Shown in pieces: positions 1-64,000 of a DNA stretch of 64,000 nucleotides (positions within the stretch are counted from its first letter, which is position 1; each line of letters opens with the position of its first letter). The position numbers and the translations under genes were made by a program. The notes under the pieces were generated by a model. That model ran no database searches. It was given only the letters and a program-made list of their open reading frames with translations, and was not told the origin of the DNA. This DNA comes from Moniliella sp. 'wahieum' (lineage: Eukaryota): positions 496,001 to 560,000 of the forward strand of contig RSEE01000023.1 in NCBI GenBank assembly GCA_003971905.1. Reading direction: 5' to 3'.

Positions 1-3000
1 GAGTCCTCGACAATAAACAGCGGCCGTAACACGCGCCCACCGTCCGTGTAGAGTCGCAGTTCTTTCTCACGAATGTCATGCACCATGCTCACCTCGTTCG
101 AAATCTCGTTCCGGCGACGCATCATACGCACGAAGTCCACCAGCATAGTCGGCTCGTCGTGTGTGCCGAGCCAAACGCCATTGACAAATACCTTGGTAGC
201 GCGATTATTGGCGACTTGCATGTCTCGAGCGAAAGCAACGAGTACTCATGCAAGAATTGGACGATTGGGGACGATGCCGAACCGACCGAAATGGTCGACA
301 TGAGACTGAGGTTCTTGACCAGACCACAGGCTTGTCCCTCGGGCGTCTCGGCGGGGCAGTTGTGGCTAACGAGGCTGTTGGCAAAGAACGAATGGTTGGC
401 CGACTCGGTAGTGAATCAAACACCGCCTCCGGCTCCACTTCCTCCACCGACTCGATCGGGCACCAACAAACCCTTCGGCTTCAACCGCTCGCAAGCTCTG
501 GAACTTCTCCCACGACAGGAAGTTGGTGTAGAAGAGCACCATGACCACTACGCAGCAGCGAGAGAACGCCGTCCCATGATCGAACTGGAAACTGGCTCCG
601 TCTCGATCCGAGCACGTTTCGCAAAGTGCGCTTGCGACTTGAGGTATTGAACGGGGAGCGCACTCCGCCGCGTCTTAGCTGCACAGTAGCGATAACCCAC
701 ATTCTTGGAACGCAACCAAGTTGCCTGCCCTTTGTGTAAGGTGCACTTCTTCTCCCTGGGGGGCAGCTTTGACCCCGACATCGGAAAGGAGGCTGCGATT
801 GTCCAGCCAACTCCGTAACGAGAGGAGCCATGCAAGGCTTCCACCCCGCCCGAGTAGAACGCATGCGGATCGCGTCTCCTTTGGCACCAAAAATACCCGC
901 AAGGAACTCGCGCTTGACGAGACAGGGGCGTTGAGAGCCAAGGAGGGAGGAGGGTGCCGGCATATAGCAACGAGGAAAGCCTCAGCCGCTGAGGGCAGCA
1001 GATCGGGGCTGCCCTCGATGGCGGGGAGACCGAGGGTACCAAGGTCCGAGTTGACCGCAGCAACATCAGCCGCATCGCTGAGCGTCAACCTCCGTCCCTG
1101 AACACCAGAACGAGCACCAAGCAGGCGGGCAGTAGCGAGAACCTGGGGAAGCGAGAGGTCGGTGTCGACCAAACCACATTGCGAAAGGGCCTCCACCATG
1201 GAGGGGGCAAGGCCAGCGAGCTGAGTGCGGCAAGACGCAAGGTAAATGGCACGGGGGGGAAGTACTTAGATTGCGGGGAAACGAGGATCATATCTGTGCC
1301 GGCCTGCAGTTGACCGACTTTGGTCCACGAGGGTGAGAGCGGGTTCTGTGCCGCACGAAGAGGATGCTCGGGAGTGGCTTTGATCACCCTTCCGTCCGTC
1401 AAAGTCACCTTAAGAAGACGCTCAGGCATCTTGCGGAACCAATGGTGGATGCCGCTCCGCTCAATCTCCAGCGACGACGGCTTGATCGTCGCCACCTCTT
1501 TGCCGTCGGACAGGTCTGCGATGCGCCCACATCCATTCCGTTGCCCAGTACCACCTCCGTATCCGCCGTGACACAAACCATACCCCAATGGGTGTTGTGC
1601 AGCTGCCGTGGCTTGGCAATCTTTCCATCTCGTCCAATCGGGGTGTTGCACCGCCGCAATGGGACAAGGTGGAGGAGAAGGTGTACCGGTTAAGCACTTG
1701 CGACACACCAGCACGTGCAGACATGAACTTTTTTTGGTCGCCCAGTTGCCCGTCGCAACAGAGTACTTTAGGCCATTGGTAATGGTCGACGCCTTGACAG
1801 CTGGGTAATGTGGAAATCCTTCTTCTCCTCCACACTTTTGGAGATGCGGTAGATATCGCGCGTAAGCTTGCGGAAAAGCATGCGGAAAAGGCCTGCCAAC
1901 AAAGGCCCAGCCATGTCGAGACGCTTCTTGCCGAAGTGGTCACGGTCATCAATTTCGCGCCGCTCGAGGGCAGTGAGTAGGAGACGATGAATCATGTACC
2001 CAAAGAAGTAGGCCTTCTTGGTGTTACTCCCCTCAGACATGGAGATGCGGCAGCATCTCCTTCTGCAGAATCTCCTGCGCGTAGTGGCGACGACGTCCAC
2101 GCGCCAGACCAGTGACCGTGCCACGTCGACCAATCCAGTCCAGTGCATTCTCCCGATCTTGGATGCTGAATGCCTCTTCAATACAGGGCTTGAGCATCTC
2201 AAGCATCTGCGTGTCGTTGGGATCGTAGCAAATGTGCTGGAGGATTTCACGATCGGGGACAATGCCAGCGCACGAAACACAATCACGATCGGCACGTCCG
2301 CCTTGATGTAAGGCAAGGTAGCACGGATCACACTCCCACTGTTGCCCTTGTCGCCCGAACGGGCAAACATTTTGACCTGCATTGTGCTCACCGTCTTGCC
2401 TCCCGTCTCAACCGCACTGCGAATCTCAGCGAGGTAGTTGACTGGCGAAGGGCTGACTTGGAGAAGACATATACATGGTTTGCCGCCATCCTCTCTTGGG
2501 CAATCAGCACCTTTTCAGACCCATTGATGATGAAGTATCCACCCGAGTCGCAGGGACACTCATCCTTGCATACTTTTGGTTGTCGTCCATGTTGGTCAAA
2601 CGACAAAACGTAGACTGAAGCATGATGGGCACTTTGCCAATGAAGACCTTCTGCACCTCGGTGGCCGCGCCACGCTCCGCTGGCTCCCATGTATCATCCT
2701 CATCCTCCACCTTGAGGTACTTGCGCTGCGTCACATCAAGGAAGATGGGCGCGGCATACGTCAGGTTACGCAGGCGGGCATCCTGAGGGAAAAGCGGACC
2801 GGTGGATCCATCGTCCTCCGTCTGCTTGGGGAGCGAGGTGTAGATTTGGCCAAAGACGATCTCATACCGAATCTGCGCAAGAGTCAGCATGATAGGAAGG
2901 AAGGAGAGACGGCATCGGGACCGGAAGGGGAGTAAAAATACGTACGGTCCTGTCGTCAATTTCGCCATTGTACTGCTTGGCTTGCTCGAGGGTCAGCTGG

Positions 3001-3269
3001 CCTACTTCCTGGACGAGCTCCTGCATGGTGGTGCCGAGGAAATCGTTGAACGAGTCGAGCTGCTGCGGACAAGACCGCGCGAGTCGAAGAAGGAGCGGAT
3101 AATGTCCCATGAATCCTGCTGCCTCAGCTCCTCCTCCTGGGGGTCGTCGTTGGCCAGGGGGTACTCGTCAGCCTTGTCGAGGTACGAGTCGTAGTCCTTG
3201 GCTCCGTCTGAGGGGGGGCGGGGGGTCAGTCAGCATGGGCAGCAGGAACGCGCGGAAGGACGTACCCAT
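1..3269 (-). CDS. RPB2: RNA polymerase II second-largest subunit, 5' portion; runs off window start; intein-interrupted; introns ~3208-3265 and ~2872-2945
   Basis: Hallmark motifs [88 protein letters not shown] and [18 protein letters not shown] across several shifted frames; ATG at 3269 followed by a GTACGT..CTGAC..CAG intron. Confidence 0.98.
359..1575 (-). mobile_element. Intein (~405 aa) with LAGLIDADG-type homing endonuclease region inserted in RPB2
   Basis: Begins [10 protein letters not shown] (block A) right after GMV; block [23 protein letters not shown] and VGYRYCAAK endonuclease-like blocks; ends VFD(F)[18 protein letters not shown] followed by extein CPAETPEG. Confidence 0.95.
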
Positions 3270-3648
3270 TGGGGGCAGCGAGTAGCAGCGGAGAGGGGTG
3301 GGGTGGGGGCAGCCGTGCGCGTCGGCAGACACGGCGTGGACGGGAGGCGGGAGAGGAGAAGGAGGTGGTGGTGGCGGCGTTCAGGCGGTTGAGTGGCAAA
3401 CCAGCGGGTGATCGCCTGAGCTCAGGCCGCTGGCTGCCGCCGGGCGATTACCGCAGAAGGTTGACCTGCCACTGCCCCCGTGCCACCACCCATTAGGTCA
3501 GCAGCACTTAGGTAAGCCTTTCGGCTGCGTTGGCTGCTGCAATTTCATTTTGGCCGTTTTGGGTCATCCGATGGATCCTCGCAACCGCCACCACCACCAC
3601 CCCCAACCCCTCCCCCTTGGCCTGGCGCGGCAGCGTTCATTCTGCACC

Positions 3649-5113
3649 ATGGGCGCCGGTGATCTGGTACGACCTCCTCCCCTCCCATTCTGGGTCTTTA
3701 CACCGCCCATATACTGACTTCTCTCCTGCCACAGAATATGAAAAAGAGCTGGCACCCGCTCTTGATGGTCAATCAGGAAAAGGTGTGGAAGCGAGAAAAG
3801 CATGCCCTCGAGGAGCGCAAGAAGCTCGACGAACTCAAGCGCGAGCGCGACCAAGAACGCGAACTACAGGAACTTCGTCGACTCCAAGAAGAAGCGGCGG
3901 CAAGAAACGGCAAGAACGGGTGGATTGGATGTACGCCGCGCCACCCAGGGCGAGACGAACGCTGAGGAGATGGAGGAGTATCTTTTGGGCAAAAAGAAGA
4001 TTGACAAGATATTACGGGGGACGAAGCACAAAAATTAAGCGCTGTGGGAGGACAGGTCGGACCTTCCAGCTCCAACGTAAACTCCAACTCCAAGACGCAA
4101 GGCTATCAAGCCCTGCAGAACGCCAACACCGCCCAGGACTTGGCCGCCAAGGTGCGCGAGGATCCGATGCTCGCCATCAAGCGGCAAGAACAGTCCGCCT
4201 ACGAGGCCCTTTTGCGGGATCCGGCACGCCTTCGCCAGCTGAGAAAGCAACATGGCCTTGACAGTGGGGATAAAGATAAGGATAAGGATAAGGATCAGCG
4301 TCGACAAGAGCGCCATCGCCGCCATCGCCGCGACCGAGACGAACGAGAAGACCGTCACCGCCGCGACCGTCACCGCGACCACGACGAGAGGGATGAGCGC
4401 CATCGGCACCATTCTCTTCGGCATCGCTCTCATCATGATGTGGAAGAATCGCGCAGTCGTTCCCCAAGCCCGGGACGACGACGGGAAAGAGATGAACGCC
4501 CTAGTAGCTCCCGACGCAGTCACGAAACCTTCCTCCTCCTCTCGGCGACACCACTATCTTCTTCCTCTCTGGACGACTCTCGGCGGGACGACTCTCGGCG
4601 GGACGGCGGGACGACTCTCGGCGGGATGACTCCCGGCGGATGACTCCCGGCGGGACGACTACGCTTCTTCCTTCCGGAGAGGGAGTGACTCCTACGCCTC
4701 GCGGCGGGACGAACGCAGTGTTCGTAAGGCCGAGCGGGGAGATCCGGAAAGGGATCCTCACCGCACCTACTCTACCCCTCGTTCTTTCGAGGCAGGTGCC
4801 AGCACGTCGGGCGGTGGCGGACTGACGGCGGAGGAAAAAGCGGCGAAAGTGGCTGCGATGGCCTCGGCGGCCCAGTCGGTGGAGGTAGCGCGCGGTGAGA
4901 GGGTGGCGCGCGATGTGCGGAGGAACAGGCGGAGTTGGAGCGGGAAGCACAGCTGCGGGAGCAGTTGAAACGTCGGTATGGCGCTCATGCCACGGACGAG
5001 GTGGTGCGGCGCGAGATGCGCTGTCGAACCAAAAGGTGCTGGATCCGAAGATGGACTTGAAACAGAGCATCGGACGGCAGCGCCGAGGGCTGCAGCGCTT
5101 AGCCGATGAATGA
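3649..5113 (+). CDS. CWC25: Pre-mRNA splicing factor CWC25
   Basis: MGAGDL|intron|[52 protein letters not shown], followed by an R/D/H/S-rich tail. Confidence 0.9.
4573..4657 (+). repeat. Imperfect 15-nt tandem repeat (GACGACTCTCGGCGG) encoding DDSRR units in the CWC25 tail
   Basis: About five direct copies visible in the sequence. Confidence 0.8.
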
Positions 5114-5495
5114 AGGCATTGGGGGTCTGCGGGTTGTTTTGTATTCGCGCTGGCCAGCTGGGCACTGCTCTATAGACCACACGAAAGTAGCCCTGCTCGT
5201 GTGCAAGTCGAAGGAAGATGCAGTAGTAGCGCCAGAACGCCGGCTGGACGGGGGATGTTGGGTGTTAATTGGACTACAACCATCGGGTGTGGTTCGGAGC
5301 TAGAAGGCAGCTGTGCCGATCTGGCACTGGGCGGAACGCGCGCCGTCCGGTTCCGCCCAGCTGACAAAATCGCGGCGCCGACCGCTGATTGCGATGCAGG
5401 ACATGGGTGACGGCGGCCGGACTGCCTGCGCCTCCGGCAGCGACAAACGGCAACGGGCGGCCGTGCGCTCGGATTGCTTCCCCCACCACCCCGCC

Positions 5496-5983
5496 ATGCT
5501 GGCCTTCGCCGCCCGCTCTCTGCTGCTGCGTGCCCCCTCCTCCGCGCGCCACTGCCCCCGCTGCTGCGCATGATGCAGCCCGCCGTGGCGGTGCGCATGT
5601 ACAGCTCCGCCACTCTGACCAAGGACGCCATTTCGTCCCGCATCCTCGACGTGCTCAAGAGCTTTGACAAAGTCACCCCCGACCAGCTGACCACCTCGGC
5701 CTCCTTTTCCGAACTGGGTTTCGACAGCCTCGACAGTGTCGAGGTGCTCATGGCCATCGAGGAGGAATTCAACATTGTACGTGCTGTCATCTTGTGCTTG
5801 GGGCGACGCTGTACACTGCACTACTAACTCGTCCCAGGAAATCCCCGATGCCGAGGCCGACGAAATCTTGACGGTGCCCCAAGCAATTGAGTACATTGCC
5901 AAGACCCCCGAGGGTGCGTGCTCCTCTCTTTTTTAGCTCTTCGTGGACAGTGCACTAACCTGGATGAGGCTACAGCAAGCTAA
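5496..5983 (+). CDS. ACP1: Mitochondrial acyl carrier protein (two introns)
   Basis: Arg/Ala-rich presequence MLAFAARSLLLR; ELGFDSLDSVEVLMAIEEEFNI|EIPDAEADEI phosphopantetheine-Ser motif. Confidence 0.93.
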
Positions 5984-6401
5984 GCCACCTCGGCACGCAG
6001 AGATCGTTAATCATTGTTGGAGTCCCATTTCCTATTGTGGCACGCCTCGTAGAGCGTTTGAATGGAAGTTCCATGCGATGGCAAATGCGGAAGGGGGGAA
6101 ACGATCTGCGGATGACCTAAGATAACAGTATACTAGAACCAATCATAGGAGCAAAGGATGACAATTTCCCTGCCTGACCCCCACCCCCCAAAAAGCACGC
6201 ATCGCCCAAAGTACCCTGCTTAGCCCCAAGTAACACATCATTCATTAATCATTCCAGCTTGCTCCTTATTTCCAGATCACATGGCCCGGAGATGGAAATG
6301 CGCGTAACAGCTATAGAGCCTATATATATGTTCCTGTTCCATCTAACCTGACCAAGTAAATGTCTACTCCGGTTGGGCCGCAACAGGAAGAAACATGAAA
6401 T

Positions 6402-7430
6402 TCACTTAGTCGAAGCGGGCGACTCCTTATTCTTCTTGCCACGCTTCTTTTTGGGCTTTTCTTGTTCCTTTGTGCCTTTTGGCGTCGGAGTGGATGATGG
6501 TGCAGCGTCAGACTCGCTGACAGGTTGGGAGCGCGTCTCTGCACTTGGTTGATCCAGCATCGTCTCCTCCTTCCCTTCGGAGGCGTCGAACGGATCCATC
6601 TTCACCCGTTTAGTCTTAGGGGGATTGGCTGCTTCAGGCTCGTCCTCTTCCTCCTCCTCCTTCTTATTTCGGATGACTTGCGCTTTCCCTTCCCCTTTGT
6701 TGCTTCCCCCGCCTCGCTGGATTTGGACTTCTTGTCCTTCTTGCTTTTTTTCTTGTCCTTCTTGCCTTTGGTCTCCTCATCCTTTTCATCCTTCTCAAAA
6801 TCAAACCGCTTGTGCGTTGGTTCCTTCCCAATCGCATGCTTAATAAACCGGTTGGCCGCTGCTGTATCGAGATTGGATCGTGCTGGCCAAACGAAAGTCA
6901 GTAAATACTGTCCCAGGCCGCCCCCTTGAAGGAAATAAAATGAAGACAACGTACCCTCTCGTGCCTCTGGGTTCTTGGCGTTCTTAATCTTGTGGAAATA
7001 AGCCTTGACGCGCTCCAGCTCAGGTCCGACCGGGTGATTGGTAGGATCAATACCCTTCACTTTCAAGTACACTAGTGTTTGCCGTGTCAGTTCCCGATTT
7101 TCATTCCCACCCAAGGCCAGCCGGATTGTACACATACTCCACACGAGGTCCAACAGCACATACGCTGTCGAGGCGTACATCCTTGCTGATGCCAACTTCC
7201 TTCCCGCTCCGCCTCTTCAGGCGACAAGGTCTCCCCTTCTCCTTCTCCCCGCCCGAAGCTGAAGGGGCGGCCGCGCCACCCGATGCGGCAGAGGCCGAGG
7301 ACGAGCCCTGCTGAAGGCGTTTGGTGAGCTGCGCAAGCGGCTGAGCAAGCAACGGCTCAAGCACCTCCATCAGTCCTTCAAACGACTCCGCAAACGTCTC
7401 CAGCTTGGGTGCGGGTGACTCAAGCGACAT
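6402..7430 (-). CDS. C1D/Rrp47 (Sas10/C1D family) exosome cofactor with Lys-rich tail
   Basis: ARMYASTAYVLLDLVW|YLKVKGIDPTNHPVGPELERVKAYFHKIK and LDTAAANRFIKHAI match the C1D family pattern. Confidence 0.8.
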
Positions 7431-7811
7431 GGCGGGGGCAGGTGGTGGTGGTGCTGGCGACTGGTTGCGAAGGGCCAGCTGCTGATATGACGGGGGGGGG
7501 CGGGCGGAACGAGCTGAAATTTTTTCCAAGGCCGCCAGGCCTGAGCAGGAGGGCAGTCGGTCCAAACCCCTGCCATGCAATTTCAACGCGTTCCGCTATT
7601 AAAGTGCAGGTCTAGTAGCACATGGCGCATGACACACAGCGGGGTGTATACAGACGACTGTGGGCGTGGACCCGATCTGTCCTCCTTTCAACACATACAA
7701 CAGCCACGAGATAGAAATGATATGAATCACACTGCAAGGTATCCAAAACGAAATGAAAACGACAGCCAAAACGAAAGGGAAAAGCCCCTGGCGAACTCTG
7801 TTCGCCCCAAC

Positions 7812-10800
7812 TCAGAACCGGCCTTCCAGCATTGGCGAGTAATCCGGCAAGATCTGGGATGCCATGTGGCACACCCTCGACGGAACGGACGGCGGCACAT
7901 CCGTTCCCACGGGCGCCTCCCCCGCATACAACCGCACCAAAATTCGACGGTAAAACGTCTGCAACGCGACGGGGTCAGAGCAAAAGGCTTCAAACTCGCT
8001 CCGCACTCCTTCGGCCGTGAGACGGGGCAGAGGCGTCGATCCACTCCCCGAACGCGATCGGGCCGGTGACGAGGTCCCCCCCGACGAAGCGTTGCGGCGA
8101 TGATGCAAGCCGAGCGAGACGGAGCCCAACGAGGCCGAGGCAGCTAACTGACTCGAATTGTAAAGACGATTGTCGAGCCAGAGAAAGCCTTCGTTCCCTC
8201 CCAAGATTTGGGCAAAGGCCAAGCCCGACCGGTGGACAAACTGCGAACGCTCGAATTTGGTGGGCCGGGATTGGTAGTTAATCTCCACATTGGCCGGGTA
8301 CCGCGTAGAGGCTTCTTGGTCGAGAATGAACCCCCAATGGCGCAAGAGGCAAAACTCAAAGTAAGCGTCGGGTACTGTATGTTCAGGGAGCCGATGCGCG
8401 TACGCGTGGACCGGCGGTGGGGGCACGGCCAGCCGAATCTGGCGGGGCGATTGGAACGGATTGTGTTGGGCCACACTGCTGATTTGCTCGATTGGGGCCT
8501 CGACCAACATGAGTCCTTCTTTTTCCAACAACCGGCTCCAATTTTGAACCAGCTCTTCAATAAAGAGCGACGTAGTGGCCATCCAATGGATCTGGAAGTT
8601 GAACCCGTTCACTGTGACCAGTCAGTATACTCGGGGGCAGTAGATAAAGAGACGGAGGAAAAGACAACGTACTGGGGTTGTGGGAGATGTCATGGTGGAT
8701 GATACAGATTTCAGCGCGGTCGCGGGAGTTGGCGTCATCAGAATGGCCTACCCGACGCGAATTGTGGTACTGGCCCACATCAAATGCAATCGACCGCGAC
8801 AGCTGGATATGGCGCTTCCCTTTCGACGGCCAGCGGGACTCCTTCCCGGTCCCCGGGGCAGAGGAAGGAGGGGCAACGGCTTTCCTGCGACGTCGGTGTA
8901 CCCTTGTCACCCAAACCGATCTGTTGCCAGTCTTTGGTAAGGGAATAAAGTAGTGGCCGTCTTTAAAGTCGTGGACGTGACGCACGTGCTCAAGGAAGCC
9001 CTGTTGCATCAGCTGGTTGCCAATCGCCACTGCCGCGCGATCAGGCACGTCCTCGAACCGCTCGGTAAGCCAAGACACAAGTTCTGAGCCATAAAATGAG
9101 CTTGGGTACGTCACGCGGCGCCATTTGTGGTCCTCAATCAGTTTTGCTCCACCAGGCGCTGTGGTGGTCAACATCTCAGCCGCCAGGACAGAGCGCGGAG
9201 TATCGCTAAGTTCTCCTTTTTCCCGCGTGCATGGGAGCCAGGCGCATTAGAGGTGCTGCCGGTACCAGTATAAGAAGGCCAGGTCTGATGGAACAGGGCC
9301 AAATTGCGGAGGAACGGCTCATCAAACAAGCTCTGAGTTGGATCGAGCGAGGTCATGAGGAAACTGAACGCTTGCCGTGGTTCCCCCACTTTGCGCAAAT
9401 GGAACCGTTGCAGCTCAGCAGCCAGTCGGCTCATGCCAGCAATCCGAATTTCCTCTAGCGAAAGGTCCCGCTTGCTCGCCATCAGCTCCGACACCTCCGA
9501 GTCGTCCATCAGCTTGGGCACCACAATGAATCGAGCTCGCCAGTATTTCAGCTCCTCGATCAGTCGGTCCTCAAATCCGCTAATCAGGCCGTCCAGGTAC
9601 GTCCAATTGTACTGGGCTGAGGAGGGGAAGTGGAATTCGGCGGACAAGTTCTGGTATCCGGGTAGATCCCTGGCCCAGATACAGCAACTGTACGTGATCG
9701 GTGCGGTCGAGTACGTGATATGCTTGAGATAGCGTTTAACGTTGATCACGCCGCTGTCCTTGTCGTAGCTGATGCGGTGGATCTGGTTGGAGAGGGACAA
9801 AAAGATGGGGTTGCCTGCGGTGATCAGGCCGGGCATAAACGATTCCGACGGATGGCGGAGGGTAAACTTGGCTTTGGGCCCAAACACACTCGATTGGTCG
9901 CCGACAAAGTTGCTTAGGGTAGAAGAGGTGGTGGTGGGAACGATGAACTGGAAGCCACGCGAAAGACGCTGGTAAACCATCTCCTTCAGAACCGACACGG
10001 CCGTTTTGAGGGGGGATGTAGGACGCATGGTTGTCCCTGCGGTCAAGGTAAAGGTTGCGCATATGGTATGACTGGCGTGGATGCCGCGGCTGTTTAAGGA
10101 AGAGACTGGTTGCGCCCTCGGAAATCGAAGCAACGTAAGGATGTTCCTGCCAGTGGGCCATGAGGTCTTGTGCTTCTGGGAGCTGTGACGCTGTCAATGG
10201 CAGACAAGCCGGGCTAGTCATGGAGCGCCACTTGACTTCATGGTGGCTCAGTCGATCGGGAAGAGGTACTGCCAGCGCATCAAGTCGGTATAGTTGCCCG
10301 CCGATGGCTTTTTGGGCTTGGAAGGGTTGAGCGTCTGGTTGTCCAGAAACTTGATTGCTCCCTTGGGCAGGCCCAACTGGGACACCACACCTCCCGTCAC
10401 CCCTGTCCATTCAGGGGTGATCTCATCGTCCGATTCGTCCACCGCTTCCCCTCCTCTTCCCCTGCTGTCTTCGTCCATTGGGGGATACTGATGGGGGTGC
10501 GATTGTGCGGCTCGGTGCCGGTCTCGCTGGCAGAGGTGGGAGCGTCGTCCGTGTTGCGGCGGGAGAGGTAACCCCGATTCCACCAACTTCCCTTTTTCTG
10601 CTCGCTTTTGGCGGTAGAGCGGCGGGATTGCAAACGGCCTTGCTTGGGAGAGCGGGTGGAATGACCAGAGGCTACGCTGCCCCCATCCGAGGGAGCTGGG
10701 CTGCGGACAGGAACTCCATTTGTAGCGAGGATCTGACGAATCTGTCGGGTCGCAGAGAGGGACCGTGAGGGTGGCGCGGGGCGAGGTTGAAGCGAGTTCA

Positions 10801-13800
10801 GCAACCACTGGGTCGAGGTACGCCAGGCCGAACCAATGGTGGAGCTCGGGCTTGTTGTCCTCCGGTTCAGACACAGGGTCCTTGGGCGGAGAGCTGGGTG
10901 GCAGACTCTGCAGGAGGAGGTAAGTGTCACCGAAGCTGGGGACCGGCTTGACGACTTGTTCTCGGCAATCACGGGGAAGGGTCAGTGACGCGGCGGGGGT
11001 AACGAGCGCCTGAGCCTTGCCCAGCTCATGTTGGACAACAGTAGCTTGCTCCCCGTGCTCGATTGGAGCGATCCTTGGCTCTTTTTCCGCATCAGCGAGA
11101 GCGCAGCCGAAGTCAACCGGACTTTATTCGGTGTTTGCTCTGTCTTGGGTGGACTCACCGTGTCTGCCGCAGCGCTGGTAGCAAGAGAAGCACGTTTAGA
11201 TTCCTCTGGTAAGCGGGAGGTGACCTCGGGTAGATTCGGCAGGTCCGAGTGGCGCATGCGTGCGTTCGATGGGGATCTCCAGGACCCCGTGACCAAAGTG
11301 GGGATGGCCAGGGATCCCGAGGAAGCTTTGGGGCCCGTTCTTTCGCCAGTCTCCGCGAGTGTGTAGGGGAACGTGGAGCGGAGAGGTGCCCCGGGTTGAT
11401 AGGGAAGGCAACTGGGGACTGGGAGTATGCCGGCTCCCTCTCCTCCCCGAGGGGTAATCGCGGCCGAAGGACGATGCGTTGGTCCGGTCCATTCCGCGCC
11501 TCCACATCCGCCATGACTCCTCGGTCGAAGATAGCACGAGCAAGGCCGGTGTCAACTCTGTATCTGCGGCCTTGGCTGCCGCATAGAGAGGAGTGATGCC
11601 CTGTCCCGGCGAGGCCGACAAGGCTTGGTCTACCCTTGAGTCGGGAAAGTCAACCGTGAGATACGTGGAAGGGGAGACACTAGCCATCGATCCGTACCGT
11701 TGGTTGCGTTGGGCGCGGCGATCTGGGCCATGGTGGACTTTGAGTGGACGGGGATGCTAAAGGGAGGGAACGGGGGTTGACCTTGTTTGGTACAGATGCC
11801 ATGTCCAGATAAGGAATGGATATGCCCGCCACTTGGTTTTCCATCACGCCCATCATCTGGATATCGTACATCTTCGATCGGGGCACGAACCGGTCTTCAC
11901 GGAATGGCTTGTCCCGCTGCACATTGAAGAATGAACAGTCAATCCAATGGGGCAGAGAGTAAAACATGATCTTGGATGACTGCACGCGGCCATTCCTTCG
12001 CCCGCCACGCTGGGACTCTTCTTCATCGCTTCCAGCTGAGGAAGAAGGATCGTCGTAGTACAGCGGATCAGGGGGCTTGGTATCCCCCCCGTACCATCCA
12101 CCGTTGTTTCACGCAACCGGTTGACACGAGGCATGATGCCTGAACCCATACCAAATGTATGCCGAGCATTACTGAACGATTGACCAAAGGAGGAGCGTGA
12201 CCCGGCAAAGGTCATGTTGTTTGGTCCGGGATTCCATGGCCGAGAGCCGTCCCCGCTTGGGTTGAGTGGCCGCGTCCTTTGCCAGTGGGTGCATCCACAT
12301 CAGGCACCGAAGACCAGAACTGGAAGAGTGGGACAGAATGGAGGGGCATCTTGGTCAGACAGACCAAGTCCAGTGCCACACCACTTTCGACATGCGCTCG
12401 GTAGTGGCGCGCAGCAGCTGCTTGGGCACTCGAAGCGTCCCGTGCCACACTAACGATGGTGATACTGATCCGGTCGATTCAGGTCGCGGTCAACATAGTT
12501 GCGGTCAAACGGGTTGAGCGCGAGGTTGACTGCCTCAAGAATGTTGCCTTCGTAACTCGCGCAAGCTTGCCTGCAGTGAGGTAGATCGGTGATAAGGTCG
12601 TGATGGGGATGGGCGTGTTGGGGCGCTGGGCCGGATACGGGCGGCGGATAATGAGAATGTCGTGTTGGAAACGAAACACTTCTTCCTTCAGACGGCCCAT
12701 CACGTCCACCCAATTTGCGCCGGATCTGAGTCAAGAATGACCTTGTAGTAGTCCACGTAGCCCTTCCTCGTTCATCACGTCGCACCGGCCAGTCCTCAAT
12801 CATGTGTAGCTCGTGCTCTTCGAACAAAACGCGACCGAAGAGAATGACGCTGACCAGATGATTCGTTGGGACCGCGCTCCAGCCCGAAGAAGTTCGGGGA
12901 GAAACCCATGGATGCCTTTTCGTTATATAGTTCACCATCTTCGTCAAAGTCCCACATCTCCTTGCTCATCTGGATAAAAATAAAACTTGGCGCTGCCGAT
13001 CGAAAGATGGTTTTAGTAGAGGCTGACACGTAGCCAGAAGAAACAGTGCGCTCCTTGATGAAGATGCGTCCCACCGTGGCACGCACCAGGTTGGAGGGCA
13101 ACTTTTTGCCCCACGTACACACACGTGTCCTCCAACTGTAGTGACAGGCGCCACATGTCGGCGCGTCCGATGAACTGGTCGCGAAAGTAGAGCTCAACGT
13201 GGGAGATGGTGTGCTCCTCGACGGGTACCTGGGAGGGGGGAAGGGAAGGCAAATGTCAGTTGTCGGTGCGTCGCACACAATCGAACGAAAGGGAAAGCGT
13301 ACACGCGTGATGAGAACTTCGGTATTGGTGCGCATGCCCATCGCATTGCCAATTGAACGAGAGAGGGAGATGTCCAAGCCGGTATCGGCCTCTAGCATCT
13401 CGCTGAACTGATCCGCCTCTTGCAGCGCGTAGCTCCAACGAAACACGATGGAGGGCAAGGGCAGCGCATCGAAGCGCCGGTTGTGGGGCGTGGCGGACCC
13501 GAGTAGGAGGACACGTCGGCGGCGTTGGTAAAGCGCAGCGCCCATCAGCTGGGGTGTTGTTGAAGTTGTTGGGACCAAGGGGCCGGGACGAGGAGCGGAG
13601 CTCCGGGTGGGCGTCTGCCGGGTTGGCCAGGCGGACCTCGAGGAGCATGTTGTCGCTCATCGGACCACCCATGTCGCGGTCGGGGTTGATGGCGATGTCG
13701 GACGAGAACTGCGGGTAGCGCTGGTGGCGCGTTCGTTCTAGCGCATGAGGCGAGACGGGGTCGTGGATGCGGGCGAGGAGGAGAACGGGCTCGGGGATGG

Positions 13801-13955
13801 AGGGGCCGCCGGCGCCCAGGTCGCAGAGCGGGTGGTGTGGCGCGACGAGGAGCGGCGACGGCTGGCGGCCCCGGCGGTACCACACCGGGGGTGCGCCCGC
13901 CAGCGGCATAGCCAGCGTCCACGTGCCGGTCGCGCTCGCCAGGGGGGGGGCGCAT
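7812..13955 (-). CDS. IML1: GATOR1/SEACIT subunit Iml1 (DEPDC5 homologue)
   Basis: [75 protein letters not shown] domain [37 protein letters not shown]. Confidence 0.92.
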
Positions 13956-15653
13956 GACGGGATGGGGGCGGTGGTCAGCGCTTGAGTGCCGGTGATGGCG
14001 GTGCGCTTTGGGCGGATGGGGTCACGTGCTGGGGTGCGCTGGGCCGCGTTCCGCTGGCTACGAGCTGGTCACCGATCACACCACGCGTCGCGGGGGCTGG
14101 GCGGGACGCGGGACACTCGTCACACGTCACGCGTCACGCGTCACCGCGTCACTAGTCACTGCCCCTGCCCACGCCCCCGTCGCAGCATGCCGCCTTCGTT
14201 CCGCCCGTCTCGGGTTCGACTTGCTTACTGGACGCTCGACGCTCTGCAGGGGTAGTGGGCGCGCCGCGCACCGCTGGCTGAGGTGCTCAGGACAGCCTCG
14301 ACATCAACGCTTCTGATGAGATCGATGAGACCTGGAGTCCAGATGGTCCTCGAGGGTGATGCAATCGCACTGGTGGTGGTGGTGGACTAATTCAGCCAGC
14401 AATGCCTACAGAGGAACTTCTTCCAGCAGCGAGTCGCCACCAGGGGCTAAGCTGCGATTGAAGCAAGGAAAAAGCAAGAGAGATAAAACAATGGAACTCC
14501 TAGGCTTGAAGAGGAACTGAAGGGACGTTGGCCAAAGCACGAGCCACCCGGTAGTGGCTCAACAGCTTCCCCCTTCACCCCTACACGCGTATTTGCCTGT
14601 CCGGAGTAGATAATCCAAGCCCGCATGTGCGGCACGAATGGCATCTGATGAATTCGATGACCCAGAAGATTCTCGTAACTATGATGCATTGCATACGTTT
14701 TGGACATTGAGGAAATCCTGGTCCGAGGGTAATCTCGTTCACACTAGCAGAGCCCCGACCACGAATCGCCAGGGGAGCTGGAGGGCACAGATGGTGAGGC
14801 TTACTTGAAATGGTGAGAGGTGTGTCATGGGACCGGATCCGAGGTGGGGACTTGCCCAGACAGTAAACAAAGAGGTGAGTGTGCGTGGGCAGCTTTACGT
14901 CTCTGAGAAGGGGATATATAATCGTCCTCATAAGAAGAGGATTATACTGACCTGAGGGAAATATAGTTTTGTGGGTCATATTCAACCCTAGTGGATGAGC
15001 GGAACGGAGGCAAGCGATCTGGGCGGAATGGTAGGAACGGACGCCCATGCACATTTGGTGGCTAGATCGTGCTAGGGTGCGACTTGGGAGGACTCGGCGA
15101 CCCTATACCTCAGATGCAAAGCAACCTTCATACAGCTCGTGAAGGAAAGTGGTGAGCCACACGTCTCCGAGCTAGCAACGTCTGAAGGGAAGGAAACATG
15201 AAGAGAGGAGGTAGATGGAGCGAGGACGGGAGCGCAGCCTGCGAGCGGAATTCTTCCGCCCGGCTAAGCGAGCGTAACCGCGTCACCGATCATGGATCAT
15301 CGATCAACAGAGGGCCGTGCAGGGGAACCCTAGCACCACCTTCCAATAGATCGGACCAAGAACTAGAATTGCAACGCAGCCCCACGGGAGCCAGCACGGG
15401 GGCGGTCTTCAGCTAGGTTTCCCTAGGCTTCTGTGGTTTCAACCTGATTTCGCACCCCGCCAGTGTTGCCGACCAGTGATGCTCTGGCAACTGCTAATGT
15501 GCGGGGACTGCCTCATCCGCGCTACTGGTCCCACACTGTCCCCGTGCCTCGAGGATATTTTTTCTGCCGCAGCAATCTTCTGCCCCGCCTTAAAACCACG
15601 CCGCCGACCCCCGGGCCGGCCTCTTTCACCACCGCCACCGTACTACATTCGCC

Positions 15654-17105
15654 ATGGGTAAGGAAAAGGTACGTCCTGTGCAGAGCACTGTTCCTTCTTG
15701 GCCGTCCCAAGCACCATGCTAACCACCGCTCCCATTTCAGCTTCACGTTAACGTCGTTGTCATCGGCCACGTCGACTCCGGCAAGTCGACCACGACCGGC
15801 CACCTCATCTACAAGTGCGGTGGTATCGACAAGCGTACCATTGAGAAGTTCGAGAAGGAGGCTGCTGAGCTCGGCAAGGGTTCGTTCAAGTACGCCTGGG
15901 TGCTCGACAAGCTCAAGGCTGAGCGTGAGCGTGGTATCACCATCGACATTGCCCTGTGGAAGTTCGAGACCCCCAAGTACCAGGTCACTGTCATTGACGC
16001 CCCCGGCCACCGTGACTTCATCAAAATGATCACGGGTACCTCGCAGGCCGACTGCGCCATTCTCATCATTGCCGCCGGCACTGGTGAGTTCGAGGCTGGT
16101 ATCTCCAAGGACGGCCAGACCCGTGAGCACGCCCTGCTCGCCTTCACCCTTGGTGTGCGCCAGCTCATCGTTGCCGTCAACAAGATGGACGCTACCAAGT
16201 ACTCGGAGGACCGCTTCAACGAGATCATCAAGGAGACCTCGACCTTCATCAAGAAGGTCGGCTTTAACCCCAAGTCGGTTCCCTTCGTCCCCATCTCGGG
16301 CTGGAACGGTGACAACATGATTGAGGCCACCACCAACATGCCCTGGTACAAGGGTTGGGAGAAGGAGACCAAGGCTGGCAAGGCCACGGGCAAGACCCTC
16401 CTTGACGCCATTGACGCCATTGACCCCCCCTCGCGCCCCACCGACAAGCCCCTGCGTCTCCCCCTGCAGGACGTGTACAAGATCGGCGGTATCGGCACTG
16501 TCCCCGTCGGCCGTGTCGAGACGGGTGTGATCAAGCCCGGCATGGTCGTTACCTTCGCTCCCGCCAACGTGACTACTGAAGTCAAGTCGGTCGAGATGCA
16601 CCACGAGTCGCTCCCCGAGGGTCTCCCCGGTGACAACGTTGGTTTCAACGTCAAGAACGTCTCGGTCAAGGACATCCGCCGTGGTAACGTTGCTGGTGAC
16701 TCGAAGAACGACCCCCCCATGGAGGCTGCCTCGTTCAACGCCCAGGTCATCATCATGAACCACCCTGGCCAGATCTCGAACGGCTACTCGCCCGTTCTTG
16801 ACTGCCACACGGCCCACATTGCTTGCAAGTTCGACTCCATCCTTACCAAGATGGACCGTCGTTCGGGTAAGACCATTGAGGAGACCCCCAAGTTCATCAA
16901 GTCGGGTGACGCTGCCATGGTCAAGATGATCCCCACCAAGCCCATGTGCGTCGAGGCCTTCAACGAGTACCCCCCTCTCGGCCGTTTCGCCGTCCGTGAC
17001 ATGCGCCAGACCGTGGCTGTCGGTGTCATCAAGTCGGTTGAGAAGACCTCCGGCAAGGGTGGCAAGACCACCAAGGCCGCTGAGAAGGCCGGCAAGAAGA
17101 AGTAA
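15654..17105 (+). CDS. TEF1: Translation elongation factor 1-alpha (intron after MGKEK)
   Basis: [65 protein letters not shown]; strong codon bias. Confidence 0.99.
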
Positions 17106-18014
17106 GCGGTTGGTTTCGCTAGGCTTTCTTGAGCTTCTCTTCCCACTGTTGCGTTCTCGATCCCGGGTTCGTTATGGAAAGGAGCTAAAAAAAAACCACC
17201 CATCTCTTTCCCCTCTTCGCCCGAGAGCAAGCCTCGGAGTGTGCTTGTACCCCCTTCCCTCGCTTTAGCCTTGTGCCTGTCGGCGTCTGGCTCGTATTAC
17301 ATCTCTCCAGGTGTTAAATCATTGTGCCTTTCTTTAGCAGGAGTAGCATTTCTCGTAGCTTGAGTGATATACGATTGATCAACGAAGGAGCCAGTAGGAG
17401 CCAGTTGCTTGGCTAACTTCGGGTGTGTCTTGTGGAAGGGAAGGAAGGGAAGCACAGGACCAGGGCAGGCGTCTATAAGACGAGCGGAAGAGGCGGAACA
17501 CCGAGTGCTGCCCAAGTCTGTCGGGGCAGCCAGCCGTTCGGTTAGTGGGTTGAACACGTTGACATGTGCCCTAGCCTGAGGCTTGAGTTCCAGGTGATCA
17601 ACGCGGAAGGTTGGTTGAGGTCTCCATCTGAGGCTTGAGGCTCAGGTGTCAAGCCCCGAGTGCCCCGGAGGCCTGACGCGACGGGAGAATGTTGAAGGTT
17701 ACCGAGGCCAATATGGGTGAGCGGTTCGCAATATTAGCAGCGTAGGAGTTGACACTCTGCTGCGACTCTGTATGCCCACGCTACTAATGGGTCAAGCATC
17801 CATCCGTGTTTTACTACATGGTGGCGGAAGCCAAGGTCCGGTCCCGCTGTGCCAACGTTCGTGACAAGGACGAGGGGGAATGGGCAGTGGGGGCCAAAGA
17901 GACAAGGGAGAGCAAGGGACAAGCAAATGACAAAGGCCGGGACGAGAGACGTGACCCTGTGACACGAGAAGAGACGAAGCGAAGCAAGGCAAGGCAAGCC
18001 AAGGCGAAGCAAGG

Positions 18015-19571
18015 CTATGCCGACGTTCCTCATGCGATCCCCGGCGGCTCGCCACGACCGATTGCACCCGGCTGGCGTTCAGGCTAGCAGCGGCACTGCG
18101 TGCATCGGCGACCTTCTTGAGTTTGGCATCCAGTGCATGCGACTTGTACACATCCACGATCCGCGCAAGAAGCTCTGAGGTGCTGACGCCCGGGGTGCGG
18201 CGGGTGGGGAGGAAGCGGCCTTGGTCTTTGACGAAGCGGTACGTCCGCCGCACCGGCCGGACCCGCATACGGTTCTTCGTCGTGCGCCACATAATCAATC
18301 TGCAGCGCATCGAGCAACTTTTGGTCCACCACCCACGGTGCGTCCTCCAGCACTTCGTCCACCCAACGGCAATTGGCCACCGCGGCGTACCGCTCGGCTG
18401 AACTCATCACCGGTTCGTTCTTGTGTGCCTTGCACGCCGCACTCGAGCAAACGCCAACAATCAAGTGCACACAGGGGAAAGCAAGCTTGGCCTGGCGCAA
18501 CTGCAGCGCATGGGCATAGTGGAACAGATCGTACACCCCATCCGCATAGATCCGCACCGGCTGCGCTGGGTCCCGACCATCGCCGACAGGGCGGGCGATG
18601 GAGTAGTCGCGCTGCCCCTCGACGGGGTGGTAGATGGCATCGTGGAACCAGGTCCGGATCTCGCTCACCGACGCAGGCACCAGAGGTTCTTGCGCCTGCT
18701 CCGACTTGAGCCGTTCCGGGTACTCTCCCCATGAAGAACGGGGAACCGGGCTGGGCGCCGTACCGCCCGTCAGCGGAGGGGGCACGCTCGACGCCAGCGG
18801 GGCCGGGTGGGCCGGGCGAGCGGCAAATTCCACGTCGCCATCGTACGGGGTGGTGCTATCGGGCACGTTGGGGTTCAAGTCCAGGTGGGCATGGCCATAC
18901 CGTGGACCGGGCCCCACGTCTCGGCTGCTGAGCGAGGCCGAGGTGTAGCCGCCTTGGTGTGGCGCCTCATCCGAGGCAAGCGATGCATCTGCATCGCTCT
19001 GCGGCGCCGCACGGTGGGAACGGCCCTCTCGCCCGTCCTCGGCGGGGGGGATGGGGCCACTGGCCAGGTCCGTCCGCAAATCCAACTCGCCACGCGGTGT
19101 GCTCACGCCAGGCGCCGAATCGGGCACGACCAGCACGGCTGGCGGAGCTTGGTCCGAAGTGGGAACGGTAGCAGCACCGTTGCCCGTTCCCATCGCCTCT
19201 ACTGCCGCCGTCTGGGACGAGGGAACGGCAGATGCAGCGGCAGTGGCGGCGGTGGCGAGCAGCGACCGCTCGCCCAAAGCCTCGTGCTCGCCCGGCGGCG
19301 CTTCGCGGATCACACCCAGGGGTGCGCTGCGGCGACGGGGACGGGTATTGCCGGCGGTACGCGGGCTGACGGGCCCATCAGAGGGGGCATCGGCATCGGC
19401 ATCGGCATCGGCGTCGTCATTGTCCTCTTCGCTGGCATCACGACTGGAGCTGATGAAGGGGGGCTCGTCCAAGGCCTCGTCGTCGGCGGTGCGGGAGGAA
19501 CGCTCTTTGCGGTGGGCCGCATGGGCGTGGGCATGGTGGGCGTGGAGGAAGGAGCGGGTGGTGGCCGCCAT
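18015..19571 (-). CDS. PCT1: Choline-phosphate cytidylyltransferase with long disordered N-terminus
   Basis: PVRIYADGVYDLFHYAHALQLRQAK, CRWVDEVLEDAPWV, IDYVAHDEEPY, FLPTRRTPGVSTSELLARIV; 3' end approximate. Confidence 0.9.
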
Positions 19572-20431
19572 GGTGGGGGGGGGGGGGGGGGGGGGGGAGG
19601 GGGGGGCGCAGGGGGCAAAGAAGCGGTGCGGGACGAGTGGAGTGGTGTCGCTGCCGGCGAGAGGGCAGGCAATCGAGCAGATGCGAGTGGGTTGGTTAGG
19701 CTTAGGATGGTTGGTGTGTGATCGCATCGGTGATCGTGGGATAATTTGCAGGCACAGGCACCGTTTCAAATTTCACCGCCACATGCCAGGGCGCCTTGGG
19801 CGCAGCCTGACGCAGCCCCACAGCCAAGCGGAGCGTCGGGACGCTTGCCAAGCTATTCAGCTGAATGTTTCGATTGCCATTGAATCCGGACGATGATGCA
19901 TGATGCATGATGCATGATGAATGCTTCCCGCGTCTGCCCAGCTGCCTGCCCCTGCATCTGCCCACCCGCCCCATTCACGCGCCCGCGCGCCGCGCCGCGC
20001 GAGCTTACGTCAGTCGCATGCCACTCCCCGGCGGCTACTGCCGCCCCATGCTCCGCGCCGGCCAGAAGCTTTCCCGTCTTCCCGCCCTCCGCCTTCTGGC
20101 CTGGCAGTGGGGTGTTTTGAAGTACGTCAGCGGCAGTTCACAATCCGCGGAGCTGACATAAGGTAGCCGGGAGCCGATTCCCTGTTAACCCTAACTGGCG
20201 GCAGCCGGCAACCAGATGCTTTTTGTACATTTCATAATCTCAGCGCACAGGTAACGCTGGATTCCAAGGCGCTCCCATCGTGCATCGCTGCGGAGACAGG
20301 CTGTATATATACACGCGGGGTCTGTCTGCCGCATACGCACGCAGGCGCTCTGCATGCGTGTGCGCAACATCTCATTCGGCCTCCGTGGCAGCCACGCGCC
20401 AGCCAAAGCGTCGTCGAAGCACCGGGAGCGC

Positions 20432-22842
20432 CTACGCCGACGGCGCCAGCGCTTGCAACGCCGGCTCCTGCTCGATGCTGGGCATGGTATCGGTGATCAG
20501 GTCCCACGGCTTTTGCCGCCGCCATAGGCCAACAGGTTGTGCTTGTACCGGTCCCCCGACGCGCGCAGCAGCTCGGGCCGATCCGCCGTCGGCGCAAACA
20601 GCTGTCCATACAGGGCCTGCGCAATCGTCCGTCCAGCGGGTAGGAGTAGTACGCGGCCGGGTAGGATGCCAAGTGGCCGAACCGGCCCTGCCAGTCCAGC
20701 CCGCGTGCAAACGGAAGCTTGCCATACCGCGCATGCGTCGCCTCAAACACTGCCGTGCTCGCCGAGGGTGTGTGGCCCGCCCACGTCCCCTGCGGCGGAG
20801 GCAAGTGCAGTGCCTGATCCAGTAGCGAGAGCATCAGCTCGTCGTGGGTCTCCAACGCAGCCAACGACCGCGTAGACGCCGTCAGCGCCTCAACCTGGGC
20901 CAGCGGAAGCGGTAGGCCCGTGCGGTAGTGCCGCGCGTACATGGGCACCACCTGGGGATGGAGCAAAAAGTGTTCCATCAGGATCGATGGCACCTCAACA
21001 AAGTCGGTCGCGCAGCGTGTCCCAGATACGTTCTGGAATCGGTACGACCCACCATAGAGTGAAGCGTGACCCATCTCGTGGAACAGCGTCTCAATCTCGC
21101 TCCAGTGCAGGTAGGACTGGCTCTCGGCCGAGGCACCGCGTTCCGGGGCGCGGAAGCTACAGAGCAACGCCACAATCGGCTGTTGATAAAACCTTGACGG
21201 TCCTTGGTCTGGGCCAAACGGCCGGTAAACAAATCCCTGCCTCCCAAAGGTCCGGTAGGAGTGATGGTCTCCTTGCCATTCTGCAACGCCAGGTCTTGTA
21301 CGGTTATCGGCACATCCCCACCCACGTCGTCCAAGTCCACGCGACGAGAGCAGCGAACGGTAAAGTGGGCGGCGCCCATCGGCTTGCCCGGGCGGTCCCA
21401 TAGGTCAGCATAGATCGTGCCGACTACGCCACCTGCATCCTCATCGTAGACTTGGAGCTTCAGAACATCTTCGTGCCATGTTTCCCCTGGAGCAGGGGTC
21501 TCGAGACGGAGATGGATGCCAAAAAGGTGTGCCAGAGCCGACTGAGACCGCTAAAGACTGTGCCCACCGTAAAGAAAGAGCCGATTCCAACCTGAGCGGG
21601 TTGGGAGCGTGCCGTATAGCGCGCAATGAGGTACTCCTTGTCCCATGGTTGCAACTTACCCGATGGGCCGACATCGGACTTGTCGCTCAATCCATTCGCC
21701 AGCAACATCTTGCTCTGCTCCGTCAGTTGGGGGGCGATGTCGTTGAGACGTGCACTGAGAAAAGCAACCACATGCTCGGGCGTCTGGGCCAGCTTGTCCT
21801 TGAGCGTCATGTGAGCAAACGATTCGTGGCCGGTGAGACGAGCAAGTTGATCCGCTGTCCAGCAACTGCTCCAAGGTGGAAACTTGCCGTGCCCCACCGG
21901 CAAAGGTGCCCATGTAGGCTAACCGACGAGCCTCAGGGTTGGGCGCCAACGAAGTATTTGCAACAGCGCTGGGCTACCGGGGGGGATGGAGATGGAGCTT
22001 CGCCAGGGGCGGGTGGAGATTGGCGCATCGCGTCGTTCAACACGTCCTTCCGCATCCCCTCTAGCAATTTCAAAGGAATCTCCGTCGAGGGTCGATCGTC
22101 CTTGAGGAACCCAGCACCATCAATCAGCCCCTGGGAAAAGGCAGTGGAGAGCTGGAGAACGTCATTGCTGAGTGCAACAAACTGTTCCGCTCACGGTCAG
22201 GGAGATGGATGGCACTTTTCTCAAAGTCGGCCAAGTACATATCCGCCACCCGCCTCCCTTCGCGGTAAGAGACGAATACAGCTCCTTGTCACTGACGACC
22301 GCCTTGAGAGGTACATGTCAACGTTCGTATTGAGTTCGTCATGTAGTTGACAAACGCCATGGGCCATCTCGGAGGCCTCGCGCCAGTCAGGTTGGGGGTG
22401 CGCAGTGCGCAGGAACTCTGCCAAGTCGATCGTCTTGCACAACAGATCCGACAGACGGTCCAAGTTGCGCACGGCTTGTTGCATGTCCCGACTCTGGTTC
22501 CCGCCCGATGAGCACGAGAGATGCGCTCGACAAGCGCCTGAGCACGAGACTTGGTGTCCTCAGCGATAAAGATAAAGTCGTAGGGTGTACGCAGCCGTCT
22601 CACCAAAAAGACCCGTCGGCTCCCCTGCTGTACCAGGGGCAGATGCGCCCGAATCAATCACAGTGCGCAATTGTCGTGTTCGTCTTGCACTGTCTGGGTA
22701 GAGTAGGGGCGAGGCAGGGGGAAGCAAGGAGGGTAGGGGTAGGGCCGAGCCAGGGTCGGTCGGTAGCCAAGAGCAGCATGCCGCCCACAAAGGGCTGCGC
22801 TGCGTGAGGTGGCAAAGAAGTCAGCCTACGGAGCGCCAGCAT
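20432..22842 (-). CDS. OCT1: Mitochondrial intermediate peptidase (M3 metallopeptidase)
   Basis: VRNLDRLSDLLCKTIDLAEFLRTAHP, GAAHFTVRCSRR, ETLFHEMGHA (HExxH), NVSGTRCATDFVEVPSILMEHF, WQGRFGHL. Confidence 0.93.
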
Positions 22843-23155
22843 CCTGGTAGTGGTGGACGCTGCCGCCTGCGTTATCGTGCTGGGCGAATGGTTGGCGGGT
22901 GGCACGCAGCTCGGGTGCATCCGGCGTCCAAATTCATGGCGTCCCAGCCTCAGCCAGAATTCCCAGGTCGCCGGTGGCCACAGTTGCACCGAAGTTATGA
23001 GGTCACGTGCCTGCAAAAGGAGCTGCGCCGGCCGAACCTGGCGTGCAAACGGCGGAGTTGCCCAATTCCGCCCGGACGCCGAGAAGGTCCGGCCGCAGGC
23101 TGGCGCCCACGGACCCAGCCCGCACCCCTACCACCACAGTCGACGCATCGTCACA

Positions 23156-24099
23156 ATGGCGTCTCGTGGCCTCATGTCGATGGGCCAGCTCGCCCGGGCG
23201 GTCATGCCCTCTTCGATCGCTGGTGTCCGCCCCCGTGTTGTGGCTCGACCTGTATCGGTATCGATGGCCGTGCGTCACGCGTCTGGCTGGCTCCACCCTG
23301 GTGTGTTGAACCCCCACCAGAAGAACATGGCCCGCAAGATGCGCGGTCGTGGTCGTGGTAACGGCCTGGGTAAGACGTCCGGTAAGGGTCAGATGGGTCA
23401 AACGTCGCGTTCGGGCCCGCGCAAGCCCGGCCTGGGTTTTGAGGGTGGCCAAACGGCCCTGACCAAACTGTTCCCCAAAAAGGGAAAGCGGAACCCTCTG
23501 GCCAAGGAGTACGCCACCGTCACTTTGGGTCGCATCCAGGAGTGGATCAAACGCGGTCTGATTAACCCGAGCCAGAAGATTACCATCCCTGTCCTTGTCC
23601 AGACCAACTGTATTCCCGTGTCCACGATGGTGTCAAGCTGTTGGCGAACAACTCGGAGTACTTTTCGACTCCGATCAACATTGAAGTAAGCCAGGCCACG
23701 GAAGAGGCTATCAAGCTAGTCGAGATCAACGATGGCACGATTACCACCCGCTATCACGGAAAGGTCTACCTGCGCTCGTTGGTCCGCCCTTTCAAGTGGC
23801 TCCACCGGGGGCGGCCGCTTCCTACGCCCCTGTTCCTTTCCGGAAGAAGGACTTGAGTACGTTTCCCCTCCTGCGCCCATTGTATTGGTCCGTGGCTCTG
23901 CTTGCCCCCAGAAACTAACCTGTGTGAATGGCCAGTGTACTACTGTTCCTTCCACCACCGCGGGTTCTTGGCCAAGGAGGCGATCTTGGGTACCAACCCC
24001 AAGCTCAATGTTTCTCTCCTTGACAAGATCGAGCCTAAGCGGAAGTACCAGCAGGAGATGACCAAGAAGTTCTTGGCCGAGCGCAAGCCGCGACGGTGA
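23156..24099 (+). CDS. Mitochondrial ribosomal protein uL15m (one intron ~23857-23936)
   Basis: RGRGRGNGLGKTSGKGQMGQ..GFEGGQTALTKLFPKKG uL15 signature; presequence-like N-terminus. Confidence 0.9.
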
Positions 24100-24799
24100 A
24101 GACGGCGCTTAAGTAGGAGCTCGTCATGAGCGATATGCATGTGGTTTGGCTCGGCGCTTTGGTTGTGTAGTAGCGAGCACGTTGGCAGTAGCTGTCTGTG
24201 GCAGCGCCCCTTTCGGCGTCGCAAACGGCGACTGATCGAACGGCGTGCTAGGTGTGTGTGTGTGTACAAGGCGCCAGGATGTAGCGCTTGTGTCGGCGGC
24301 GGCAGGGGTGAGTATGAGGTGCGCTACTGGGATCTGGTGCTGAAAGCGCAGGACACCAGCGGGGAGCACATCCTAACTACACTCGCCGGGCCGTCTGGCC
24401 GTTCTGATTGACAGCCGACGCTGCGCTTGAAACGCAGCACACAGCCCCCGCGCCTTCCTCAGCAGCGGTGCCGGCCACGGCAGCGAAGAGCACCGGCAGC
24501 GGCCATCCATGCATCCCAGTGCACATAGCAAGCAGACACTCTGCAGAGCAGCGCTAATTAACCCTTGCTGAGCAGCACAGGAGCTAAGCCCGCCCGCACC
24601 AGACCCGCACCCACCCACTGCTGTCGCCCCGCACCACGCAGGGGCTGCGCCACTGCGGGGCGCCCGCCTGTCCATTTCCATGCTTCCTTGCCTCGCCTGC
24701 GTGTGCTGCTCCTCTCCGATCTCACACCGCTTCCCTCCTCTCCTCTCCTCTCCTCTGCCCGCCCCCACCTCCTCCCTCCCCCCCCCACACACCCACACC

Positions 24800-26642
24800 A
24801 TGGCCTCTGGCCTGCCTCCGCCGGCATCAGAGCCCATGTCCCACACCCCACTTGCCATGCCCCCCGACGCATCCGCCTACAGCCCTGCCTTCCTCTCCCC
24901 CTCCGACTTGGACGCATCCGATCACGACGACGACGGCACCTCCGTCCCTTTGGACGAATATCCATTCGACTCGGATGACGGCCCCGACCACCTGGATCCG
25001 CTCGAGCCGGACGAAGACGACGAGGCAGAGGCAGACACCGAGCAAGGCCCACATGCTGGCCGACGAGTACGCCCACTACTACTATGGCCAGGACGCCCAC
25101 CCTCGCCAGTCTCTGCACCCTTCCCCTCGCACGGTGCCCACGCATCCCTGCGCACCCATGCGAATGGTACCGCTTTCATGTCGCCGAGGACGAAGAACTG
25201 CTCGCCAATGAGCCCAGCGTGGACTCCTACCACGGCTGGCCCCTCTTGCCGCCGTCGCCCCACCCGTGCTCACTCTCTTTGGCGGTCAGGCTGACCACTG
25301 GTCCAATGCGGTCGAGATTCTTCTTGCCTCCTTTTGGCTCTACCAGTTCCTTCGCTCTCCATGGGAGTTGTACGATGCGGCCCGGACCAAGCGTGTGTTG
25401 CACGCTGACATTGCCACTCGGTTCCGTTGGGCCACTTGCGCGCCCAAAGGGCGCATGCCGCCCATCTTGCACAGCAAGCTCAAACCCAAGCCTCTCTCCA
25501 GCGTGCCGAACTGCTCGCCTTTCTGTGGTGCATTCTCTCCCCTGTGGTGGGTGCCATTACGCTGATCTGGTTGCGCGAGACTCTCAGTGACGGAGGTCAG
25601 TACATCAATGCCTTTTCCATCCGTCTGTTTGTTGTGACGGCTGGGATCAAGCCGTGGATGCATGCCATTCGCCTTATTCGGCGCCGGATCCTCTTCCTGC
25701 AAAAGGAAGTGCACTACCCAGCTGGACAAATTGAAGCCATGACGGAGCGGATTGAGCAACTGGAGATCGACCTGGCTCAGGCCCGTCAGGACACAGTCAC
25801 CAGGGAGGAGATGGATGCGCTACGGAGCGCGCTTGACATTCCGTTGGCCCGGGTTGTGCGCGCAGTACGCAAGGCGGCGCGGCGCGAGGCGCGGGCCCAA
25901 GCGGCACGCGCAGGCGAGCTGGCTAGGGTCGATGACCAGCTTGCCGCCCTGGTTGAAACCACATCGTCTAATGCTGAACAGATCCTTCTCGATCGCAAGG
26001 AGCGGGAGCGTTGGTCCGCCTTGCCGGGTACCTTGTTCCAGGCGATTGGTACCGTCATGGGCCAGAGGTACAAGTTGGGCCCAACCGACCCTGCGAACCG
26101 TACCAAGGAAATCACGTCTGGCTCCATTACCCAACTGGATGAATCTGCTCCCCCGTCCATCGCTGCCTCTGAGCCCACCGGCTCGCCGAATGCGAACCGT
26201 CGTAAGGTGCGCCACAAGCGCTCTTCCACCTGGTCCGAATCCCGCCCACCAAGTCTCCCGTTCGCCCCTCGTCCCCTTCCTCTTCAGCGGTGATGACCTG
26301 TGCGTGGTCTCCTACGATGCGCTCGTGCCCTTTTCCTTTTGCTGTCTAGATATACCGTAATGCTGACCCGTTGATTCTCTGTGCACAGTGGGTCGCTCGA
26401 TGCTGACCAAGGCACGGGATATGGCCGGGTGGAACGAGCTGCAACAGCCTAACAGCGTGCAAGCTACAGGGACGCCTCAACTGACCATGCCTAGCAGCGC
26501 CTCGATTGGCAGCAAATACGGCTCAGGGCGCCGGTCGGAAACCAATACCCCCCCGCGGCTGGGTCACCACATATCCACCACCTCTCTTGCGTCCAGTCAC
26601 GCGGCTAAGCAAGTCTTTCGCTCCTACCCCACCCATTTCTGA
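24800..26642 (+). CDS. Putative fungal membrane protein of unknown function with coiled coil
   Basis: Frameshifted ORF chain with hydrophobic segments (EILLASFWLYQFLRSPWELYDAAR; ELLAFLWCILSPVVGAITLIWLR; SIRLFVVTAGIKPW) and a heptad region; 3' end uncertain. Confidence 0.6.
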
Positions 26643-27920
26643 TTCGATGCCGGGTATGAAATCGAAACGCAGCCATTCGCGCCGGGCCTCCCGGTCGTAG
26701 GAGCCAAAAGCACTCGTTTTCGGGGGGTTCCATGCTCTTGTTCGACTGACCTGTCTCAGACAAGTTTCTCTTCACTACGATCTCTCCTGTGTTCTTTTAT
26801 CTATGCCACCGTCCCCTCCCCCTCATGTCAATGTCGAGGGCGATTGGATGGCACCTTTGATTCCCTGAAACGACTTACGCCTGCATCTTATACCTCTTCA
26901 CGTCCTGCCGTTTCCTTCTTCCTTTTGTCTCTTTTGTGGGCTTCTGAAGACTTCTACGTTTTTGATGCACCACTCCACGAAATCCATTACTTTTGGTCAA
27001 TGATCTTTCCCCATGATGCCTCCGATTCATTGAAGCTCAGTACCCTTCGCCTCCTTTGCCCTCCTTATCGTCGCCCTCTCTCCCGCCGGTAGTAAAAGCC
27101 CTCTCTCCTCCCCCAGCACTGGAGAGTGCGTGTAAATGCGGTGTGTTGCGCCACACAGGGGAGGGGGAGGGGGCAACTCCCGAGCATGCGTGGCGCTCTC
27201 TCGCTTGGGCGAGAAGACATCCGTTATGCCCTCATTTTGGTTCTTGATCTCCCTCGGGCTGGCTCTCGATCGGAATATTCCGCGCCTCGTTTCTCCCTCT
27301 TCGCGTATACCTTTTTGTTGGGGCTTCAAGACGATGTCTCTGCACTCATTCTCCTTCCGTATATAGATAGGAAAGTGGGCTGCAGACTCGTGCTTGTTAT
27401 CGACCAGTTCCTTCCTTGCCGTGTGTGAACCCTCCGGTGAATAGAAATGGTACCAAAGGCAACTATAAATCATGTGCTACTGAAACACACGTTCTTCCCT
27501 TTGTTGTCAAAAAGCGAGGGATCGAAAGTGGTTCACCGCGTCTACTGTTTAGTGGACCTCATAGTCTCATTTGGTGGGGGGGGAGGGCGTGAAGGGCGTC
27601 GAATGACGAAGTCTCCCTGGTTTTCTGTGGGTTGCTTTACCTCAATCACGACGCCTACCTCTGTAAAGATAACCAACCGAGAGGATTTTCGAGAGCATCC
27701 ATGACTGCCGGGGAAGCATATATCAGCTCTTCTCCCTTAGTTCATATGCTAATCGCGAGAGGTTTGTACCCCTCTCACATTCTCCATAGACCCAATCCGA
27801 TGTGCTCTCCACGAATTGGACTGTCATGTTGTTGCTTAGCAAGTTGAATGGGCCCTGGCTTCGGTGCTCAACAGAATCAGACTATCATTCCTGCTCGCCA
27901 CCGATCAAGATGCCATGAAT

Positions 27921-29958
27921 CTAATTCTTCTGGGCCAGGCGGGCCAGGACGGAGCAGAATTCCTTAGGAGAGACAATCTCCGTCGCCCCATAGGTGATCC
28001 GCTTGGGCACGCCCGCCTGGGAGGAGGATGTACGCTGCTCGTACTCGCGCAAGTTGGCATACTCGACATAGCTGCCCCCGCCACCACAAATACGACCGCA
28101 TCGTTGTGCCCGCTAGCCGAAACGGGCGCCGATGTATCGGCCACTGTCCGCCGTTTGGGATCGAGGTAGAGGTACTTGTCGGACTCTGTCCTGGCCTGCG
28201 CCGACGCTTGAGCTGGGTCCATTAGTGCCTTGACCAACCGCGTCACCGTCTCGTCCTTCTGTGCTGGGAGGAAGTTCTGACCCCTGCAACTAGGTTCTCG
28301 AATCCAGAATCTTTCAATCGTTCCCCAGCGTTCGCCCCAGAGCACCAAACCCTTTAAACAGATCTTTCCCCTGGGCAGGGGCAGGTGTGGCGCCGAGGCC
28401 AACGACATCATCCGAGCCGTTTGGCGAATGCTGCATAGACGGAAGGGTCAGCAGTGATCAGTCAGCAAAAAAGGAGGAGGGTGAGGCGGGGTGAGGGGAG
28501 GGGGGTGTACCTTTGGACATAGCGAAGTGCAGATAAATCAGCCCCAGCTGCCGTTAGCGCATCCTCGAATGTTTTCAGCTCGTTGGGTCCCAATTCGACG
28601 GGGCTGGAGAGAAAAGATCAAAAAGAGACGAAGCTTGTCTTGAGCCCCGGACCAAGCCGTGTTTTGGATAGCGTCCAGCACGGTCTTTTGAGGAACGTTG
28701 CGGATGCCCTCCTCGATTTGGAACAGCTCGTCCAAGCCGCGGTCGCGGATGCCTTGCAACAAGGCCGTGGCAATGTTCATGTGAGCGTCCAGCACAGTCT
28801 TGCGCGCGGAGCGCCGGGAGAGCTGTAATAGCCGCTTTCAAATGGAGCGCATTGTTCCCTTCCAGCGAGCTCACATCGTCCAAAGGAGAAATGCCCGTCT
28901 TTGCGCGTGAGCTCAGCAGCATCAGCCTTGTACTTGCCCAGCTCCTGGTCAATGTCAGCAGCAACCTCGGGGAAGGGCTGCACGACATTCTTTGTCCAGA
29001 AAAAGTCCTTGCCATCCAGATCGTCTTGGCTTTGCTCCCTGCTCCGAGGCGGGAACACTGACCCGGTTCAAGCGCAGCTCCAACACGTCGTCCACCAGTG
29101 CTTGGTACGTCCAACTATGGGCAAGCATGGGGACCAAGTCCACATCCCGATCCAACAACAGGAGTAATGGTCGCTGGGAAACCCATCCCTCGGCCCGGAT
29201 CCAGAGGAAAAGAGGTCGCTGGCGCCTCGGGTAGAAGCTAGGTGGGAGCGAATGAGCTCGTCCAGTTCACGAGCCACCAGCTCGGCAGCATTCCCCCCGG
29301 TGCGCGAATGATGGGGATGCCACCCCCTCGAGTGGCTAGCACACTGAAAAGGCCATGCGCAATGCGGCTTGCTTCCGCGCGGACTGCCTCCTCGCCCGCG
29401 CCGGAGCATACAGGACTTCGTACGTGTTGTGTTTTTGCGGGGGAGGGAGCAGTTCGAAGAGTGAGTTGTCGAGCACAACAAAGTCGAGGTACTGATCAAA
29501 CACCTGCTCCACCCCAGCTCCATCCGACTTGTGGCAACTATCCGAGCAAACTCGTCGAGCTGCGAGTCGGAGAGGGGCGAGATGAAGTTGACAAGGATCG
29601 ACTCGTAGGCTGCGCGGGCTAGATCGTCGGCGATCCGAGTAAAGTTGGCGGTAGTGGGGGCAACAAAGTAGACCGCAGGCACATCTGGAAGTGGAGGGCG
29701 GTCGGAATGAAGCTGGAGGTGGAGGGTGACGCCGGCCTGGCGCAGGTCCTGGACCGTCATGAGGGGTGCGACCACCTCCTGGGCAGCGCTGTCGAGACGA
29801 GCACTTTCCAGGACGGGGCGGCCGCGGCGTCGAGGGCAGCCGACGGGAAGGAGGCTTGCCGTCGCCGCCAGCGACCGCCTTGATGCGCGCATCGGCGACG
29901 GGGCGGTTGGAGTTGAGGAGGGCAAGCAGCGCGCCACCTGGGCTTCGCGCAGCGACAT
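27921..29958 (-). CDS. SLY1: Sec1/Munc18 family protein Sly1 (ER-Golgi)
   Basis: MSLREAQ start, [96 protein letters not shown]. Confidence 0.92.
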
Positions 29959-30322
29959 GGTGGTGCCCTCAGGCATCAGCGCAGGCGCCGCCGAGGGCAA
30001 GATGGCCGAGGGGCAACCCTAGCCAGCCGCCACGTGGAGGTGGGCTTACGTCAGCGGGCAGCCGCAACATCACGTGCCATGTCATGGGTGTGACCGACTA
30101 GGGACAAGCCACTGTGGGGGAAAGAGGCTGCCAAGAGCTGCGCCAGACTGCCCCACCCCGCTGCGCCGCTGGCCCCACCTGCGCCCGCTCGGGCGGCGCC
30201 TTGGGCCTTAGCCGGGCCCTGCGTCGCCGCCGATCCGATCAGCCCGCAGCCGCATCCACCTGCCCCTATATAGCTCCTCCCCGCCACCATTGCGCCCTCA
30301 GCCCCGTGCTCCCCTGGCCGCC

Positions 30323-33100
30323 ATGGCCCCCGAGCTCGATGCCACTCGCCTCCTCGCCCCTTCGAGGCCGGCATCCGCCAGGCGCGCATCTACCACTCCT
30401 ACCTGGATGCACGCCTCGCCGCCGAGAGGCGGTACGCCGCAGACCTTGAGAGTGTCCTCGATGCCCACCCTCCCGACCCCCCGGAGCCCGACACGGCCAG
30501 TGACCGTCCCCACCGTTTTCCTCCAAGAAACTGCCCACACCGCAGCTCGATGGCTACACCCGCGACGTATGGCTTGCCTACCGCAAAGCCGACCAGGCAG
30601 AGGCCGAAGCACGCCTCCGCCACGTCGATCTGTCGGCAAGAAGCCTGGACCCTTTGGATGCCTGGTGCAAGAGTCAGGAGCGCGCACTCGAGGACATGCG
30701 CAACAGCCTGCAGGCCAGTCGCAAGTCGTATGAAGAGGCGCATTCCAAGCTTCTCCCCCTGTGCGCAATGCGTATGAGAAAAAGTGTTCAGAATTGGACG
30801 AGCTGGTACGCCAAGAGGCTGCTGTGGAACTTCAGCGCCAGCAACTTTCGGACATCCAGGCGCCCCAGCCTCCGAAAATTCTAACGGATGAGGCGTCTCT
30901 GAGTGCAACCCTCGTTGGCACTGATGATGGCCAGAAGGGGTCGCCCACAGAGTGCTACTCGCCCAGCGACCAGCAGCGCTCGTTCCCAAGCTGATCGATG
31001 CTTTGCGTAACAAAGAGATCCGGGAGGGGTGGGATGTGGCACGGGAGGCTGCCAAAAAGAAAGCCATTTTCTCGTCGGCCGAGGGACCCTCAGAATATAC
31101 ATACGATCCTGCTGTTGCGGAGGCGCTGCTGCGCAAGAAAGCGAAGACCCAACGCGAAGTTGAGGAGCTGGACGACAAGTACCGCGACGTAGTGATCAAA
31201 TTGGAGAAGCTCCGCCTGTCGCTTGCTGTTGCATCAAGCGGACGCAAGACCAGTGTTGCACTCAGCGCTCTGAGATGGGTGCTCAGCTCGTGAAGGCGTG
31301 GTCTTTAATCAACAAGAGGGCAGTTCCTGTCAGACGAGGTGGTTGTATTTCGCGTCGAGGCGGTGCACGATGCTGCCCTTCATTGTGCCCATTCCAAGAG
31401 GATGTGCGTTTGGTTCAAGGCAGCTCGCGGCGCAAACAGAGCTTGAGCTAACACAGGGTGCCTTACATCAACCAGTATGTCTCCTTACGGCTTGCCCTTG
31501 CTGTTACGCGGATCGAATGCTGACTTGTTCTTGTAGCTGGCATGGCGCCCGTAAATGACCTCTTTGGAGTCAAACTGATGGACTACGCGTCGAGCCGCGA
31601 TAAGCCCTCGCAGCCGCCGTTTCTTGTACAAAAGTGTGTTGCTACCTCGACACATATGCTCTCAATGTGGAAGGCATATCGCACATCGGCCAAGCGGACT
31701 GCTGTAGAAAGGCTTGCCAACAAAGCCGAGAAGGATGAAATGGCTTTAACCTTCACTCCAGGAACAGATGACCGCGGTGACGGTAGCAGGCCGCTGAAGC
31801 GGTTATCTACGCCAACTTCCCGACCCTCTTCTCCCGCTGAACCGCGCGACGATTGTCGACCTACACAGAGTCGCGAATGGAAGAGACACAATCTGGCTGG
31901 CCATTATTATGTGAACAGATCAGCAGCCAGCCTCTTGTTCATCAAGTGACACTGCAACTCGTTCTCGAGCACCTCGGGCGCGTTGCAGGAAACTGTCAGA
32001 AAAACAAGATGACGGCATCCAACTTGGCACTCGTATTCGCCCCTGTTATCCTCGGAGCGCCTGAGTTGGAAAATACCGACAAATTGGTCATGCTCGAACA
32101 AGATCGAACCATGGAAGATCTGATCGTCTTTGGAGGGGACATTTTCGATAACCTCAAGGGGTCATCTGCCTCTCTTTCTTCAATCCCTAACCCTGATGCT
32201 ACCCAAAATATTCCCCAAAACGCTGGTGCACTTTCACCAACTCCTCCTGAACCCTCGCGTCCACAAGGGGGTGGACATCATCACACACAATCTCTCGACG
32301 CTGGATCGTCTCGGGTTCAGAGACCAACATTGGGTGTTGGCTTGATGCGGCGTGTGTCGGACGGCCCGAGAACTCGTTCAAGGAGAGTTCCGAGCAGACG
32401 CGAGGACCCCCCTGCTCTGACCTGAGCACGGACCAGGCTTCCTGCAGTGACCGTCCGTGCTTAAACGTGGAATTCACCAGCCCTACTGATACGTCCATTC
32501 CTCATCAGGTTCCACCTCTAGCTCCCCAGGTCCCCGCAGTGGCACCACTTCCCAGTCTTCACCCGCCCCCAGGAGACGCCCCCCCTCTCCCGAACCCGTT
32601 CGATCTTGTTACTCTGCCCCCGCTTCCTCCCCGCTCAACCTCGAGCCACGATAGCTCTCTTCCTCCTCCGGTAGCCTTCCCCGCCGCCGCATCGAATGAA
32701 CCCCCTTGGGACCCAGTCCTCTTCCTCGTCGTCCTCTTCCTCCTCTCCACCTCCACCTCCTCTTCCTCCTCGCCCGAGCTCAGTCCAACCAGAACGCCAA
32801 TTCTACGCTTCGAATCCCTCCCCTCTGCTACCTCGTTTGCAGCATTTGGGGGTGGTGTTCCGCCTCCACCCCCACTTCCTCCCCTCCCAAACTCGGTCCA
32901 GGAGGGAGCTACTGGGTCTGACAAGCGCATATCTTGGGACGGAGCTACTATCCTGCTCGGCCTCTCCTTCCCCACAACTTGAGCGGGGGGATAGGAGGCC
33001 CACCACCCCCACCCCTACCTTCCCCTTGACCGTGGAAGGTGGCATATCCTACCACGAATGATGCTCTATTCCCCTCTGGCTCTCCGGAAGAAACCGTGGG
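30323..33100 (+). CDS. RhoGAP-domain protein with N-terminal coiled-coil (F-BAR-like) region and Pro-rich tail
   Basis: LFGVKL..PPFLVQKCV..YRTSAK and LEHLGRVAGNCQKNKMTASNLALVFAPVIL RhoGAP motifs; end approximate. Confidence 0.8.
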
Positions 33101-33771
33101 AGAATGTGAGCCCCCCCTCACTTCGAGTTGCCGCCCCATCGGAGAGTGTGCCGCGTCCTTTGGCGCCCGAAGAGCCTTTTACTCAATAAACCTGACCCAT
33201 CATGTCCGACTCTCGTCATGTTTTCAATGGCGTAGTACCTTCAAAACAGTCGGTCTATGCTACTCCTTTTTCCCCTGATGCCTCTAGCTGTCACGGTTTT
33301 ATACGATCGCGCCGAGCGAGATCTTCGTTGATGGTTTACCGGTAGCCCTCTTTTGCTCCTGATGACCTGACAGGTAGAGCACATTCTTACGGCCTTCCCG
33401 CTTACCCTGTGGGCTGCATCTGGCGGTGGGGTCGTAGAAAGCAGAGATTTGCCCGCAACTCATTGCACTGCCACAAGGCAGCAGCAGCTGAGAGCTTCAG
33501 AAGCCAAGCTAATGGTGTCAGAAAAAAAAAGACGGCGGGTAACGTTGAACGTTAATTATAGGCGTTAGGACGCTTGGGCGCCTCCATCACTTGCATCACT
33601 TGACGTCATGTGCTCAGACACGTCGATCGGCGGGGACGATGGCGATGATGGGAGAAGAGGCTGGGCGGGCACTATATAAGCGGGCAACGAGCCTTTTCTG
33701 TCCATCGGCCACATCCACCTGCTCCAGCCAGCCCCGTCCCTCAGCACACTCATCTTGAGATCGTTGGCACC

Positions 33772-34547
33772 ATGATGGCGCTCCACTACTTGCTCTCCTT
33801 TGTCGTCCTTCTCCTGGAGGTGGTCTTTTTCTTTGTCCTCATCGCGCCGCTGCCGTTTGCAGCGCGCCGCAAGCTCTTCCGTTTCCTGGCTTCGCCTCCT
33901 GCACGCAAAGTCCAATATTGGTTCAAGATCACCTTTATCTTTGTGGCGGTCCTGTTTGCAGACGCATGCCAAAAGATGGTGGCCGCTGCGCAACAGTACC
34001 GCGAGCTGCAGAAGAATGAGGGTGGTGAGCTGGGGCTTGGTCAGGCAACGGCCATGGCCTCGTTGGCAACCGGAGGTGGGAACTCGAGTGCTCTTGCTTC
34101 TAAATTCTACACGGAGCGTAACTTCTACCTGACTGGATTCACCCTTCTTCTTGGCCTGTAAGATACCCTTGTTGATTCGTGTGCATCCTGGATGGAATCC
34201 GGAAGATTATTGACGCAGTTTCTTTGCGACCACACCAGCATCCACTCTCGCGTGTTCCGTCTCATCAACGAACTTATCGAATCCCAAGAGGAGCTATTTT
34301 CTCTCGAATCGAGCAAGTCCGACGCGCCTGCTCCGGTAGGAACCCCGGCTGAGGTGGAGGCTAAATACAAGGAGGAACTTGGTGCGTTATTGAGTGTTTC
34401 CGTGGCGCTTCCGACTGACTCTTGGTTTTGTCAACAGAGCGCCTCAAAAAGCAATCCCAGGAGCAACAACTCGAGTACACTCAACTTTCCGACAAACTCG
34501 CCAAGACCACTGCCACTGCTACACCAACAGCACCAGTGGCTAACTAG
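33772..34547 (+). CDS. BAP31/Yet-family ER membrane protein (two introns)
   Basis: LLLEVVFFFVLIAPLP, KITFIFVAVLFADA, KFYTERNFYLTGFTLLLGL; coiled-coil tail LKKQSQEQQLEY. Confidence 0.88.
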
Positions 34548-34716
34548 AGATCGTCGAGGAATAATTTGTGGAATTGATAGACGACATACTCTGTTTCCTA
34601 TACTCTTTTTGCAACAGAACTCCAGAGATAATGGGCTCTCACGCCCCTCCCATTCCTGCTCGTGTCCCAATAGAATCCATTAGCTCCTAACATGTAATGA
34701 TTCCCCCCGCCTCAGC

Positions 34717-36872
34717 TCAGGGAGGGCGCGTGAAGAACCATCGAAAGATGGCGATGAAGATGTTGGTAGCCAATCCTACAAATATGCCCGAGAGGACCGA
34801 AGGCGAGACAAGCGCACCACCTCGGATCCGACGACGTACCTCAACGGCCATCCGGCGGGTGCGTTCCCGAGTCACCCGAGCCTCCCACCGTGCAGCGCGA
34901 CGGCGCGCGCGAAGGCGCGTGCCAGCGCATCTCGTAGCGCATCCCCCCATTCGAGAGACACGAGCGGAGCAGGCCGGGCCCGGCGCTGGGGGCGGGAACT
35001 TTCGGGCGACGACGGAGTGCTCGGGACGATGCCGATCTCTCTGCCCGCCGTTGAGCGACGCGTGCAGCCAGATCAGCCAGCGGCTCATCATCCGCTTCAA
35101 CTGTTGGTGAGGATGCTGGACTGGGCGTAGGGCGAACACGCGATTGACGTGGCACCACATCTTCCCAAGACGACTCAGAGTGGGCATCAGCTAATCGGTC
35201 CTGTGCTCCAGCGGGCAATTCAGCTTCCACATTAACTGCTTCTTCCTCCTCTCTTCTTCCTCCCCTTCCTTCTGTGTCGGACTCCGAGTCGCTCTCCACC
35301 ACCCTAGGATGGGAGGCCAAGGTAGGGAAGAACGAGGGATGGGGCCGATCTGCGATGAAAAAGAGTGCGATAAAGGGAAGAAAAGCCAACCAGCATACCG
35401 ATCCATGCTTGGCTAACATTCCTGGTCCTGTGTCGGAGCAGGGACTTGCCCTTGTCACCTGTCCCCATGGGGCCGGCACTGAGAGCCATTGGTCCTCAAA
35501 GCGCGAATGTGGGCTTCCTCGTTTCCTGCTTGCAGCGCATCTCCAGTTCGTCCCCGCAACAGTTCCGGTCGCGAATAGAGAAACACGCGGCGGATTCGCT
35601 CGACCTCCTCGGCGCTCAATGCACCCGAGGCAACGAGCTGGTCCAATCCACTAGCCATCTCACCCGCCGTCTCGTCCGTTACAGGAGCCGGACGTTCGCC
35701 TTGATCCCCACCTTCCTCGTGTCCTCGACACCCACTGCACACTGCAAGTAAACCGCTCCGACGCGATGGAAGATACTGTGCGCAATGAGCCCATATGCTC
35801 GGATTGGTCGGATTCAAAGTCACCTTGGTGCGCCATCGCGGTCACCTCATTGTCAGTAGCGCGGGCTTTGCCCTTGTTCCGCATGGGTGCTGGGGCGTCA
35901 TCCTCCTCTTCTGAAGCATCGCCTTGGTCAAAAAGAACTTGCGTTGGGGTGGCATGAAGGGGAGAAGATGGGGCACAGGATTACTCCAGGCGGCACGCAT
36001 GCCCAACGGCACCAGCTTGGCCAACGCGCCCGTGCCGCATCCAATCGGCCAAGACGCTAGGGTCGGGAGGAAGTTGTAAGGGAAGACGAATCACAGCTTC
36101 TTCCACGTCTGGGTTCTTCTTCCCCAGAAAAGGGACCATGGCATGCTGGGCCAATACGCTCGAGCGCACAGCGTGAAGCAGTGGTGCCAAAGGAATGCGC
36201 AGGCCGGCAACAGTCACCGAGTCCCCAGACCCTGGGGGTCGCGGAGCTAGCTCATCGTCTTCCTCGCTGGGAGAGGATGGTTGTTCTGGGGGAGGTGCGG
36301 CAGAGAGGGTGACTGTCCGCTCCCACTCGGGCAGGTGATGCGAATCCAAGCCCGAATCATCGGTCACGGTACCAGCCAGGGCGGAGGCCGGCGAGCATCC
36401 AGGGTATCCAGCCAGTCAACCACAGCACCCTCGATCGGCAAGAAGACGTCCCGAGTGGAGAAGCCGCAGCGGCGTGAAGTAGTGGTGCTGGAAGAGCCTT
36501 AGATCGGATCGCGCTCATCAAAGACCCCACACTGTCCTCGTGGCGGGAATAGACCGTCAGCAGCACTCTACCTCGGGAGCGCGGCCGGAAGTGGGGTGGG
36601 GGTGGACCCACGGGAATTAGGAGTCGAAAAGGTAGGCTCGCACCATCCTCGCCGTTGAAAGTAGCGCTGCGGCGCTGCGGATCGGACGGTGCGGCAGCGC
36701 GACGGAGATGCGGACAACAGCCTCACTGGCAAGGTCTGTCTGGAAGTCGCTGACGCCGGGGTCGGTGAAGCGGATGGTGGCCGGGCGACGGCGGAGGCGG
36801 ACGAATGTGTTGTTCCGCGCGCCGGGCGCCGGGCCGAGGGCGTGTGGGGAATGGCAAGGGCGGGGTGTCCAT
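34717..36872 (-). CDS. Hypothetical protein (frameshifted ORF chain, probable intron ~35365-35450)
   Basis: Consecutive protein-like minus-strand ORFs from MDTPPLP; no family recognised. Confidence 0.4.
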
Positions 36873-37414
36873 TCCGACGGGCTGGTGGATGGAGGACAGC
36901 CACCGACGTCGTGGCGAAGCGGACGGCGGCGCTCGCTGCGCGTCAAGCGCTGGCTGAATGCTGGCTGAAAGTTGAAAAGTTGAACTAGCGGCGATGAACG
37001 TTTCAATGCTGGCGGCGCCACCGCCTGTGATCAATTCGATTCCCATGGCCACGATATCGGTGCGGACTGTCGTGTGCAAACAGGACCATCTATCGAGAAC
37101 ACGCAATGCGGACGTGTCTTTTCCCTGCCTGGCATAGAACACCCTTGACATATGGTGGTCTGGTAGGCTGCGTGGCGTGCACAGGGGGAAAATGTGGATG
37201 AACAGATGGCAACGAACAATGACCGCGGGGTTTTCATGTTGATATCATTACATTGGGTTGAACAATAACAAGGAGGTGGGTTGTGTTCGGAATAGAGAAG
37301 TGGGCGTTGAGCCCGTACATATGCAAGGCGTAGGAGGCAAAGGACTAGGACGGATAACAGTCATCCAAGAGGAAGAAGAAAAAGAATATGAGATGTGGAT
37401 GGGCCAATGCAGCA

Positions 37415-38716
37415 CTAAGCATGACGCCCCATCCCAATGAGGGCGAGAAACTCCTCCCGGGTTTTAGCCCGGTCATGGAATACCGCGCATGCACGACGTG
37501 ATCGTGCGGGAACCTGGCTTTTGTACGCCGCGCATGGACATGCACATGTGCTCGGCCTCCATCACGACTGCAACGCCTTGTGGTGCCAATGCCTCATCGA
37601 GGGCAAGTGCCACTTGCTTCGTCAGCCGTTCCTGCACTTGCAGGCGTCGAGAAAAGACCTCGGCGATCCGTGCCAACTTGGAAAGACCAATGACGAGACG
37701 GTTGGGAATGTAGCCAATATGGATCTTGCCTGTAAAGGGGACGAGATGGTGCTCGCAAAGACTCGAAATCGTAATGTCTTTGACAATCACCATCTCATCG
37801 TGCTCTTCATTAAACACAGCATTCTTGATGACATCTGCAGGAAGAATGGTCAGAATTCATTCGAATACAGAGAAGTCAACGTACCATCCAACTTGGTCTC
37901 ATACCCCCTCGTCATCCACAGCAAAGCTTTCGCATAACGGGTGGGCGTTTCTTTCAGCCCAGGGCGACTGGGGTCCTCGCCCAAACTGCAGGATAGTAGC
38001 CACTGCACCGGCTAGACGTGCTTCGTTCGCAGCTGCCGCCGCAGGCGAGAAGTGAAGCCGATCTAAGGTCCGAGCTGCAGGCCAGCCCAGGCCATTTTGG
38101 TCGATACTGGGGTGCCTGGCGTCATAGCTCCAGAGTCTGGCACGCCACCCTCTGTCACGGGTGCAGTAGGAAGCCCATGAGATAAGGAGAAGCAGCACTC
38201 CGAAGGACGCGAGAAAGGAGGCGGCGCGAGGGTCCTCTTTCTGGCGAGGCTGAAGAGATCGAGGCACATGCTCATCGTCATCGAAATGCGAAACGTCGTA
38301 CCCTGTCCGTGTGGAACGTGATCGGCCTCCCCTTGTGCCTGAAGACGTTCATGAGAGGCAAGGACGTTCAACGTGCGTTCCAAAAGAGACGCCAAAGCCG
38401 CCACGTCGGCGCTTGACTCTGGCGCAGCAGAGGTGCTGCTTCCAAGGGCGGCCTGGGGTGCTGCGTCGATGAGTTCCCCTGCCTTCTTTCCTTCGACCGA
38501 TGCAACCCCACCGAAGTGAATGTCATCGCCCCCCCGGAGGAAGAACCAGGAAGGGGGGATGCATGATGGGCTTCCGGCGGCGACATGGGCGTTGGAGGTG
38601 GTTGCAGTTGCCGAACAAGCGAGGGGTGGTGCGGAGATAGGCCGTTCGGTGAAAGAAAAAGCGTGGGTGATCGGTGCAAAGCTCGGGAGGGGGGCTAGGG
38701 TTTCGTTCAGTGACAT
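37415..38716 (-). CDS. FOL2: GTP cyclohydrolase I with extended N-terminus
   Basis: [77 protein letters not shown]. Confidence 0.96.
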
Positions 38717-38845
38717 TCGCCGAGAGAGTGTTGCTTGCACCCTACGCCACTAACTTCATCGACCATCACCAGCCCTGGCCGTGCGCACCACGCCCACATC
38801 CCCCTCGCCGAAGCCCCCCCACACACCACCACACCGACTACGACA

Positions 38846-39700
38846 ATGGCTCAAAATCCGTACGCAACTTCTCATTCTTCCAAACTAATCCCTTCCTAAC
38901 CGTCACCCTCCACTCCCATAAGTGTTCTTGCCGTGATCCACCAGACAGACGAGCTGGCCTCGGGTGCGTTCTGCTTCCCTCCATTCTTCGTTCTGTTCTC
39001 GACTAACTCGACCGCACTAGACTTTCGAAAACCCACGCGGAAACCGCTCCTGTTATTTCTCAGCTGCGAATGGTGGGCATGGAGCATGGAGATGACGCTG
39101 CGCGGGAAGCGCCTCTACTTGGACTGCTACGGCAGGCGCTTCAAAGGATGGAGCAAGACGTGGAGGGCATGTTCGCGCTTGTTTACCAAATCCAGGCCTT
39201 TGCCCTGGCTTCAGACCCTGACCCACAAACAGGTAGCTCGACGCTGGTATCCCTACGCCCACAAATCGAGCGTGCGCAAGACCATGTCTCCCAGGCGGTG
39301 GATGCGTACCAGAACGAACTTGGCCAAGCGGGAACTTCTCTACGAATTCGTGGCTGAGAGTTATGTTACAGACGAATTTTGTGACCAATGGAGCCGATGG
39401 ATGAGGTATGTTCTCCCCTGTCGTAATCGCTTCCTGAGCTCGGCTAACCAGGCTTTTTGTCCAGCTTTCGACTGGGGCCAAGTTGGATGTCGATGCATTG
39501 GCAGATCTGCTTGGTGGATTGGGGGGCATCTGATCCGAATGAGCACCAACCTCTCACCCCAAATTCCGACTACCTTGGCGTGTACTACGAGATCCGTCTT
39601 ATGAGGGTGGATATCTCTGAGGGGCCCCTGCATGGCACACGTCCATTTCCTGTGGATACCTTTGTTTGCTTGCGCTTCGGACCAGGCTTGTCCCAGTTTG
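38846..39700 (+). CDS. Small spliced hypothetical helical protein
   Basis: ATG 38846 followed by GT..CTAAC..AG introns; helical ORF LLRQALQRMEQDVEGMFALVYQIQAF; no family recognised. Confidence 0.4.
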
Positions 39701-40673
39701 GATCTTAGTCTATGCCTCACCGCCCGGCCATTTACAGATAGATGTATTGGGTACTGCATAGTGACGTGTGCAGTACACATCGAGTGGGTTTCGTTAGGAC
39801 GTTCAACATGGCACAGCGTGTTTGGGTGGGATGTCATGTAGCGAGGGTGCAAAGGCGCTGAGGATGGTCTGGCTGTAGCCCGCTCTGCGCCTCCATGGAA
39901 CCGTCATGGGCAGCCACGTACAACTGTTTCCATTCCTCGTGTAAGATGAAACTCGCTGGTGCAGCCCCTTCGCAATCCCAATTGCTCATCCTGCAGATCG
40001 CGCGAAGGCCAGAAGCCTTGGTCTAGCACCTACATCTGTTTTCCTTCCTGCGGATTACTGCTGCTGGGGGCCGCTGGGACGAGCTGCTAGCAGTACGAGA
40101 AAAAGATCAGTCTGGAGGCCCTAACGTCCTTGCCAACAGGCTCTACTACTCAGTCGACGATACATGGATTTGGAATGAAGCCAACTGCATGTAAAAGGCT
40201 ATATATTCAGGCAAGAACGTTCGAACATACAAGTTTGCGGACATTGATGCAAGCTTGCGTACTGTTGTGCACGTTCGCGCCAGAATGAGGGCTACTAGTA
40301 GCGGCAAAAAACTCGTAACAGGACACGGAGGGGTAGGAGACGGAACCGAATCCACAAGATAAGAAGTGACATTGAGGAATTGGGGCATTAAGAACAGGTA
40401 GATCTTGGACAGGATCATATGGATTCATGGAGAGCGTTGGAGATGCCGTTAGGACCAAAGAAAAAAAGAAGAGAGCAGAGGGAAAAGGGAAAAGGGAGAA
40501 AACACTCCGGGGAATAGATGAGCAAAAGTGAGCCAGCAGGTATAAAGATACGAGCAATTTCCCAGGAGGGGCATACAATTGGCGTCGTAAGAAGCTGGGC
40601 CACCCCATTGACCTTGCCCTTTAGTCATTGCAAAAAATGACTACCGGGGCAAGGACAATGAGTAACGACTTGC

Positions 40674-41683
40674 TTAGGCCGACTCGGTGGCAGGCTGCTC
40701 GCCTCCTTGGTGGTAGCCGGAGCCGCTGCGGCCTCGCCGGACGCAGCCGCCGCGACAACCGGGAGCAACGTCGGGGGCAAAGATCGAAGCCTTGCTCGAG
40801 AAGAGGCCAAAGCGTTCGTAATCGACCCCGAGACGGCGTAGACGAAGTACGAGAGGCAGAGACCCTTGGACAGAAGGTCAAGGACACCGTAGTAGATGAA
40901 CTCGCCGTCGGGAGAAATGTCGTTGCTAGCATCGGCCACACCCAGGCATCACATACACAATCGTCCACAAGGCAAAGCCCGAAACGACAGGAATGTAAGC
41001 CCAGAAAACGTCCGAGCCAGTCTTCTTGGCAGCCAAAAGAGCCGGGCCAAAGAGCACCCACAGGACCCACGTCAGGCGCACACGCCGAAGACAAACCAAC
41101 CCCACTTGTAGCTGCTGTGCGTAAGAGCACCAGCCAATCCACAGACGACAGCGACAGTCTCAATGAAGACCGTCATGAAGATGGTAGACAGGGGAACGGG
41201 CGAGACGAGAAGAATGGCAATGATAACGAAAGGCGTCGAAACAAGCCAGTCGACATAGCGCGAGATCCTGATCAATAGCGAAAAGTCAGTACCTCATTGG
41301 CAAGGCAGTTGCAACCAAATGCAACAAGGCCTCAATGAGTGAAAACGCACCAAAGACCGCGTCGCCACATTGTTAATCCCGTTGCCATTGCCTTTCCAGT
41401 GACCAGAACGGAACTCGACGGACACAGGAACCGCGCCGAGGTTGGAAGCAAGAGCGTACCAGTTGAGTGCATTGCACGCCAACGTAGCAGCGACGAGGTA
41501 GTTAAAAGTACGGTGGCCGCGGTTCACCGCGAAGAAAGTGTAGGCCGAGAGAGCCAAAAAGACAACCGTTTGAACAGCGAAAATGGCCCAAGCAAAGTCG
41601 CTGCCGTGCGAGTTGACAGTGACGTTGGACGCAACCGGGTTGCTCGACACGGAGTCGCGTGCAGTCATCCAAGGGAGTGACAT
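40674..41683 (-). CDS. Fungal microbial rhodopsin / Hsp30-Yro2-like opsin, copy A (intron 41268-41350)
   Basis: GSDFAWAIFAV, YALASNLG, RYVDWLVSTP (helix C), YKWGWF, SPDGEFIYYGVLDLLSK (helix G). Confidence 0.92.
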
Positions 41684-43774
41684 GTCGAATTAAGATCGAG
41701 AAAAGTACAAAACAAGGGGGATAGGGCGGGAGAAGGCGAGAAGATGAATGTAAAAGGCTTTGAGCGAAGCCAGGTGCGTATGACAGGTGAGGGGTGGAGG
41801 ACTCCGACGATGCCAGCTGCGGGGGGGCATATATATACACATCTACAATAGGTCCGTGCAGCGGTCGCGCATCGCATACTATAGCGAGAGTCCATCGAAG
41901 GGGCAGATGCCTAAGAGCAACGTATGAAGACTGTTGCGCGAGGGCGCAGTTCAGCCACAGTGCTAGGCTCCCGCACAATGGCTCTGCCGCCAGGGTCCTC
42001 GCGGGCGTTGCCCATCCCTCGATACCGAATGCCAGAGGGGCGCCCCATTGGGCTGCTGTCGACTTGAGCAACACCCTACGTTGGTGTACGTGAGTGCAGA
42101 GCGTTGGGTACACTATAGTGAAAGACACTCCTCCTCCTCTCCCAGGCTTCCGTTGGCCGCCGAGCCCAACGTAAGAGGCTTGAGCTCCAGGCTGGTCTGC
42201 GCGCGCGATCTGAGTGCTCAGGCTGAGTGCCCAGGAGAGCACCCGAGCGCATCAGCCCCACACCCTGTTCAAGCTTCAGTGCGTGCGAGCATTAGAGAGG
42301 CTGAGCATATTGTTGTACTCAGGCTGAGGCGCTGAGGCGCTGAGGCGTGGAAGAGGCGCAGAGAGACACCTAGAGACGAAATGACCAATGATTAATGACT
42401 AGTGACTGCGGGGGGCTCGGCGCCTCAGCGCTGCTCAGCGCGCTCAGCTGGAGGTATACCGGCTTCCAGAGCTTCCTCTGGGGCCACTGTCGTCGATCGC
42501 AGAAGTCAAGTCAAGAGTGGGCCGGCACGCGGGCACCCCGGAGGGAGAAGGGCCCCGATCATGATATCAGCTGCATCAGCATATTTGCATCATCATGATT
42601 CCCGAATATCCTCATATTATACGCGCACACAGGATCACGCCAGTTGTGTGGTCCCTTCGTATATCCGCGGATAATATATTCGCGAGGTTGCGCCACAGAC
42701 GTGACGGTATTTTTTTGGCTCATCGACTAGTCAGGTCATGTCAAGTGACTATTATAGTGACCCAGTGACAGCCCGTGACTATGACTCTGAAGCCTAATAG
42801 AGCGGGCCTGACTTTTCGGTCTCTCGCGAGTGGCACTGAGTACGGAACAGACGCTACGCTGGGATCTGATATCGTGAAGGCGGGGGGGGGTGCCAACTGC
42901 GCGGCGGTGGAAAACGCAAGCCAACAAGCAGAGCCAAGGTGGACCCCACATCTCAATGCTCTCCGCGTTCTCGTCTGCGCCGCTCTCAAAGGCCCTATAT
43001 ACATCCTATCCGATCTCCACAGCGTCACCCTGACGATCATGATTAAGGAGTGATGACTCCACTGAGAATGCCGGGAAAGAGGATAAGGCGCCGTAGAAGG
43101 GGCTTCGGTAGCGATGAAGACACAATACCAACAGGAAGAAATATTTTGAGCTGATCAGGGCCCTCCGCACGACGCGCGCCGCCGATGTGGTGTTTTTCGA
43201 GTTTGAGGACGTGGGTATTTGACGCGGACGGAGTGTCATTAATCTGATGTTTGCAAGGAAAAGGGGGGGTTGCGAGTGTGGGCTCCAGTGGTGCGGGGAG
43301 AGCGCTCAGCCTGAGCGCTTCGACAGGGCTCACATGCACAGAAGGCTCTAATATAGACATGTGAACGTTGAACGCTGGACGTGTCGAGCGTTGTTGTACG
43401 TAACATAAGATTAGCGCTTAGTGGCTGAGCCTCAGCGCTCAGGCGCTCAGGCTGAGCTCAGCCCAGTAGTACTATGGCGAGTGCCCTAGTGGCTCTTGTG
43501 ATCGAGATCTATTTCAAAAGCCCCGAACCATTCGGGGCATCGTGCATCGAGTGACCGAAAAGGAAGGAGGTATGAAACTTGAGCGCCTTTCTAGCAGTGC
43601 TTTAACCCAGCCACTACCTTTGCGGGGTTAATATTACTTTTGGTGCAGCCCCTCTGGCCGTCAAAAACCAAGCCAAGACGTCACTGTGTTCTGTGGCACT
43701 TGGCATATCGGGAATGATTAATGATCGAAATGAATGTACGTGATGCGCGTGATGAACGATGGACGATATGGCAA

Positions 43775-43834
43775 TCACTAGTCACTAGTCACTAGTGACT
43801 TGTGGCCTAGTGACTAGTGACTAGTGACTAGTGA
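43775..43834. repeat. Inverted repeat: (TCACTAG)x3, 11-nt spacer, (CTAGTGA)x4
   Basis: Read directly; arms are exact reverse complements over 21 bp. Confidence 0.9.
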
Positions 43835-46482
43835 CCGGTGCCGGTGACCCCAGCTGTTTAATCAAGCGTCAAGCTTCAGCTCAAGCTCTCAATCTGAGAT
43901 CTCAAAAGGCTCAAAGCGTTCGCCCAAGGCTGACGCTCAGCTCAGCCTGAGCAGCTTGAGCTTCACAGAACTCATCAACGCTCCAGCGCCGCTCGACAAC
44001 TGTGAATATTGGACGACCGCGTGCTGAACGTCGAAGACCGGTAGGCGAACGCCGAGCGCTGAGCCGCTGTGCTTAGCCTATTAAGCGCACAATGTCAGCG
44101 GCGGAGCAGCACTGCCAGTACTGAGCCGTTTTTGAACCTCAGCGCCTCAGGCCTCTTCGGCGCCAGCAGCCTCGGCGCCTCAGCGTCTCATCTGAAGTGC
44201 TTGAGCGCTGTGAGCTTGATGCGCTCTCTGGATCTGAGTTAGGCCTGAGGCTCAGGCCTGAGGCCTGAGGAGACGAACGCAGCCAACAGCACGGGGGGTG
44301 TATATGTTACCTGCACAGGGCCCTGCCAGCGAGGTGCGGCTGCCAAACTGACGTGATTATGCACGTGCGGCTGAAGTCATGTCAGCGTGTCAGAGAGTGA
44401 CCCGGTGGCTGTCACCATGTCACCGGCATTGGGAAGAGACGAGCACCCTCGAGCACCTACACGTTCAACGTTACTAGAAACGTTAAACGGTGATAATCGA
44501 TAAACGTGCTCTTTCCAACCATTTCAAGCTTCATATATACGTAGGCTTTTTGTGCAACACTTTAAGGCGTTGGTTCTCTCGACGTTCGCGTTACGCGTTA
44601 CTGCGCATTGCCCTCTCCAAGGATCGATGAGTGATATGGGTTTCACCTGACACACTCTGACCGGCTGACCGCTCTACCGCCTCCCTAGATCCGGCAGATG
44701 CGTCAGATGACGTCTCAGATCAGAGATGTCAAAACGTATGAAATTTTTGCCATTTCTTTTGCCACGGGCACTCACAATATCTCCCGCTCACACTCATCCA
44801 ACCTCGTCTCTTTTTCAAATGTGGAGAGCAACCACACAGACGATAGTTCCTGCTTTACAGCTTTGCACATCATGGGATGGGTGAACAAGAAAATCTTCTC
44901 TTGCCCCTGACGATCGTCATCCATGGTGCAGCCTCCAACCTTCGCGCTTCCTTGAGACAGCGAGATCCACAATCTCGTCTTTCAATATGAGTCAGTTTTT
45001 TTGTGGGTGCGCTCTACGCACTCTGACGACCGGGCCGAAGGGCTGTATCGAGTATCGAACACCTCCGCACCGCTCTCCTGAAGCCCTGAGAGGTTGAAGG
45101 TTTGCGATGATTGGGCGTTGAACGTTGGACTTGAAGCTTCAACCGGTCACATGGTCACCCGGTCACAGTTGATCAACGCGATCAACTGATCCCCGAGGCC
45201 TCCCGAATAGTCGATGATGCTGATGGGAGGAAGAGATGCCTGACAACCTATATGCACCGCCAGCCACGCACTGCAGCAAACAGCAGCTGTGGGTGGGTTC
45301 AGATTCAGACGCTGAGATTCAGCTCTCGCCGGCCAGAGACCTGAGGCTCTCAGGCCTGGGCCTGACGGCCCCAGCATCCGTTTGGCACCCTACACGACGG
45401 ACTATATCATGTGTACACATACGTAAGAAAATTTCCTCCGAACACAAAAGCCGTTAAAATCCAAACTCACAGGGTCACTTTCCTGCAGGCGCACACACCA
45501 AAAGCGTGTATCAGCTTTGTGCTGCCACACCTAGGGTGCCGTGATGCACACATTCATGCCTCACAACAAACTGCATGCTGCTTACCTAGTACATGAATAT
45601 TGAGGGCCTTGAGGATTGAGGCACTACTTCCATACCCCACAACGGATGCACAGGCCCCTTTTCTCAGCCCCTTATAGGCGCCTTAGCGCTCAACAGAGCC
45701 TTAAGCTTTATGAGCCCCTCAATCTAGCTCAATCCCACCTCTCACACAGCAGTTGAGCGCTTAGTGCTAACGTGTTGTTCAATGCTCAGGCGCTCAGGCA
45801 TCATGTTTAGTCGCTGAAGTTCAGCTGAGGTTCAGCGCTGGGGTTCAGCGCGCTGAGCATCATGCACCATGCTGAGTACACTGAGTAATACCATGCGCGC
45901 TGCCGGTGTGTATTTGTGCCAACGCCAGCATCAGTGAGAATCGAGACGGTCCACATGCCACCCAGACATGCGATGTCATATGATTCCACACCCAATGCCG
46001 AGCACGGTCATATGCTGAGGTCAACAGGCGCCCGGTGCCGCTCAAGCGTTGCTGGGGTTCTGCCTTTTGAGGCTGGAAGCCTGAGACTTGGCGAAGATGG
46101 TGGGGTGTGAGATCTGAGATCTGAGACCAAAAGAAGAGATGATGAATCAGTACTCAGTAAACAGTACTCAGTGAGGTCACTGGGCCCGTGAGATGGCAAG
46201 CAGCAGCTGTCTGAGCGCTCCTGTCGCTTCATTTGAAAAGATTGATGCCTGAACTCCCCAGGACTATATCCGAAAAGGCCACCGTGATGGTCACACACTC
46301 TTGCACCGCACAGACCATCACGAAACTTCCCTTACCACAAGCCCGCCTGCCTGTTTCTTTTAAGTACCGGCATCTTGCCAAACAAAAGCCAATTCAAGCT
46401 CTCTCGCCGATTACTCGCCCCTTTCACACGCTTCTCTTCCATCTCCCCCTGTTTACATCGCCCAGTTTTCTCTCTTGCCGCC

Positions 46483-47422
46483 ATGTCTGCTCCTGGATCA
46501 AGTCCAGTATTCACCAACCCGGTCACCTCGAACGTGACCAACACCTTTAGGGGGTCTGATTTTTCCTGGGCCATCTTCGCGGTAGCAACTCTTGTATTTG
46601 TCTTCACTCTCGTTTATACTTCGTTTGCAACCCCCACCGGGAAACGGACCTTCAACTTTCTCGTCGCTGCTGCCCTGCTTTGCAATGCACTGAACTGGTT
46701 TGCCATTGCTTCCAATCTGGGTGCCATTCCTGTCACTGTCGAGTTCCGTTCGGGATCCTGGACTGGACGCGGTAACGGACGGGACAATGCTGCGACTCGC
46801 TCTATTTGGTGAGTTGGGATCATTCTCGTTTATTGGAGCTTTTGTGCTTACCACAATGTTTTTTTTCCCTTCTTCAGGATCTCTCGGTACATCGACTGGT
46901 TGGTTTCGACGCCCTTCATTATTTTGGCCATTCTCCTTGCCTCGCCTGTTCCCCTTTCTACGGTGTTCATGACTATCTTTATTGAGACGGTTGTGGTGGC
47001 GCTCTCGCTCTTCGGTGCCTTGACGCCCAGCTCCTACAAGTGGGGCTGGTTTGTGCTTGGCATCTGTGGTTTGACGTGGGTGTACTGGGTTATGTATGGG
47101 CCGGGTTTGATTGCCGCTAAGAAGGCGGGCAAGGACGTGTTTTGGGGATACCTGCCCATGAGCGTTGCTTTTGGCGTGTTCGGAATTGTGTACGTGATTG
47201 CCTGGGTGTCTCGTCGGGGGCAACAACATTGCCCCGGACAGTGAGCAAGTATTCTATGGTATTTTGGACTTGGTCAGCAAGCACCTTTTGCTTCCCTACC
47301 ACGTCTACAATCTGGCCTCGGTGGATTACGAGCGCTTTGGCCTCTTCTCGGCCAAGGCTTCCTTGTTTGCCGATCCGCTCTTGGCGCCAGGCGAGCCTTC
47401 GGCGAGGAGGAAAGACGGCTGA
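46483..47422 (+). CDS. Fungal microbial rhodopsin / Hsp30-Yro2-like opsin, copy B (intron 46809-46877)
   Basis: GSDFSWAIFAV, FAIASNLG, RYIDWLVSTP, YKWGWF, APDSEQVFYGILDLVSK; intron at the same position as in copy A. Confidence 0.92.
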
Positions 47423-50400
47423 ACAGGCCTAATCCTGTCCCTTTTCTCTCCCCTCGCTATGCACATCCCGTGTATATGCACGTGAAGTGTACATGGCTGA
47501 AACAGAGTTTCACCTGGAGGAGGAGGATTCGTGGTACCTCTTATCGCGAAGAAGTTATACCAGCTCCACTACGTCCCTATTATGGACTAGATGAGCATGT
47601 TCAAACAAGATATCGCCTTTTTTTCTCAATAATCCCCCTCGCTCGCCACCTCATGTGTGTTGTCAGGCGTTTCACGTGGTACTTACCACGGTATATACAA
47701 GATCCCCCCCAGGTGTGATGCGCATTTTCGACGTCGAAGGCGCTCCCTAACCCCTCTTTCCTTTTTTTACCCTACTACTGTCATCCCCTTTTTGTGTGAT
47801 TTGAACTCGCACGTGTGCGAGGTATATTTTGGGATGTGGTATTTGATGTGGTGGCCCCTAATATGGGCCTCTTTTATTCTCATTGATTGATCGAATTATA
47901 CGAGAGTACTACTATGTAGATAGATGCGGAAGAGACGGCCCTATTTGGTAAGAAGCTACTATACGAATTTCGTTGACTGGGAAAGCACATATATATAGCA
48001 GGGTAGGTTGCTGGCTTCCTGGGCACTGAGGACCTTTCTACCCGGTGGTGGCAAGACTCATTGAGGTCAGAACACGTTTCATATATCCAAAGTCGAAGGA
48101 ACACTGGTGTGAGAGGGTCGTGAATTGCTTTGCCGTAGTCTCGGGAAGAGCCAGCAGCATCCGAGAAGGAGGTTGCACGTTAGAAGCCGCGGATGTCAAG
48201 CGGAGAGTTCCGATGGCGAGGGAGGGCGAGCGAGCTGCGATTGAAAGGGCGGTTCTTCTAGAGTCGGGGCACCTATGGAGGGGAGAAGGGAAAGGACTGG
48301 TTAGCGGCTTGGGTCACTACAATTGATGGGATCGAAGAACAAGCAGGACTTTTATAAGAGAGGGGCAAAAAAGCAATGGCCATGAGATCTACAGTGTAGA
48401 GGGGAAACGAGTCAAGGAAGAGCAGTGTGAGGGCCTATCACGAAAAGCATGAGGTCAGAAACCGAGTAGAAGCCATGTGTGTAGTGTGGAGAGTTTAGAG
48501 GAGAGCGAGACTAATAAGAGGCGATTGTCGTGGGTTTTATACTAGCCACAGGCCAAGAAACTGAGAGTCACGATAGGGGAAGATAGAGAATTTGAGTAGG
48601 TATTATAGTAGGGAAGGAAGTCGAGAAGCGAAAGCAACGAGAAATTGAAGTGGAGGTGACTGTGCAAGGCTACTTAGTCGCTGCCCACCCGTGACACTAC
48701 AAACGTGGATGGGAGTGTGAGCGTTTTTCGGCGAACCTGTGACTAAAAGAATCAACTCCCTACGAGAGCGAGCAGATATTAACAGGGAGCGGCAACCTCA
48801 CACAGCCCTTTGCGCGAGCATATTTGGGTGAACTCATTTCCATATATCCAACCGAAGGCATTCCAAAAGGCACGGCGAGGAATCCCATTGTCAAGCTAGT
48901 GCGCTCTCCATTTGCGACTTAGAAATATAGCATCCTTGAAGATCCTTATTCTGTGGACGAAAGAGAAAAACGAAAACAAAGAAATTCAAGTGTATTAACC
49001 ATCGTGAGCAGATGAGGGATGAGAGTAGTGAGAGGGACAAGAGAAAGTGGGAGGCCAGGAAAAAGTGTCCCGTGGTGGCGATAGGAAGAGACGTCTCCTG
49101 AAAGAGTATTTAGAACAACACCCGGGGGGGAAAATGCTTCATCGTATCCTTTCGAGCGGGCTCATTGCGAAAGAAATGCCAAGTGTCACAGGGTCTTTGG
49201 CCTCCCATTGTGAAATCCACGTTTCCAACCCCTTGTCAACAGTGGCAATGACGACCGCGTGAAAATGTATACTTCCCCCCAAGACATATATCTGGAAAGA
49301 AGGGTTTTTGGCCACTGCAAAACCTGCAGCGATAAAAGGCTGCTGTGTAATGGATGAACCACAACCACGGGTGTTGAGCACAAAGATTCCTGGTGTCTCT
49401 ATGCGGAAGCATTGCAAATGATGGAAGGATAGAGTGTTCATGAACAAAGATGTGGCATTCTCATGAGCCTATCTCTTCGGTTTGGAGGAGATGCGACTGC
49501 CCGTTCCATTTGTACATTACGCCCCACGCGCACGTGATGCTGCGATCAACGGGGTGAACGCCGGCTATTTACCATTGCACTTTTGTTGTCCCCTTGGGCG
49601 CATTCACAACATGGCGAACCCATTCCCGAGGAGAAGAGTTAGCAGGAGCAACTCTAGAACTCAACAGGGCCGAGACGGTGTGCAAAAATAATGTGGTTCA
49701 TCAGCACAGCAATGCGTTTAACATCGCTTGGCTTTCTTCACCACATGCCAGCAGCCAATAAGTGCCTCCGGTTCACCGGTTAAGATTGGTATTCTCAGCG
49801 CCCTAGTAGCCTGTGCCTTTCCTCGCGCAGCAAGTGCAGATATGCTCTGATGTCCTCGCTCGAGCACATATTGGCCAGTGGCACCCGCATATTCAGTCCA
49901 AAGTTGCAATCTCATGCTCGTTCGCTCTATGGTATTCGCGACATCGATGACCGCAACGAGAACCGACTGCGGGGGAGGAGAACGAGGCGAGACGTGGGAG
50001 GATGGCGAGGCGTATGGGCTACCAAAGAGTGACGGGGCCCGGACTATTTGGAGGGTCAAGAACCGAAGTGTGAACCACACTTTGCGGGACTCTCGCGGGC
50101 ACAAAGGATGCGATGTGTACGTACCGGCAAAAAGTGGTACACAAACTCAAAAGCAGAGCCGCAACACTTTTGGAACGCCGCGAGAAGGAAGCGCTTCTCG
50201 ACTCCTATCTTATAGAGCGAGCCGAATGCGACAAGAACGCCAAGTTCCAGGGTCGTACTCAAGAGACTTTCTTCCCATGTTGGTCATGACGAATGCGAAA
50301 AGAGAGATTATGCCACAACATGGAAAGTAAGGCGTTCATTGGGCACAGAGGACAAAAAATTATATAGTTTTTTCTTCCCTCGGAGAGATGGGGCTATAAC

Positions 50401-51138
50401 GACATGCTTACCACTGCCATTCGTGTCCAAGCGCACTACATACGATTTGGAAGCGAATGGCGGGCGCCAGAGGGTTCTGACTTTCGGCTGTGGGGACTCC
50501 ACGGGTTTCTAATTGGGGCTATATTTGCCTCCAGCAGCAATTCACCCTCCGTCAGAAATGAGCATATAGGCACAGCAGTTCCTTTTAGCAGTCTTTTGTC
50601 CAAACGGTCAAGTTCGGTAAACGATATGAATGCGACGGCAGAGGTGGTTGCAACAGAGACCCTGCTCGGATCGAGGTGACACGGGGGGAAGGTGTAAGAG
50701 AGGAGCCACTGCAGACAACGTTTTCAACATTGAGTGTGGGACTGGCGGGGCACAGGAGAGCGTGGCTGCAAGGAGCTCGCAGTGTGCATGGTGACATGTG
50801 ACATGTGCCATGTGCCATGCGACAGTTGGTTGAGCGCTCCCCACAAGCCCAGCCACACGGCACGGCGCCAGTGCGCTCACCCTCCCCGCTCGGCAGTACG
50901 CAGATCCCGCCACACTGTTCCCCTGCCACGGCTGCCACGAGCCGCAGCCTCTGGCTACTCCCGCACAGCGCCAGTCTGCCCAGGCACGCCGCCCGCGTGT
51001 GGGGCAGACATTACGCTCGTCACGCGTCACGCAGCAGAGCGCACTAGCCCATCGCCACCATTTTCCGCGTTTACTTGGGGTCCCCCCGCCTCTCACACCC
51101 CAGCCCCACCTCCATCTCCGCCTTCACGCCCCCCCCAC

Positions 51139-54100
51139 ATGCCACTCCGCCTGCCCATACCCGGGTCGCCCTCCGCCCCTGCCGATTCGCGGCCGCGCAG
51201 GCCTTCGCTCTCTCTTTCTGGTCTCGTCCGCCGCCATCGCTCCAGCTCGGGTGCAGGCCAAGCGGCAGAAGGTGCGGCCGCTTTCGTCCCGCCTCCTGTC
51301 CCACCTCTTCCCGAGCTGGATAGGGACGCTCCGCCCCCATTGCCACCGAAAGAAACCGAGCACCCAGCCCACTATTCCCTTGCTCCAGAAGCCACCGCTG
51401 ATATGGCTTCTGCCCTTTTGGAAGAGGTCGAAGTAGACGACCCTGGCACAAGCGGAGCCCACCTCCTATCTACCCCCACTTTCGCCCACCTTCTTTTGAT
51501 CCCGATACCTATCCTCCACTTCCGCCCACTGGCATAGCCTCCTCTCCCACCCTGCCCTATCTCGCCTCCTTCACACCCGGCCAAACTATCAGCGAGCTCC
51601 TTGGGCCCAGGATGCATCTGCTGCACCATCAAGTGCGCAACCCCCGGTTGCCCAGGAACGTTGCCTTACTCTCCGACTTTGCCTGGGGGGTTTCCCTGGT
51701 CCCAATCTCCTCAACCCTCGTCTCCGGCTATCCCTGCCCCTTCCCCACGCATTCCCCAAGTTCCCCCTGCGCCCGTTATTTCCAAGTCGCCCTCACCCTC
51801 GCCGCGTCCCCTCATCCAAACATATGTACGCCCGCCGGTTTCGGCGACGTCCGAGAAAGAGGAGGTAACAAACGCCAGCTCTAAGCCTCCAATCATCCTT
51901 TTGAACCAAGAGGAAGCTCTAGCCCGCCAGATGGCTGACCGCAATGCCCGGCCTGAAGCCCAGCACACTGGTCATTCCGAAAGCACTGATACCTTCTCAT
52001 CGGCGACAGGGAGTACATCCGCCAGCATGCACACTACGGAGAGTGTATACACCCTGACCACGAACGTCTCGACTCGAGGAGAAATGGAGCCGCGTAACAC
52101 GCCTTATGTGTGCGCTCTGTGCCTATCTCCTCCCGAGAGCGACTCTGTGTTGCCGGTCAAGCTCGTCTGCCCATCTTGCCCACGATGAATGCGTGGTTGC
52201 TCTTCTCTCGTCTCCTGTGTCTTCCGACGCACCAGTTTGCAAGTTGTGCCCTCCACATCCTTCCCATGTGGATACTGGTAGTGCTCCCCAACAGCGCCGC
52301 CCCTCGGCTCCCAAGATTCTGGAGCCAGTTACAGCCAACCCTGTAGTGGATGCTCCCAACTCGGCCCTAAACTCGTCCGCGGTTGTTGGGGCCAATCCGG
52401 AACGGGATTATTATCCCAATGGGCATCCACCTGCACACCAGGCGGCAATGCACAATACCCCAGATCCGGCTGCACCACTGAGCTCAGTCCGGGATCCCCA
52501 CAGTCATTATCCTCACATTCCCATGGTTCTTCCCGGGCCGGTTTCTCCTAGGCCATCTGGGCCTTGCGCGGCACAAAAAATCGCATGGTGCGGAGCATGG
52601 AATGCCGCCCCCTGAGCCTGCATTTCAAGTGCACACGACGGGCGCAGCAGATGTTCTGATGGCTCAGCTCAATCGGCAGCTCCACCCTAAGCTACACCCA
52701 CCCCCCGAGCCCCTACTGTGGCCGCATCCAAGGTCGAACCAAGCTTGGGCCTGAGCATGAGCCTGAACCGGCGCCGGAGTTGGAGGCTGGGTCTGAACCT
52801 GAAACGGAAGCCTCAACCCGAGTCCGAGTCTGAGTATCACCCTCAGTCTACGTTTAAGCGCAAACCTGATCTCCAGCCATCCTCCGAGTCAAAGAGGAAT
52901 CCATGGCGGTATCCACAGCAAAATCAAGTCCTTGTTCAAAACAAAGCCCAAGCATCCATCTCAACCCGAGCCTAACGTCAGCTCTCGTCCTTCTCGACCG
53001 CCAATGCCTGGAGGAGAGTCGGGCGAAGACCGAACGGGGGGAGCCCGGCCTCGGGCTGGAGAAAGTCCCTGGCCTTCTGAACGTCCTTTTACGCCCGAAC
53101 TCGAAGTGGCGCCGGTGAGCAAACGTACAACACCAGTTGGTCCTGATCCCGTATTTCCTACGCGACAGAGTATGGACGAGAGCAGAGTTCGTCACCCTGA
53201 TAGGAGTATTTCGCCCGCCCAGCCACGGCTTCGATCGCGAGCAGCAAGCATGGACAAGCCGCGATCGCCCAGATTTGACCCAGGACTGCAACGACCCCAA
53301 GGTTCTGGCAGGGTCACAAGTATCCATTTTTGGCGTATCGCAAGCCAGGGCCGTATTGAGCAAGCTCGTGGACGCTGAAGGTTCACGACTAGAGTCGGTC
53401 GCTCGCTGGAGTCTACTTATGGCCTTCCCGAGCTGGCGGACCATGTGGAGGTCACGCAAGGCAACCAAACACGCGTTTTATGTGGTCGTGTTTGCTCAGG
53501 CCTTGGGACTATACGCTGAAAGTGCAGACGATGAAGGCCTAAGCGACGCTAGCCTGTCACTCAAAGGTCGCATTTTCTTCCACCATTACCCCAAGATCAC
53601 GCTCACGCCACCCCCACCGGTCCTATGGCGCGGGACTCTCGCCTACGCTCGGTTCACATCCGCCTGGATCAGTCGCAATGTACGCTAACGTTTCCCTCCT
53701 CGTCCCAGGCCAACAAGTGGTTCTGTCGCTTGAATTACTTGTCGGCCCGAGCCAATGTCTACCAGCGCGAAAGAGACCCCTCCCCTTCGGCCCCTCCGTC
53801 CATTTATATCCGACCGCGCAGCCAGTCGACTGGGGCAAGGCGTCCGTCGCGGGCAGCGCAACCGCCCGTGCCGCCACTGCCGCCGTATTCATGTGCGCGA
53901 CCCATCTGGCCGCATCACCACCCTTCACCTCCGCTGCCCTCATCTCCCTGGGCGTGGTCCGTCCTCCCCTTCTGTCCCTCGTTCGCCCTTGGCGTCCTCT
54001 CCTTCTTCCCCAGTACCCCCATCAAGGGCCAATGGACCTGGTGATACTGGTGTCGGCGGCGGAGCGGGATCGGGAAGCCGGGCAAGCCATGCTGATCGAG

Positions 54101-54300
54101 ATTTTGGAGCGCCTCGGCGACCGAGACGGGTGGCTCTGGTCACCTTCCACCTTGGCTCGGACAAGGGCAATGCGGTGCGGCGTACTCCTTGCTGTGCCCT
54201 GGCAAAGCAGCGAGCCGAAATCGATTGCGAGCCTTTGTTGAATTGCTTCAACGACCCGAGACGGCCGCGGACCCCAAGAGCGCCGTCATGGCCGCTCACG
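51139..54300 (+). CDS. Large Pro/Ser-rich protein with Cys-rich putative zinc-binding (possibly LIM-like) motifs
   Basis: Frameshifted ORF chain from MPLRLPIP; CICCTIKCATPGC, CALC..CPSC, CKLC motifs; family and 3' end uncertain. Confidence 0.45.
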
Positions 54301-55229
54301 AGCTCTTGCTCGGCCGCTTCCCAGCTGCCTTCCCCGCGGCCGTCCCGCGGTCCTGAGCCTGGTGCCCCCCACCAACCAACTTGACCGCTACATTGCTCGC
54401 ATCGCCCCCTTCCCAGCGCGTCCATTCCCGTGGGGAGCTAGCATGACCCGTCTGGACGTGCCCACGTGATGCCCGGCCCGCGGTTTGACCTCTGGTTGTG
54501 TTGCAAGTCTTGCGCGGTCCCCAGTACCCCGCTTGTGCTCTTCTGTTGTTTTCTGTTCCACTGCATATACCACTCCTTTTTGACTCCACCTTGCTGCCTG
54601 TCTTGTCTTAGATCTTATCAACGAACGTTGATGAACGCAAATGCATCTTGTGGAATGGGACGTCCGCTGCAGATGGCGGCGCGTGCCGAGTGCTGCTGGT
54701 GACAATGGACCTCCAGATGAGAGGAGGAAAGATATGCAGAGGGGCAAAGTAGAGCAGGTGTGCGCCCACGGCTTGGCTCATGCCAGTACCAGTCCGTGCC
54801 CGTCGTTTGCCCAAGACATCCATCAGGCCACCGAACAGACACGTGACTGGGCAGGACTAGGTTTGGTCGGCAATATACTACGGGCAATACGTCAGCGCTG
54901 AGGCTGGGCGCGGCTTTGGCGGAGCGGGCGTTGCGGACCATGGGTGACACATGGCGCGTGCCGCCCATGTCACATGGCCTGTGCATGGGGCAGACCCCAC
55001 CTGGCACGGCGCCCGTGGGGCGGCGGCGTCGGCGTGGCTCTGAGAGTGAATCTGGGCAGCGAACAGCCACGCTCGATGACGTTCGGCAAGGCAGAGCCGA
55101 AGCGCTTAGGCTAAGCGCTCATTAAGCGCCGGGGCAGTGCAGGGCGATGCCGCCGCCTCTTGAAGCGCAAGCGCGTAAAAGCGCCCATCCCGTCTTCCTT
55201 CTTCGCATCCATCTTTCCTCCCCCAGTGC

Positions 55230-56635
55230 ATGCTCTTGAGGACGGTCCCTCGTCTCGCTTCTCGTTCTGCCTTCTTCCCAGTGGTGCGTCCCCCGGCCTG
55301 TTCGACCACTCCCGTCGTCACTTCGACGCCCCCAGCTAACCTCTTGCCTCTCCCCGCCAGATTGCCTCCTCTCCTACCTTCCTGCCTGCCCGCCGCTTGC
55401 AAACTTCCGCTCTGACCATGTCCTTCCACCAAGAGTCCCACAAGCTCCTTGTCATCCCCGGCCCTATTGAGGTAGCTGATGAGGTCCTCTACGCCAATGC
55501 ACACCCGTCGATGAGCCACACCTCACCCGAGTTTGTGCCCATCTTTGGCGACTGTCTCCGCATGTTCCGCCAGATCCTTTACGCGCCTTCGGCCCAACCC
55601 ATCATTACCTCTGGCTCGGGCACGCTGGGATGGGACCATGTGGCATCCAACCTGGTTGAGCCGGGGAAAGTGCGCTGGTGCTCAATTCGGGTACTTTGGC
55701 GACAGCTTTGCCGAGTGCCTCGAGACGTATGGCGCCAAGGTGGACCAGATTGGCGCGCCGGTCGGTTCCAAGCCAACCCTGGCCCAGATCGAGGAGGCAC
55801 TGAAGCAAAAGAAGTACAAGCTGATTACCGCCACTCACGTTGACACGTCGACGGGTGTGTTGAGCGACGCCAAGGGGATCGCCGAAGTGGTCAAGCGTGT
55901 CTCCCCCGACACCATCTTTGCTCTGGACAGCGTGTGCAGCGTGGGTAGCGAGGAGATTCGTCAAGACGAGTGGGGCGTGGATGTGGTGCTGACGGCGTCG
56001 CAAAAGGGCATTGGATGCCCGCCGGGCCTGATGCTCCTCTCGGCTTCGCCCAAGGCGATCAAGGCCTTTGAAACCCGCAAGGCGCCGCCAACGTCCTACT
56101 TTGCCTCTTGGAAGAAGTGGTTGCCGATCATGAAGGCATACGAGGCTGGCAGTGCTGCCTACTTTGCCACTCCTCCGACCAACTTGATCTACGCTTTGCA
56201 CCAGAGCTTTGAGACGATCACCAAGGGAGTGCCGTCGCTGGAGGAGCGCTTCAAGCTGCACAAGGAGACCTCGGCCAAGGTCAAGAACTTTGTCAAGAAT
56301 GAGCTCAAGCTCGACCAGCTCGTTGCCGATGGGATTAAGGATGGTGCCAACGGAATGACGGCCGTCAAGTACCCGAGGGCTATGGCGCGGGCGATGTGGT
56401 GCCCCGCATGGCTGCGCGCAATGTGGTCGTTGCCGCTGGGCTGCACAAGGAGTGCAAGGACAAGTACTTCCGCATCGGCCACATGGGTCTCTCAGCCACG
56501 ACCCGCAGTAGCGACATTGACCATGTCCTCCAGAGCCTCAAGGAGTCGCTCGCCGAGGCGGGCTACAAGCCGGAGGATGTGGGTGTTGATGGAGGCTTAT
56601 TTCTCCTAGACCCAGCCGCTCCCCATGTGAAGTGA
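55230..56635 (+). CDS. AGX1: Alanine-glyoxylate aminotransferase (class V PLP enzyme) with upstream presequence exon; second ATG at 55418
   Basis: LLVIPGPIEV, SGSGTLGWD, THVDTSTGVL, VDVVLTASQKGIGCPPG (PLP Lys), YFATPP, YFRIGHMG. Confidence 0.93.
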
Positions 56636-57495
56636 CTAGTGACGATTGATTTTTGGCTCGGCAGCTTGCATGTCTGCTTGGATCCCCTTAAACTTGTTCT
56701 CAGTGCTATCGACTGCAGGACAAGTGCGTATGGAATGAACCCGTTGTAATGCATCATGTCAAGAACATGCCTTGGAGTAAAATGTACCGTACACCACCAT
56801 CGCAAGGGAGGGGGATATTGCATCCAAAACGCCTCAGGAGGTTTGATTCAGGCATTGTGTTGATGAGAGTGGTTTCCCTTGGAAAACACAGTGCATGACG
56901 TGGCCCAGCCACCCCGGGGCCTGGCGGGGATGAGTCGGTGTGGGCTTCGATCTACGGCGTAGACGTCGTAAACGTAAATGAATCAATGATCAAAGAAATG
57001 ATCGATGATCCGATGGTCATCGGTCGTATTCATACAGCAACGAAGGGCAAGGAGGAGCCCATGGCAACCCTATTCATTTGCGCTGCGGCGTCCGGCGGCA
57101 TTGGGCGGCAGTCGTGCTTTGAATATGCACCCATGCGTACAGTGGCCATGTGCCTCTCCTGCCCCCAGAAGGGCAGCCTGGCGCGGGACCTGTCCCTGCG
57201 TTCATCAATGCGGCGAGGGTCGACCACCATCCAGGCCGTGGCCTAGCGAGCGACAGTACCACCAGCTCAAGCCAGGTCTCCAGTCAAGTGCGTATGCGTC
57301 CCTTCCTGTTTGGCGAGGCCGTGCGAGGGGTGTAATCGGGTTGGTTGATGCGCGATGCTTTCCGCTGCACAAACCAAGGCTCCGTCTCTCTCCCCCTCTG
57401 CCGCCCATGCTCTTCCCGAGACTGTCCCGCCGTCTCACGTCCGAACCGGGGTGACTCCCAGGACTGCCTGCTAACCTTTGGATGGTGTTTTCAGG

Positions 57496-58116
57496 ATGGG
57501 TTTCCGCCACAACAACATCCTTCACAACAACCACTTCCGCAAGGACTGGCAGCGCCGGGTCAATGTGTGGTTTGACCAGCCCGGTGCCAAGAAGCGCAGG
57601 CGCAATGCGCGCGCTGAGAAGGTGGCGCGCTCGGGTCTCAAGCCCGTTGACTCGCTCCGCCCTGTGGTGCGCTGCCCTACGCTCAAGTACAACCGCAAGC
57701 TGTGTGCTGGCCGTGGGTTCACCCTTGAGGAGCTCAAGGCTGCTGGCATTCCCCAAAAGCTTGCTCGCGTGATTGGTATCGCGGTGGACCACCGCCGCAA
57801 GAACCGCTCGGAAGAGGGTCTGCGCCTCAACATTGAGCGCGTCAAGGCGTACCGTGAGCGTGTGGTTGTCATCCCGGCCAAGGGCAAGGGTGCCAAGCTC
57901 GCTGAGCTGGCCTCGGCTCCCAAGGTTGAGAATGTTGCGGCTGCGTTCCCCATCCCTGCTGGCACGGTCGCCGAGAAGCCTCGCGCAATTACCCAGGAGG
58001 AGAAGGACTTCGAAGCCTTCAAGACTCTTCGCCACGCCCGCAACACCCACCGCCAGGCTGGTTTCCGCGCTGCTCACCAGGCCAAGAAGGAGGCCGAGGA
58101 GAAGGCCAAGAAGTAA
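57496..58116 (+). CDS. RPL13: 60S ribosomal protein eL13; probable 5'-UTR intron 57288-57494
   Basis: HFRKDWQRRVNVWFDQPG, LRPVVRCPTLKYN, GRGFTLEELKAAGI, IGIAVDHRRKNRS. Confidence 0.97.
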   Translation: MGFRHNNILHNNHFRKDWQRRVNVWFDQPGAKKRRRNARAEKVARSGLKPVDSLRPVVRCPTLKYNRKLCAGRGFTLEELKAAGIPQKLARVIGIAVDHRRKNRSEEGLRLNIERVKAYRERVVVIPAKGKGAKLAELASAPKVENVAAAFPIPAGTVAEKPRAITQEEKDFEAFKTLRHARNTHRQAGFRAAHQAKKEAEEKAKK

Positions 58117-59392
58117 GCCGCGTAGTTGGCTGGGCCCTTGTCTCTTGCTTTCCTCTCTATGCCATACTCGGGTGCTTTGCGCCTACCATGTACCGTCAAA
58201 AAGTGTGCACTGCCATCTCTGTGCACAAAGGAACGATTTGCAGCAAGTGTGCCATCCCGCTCATTGTGAGCCCTTGTGTAGGTTATTCTACTGTATTTAG
58301 ACCTTTCTGTCGCTTCGTCTTCGTCGAGGCAGGGACCCTGAATCGCATGCGTAGCACTGGCTGAGCTTGTGCGACGGAGAGTGAGTGTGGGCAACCGCCT
58401 GTATGGGCATAAGCGGGGGATAGGGAATATCGCAGTAACTGCTTGCCCACCTTCCTGAGCATGCTCAGGACCCCCCAAGCTGCTCAGGCTGAGCAGGCTC
58501 GAACGAGATGTTGGAGGATGGCAAAGATGAATCATTTTGCCTGCCGCCGGGACTAGTAGTCGGAAGGTCGACGTGCGGGGGGAATGGTGGCCGCTGGCTC
58601 GTGGGCGGCTGGTGCTTTTCTCTTGTATTCGATTCTCTACCAGACCTCTCTGATACCGACCATGCAGTTCGCCAAGCCCTCCTTCAGCAGCCGCGCCCCC
58701 GCGCCCAAGTACGTCAAATGGGTACTTCCCTTGGTCGCGGACCTACTGCCAGGTGCTGCAAGCCACTGACCATTGGTCCTTACTTTTACCCCTTTGTTAT
58801 TGCTCCTTGCGTGTTCCGGTCCTTAGCTTGATTAGTGGGGCAGCATCTCTGGCTACGGCCAGGTGGGTCAGGCCCAGCACGGTATCATCCGCCCCACAAT
58901 ATGTCGATTTCCCCTCCCCCAAGCAACGAGACTGCTCCTGGATAGTATATCCATGTATTACCCATCCTATCAAGCGGGCCATGATGCATGTGAGAGAGAG
59001 TGTAGCCGCCTTCGTATAGGAGATGGCATGCTGGGTACGACATCTTCCCCACTTTACACGCGACTAGCACATGACTGGCTTTCCATGAGGATTGTCAATG
59101 TGAACGCACACGAGTCTATCCGACGAGTGCAGAAGCGCCAGACGCGAGTTGGTATACCGAGCGGGCGGTGAAGGTATAGTCCCCACAGGTACCAACGGTG
59201 TTCTTCCCAGGCGCTGGCATATTCAATCCAATCTGTCTGACTCTGTCCTTATTCAACCACAAGCTCAAAACACAACACACACTGCCCCTGTGCTGCCTCT
59301 TAACAATTCCGCGCGGCCATCCCAGCGGCGACGCGCCACCACCACCGCCACCATACTCCGCTGGCAACCATCCACCATCGCCTGCGCCGCCC

Positions 59393-61051
59393 ATGTCCGA
59401 CGACGGTGAGCCTAGCGACCTGGAAGAGTGCGTTTCCTACTGGAGGGAACAGGCCAAGGATGCCCGCGCCTCTCTCGCTGATGCTCAAGACGCTCTTGCC
59501 GAGCTAGAGGAGATGAGTCGGGGCCTCGAGGCCGAACTGGAGACCGAGCTCGCTGCCGCCCAGCGCGCGCGCGACGTTGCCACCCGCGCGGCGGAGACGG
59601 CCAAGGCAGAAGCCACATCATGGAAAGAACGGTACACTGCCGCGGCATCTGAGGGTTCTGCCGAGCTTGCAGCGGTCCGGAGGGAGTTGACTCGCACTGC
59701 CGACGAGTATGCGGCCCATCGTGATCGGTTGCGTGATATGGAGGTCAATAATGATGAGCTCGAGGCCGCAGAGAGAGCAATTGCTGCATCTCTGTCAGAC
59801 ATGGAGGCCAAGTACAACCGCTCGCTCGAGCAAACGGTTCTTCTGCAGGAAGAGATTGCGGCCAAGGATGCCCTGCTGGAGGAAAATCAACGTCTGAAGG
59901 ACTACATTTCCGGTGCGTCTTGGCTTCTGAGTACTCACTCGTGCTCGTCAGGCTGATCTTCTTTCCTGTATGGGTCTCACTACAGAACTTACCGAGGAAC
60001 TTGCTGTGCGCCGGGTGCGTCCAGCTACGCCCGACCCCACTCCGGCCGAGACGGCACCAGTTGCATCACCCCTTGCTGGTGAGGGCTCGAGTCCGCGGCC
60101 CCCAGACAGCTGGCCGTGCCGTGCTAAGGCAGTACACCTCAACCTCAACCTCAACTAGGGCTTCTTCCAACGCTTCTCCTCCTGAATCCCCCATGCCGCC
60201 ATCGACAGGCGCGCGTAGCTCCACCCCTCTTACGACGCCCACGCGTGCGACGCCCCAGGGAGGGCGGATAACTCCTTTGACCCCTTCCACATCCGCGCTG
60301 CCCCGACCCTCTCGGACTGTGCACACGTCTGCTCTTCCGAGAGGACCATCAAAGCGTACAACCGTACGAACGTCTTCTGCACGAATGACAGGGGGGCCGT
60401 CCGAGTTGACGGCTCGGATCAATGCGTTGAAGTTGCATCTCAACCGAGCTCAGCGGCCCATGCTCGACCGAAGCGGCAGAGTGAGTGGGATCCCACGTTC
60501 TGTCAGTCGCACGGGTGCCACGGGACCCATATCTCCCTCTTCCTTTAGCTTTGTTACGGGAGGTACTTCCCCCATCCCTCCACCCTCCGGGATTCCCAAA
60601 CCTAGGGCTTCGGTCGACCGAACGGGCTTGCCTCGCCTCGCCTCTCACCTTGCACCGCTCCGCCTCCACTGTCTTGGCGCCCCCACACACGTCGCGGCCA
60701 CACACTCGTCCTGCTTCCCAACTTTCGTTCGATGCCAGTTCCGACGCTGGGACTGGCCAAAGCAGCCCGTCAATGCCCAGCTCGCGCTCTTTGTATTCCA
60801 CGCGGCAACGGTCCCCCTCGGGCCAACCCGGCCCACCTCGATCTTTCTCCCCGCCCGGTCGGCCTCTCTCACCCTCCAAGTCCGCCCTGCCTCGCCTCAC
60901 ATCTTCCTCCACCCACACCCGCCGCCACAGCCAAGCACTTGCCAACCTCGGCTCCAACAGCTTGGGCCTCTCTTCCCCCTCACCAGCAGACAGACTTGCC
61001 GCCCGTGTGGCCATTGAGCGGGGACGCAGCCCCAACACGCGGCCGTCGTGA
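59393..61051 (+). CDS. NudE/Ndl1-like dynein regulator (coiled coil plus Ser/Pro-rich tail; intron ~59913-59985)
   Basis: ELEEMSRGLEAELETEL, LRDMEVNNDELEAAERAIAASLSDMEAKYNRSLEQTVLLQEE, ENQRLKD. Confidence 0.85.
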
Positions 61052-61455
61052 GCATTGTATGAACGTTAGACCATTCAGAGGGGACAGGCCCCGGGTAGTT
61101 GATCCGTTCTAAATCTATGGTTACGGCCGTCACCAGAGGTCGGCATGGGATTGGGAAAAAGGAAGTGCAGAGATTATGCAAGGCACCGTCCCCACTCTGG
61201 AGGCGGGTACCTGAAAACCAACGACGCAATGCCAGTTGCAAATCAGAGCTATCAGGGAGAGGGGCAAGAACCAGCTTGCTTCATCCGTCGCACGGGGTTA
61301 GATCTTGAAAAACACAGTGGGGCATGTTCTCCGTAAAAGGAGACTAAGCGCAAAAAGAAAAGAGGTCGGGGGAAAGGAAAGGAAAGGCGAGACAGAGGAG
61401 GTGTGATGGAAGGCAAAGCAGAGGAAGCGCGTCGTACGCAGAGGGAATGCGTCGC

Positions 61456-62631
61456 TTAGGCGCTGTACCCCCATTTGACCTGGGAGGAGCTGGAAGTGAC
61501 AATGTCATGGTACGCGGTACCGACAGCAAGGAAGTTTTCGGTCGTGTCGGGGATCCACTCGACGACCTGCGCCTTGGTGGTCTTGTCATCCGCCACAATG
61601 GTGATCCACTTGCCACAGGCATCCTGCAGCTTGTCGTTGGGATACGCAGCCGAGGGACCGACAGCAACCGTGATGGTGTCCTTTGCGACCGTGATACCGG
61701 GCACCATTGCGGGTCAATTTCATCCACCATTGCAGTGTGGTCGCGTAGGTGGCTGAGCTCGCATCCGACGCCTTGGCCTTCGACGCGCTCGCCACGTGGG
61801 CAATCTTGGACTCGGCTGCCTTGATGGACGAAGAAGAAGACGAGGACTTGGAAGTAGGCGAGGACTTGGACGAAGACGAAGACTTGGAAGCGGACGAAAG
61901 AGTGGGGCCACATGGGGAAGGCGTACCATCATTGAACGACCACTCGACATTGAAGATGCCGAGCACGTGGTTGGCAAGCTTGCCGAACAGGCCGTACGTC
62001 AAGTCAATGTCGCAAGGGTTGAGGCAAGTCTGCGTCGAAGCTGCATCAATGCAAAACAACGCCAGTTAGACACGGTCAGTTCGACCATGGATGGGGGTAG
62101 TGAAGAGGCAACGTACGCGACTCGGGGCATTCGTCCATGATGCGAGCTTGCTGGGAACCCAGGATGCCCTTGATGGTAATGGTCTTGAAGCAGAGGTCCT
62201 GGCGGCTGATGCCTTGGTCGGCAAAGTACTTGTATCCAGGCGTGGACAGAGCGACACCCATCTGTGCAAAAAAATGGGTCACCAGTCAGCACCAACCCCA
62301 AAATGGCTCACTCCAGAGCCTTTGCTCTCAGCACAGATACGAACGGTGTTGTCATTCATGTCAGGGCCACCACACGAGCCTTGGGCAGATTCGCCCTCGG
62401 TCTCGGGGTGGTAGTAGAAGGTGGCCTGGCCTTGGATCCCACGGGCAGCAACCTTGGCAGCCAGCGTGGCATTGTTAGCAATGTAGTCGTGGCGACCAGG
62501 ACGAGGGGCCGGGCACGCGGGTGCTCAAAGTGGCCGCCAATGACACGGCGGTGAGGTGCGTGGTGGCCGGCGAGCGCACTGGTGGCACCAAGCAGGAGGA
62601 GGAGGAGGGAAGTAAGGACCGTGGGTGCCAT
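61456..62631 (-). CDS. Secreted RlpA/expansin-like protein with two DPBB-type domains and a Ser-rich linker
   Basis: Signal peptide MAPTVLTSLLLLLLGATSALA; GSCG..VALS..CFKTITI..ARIMDECPE|C..DIDLTYGLF..VEWSF; second module VAVG..ACGKWITI..KAQVVEW..VKWGY. Confidence 0.75.
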
Positions 62632-64000
62632 AGCGATCGAATCGGAAATGGGGGAGGAACGGAGAAGGTGGGCAGGGGGGTGGAGGAGGAGGTAGGAGGA
62701 GGCAGAGGGAGAGGAGGAGGTAGAGGAGGCGGAGGAGAACGCCAGGATTCTCTTTGGCAAGCGCAGTGAATATGTAGGAAGCCGTCCCCGGCAACCCGTC
62801 GCTAGCCTTGCAAGCCAGGTTGTTAGGAACCGCCACGCGAGACCGGACGACGCGTGATGGAGTGATGCGTGACCGGTGCTGACTGGCAGACGGAGAGGTT
62901 TTGCGGTGGCCGCTGTCCCCATGCGGGTGCCCATCCACTGGTTGCACCACTCCACTGTCGATCTGTGTCCGCACGAGGGCAGTGTGCTGATTCAACATTC
63001 ACCGGTCACAGCGGCATGCGCAGACGTCACCCGGCACAGGGCCTGTGCGCAGACGGCACGGCCCCACTGGCCCAGTGTAAGTCTCGGCATCTGGGCGATC
63101 ATCGATCAACGTGATCAGCACCGGTGGCCGGGACCTGCCGGGTTCTGCGGCAGCCGGCTGTGCCAGCGGCGCTCAGCCACGGCGGCACACGAAGCTCATG
63201 ACGCACATGAGCGATGCATCGCACACCTGGACATGCCACGGGAACAGTCGAGCGTCGGTTGCGAGTCTGCATGACGCATTGCCGGTTACAGCTGCCGGCA
63301 TTACCTGCATTACCCTCTACCGCGACGGCCAAAGTTGTCCGTCCCGAGTAGGACAACCGCAGTAGCCCTGCACTCACAACTCGGGCTGGAGCTTGTTGAA
63401 TACGTTGAATGTCGAAACACAAACACCCGTCGTGCTCGGCGTTCCGCTGGGCTTGGAAGATTGCGATACCATCAATATCATCATCGACACAGCCCCCGAG
63501 GAAACAAAGACCTTTGTGTGGCCCTGAGAATCTGCAACGCCATCAATCCAACGGGGAGGCACAGACGGTTTTAACGTTTACGCGTTACGTCGCACAGTCC
63601 AGGCTGCGCTGGCTGAGTGATGTGAGGCCCGTGGGGCCTGTAACATGTAAGGCTTCTCAGCACTCGGTGCAGTTGTGATTACTCAGTCCTCAAACTCGAG
63701 TTGCCATGAGCTATTCAGTACTCCGTACGCAACGTGTACTCAGCTGCGGAGTACGGGTACTATCCGAGGCTCGGTTGCATGGACCAAGTGCAAAGCAGTT
63801 AGAGGTGTCGATCCACAGCAAGCTAGCCTAGGCTATACCAAACCCACGCTAAACCCTAGGCTCAGCCTGAGCGGTCAGACTGACCGGGTTGAGTTCTGCG
63901 TTCAACTGAACGTTCAACACGTTCACCCCCAGCCGCATCGAGCCAGCCAACGAGGCCCAGCAGGCCCAGCCACGCCCAGCCACGCACCGGCGCCCATTGA

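Follow-up and report, generated by a model that had tools for sequence, protein, structure and literature searches.

An RPB2-c-type intein with a LAGLIDADG-fold middle domain in the RPB2 gene of a basidiomycete

A segment on the minus strand of the window (the whole stretch of 64,000 nucleotides analysed), at positions 359–1575, is very probably a genuine class-1 intein of the known RPB2-c allele family, translated in frame within an Ustilaginomycotina RPB2. Its middle domain is predicted to adopt the LAGLIDADG fold without the canonical acidic residues, the element is most likely fixed and immobile, and the breaks in its reading frame are best attributed to deletions in the assembly.

Position, boundaries, and splicing motifs of the insert

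The RPB2 gene is interrupted at 359–1575, minus strand, between the motifs HNTHWGMV and CPAETPEG. Read along the minus strand, the upstream junction at 1575 is ...CAT TGG GGT ATG GTT / TGT GTC ACG GCG GAT..., and the downstream junction at 359/358 is ...AGC CAC AAC / TGC CCC GCC GAG.... Since the junction codons were read directly, the coordinates of the insert are exact: Cys1 is encoded by 1575–1573, the terminal Asn by 361–359, and the +1 Cys of the extein by 358–356. In the following features, P0001 is an intact relative, and A1 is an alignment of seven intein sequences.

1–358, minus strand: start of the RPB2 C-extein, 104/118 residues identical to P0001, continuing past the window edge
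359–1575, minus strand: intein coding sequence, RPB2-c allele, with boundaries read directly and a frameshift-aware alignment to P0001
359–465, minus strand: C-terminal splicing region, blocks F and G (sub-blocks 415–465 and 359–412)
871–915, minus strand: second LAGLIDADG-like motif, aligned to KREFLGGFFGGDGA of Phlyctochytrium
1113–1130, minus strand: first LAGLIDADG-like motif (ARLLGA..VQG), aligned to LLGLALTDG of the Phlyctochytrium allele, the frame being disturbed just downstream
1364–1375, minus strand: block B TPEH (TxxH), inside a longer motif at 1358–1396
1531–1575, minus strand: N-terminal splicing block with the Cys1 nucleophile, from direct reading and alignment A1
1576–3199, minus strand: RPB2 N-extein, with an approximate 5' end and many assembly deletions

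Removal of the insert restores an uninterrupted RPB2 motif, the same as in 110 uninterrupted RPB2 proteins, and the Pfam domain RNA_pol_Rpb2_3 is split by it into profile positions 12–47 (of 68) upstream and 45–68 downstream. The initial annotation had described an RPB2 insert of about 1217 nt with Cys1, a TxxH block B, an SHN end, and an extein Cys, and had assigned these to class-1 intein splicing; each motif was read directly here, and homology to the Hint domain accompanies them. In A1, invariant positions include C1, D5, T6, N12, G13, M14, and D15 near the N-terminus and P69, E70, H71, P72, and L73 around block B. The C-terminal splicing region, with its penultimate His and terminal Asn (S-H-N ending at 359, then Cys), contains a 12-residue stretch that is likewise invariant in A1, and it matches the corresponding regions in two inteins of solved structure, DnaB and gp41-1.

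Profile comparisons agree with this assignment. Against Pfam Intein_splicing, the window insert scores 24.9 bits (E 2e-5) and, on account of its broken frame, misses the cut-off of 35.8 bits, which P0001 exceeds (40.5 bits). The A1 profile matches solved inteins, the best being the DnaB intein 1mi8 (E 2e-4). Moreover, 13 RPB2 proteins carry intact inteins at this site, and the window insert can be aligned with them over its full length, a match far beyond chance.

After translation, the predicted Hint domain would begin with an N-S acyl shift at Cys1, followed by trans-thioesterification onto the +1 Cys and by cyclisation of the terminal Asn, helped by the penultimate His; a final S-N shift would leave the exteins rejoined in the RPB2 fork domain, so that Pol II could assemble. 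We infer this chemistry, and the occurrence of protein splicing, from the intact splicing residues and from the host gene being single and essential.

Removal of the insert at the RNA level, as an intron of the spliceosomal or the group I kind, or its direct origin from a giant virus, a donor considered in the initial annotation, deserves hardly any credence. It is true that RNA polymerase subunits of non-fungal appearance abound in inteins of this family, at site c and neighbouring sites (the best 150 representatives include 60 full-length matches, 27 of them at site c). However, the open reading continuation with its conserved intein blocks is maintained across 15 aligned sequences, and the boundaries are TGT...AAC, any choice of GT...AG destroying an 11-residue motif. 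All 26 non-fungal site-c representatives are separated by a branch of 0.91 from the 15-row fungal clade that includes the window intein (support 100*), and a scan of viral contigs with two A1 peptide patterns only gave 57 pattern stretches, none of them confirmed by tblastn. The giant-virus donor thus found no support.

Frame breaks in the intein and the exteins

As assembled, the intein comprises about 405–411 codons, compared with 416 amino acids in the intact P0001 intein; the insert length of 1217 nt is no multiple of three, and the frame closes only with about 10 frame changes. Along the frameshift-aware path, the two inteins are collinear and identical at 256 of 398 positions (64%), with 10 frame breaks and no stop codon. 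The N-extein, in which the conserved N-terminal KDYDSY motif of RPB2 lies at 3161–3199, is identical to P0001 at 381 of 396 positions (96%) over 1573–2771, with 7 frame breaks and again no stop codon. The density of breaks thus amounts to 8.2/kb for the intein, compared with 5.8/kb for the N-extein (7 breaks in 1198 nt).

Real mutations, in a decaying pseudo-intein or an RPB2 pseudogene, could be suspected from the 10 breaks within 1217 nt and from the intact state of some other genes in the window, where eEF1A (15723–17102) and L13e (57475–58113) form unbroken open reading frames and the error density is therefore uneven. This explanation is very unlikely for two reasons. Firstly, the essential extein has a similar break density and yet remains 96% identical to P0001 without a stop codon. 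Secondly, X1 contigs, which possibly come from the sample behind the window assembly and hence represent no independent strain, supply the missing bases at every indel that they cover. Within the 1143 nt covered, they add 10 bases, spread over 9 places, and show few substitutions. The insertions in the N-extein are at 1659, 1740, 1800, 1832, 1846, 2567, and 3064, and the contig over the N-terminal junction of the intein (1459–1884) has one extra base behind 1526 that restores the frame of the intein itself.

The similar break density in the essential extein, together with the bases restored by X1 contigs, leads us to conclude that the frame breaks are assembly deletion errors and no sign of decay, the contig check covering the indels outside 457–1368. 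Within that interval lie only two short pieces of low identity, one from X4 at 796–830 with 5 differences in 35 letters and one from X2 near 936–998, both taken as coming from other organisms.

Joints that skip the intein, 346>1573 in X1 and 358>1577 in X2, were considered as empty alleles of the same organism and rejected, because the contigs concerned are 10–15% different and are read as intein-less RPB2 genes of other organisms. A second, intein-free copy of RPB2 may exist in the same genome.

The LAGLIDADG-type middle domain

In the AlphaFold2 (AF2) model of the P0001 intein, the central part adopts the fold of a LAGLIDADG homing endonuclease. Confidence is high over approximately residues 110–330 (pLDDT 75–95) and low at the Hint termini (pLDDT <50 at residues 1–46 and 399–416). 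This model, which is that of P0001 and not of the window intein itself, shows the alpha/beta fold of LAGLIDADG enzymes and its two pseudo-symmetric halves. In Foldseek it best matches the TliVMA intein 7qss (9.5e-9), PI-PfuI 1dq3, PI-SceI 1vde, and I-DmoI; TMt values are 0.54–0.60 (about 0.58) for I-DmoI and 0.56 for I-Tsp061I (rmsd 4.9). TliVMA, PI-PfuI, and PI-SceI share with the modelled intein the two-domain architecture of Hint and LAGLIDADG, whereas sequence identity is only 11–15%, and the window lineage has other residues at the canonical catalytic Asp positions. The global TM-score against these three is only about 0.3 because neither the orientation of the domains nor the Hint termini are modelled well.

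Profile searches recognize the domain in one allele. Among the proteins searched, only Phlyctochytrium P0023 matches Pfam LAGLIDADG_3 (28.4 bits, cut-off 22.5), whereas no LAGLIDADG Pfam family was found at E <= 0.1 in P0001, P0021, P0008, or P0009.

The Asp residues that end LAGLIDADG motifs have a metal-binding and catalytic role, as is known from work on PI-SceI and I-CreI. Phlyctochytrium has D-G at both motifs. At the first, the Asp position is occupied by Q in P0001, and the window has V-Q-G (its first motif was aligned by eye); at the second, in which A1 shows no variation at K222, R223, E224, F225, and L226, it is occupied by K in the window and by S in P0001. The acidic residue that ends each motif in an active endonuclease is thus absent from both P0001 and the window. 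An Asp is found two residues past each substituted position (SGD, KGD), and it might conceivably compensate for the substituted catalytic ones. Several Kickxellales inteins, such as those of Mycoemilia and of Coemansia thaxteri RPC2, keep the canonical G-D-G in the second motif, in contrast to the window and P0001.

Given the substitution of the canonical catalytic positions, homing activity has probably been lost. The description of the element as an endonuclease-containing intein therefore holds as regards a LAGLIDADG-type middle domain, seen in the fold of P0001, but the enzyme is probably inactive. In the window/P0001 lineage, the endonuclease domain would have lost its canonical acidic residues and entered a phase of fast evolution; the element itself is most likely fixed, no longer mobile, and late in its homing cycle.

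Allele type, host lineage, and origin of the intein

The RPB2-c intein was originally reported from Batrachochytrium dendrobatidis (Goodwin, Butler & Poulter, 2006, PMC1635734), and its sequence is given in supplement 2 of Green et al. (2018, PMC5784728). P0021 is the B. dendrobatidis RPB2, with an intein of 488 aa as in Table 1 of Goodwin et al. (2006, PMC1635734). The insertion site was confirmed from the P0021 sequence, in which the 14 flanking residues on each side are identical to those of the window. Besides this identical insertion point in the fork domain, the two inteins share collinearity throughout, blocks A/B/F/G, a LAGLIDADG-type middle domain, and the Cys1/Asn/Cys+1 residues. They differ in length (488 aa vs about 405–416 aa for the window), in sequence (39–40% identity), and in host, a chytrid in one case and a basidiomycete in the other.

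Identity of the window intein to same-site inteins in the RPB2 of B. dendrobatidis, Phlyctochytrium, Mycoemilia, and eight Coemansia ranges from 39 to 57%; over 351–400 aligned residues, it is 39% for B. dendrobatidis and 49–57% for Kickxellales. Its closest named relatives are the RPB2 and RPC2 inteins of Coemansia spp. and Mycoemilia scoparia, two genera in which many annotated proteins contain an intein of the RPB2-c type. These occupy the same site and fall with the window intein into a starred clade of 13 rows; they differ in host phylum and in that the RPC2 paralogue is occupied too. A new allele, one of the initial suggestions, can thus be dismissed, since the insert shares its site with the B. 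dendrobatidis RPB2-c intein, is homologous to it over the whole length, and is of a type common in Coemansia and Mycoemilia.

The initial view that the well-known basidiomycete inteins are in PRP8 has to be supplemented: RPB2 inteins of basidiomycetes have been published too, at other sites. Those of Tilletia spp. and Salmacisia buchloeana (RPB2 or RPB2-like; Green et al., 2018, supplement, PMC5784728; G3 2023, PMC10849329), from the same subphylum as the window host, are located at NTYQ/SAMGKQ, between primers bRPB2-7R and 7.1R, and that of Trichosporon asahii RPB2 at GEMERD/CMISHG. They resemble the window intein in host protein family, class-1-type organization, and Cys1, whereas their beginning, CLTADHEVLT..., marks another intein family. 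Comparison with described insertion sites therefore places the window intein at the site of B. dendrobatidis RPB2-c and apart from these three. No report of an RPB2-c intein in a basidiomycete or in Kickxellales was found in the literature searched, most subscription journals and InBase being outside its scope. The known allele type is thus apparently reported here for the first time in basidiomycetes, as the suggestion of an unreported host lineage had anticipated.

The basidiomycete identity of the host, suggested earlier, is borne out by the extein of P0001, which lies inside a 13-row Ustilaginomycotina clade (support 100*); through it, the host lineage is placed in that subphylum. The closest extein relative of P0001, P0014, is 86% identical and has an empty site. 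A survey for empty sites, likewise proposed in the initial annotation, found them in most RPB2-type proteins (110 of 128, including P0014).

In the intein tree, the window and P0001 fall into the 13-row clade with Kickxellales inteins (SH-aLRT 99*), and one tree makes them the sister group of Coemansia javaensis (81/91) instead of placing them outside Mycoemilia plus Coemansia. This placement would fit a horizontal transfer with a Kickxellales-like fungus as donor, dating from after the separation of the host phyla and followed by fixation and incipient decay, a scenario whose probability comes close to even. The 21 proteins matching the P0001 intein at E <= 1e-10 are, as far as they are named, all from Kickxellales or chytrids, with no Dikarya except P0001 itself, and the empty sites point in the same direction. 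The P0001 intein is 51–56% identical to Kickxellales inteins while the exteins are only 63–65% identical, and the window and P0001 inteins are already 36% apart at an extein difference of 4%. That the family moves is shown by a species whose RPB2 and RPC2 paralogues contain near-identical inteins. On the other hand, assembly error makes up part of the difference between the window and P0001 inteins, and the fast rate may be recent, following the loss of the endonuclease. The GC content of the intein (0.594 vs 0.581 for the window) is not anomalous, an AU test did not reject a tree in which the Kickxellales inteins form one clade without the basidiomycete pair (p 0.379), and the three-group topology, with basidiomycetes next to Kickxellales and chytrids outside, is that of the species tree.

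The last two observations equally fit vertical inheritance from an early fungal ancestor, with independent losses in nearly all other Dikarya and in Mucoromycota; eukaryotic RNA polymerase inteins have been argued to be ancient relics (Goodwin et al., 2006, PMC1635734). This history is plausible but rather doubtful, as it requires many precise independent losses to explain the empty sites, and an intein identity of 51–56% across phyla is high, given the 36% divergence between two hosts with 96% extein identity. Horizontal acquisition, raised in the initial annotation, is accordingly possible and unproven, the intein tree being compatible with either origin. We tentatively suggest, at less than even probability, that this is the first Dikarya RPB2-c intein, brought by cross-phylum transfer from a Kickxellales-like fungus into an early-branching Ustilaginomycotina, where it became fixed and its endonuclease is decaying.

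RPB2 is a standard gene for fungal barcoding and phylogeny. An insert of 1.2 kb in its 5–7 region would upset PCR and alignments in the host lineage, and the broken frames would lead automated annotation to miss or truncate RPB2 in this assembly. For the intein family, RPB2-c, a nuclear intein allele of chytrids and Kickxellales, is now extended to basidiomycetes. The window and P0001 hosts, together with the empty-site P0014, provide material for the study of intein gain, fixation, and endonuclease decay; if the cross-phylum transfer is true, they would represent a natural and datable inter-phylum intein invasion in fungi.

The RPB2 insert and its reading frame

Three-frame translation places RPB2 on the minus strand, extending beyond the left end of the window. 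The insert at 359–1575 is a real intein, correctly spotted in the initial annotation, whose coordinates, Cys1, block B (TPEH), terminal SHN and +1 Cys are all borne out by the translation and boundary sequence:

1575, minus strand: intein start (Cys1), from three-frame translation and boundary sequence
1364–1375, minus strand: block B TPEH, from sequence reading
361–359, minus strand: intein end, terminal SHN, followed by the extein with +1 Cys

The insert interrupts the Pfam domain RNA_pol_Rpb2_3 (profile positions 12–47 upstream, 45–68 downstream). Part of it matches Intein_splicing (Pfam) at E 2e-5; the broken frame keeps this score under the curated cut-off.

No single reading frame runs through the insert or the flanking RPB2 exons. 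A frameshift-aware alignment to P0001, an intact relative with the intein, passes through the intein with 10 frame changes, a density of 8.2 per kb, and through the N-extein with 7, or 5.8 per kb; no stop codon is met along it. Contigs from four public runs were compared with window positions 1–3400. In X1, possibly the source sample of the window, four near-identical contigs span 1143 nt of it, with usable cover outside the intein interior (457–1368). Nearly all of their differences from the window are added bases, located at 223, 1526, 1659, 1740, 1800, 1832 (two bases), 1846, 2567, and 3064; every one of these brings the reading frame back, including one inside the block A region of the intein. 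Breaks are as frequent in the essential extein as in the intein, yet the extein is 96% identical to P0001 in its N part (88% in its C part); the breaks are therefore best read as assembly deletions, and decay as their cause was rejected on the same grounds.

Across positions 1–64,000 indel errors are unevenly spread, with 6–8 frame breaks per kb in RPB2; the left end may be a low-coverage contig end. Elsewhere the following were found:

15723–17102, plus strand: eEF1A, 460 aa, single unbroken ORF
20235–21550, minus strand: peptidase M3 gene, split into overlapping frames
57475–58113, plus strand: ribosomal protein L13e, 213 aa, single unbroken ORF

Allele family and endonuclease domain

A search with 88 in-frame residues of the intein retrieved 13 longer proteins. 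The best was P0001, an RPB2 of 1572 aa whose intein, 416 aa long and uninterrupted, occupies the same site, and the others were RPB2 or its paralogue RPC2 from Coemansia species. Two more queries, whole P0001 and its intein alone (the latter matching 21 proteins at E <= 1e-10), brought in Mycoemilia scoparia, RPB2 and RPC2 of Batrachochytrium dendrobatidis, Phlyctochytrium arcticum, and two further proteins; no other Dikarya protein was among the matches to either query. In all RPB2 holders the intein is flanked by HNTHWG../CPAETPEG. This is site RPB2-c, located in the fork domain according to Goodwin et al. (2006; PMC1635734), whose Table 1 lists "Bde RPB2, allele RPB2-c, 488", in agreement with the 488-aa length of the B. 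dendrobatidis intein. All site-c relatives compared are collinear with the window's intein, which is 64% identical to P0001, 49–57% to Kickxellales and 39% to chytrids; as it also shares their site, it is assigned by sequence to the known RPB2-c family and not to a new allele.

The splicing blocks enclose ~200 residues in which two LAGLIDADG-like motifs occur; of the alleles scanned, the Phlyctochytrium one alone matches Pfam LAGLIDADG_3. The P0001 intein was modelled with AlphaFold from a 7-sequence alignment, and the model has a mean pLDDT of 71, high over about residues 110–330 and low at the Hint termini. The top Foldseek matches were inteins and endonucleases of the LAGLIDADG type (TliVMA 7qss, 9.5e-9, then PI-PfuI, PI-SceI, I-DmoI, and I-Tsp061I), so the predicted fold bears out the domain behind the original label "endonuclease-containing". 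Its activity has probably been lost. The Asp positions of the LAGLIDADG motifs are catalytic; they are Q and S in P0001, while in the window K stands in motif 2 and motif 1 reads V-Q-G; the Phlyctochytrium allele, unlike these two, has D-G at both. Together with a 36% intein difference between P0001 and the window, despite an extein difference of only about 4–6%, the substitutions suggest an inactive, drifting endonuclease.

Host lineage and origin of the intein

In the extein tree, P0001 with its intein taken out groups within a 13-row clade of Ustilaginomycotina (support 100) as sister to P0014; the pair branches off outside the Tilletia, Exobasidiomycetes-type, and Ustilaginomycetes rows sampled. 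P0014 (1120 aa; 86% identical to P0001 over 1091 columns) is the nearest extein relative, and with its uninterrupted RPB2-c site it is a natural empty-site comparator for this lineage. In a scan of 98 of the 165 ORFs of at least 130 aa, the content of 3500–64000 was ordinary for a fungal nuclear chromosome, with housekeeping genes:

about 4005–4640, plus strand: CWC25
about 7815–13656, minus strand: IML1/DEPDC5
18087–19772, minus strand: cytidylyltransferase
29071–30018, minus strand: Sec1-family protein
elsewhere in 3500–64000: RhoGAP, Bap31, class-V aminotransferase, NUDE

The tree placement via P0001, these neighbours and a GC of 0.58 agree with the "apparent basidiomycete" first proposed, and a Ustilaginomycotina host is supported.

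X1 and X2, a run labelled food metagenome, also hold intein-less RPB2 contigs with 10–15% differences (window 154–358 and 1573–1658), which are taken to derive from other fungi. One 185-nt X2 contig is identical to window 2730–2914, too little for naming a habitat.

With 26 further site-c inteins from other representatives included, the window and P0001 inteins form a 13-row clade with those of Kickxellales (support 99), nested in a 15-row fungal clade (100) that a long branch parts from the remaining site-c inteins. Given this placement, a giant virus as direct donor, raised initially, is without support; a scan of viral contigs, limited to peptide patterns, yielded no confirmed match. One tree makes the basidiomycete pair sister to Coemansia javaensis (81/91), and an AU test did not reject Kickxellales monophyly (p 0.379). 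P0001 and Kickxellales inteins are 51–56% identical across phyla, their exteins 63–65%. These identities, the patchy distribution and the empty P0014 site incline us towards horizontal transfer into the basidiomycete lineage, as had been suggested. Vertical descent with many losses is a tenable account, against which stand the same patchiness, the uninterrupted P0014 site and the intein identity across phyla.

Related and published inteins

Inteins of RPB2 and its ancient paralogue RPC2 at the homologous site are 97.6% identical within Coemansia sp. RSA 1933 (P0006/P0007; 467 aa) and 98.4% within B. dendrobatidis (P0021/P0281; 488 aa), the exteins only 37 and 39%, which suggests recent gene conversion or homing from one paralogue to the other. 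InBase presumably has a Bde RPC2 intein entry. In a wider survey (191 proteins matching at E <= 1e-30; best 150 representatives, P0129–P0276), second-largest RNA polymerase subunits commonly carried an intein of this family, at several sites. Among the 60 full-length matches in those 150, 27 are at site c (..G../C..ETPEG), 11 before CGLVK, ten residues farther downstream, where the Dictyostelium RPC2 intein sits, one before SAMGKQ, and 21 at other places.

RPB2 inteins are listed for Tilletia caries, T. controversa, T. indica, and T. walkeri (Green et al., 2018, supplement 2, PMC5784728) and described for Salmacisia buchloeana (G3 2023, PMC10849329). As given there, these begin CLTADHEVLT, and their insertion point precedes SAMGKQAMG in the stretch bounded by primers bRPB2-7R and 7.1R, in contrast to the window's intein at RPB2-c; that of Trichosporon asahii precedes CMISHG rather than CPAETPEG. 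A full-text literature search, with subscription literature and InBase outside its scope, returned no report of RPB2-c in a basidiomycete or in Kickxellales. Hence, of the "unreported host lineage or allele" originally proposed, the host lineage is what holds up: the element is a known allele whose host lineage appears not to have been reported, probably with a dead endonuclease and seen through a noisy assembly. Tilletia, Salmacisia, and Trichosporon asahii already provide published examples of RPB2 inteins in basidiomycetes; what appears to be new is the host lineage of the RPB2-c allele, and its significance is modest.

Follow-up and report, generated by a model that had tools for sequence, protein, structure and literature searches.

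Heptanucleotide microsatellites consist of short head-to-tail units in non-coding DNA, decay at their edges and can grow by ordinary slippage, and the arrays described here share these features along with a copy number of fewer than two to about eight. The unit here, however, is a grammar, i.e., a T-N-A anchor with any 4-nt palindrome, whose cores vary between loci and between neighbours, and TSA-N4-TSA with a non-palindromic core is not enriched. The cyanobacterial STRR and related bacterial arrays of heptameric or self-complementary repeats are similarly intergenic with odd-length units, but they are prokaryotic and have one fixed consensus per family, whereas the present host is a eukaryote and its cores vary freely.

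In yeast, homogenisation of inverted-repeat arms and spacer inversion are described (PMC8604942). Template switching of this quasi-palindrome kind would explain symmetric double differences between units as well as the inverted half of the array at 43775, but in its known form it acts on existing, spacer-bearing inverted repeats and makes no 7-nt direct repeats, and T-N-A specificity has no description for it. Footprints of mariner/Stowaway, Ac/Ds and PIF/mPing transposons, the last with a T-N-A duplication, have an order of duplication, footprint and duplication that resembles a palindrome flanked by a T-N-A repeat (PMC4561436); unlike such footprints, the present pattern has 15 cores, no elements nearby in the window and no enrichment of TNATNA. 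Ab initio DNA synthesis by a nickase plus a polymerase yields, in vitro, tandem short palindromes that each carry a constant enzyme site (PMC10520511). Its products share the logic of a constant element (T-N-A here) joined to a free palindrome, but this is a test-tube reaction with bacterial enzymes and, for a fungal nucleus, an analogy. The present pattern is statistically strong and fits no motif or repeat family found described in the literature searched, in line with the initial annotation, which had not recognised it as a described feature; its lineage-specificity is judged against 16 kb of one relative only.

T-N-A-anchored palindromic heptamers and their enrichment

The window, i.e., the whole 64-kb stretch that was analysed, is nuclear DNA of an Ustilaginomycotina-like (smut-related) fungus, with an EF-1alpha best match of 92% identity, and the micro-repeats are a non-coding feature of this fungal nuclear genome. 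Their unit is a T-N-A triplet plus a 4-nt palindrome at a 7-nt period, equal to a 7-bp odd palindrome, nnT-N-Ann, in which the N of T-N-A is the centre at each unit. All ten strings cited in the initial annotation were found in place, and the geometry that it had reported, even dyads alternating with odd T-N-A dyads every 7 nt, was confirmed. There are 39 odd palindromes whose arms reach 6 nt or more, where 18.4 are expected (maximum 30); the central base is G or C in 36 of them, compared with 59% in simulations.

The existence and enrichment of the pattern are established by TNA-pal4-TNA with the same N, which has 42 hits at 28 loci in this one 64-kb window against 1.9-3.3 expected (simulation maximum 9) under Markov backgrounds of order 1, 3 and 5 with 100 simulations each. 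The excess is 13- to 22-fold across the three orders. Repeat and palindrome go hand in hand: TSA-N4-TSA with the same S has a palindromic N4 in 33 cases vs. 1.45 expected; with a non-palindromic N4 it is not enriched in the window (32 vs. 24.8), and neither is plain triplet doubling, TNATNA (48 vs. 40.3). The effect is specific to T-N-A triplets: N4 is palindromic between 17 of 33 TGA pairs, 16 of 32 TCA pairs, all six TTA pairs and all three TAA pairs, and in approximately 10% of the other listed same-triplet pairs. The pattern is absent from a comparison set of 213 kb from other eukaryotic loci, including 16 kb of one relative with 90% identical EF-1alpha, where 6 of 229 are palindromic vs. 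42 of 74 in the window.

Of 49 exact period-7 runs that reach 13 nt or more, 20 contain a palindromic hexamer, which is of the A....T type in 17, with G or C as the seventh base in 16 of the 17; such a hexamer was found in none of 12 period-8 runs and none of 11 period-9 runs. Tandem Repeats Finder returned 14 period-7 rows among 94, and the tandemised consensus gives an A-xyy'x'-T hexamer in 10 of the 14. Compared with 100 order-3 Markov simulations, palindromic-hexamer pairs spaced 7 nt apart are in excess when identical (12 vs. 0.42 expected, maximum 3), when non-identical (27 vs. 15.3, maximum 24) and when both are A..T (17 vs. 0.48, maximum 5); at lags of 5, 6 and 8-12, there is no clear excess over the same simulations.

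The pattern is independent of palindrome sequence, since the inner four bases vary, as had been claimed, over 15 of the 16 possible palindromic tetramers in roughly even use. The earlier judgement that one transcription-factor motif cannot account for it therefore holds, and the even use points to copying or symmetry rather than base-specific recognition. Successive T-N-A triplets have the same N in 42 of 57 hits, a complementary N in seven and another in eight; among the 27 single-hit loci, 17 have the same and four a complementary N, where independence expects 32% of each. Since N is mostly the same, the arrays are predominantly direct 7-nt repeats built around an internal palindrome rather than perfect inverted repeats. 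The repeated local inversion proposed in the initial annotation is thus not the main signature and can be seen at a few loci only: in the array at 43775-43835, which sets three C-type units opposite G-type units, and at 43301, 44241 and 55101, each with a 19-nt odd palindrome; hairpin opening, in its simplest P-nucleotide form, failed a prediction (y = x' in 10 of 45 locus-types, with 25% expected by chance).

At most loci the unit is present in fewer than two full copies (runs of 10-13 nt), and of the 17 single loci with the same N, 13 have an exact period-7 run of at least 12 nt; expansion is visible in arrays with exact period-7 runs reaching 27 and 29 nt. Adjacent units with different palindromes were observed eight times against 0.2-0.7 expected. 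Of 19 neighbouring units with two differing positions, 5 retain a palindrome, a statistic of small numbers; neutral decay predicts 11% (6 of 54 variants).

Catalogue and genomic placement

The arrays are located in non-coding DNA: one of the 42 hits lies within a rough codon-usage mask of coding sequence, which takes in 38% of the window and is not a gene annotation; within that limit, the concentration outside CDSs noted earlier holds. The features are listed below by position in the window, with strand for the two opsin genes; the other features are unstranded.

14114..14160, GTCAC-word array, TCACACG TCACGCG TCACGCG TCACCGC-G TCACTAG TCACTG, with 7-nt spacing, once 8-nt; in the spacer common to EF-1alpha and a minus-strand ORF with an N-terminal IML1 domain, just above the upper end of that ORF (14068)
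15283..15306, decayed TCA-phased array, TCACCGA TCATGGA TCATCGA TCAACAG; about 420 nt upstream of the EF-1alpha ORF
19893..19923, (TGATGCA) array of three exact copies and a fourth that varies, containing an exact period-7 run of 27 nt; upstream of a minus-strand cytidylyltransferase gene
22313..22326, ACATGT-c-AACGTT-c, in which two unlike hexamers are chained
33540..33554, TAACGTT-g-AACGTTA, an odd palindrome of 15 nt; upstream of the Bap31 ORF
40917..41683, minus strand, left rhodopsin paralog, 53-68% amino-acid identity to the right copy; island boundary
42181..46250, the island, a spacer of about 4 kb that separates the two divergent opsin paralogs and contains no ORF reaching 110 codons
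42389..42409, mixed chain, TGATTAA TGACTAG TGACTGC
43301..43319, 19-nt odd palindrome, AGCGCTCAG-c-CTGAGCGCT (GCGC-TCA-GcC-TGA-GCGC)
43357..43382, TGAACGT units decaying rightward, ACATGT-g-AACGTT-g-AACGCT-g-GACGT
43713..43770, consecutive TGA triplets with a palindrome after each that differs from one to the next: TTAA and TCGA, then, irregularly spaced, GTAC and GCGC
43775..43835, largest array, (TCACTAG)x3 facing (TGACTAG)x4, with 26-nt arms that are 96% complementary; the unit at the right end switches from CTAG to CCGG
44241..44270, 19-nt odd palindrome overlapping TGAGGCC repeats, AGGCCT-gag-g-ctc-AGGCCT-g-AGGCCT-g
44585..44601, (TTACGCG)x2, the T-T-A form of the unit
46108..46126, (TGAGATC)x2.7; upstream of the right opsin paralog
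46147..46172, degenerate (TCAGTAC) array
46288..47241, plus strand, right rhodopsin paralog (Pfam Bac_rhodopsin, E 9e-10); island boundary
50791..50824, (TGACATG)x2 followed by (TGCCATG)x2
51018..51032, CGTCACGCGTCACGC, TCACGCG units
55101..55119, AGCGCTTAG-g-CTAAGCGCT, an odd palindrome of 19 nt; upstream of a class-V aminotransferase ORF
56631..56643, AGTGACTAGTGAC; about 25 nt downstream of the aminotransferase ORF end
56998..57010, ATGATCGATGATC; upstream of the RPL13e ORF
63096..63112, neighbour units TCATCGA TCAACGT, with a symmetric double change from TCGA to ACGT
63571..63591, T-T-A chain with different palindromes, TTAACGT TTACGCG TTACGTC

The island is a hotspot: 22 of the 42 hits and 13 of the 28 loci fall in it, as do 55 of the window's 184 odd palindromes of 7 nt with a TNA core. 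Its T-S-A density is twice that of the rest of the window, that of CTSAG is approximately fivefold, and GCGCTCAGGC is among the words recurring within it. As judged from crude ORF positions, most loci lie upstream of an ORF start and no more than a few hundred nt away from it (IML1, cytidylyltransferase, Bap31, right opsin, aminotransferase, RPL13e, and EF-1alpha). Three convergent spacers were recognised, totalling about 4.2 kb, with one hit in them, and the orientation of TGA vs. TCA relative to the downstream gene is mixed. Strong folding of single-stranded DNA was found only at 43775..43835 (-25.4 kcal/mol, z -9.9); same-N arrays fold no better than shuffles (z -0.6 and -1.2). No dispersed repeat family carrying the arrays was found in the 64 kb.

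Origin of the arrays

The explanation that we tentatively prefer is that the arrays are products of a local mutational process, not protein-binding motifs, and we infer each of its mechanistic steps. A primary event may create a short direct T-N-A repeat (often T-N-A-x-y) around a self-complementary tetramer, either as a repair scar or as a 7-bp duplication at a T-N-A-centred symmetric site. Ordinary replication slippage would expand the 7-bp unit, from which the same N in successive units would follow, and occasional strand switching could invert part of an array or restore the symmetry of a mutated unit, which would yield neighbours with different yet palindromic cores. Open promoter-side DNA, above all the 4-kb divergent-opsin spacer, would be the preferred substrate. 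In favour of this view are the enrichment, the T-N-A specificity, the joint occurrence of repeat and palindrome, the even use of tetramers, the sameness of N, the expansion and inversion visible at some loci, the palindromes kept in differing neighbours, the non-coding location, the lack of a dispersed repeat family carrying the arrays in the 64 kb and the absence of the pattern from the 213-kb comparison set. The first step is put forward with no enzyme named because, to our knowledge, no documented repair or replication process gives T-N-A specificity together with a zero-spacer palindrome. Against a mutational process, TNATNA is near expectation (48 vs. 40.3), the simplest P-nucleotide prediction fails, and the clustering at gene starts with 13 of 28 loci in one divergent spacer fits promoter selection equally well.

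Such selection would keep the dyad lattice as a cis-regulatory or structural promoter element, for instance of the light-sensor opsin pair, the actor being a two-fold symmetric protein or local non-B DNA (triloop hairpin or cruciform); we regard it as possible but unlikely. The position of most loci upstream of ORF starts, the share of the opsin spacer and the single hit in three convergent spacers (about 4.2 kb) all speak for it, but the gene models are crude, most intergenic DNA in a fairly compact genome is upstream of something, the locus at 56631 lies about 25 nt past a stop codon, and TGA and TCA are mixed in orientation to the downstream gene. The recurrence of words such as GCGCTCAGGC in the island and the palindromicity kept in eight differing neighbour pairs, as compensatory change under selection would keep it, stand against an even use of 15 of 16 cores, and we know of no DNA-binding protein that reads symmetry without reading sequence. 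A structural role is opposed by the folding of same-N arrays, which does not exceed that of shuffles, and by the restriction of a strong hairpin to one locus.

An origin from cut-and-paste transposons duplicating T-N-A (PIF/Harbinger-like), or from another T-N-A-breaking enzyme, is improbable. The T-N-A copies would be the target-site duplication, the palindrome would comprise two bases per inverted terminal repeat or be hairpin-derived, and slippage would have expanded the 7-nt period afterwards. A target-site duplication would place the same N on either side of the palindrome, as is seen, CTSAG, with its approximately fivefold enrichment in the island, resembles the extended palindromic target of maize PIF, and the insertion of many PIF/Harbinger-like elements near genes also counts for this origin. 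On the other hand, 15 tetramers would require about as many element families with different termini, no transposase-family match was found among the 150 largest of 228 ORFs of at least 110 codons, the 64 kb yielded no dispersed repeat, TNATNA is not enriched, and the one-base P-nucleotide prediction (y = x') is at chance level. Mariner-type footprints retain both duplications plus element-end bases, and Ac/Ds footprints are palindromic copies of flanking DNA; PIF and mPing, according to the same paper, excise precisely, with matching duplications never observed leaving both copies, which tells against footprints (PMC4561436).

About equally improbable are structure-driven microsatellites, in which heptamers self-complementary at six of seven positions would form slipped hairpins and expand more readily, with no specific enzyme. 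A palindromic hexamer plus one base is the maximal self-complementarity of a 7-nt unit and is seen in 20 of the 49 period-7 runs, but any palindromic hexamer with any base would be predicted, and the A....T type accounts for 17 of the 20 with a G/C extra base in 16 of the 17 (chance approximately 1 in 8); other base pairs would also be more stable than A·T next to a G·G or C·C mismatch. Palindromic repeats are known to grow in vitro with the help of hairpins, and the largest array is a near-perfect hairpin, whereas same-N arrays fold no better than shuffles and most loci, with their short runs, are too short for hairpins.

Chance, or an assembly or base-calling artefact, is barely credible even for evidence from one window, as no simulation exceeded nine hits against a 13- to 22-fold excess, no sequencing error mode is known to us that would produce arrays of varied palindromic heptamers, array sequences differ between loci and avoid coding DNA, and the EF-1alpha ORF reads through 460 codons unbroken.

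Repeat unit and its enrichment

The repeat unit of the window is a heptamer composed of a T-N-A triplet and a four-base palindrome (pal4), which in its rotated form reads as a palindromic hexamer A-xyy'x'-T plus one base (x' and y' being the complements of x and y). Chained hexamers of this kind were first described from the sequence by the initial annotation, and all the strings cited there are present in the window. TRF returned 94 rows, among which 14 have a period of 7, and 10 of these 14 give an A-xyy'x'-T hexamer once tandemised. Exact runs of period 7 that reach 13 nt or more number 49, the longest being 27 and 29 nt, and 20 of them contain a palindromic hexamer. This hexamer has the form A....T in 17/20, and the seventh base is G or C in 16 of the 17. 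No palindromic hexamer is found in the exact period-8 (0/12) or period-9 (0/11) runs of the window. In comparison with 100 order-3 Markov simulations, identical palindromic hexamers are paired at a lag of 7 nt 12 times (0.42 expected) and A..T/A..T hexamers 17 times (0.48 expected), with no clear excess at lags of 5, 6, and 8–12 nt.

All 64 triplets W were scanned as W-N4-W for a palindromic N4. The spacer is palindromic in 17/33 pairs of TGA, 16/32 of TCA, 6/6 of TTA, and 3/3 of TAA, while it is mostly near 10% for the remaining triplets listed. TNA-pal4-TNA with the same middle base in both triplets (same N) has 42 matches at 28 loci, against 2.3, 1.9, and 3.3 expected under Markov orders 1, 3, and 5, respectively, and a simulation maximum of 9. 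The palindrome is essential to the pattern, since same-S TSA-N4-TSA (S being G or C) is in excess with palindromic spacers (33 vs 1.45 expected) and not with non-palindromic ones (32 vs 24.8 expected). As many as 15 of the 16 palindromic tetramers are used, TATA alone being absent, and usage is even, without preference, at both the outer base x and the central dinucleotide. This bears out the view that one transcription-factor motif would not explain the pattern, because the cores vary freely. TGA, TTA, and ACGCGT are motifs of bZIP, MCB, and homeodomain sites, which were rejected for the same reason. A function as stop codons in all three frames was also rejected, as the orientation is mixed and palindromes are not needed for it. 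No description of a lattice of T-N-A and free-palindrome heptamers was found in a literature search that left subscription journals largely outside, which is not proof of absence.

When any middle base is allowed, there are 57 TNA-pal4-TNA matches, with N the same in 42, complementary in 7, and otherwise in 8. At the 27 single-hit loci, N is the same in 17, complementary in 4, and otherwise in 6, while independence predicts 32% same and 32% complementary. Because N is mostly the same, what prevails is direct repetition of 7 nt around an internal palindrome and not a perfect inverted repeat. The repeated local inversion suggested earlier therefore does not hold as the main signature; it does agree with the inverted half of the array at 43775–43835, in which (TCACTAG)x3 faces (TGACTAG)x4. 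An exact period-7 run of at least 12 nt is present at 13/17 of the single same-N loci, where the 10-nt core alone would give less. Neighbouring units differing at two positions are palindromic in 5/19 cases vs 11% under neutral decay, although these numbers are small.

Every N is the centre of an odd palindrome. Across the whole window, 39 odd palindromes have an arm length of 6 nt or more (18.4 expected), and their centre is G or C in 36/39 vs 59% in simulations. At a spacer length of 3 nt, enrichment is seen for the perfect 9-nt odd palindrome TSA-xNx'-TS'A (19 vs 6.6 expected), which lies at the heart of three 19-nt palindromes at 43301, 44241, and 55101. Seven loci were folded as single-stranded DNA and scored against shuffled sequence. 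The sole strong fold was 43771–43840, with −25.4 kcal/mol and a z of −9.9. Four of the seven folded moderately (z −2.2 to −3.2), three of them being the 19-nt palindromes, while the same-N arrays at 14114 and 19890 (z −0.6 and −1.2) folded no better than their shuffles. On these seven folds, the repeat loci do not generally appear to be hairpins. Odd palindromes also occur away from the heptamer arrays, for instance, at 5728–5744, 24062–24076, 37603–37617, 58480–58496, and 63034–63048. Of the 39 longer-armed ones, 10 fall inside the crude coding mask.

Location of the repeats and the opsin spacer

The pattern is real, strong, and non-coding. The claim that it lies outside CDSs agrees with the coding mask, which is crude, based on codon usage, and covers 38% of the window; as a rough guide only, it contains 1/42 same-N matches. 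The hotspot, or island, at 42181–46250 constitutes 6.4% of the window and holds 13/28 loci and 22/42 matches. It corresponds to the spacer of approximately 4.5 kb that separates two rhodopsin paralogs:

40917–41683, minus strand, left rhodopsin (Bac_rhodopsin) paralog
46288–47241, plus strand, right rhodopsin (Bac_rhodopsin) paralog

The paralogs stand head to head, and their aligned parts are approximately 80% identical in nucleotides and 53–68% in amino acids (the latter by tblastn). Their arrangement resembles an inverted duplication of some age. There are no ORFs of at least 110 codons between 42251 and 46288. The density of T-S-A is twofold and that of CTSAG approximately fivefold that of the rest of the window, and the island contains 55 of the window's 184 TNA-centred 7-nt odd palindromes. 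The 15 loci outside it, in approximately 60 kb, are still several times the whole-window expectation. Loci are mostly positioned a few hundred nucleotides upstream of ORF starts, a tendency only, drawn from crude ORF positions, and one lies approximately 25 nt downstream of a stop codon.

The island also carries period-8 repeats of GCTGAGGC / GCGCTCAG at 42323–42347, 43435–43452, 44137–44190, and 45784–45799, alongside many palindromic words of GCTSAGC and CCTSAGG. The period-8 repeats can be parsed as TGA/TCA + G + GCGC, a variant related to the heptamer unit with one base more.

A control of 213 kb was composed of 80 other eukaryotic (metagenome) loci retrieved via EF-1alpha. Same-N TNA-N4-TNA pairs are palindromic in 6/229 (2.6%) of the control vs 42/74 (57%) of the window, a modest comparison since most of the control sequence is coding and its composition is different. 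The closest of the 80 is a metagenome contig (L001, 1–15906, approximately 16 kb) with EF-1alpha 90% identical to that of the window, and it has a single same-N TNA-pal4-TNA match. Its long unbroken ORFs, intron-poor genome, G+C of 51%, and EF-1alpha neighbours different from those of the window mark it as a compact-genome relative without the heptamer lattice. As these neighbours differ and offer no orthologous spacer, the control loci serve as a composition control only.

Origin of the heptamer arrays

Microsatellites share with the window the head-to-tail copies of a few-base unit, as in the 14 period-7 TRF rows and the 49 runs. They would, however, have one unit sequence per locus and no shared constraint between loci, whereas the loci here share the grammar of T-N-A and palindrome, and 8 neighbouring pairs of units carry different palindromes (0.2–0.7 expected). 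The arrays are short tandem repeats in behaviour, with a grammar common to all loci.

The favoured reading, held tentatively, is that the heptamer arrays are mutational in origin. A primary event would leave T-N-A directly repeated on either side of a self-complementary tetramer. Slippage would then expand the 7-nt unit, and strand switching could account for the inversion of half the 43775 array and for neighbouring units that differ yet remain palindromic. A strict symmetry that is independent of sequence speaks for interstrand copying and against base-specific recognition, while the fixed T-N-A points to something sequence-specific. The modal period-7 runs of 12–13 nt are compatible with a decayed 7-bp duplication or with a 5-bp T-N-A-x-y duplication to which two complementary (P) bases were added on one side. 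In yeast, short inverted repeats are documented sites of template switching (PMC8604942). The nearest analogy in logic is the in-vitro synthesis by nickase and polymerase, which yields short repeated palindromes bearing the nickase site (PMC10520511).

A bolder and rather unlikely reading is that the lattice records an activity of this fungal lineage, as yet undescribed, that writes palindromes at T-N-A breaks. The breaks would come from a nuclease, a transposase, or a repair pathway, and rejoining via a covalent or templated intermediate would create a new zero-spacer palindrome. Such 7-bp scars might seed self-expanding repeats, and promoter DNA would in effect be rewritten.

The excision footprint of a PIF/Harbinger-like transposon, with its T-N-A target-site duplication, is an attractive alternative. 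PIF/mPing generate T-N-A duplications in which the middle base is free, and other families leave duplications together with short palindromic or end-derived bases (PMC4561436). The 3-bp T-N-A with a free middle base is indeed found here (TGA, TCA, TTA, and TAA only; same N in 42/57). However, PIF-type elements excise precisely (PMC4561436), and each family would be expected to leave constant footprint bases, in contrast to the 15 different cores of the window. No Pfam transposase was found among the 150 largest ORFs of the window, and self-BLAST of the window gave the opsin paralogs and the arrays themselves and nothing else, so a dispersed repeat or MITE was rejected. The plain triplet doubling TNATNA shows no excess in the window. 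In hairpin-type hAT/Transib/RAG-like systems, the palindromic bases would complement the adjacent flank, so that a pentamer x'TNAx, once duplicated and given a single P base on each side, should have the central dinucleotide x'x. This one-base P-nucleotide prediction also fails: CGCG (4), GCGC (5), ATAT (1), and TATA (0) together make 10/45 locus-types vs 25% by chance.

A selected promoter element fits the location of the loci, but it would have to be read by symmetry independently of sequence, and we know of no such reader of DNA. Structure-driven expansion alone leaves unexplained the A....T form of 17/20 hexamers and their extra base of G or C. Chance or artefact is very unlikely in view of the enrichment statistics.

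A fixed symmetry with free sequence and a constant T-N-A anchor is, to our knowledge, not an outcome of base-reading proteins. If mutational, the pattern would be a legible trace of breakage, hairpin formation, or strand switching, usable for studying the birth of short palindromes and new microsatellites in a eukaryote, and a handle on why promoters collect both. If selected, it would represent a novel class of promoter element, one recognised by shape. Under either reading, the T-N-A/palindrome pattern is simple to count genome-wide.

Host and genes of the window

The DNA of the window is eukaryotic, with a G+C of approximately 58% and genes split over frames. There are no known RNA genes in the window by Rfam matches at the gathering score (0) or tRNAs (0). 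The protein genes are as follows:

Rpb2, CWC25, IML1/DEPDC5, EF-1alpha, cytidylyltransferase, M3 peptidase, Sec1
RhoGAP, Bap31, two rhodopsins, class-V aminotransferase, RPL13e, NUDE

The EF-1alpha ORF is unbroken over 460 codons and nearest to Ustilaginomycotina, with identities of 92% to Pseudozyma flocculosa, 91% to Ceraceosorus, and 90% to Exobasidium. The M3 peptidase is split at 21525–21532 into two ORFs in different frames, approximately 7 nt apart, with continuous Pfam profile positions (148 to 146), which suggests a frameshift in the assembly or the gene, or an alignment that runs over into a very short intron. A run of approximately 32 G (93% matches) at 19575–19606 lies inside the long minus-strand cytidylyltransferase ORF, where it is read as a proline run.
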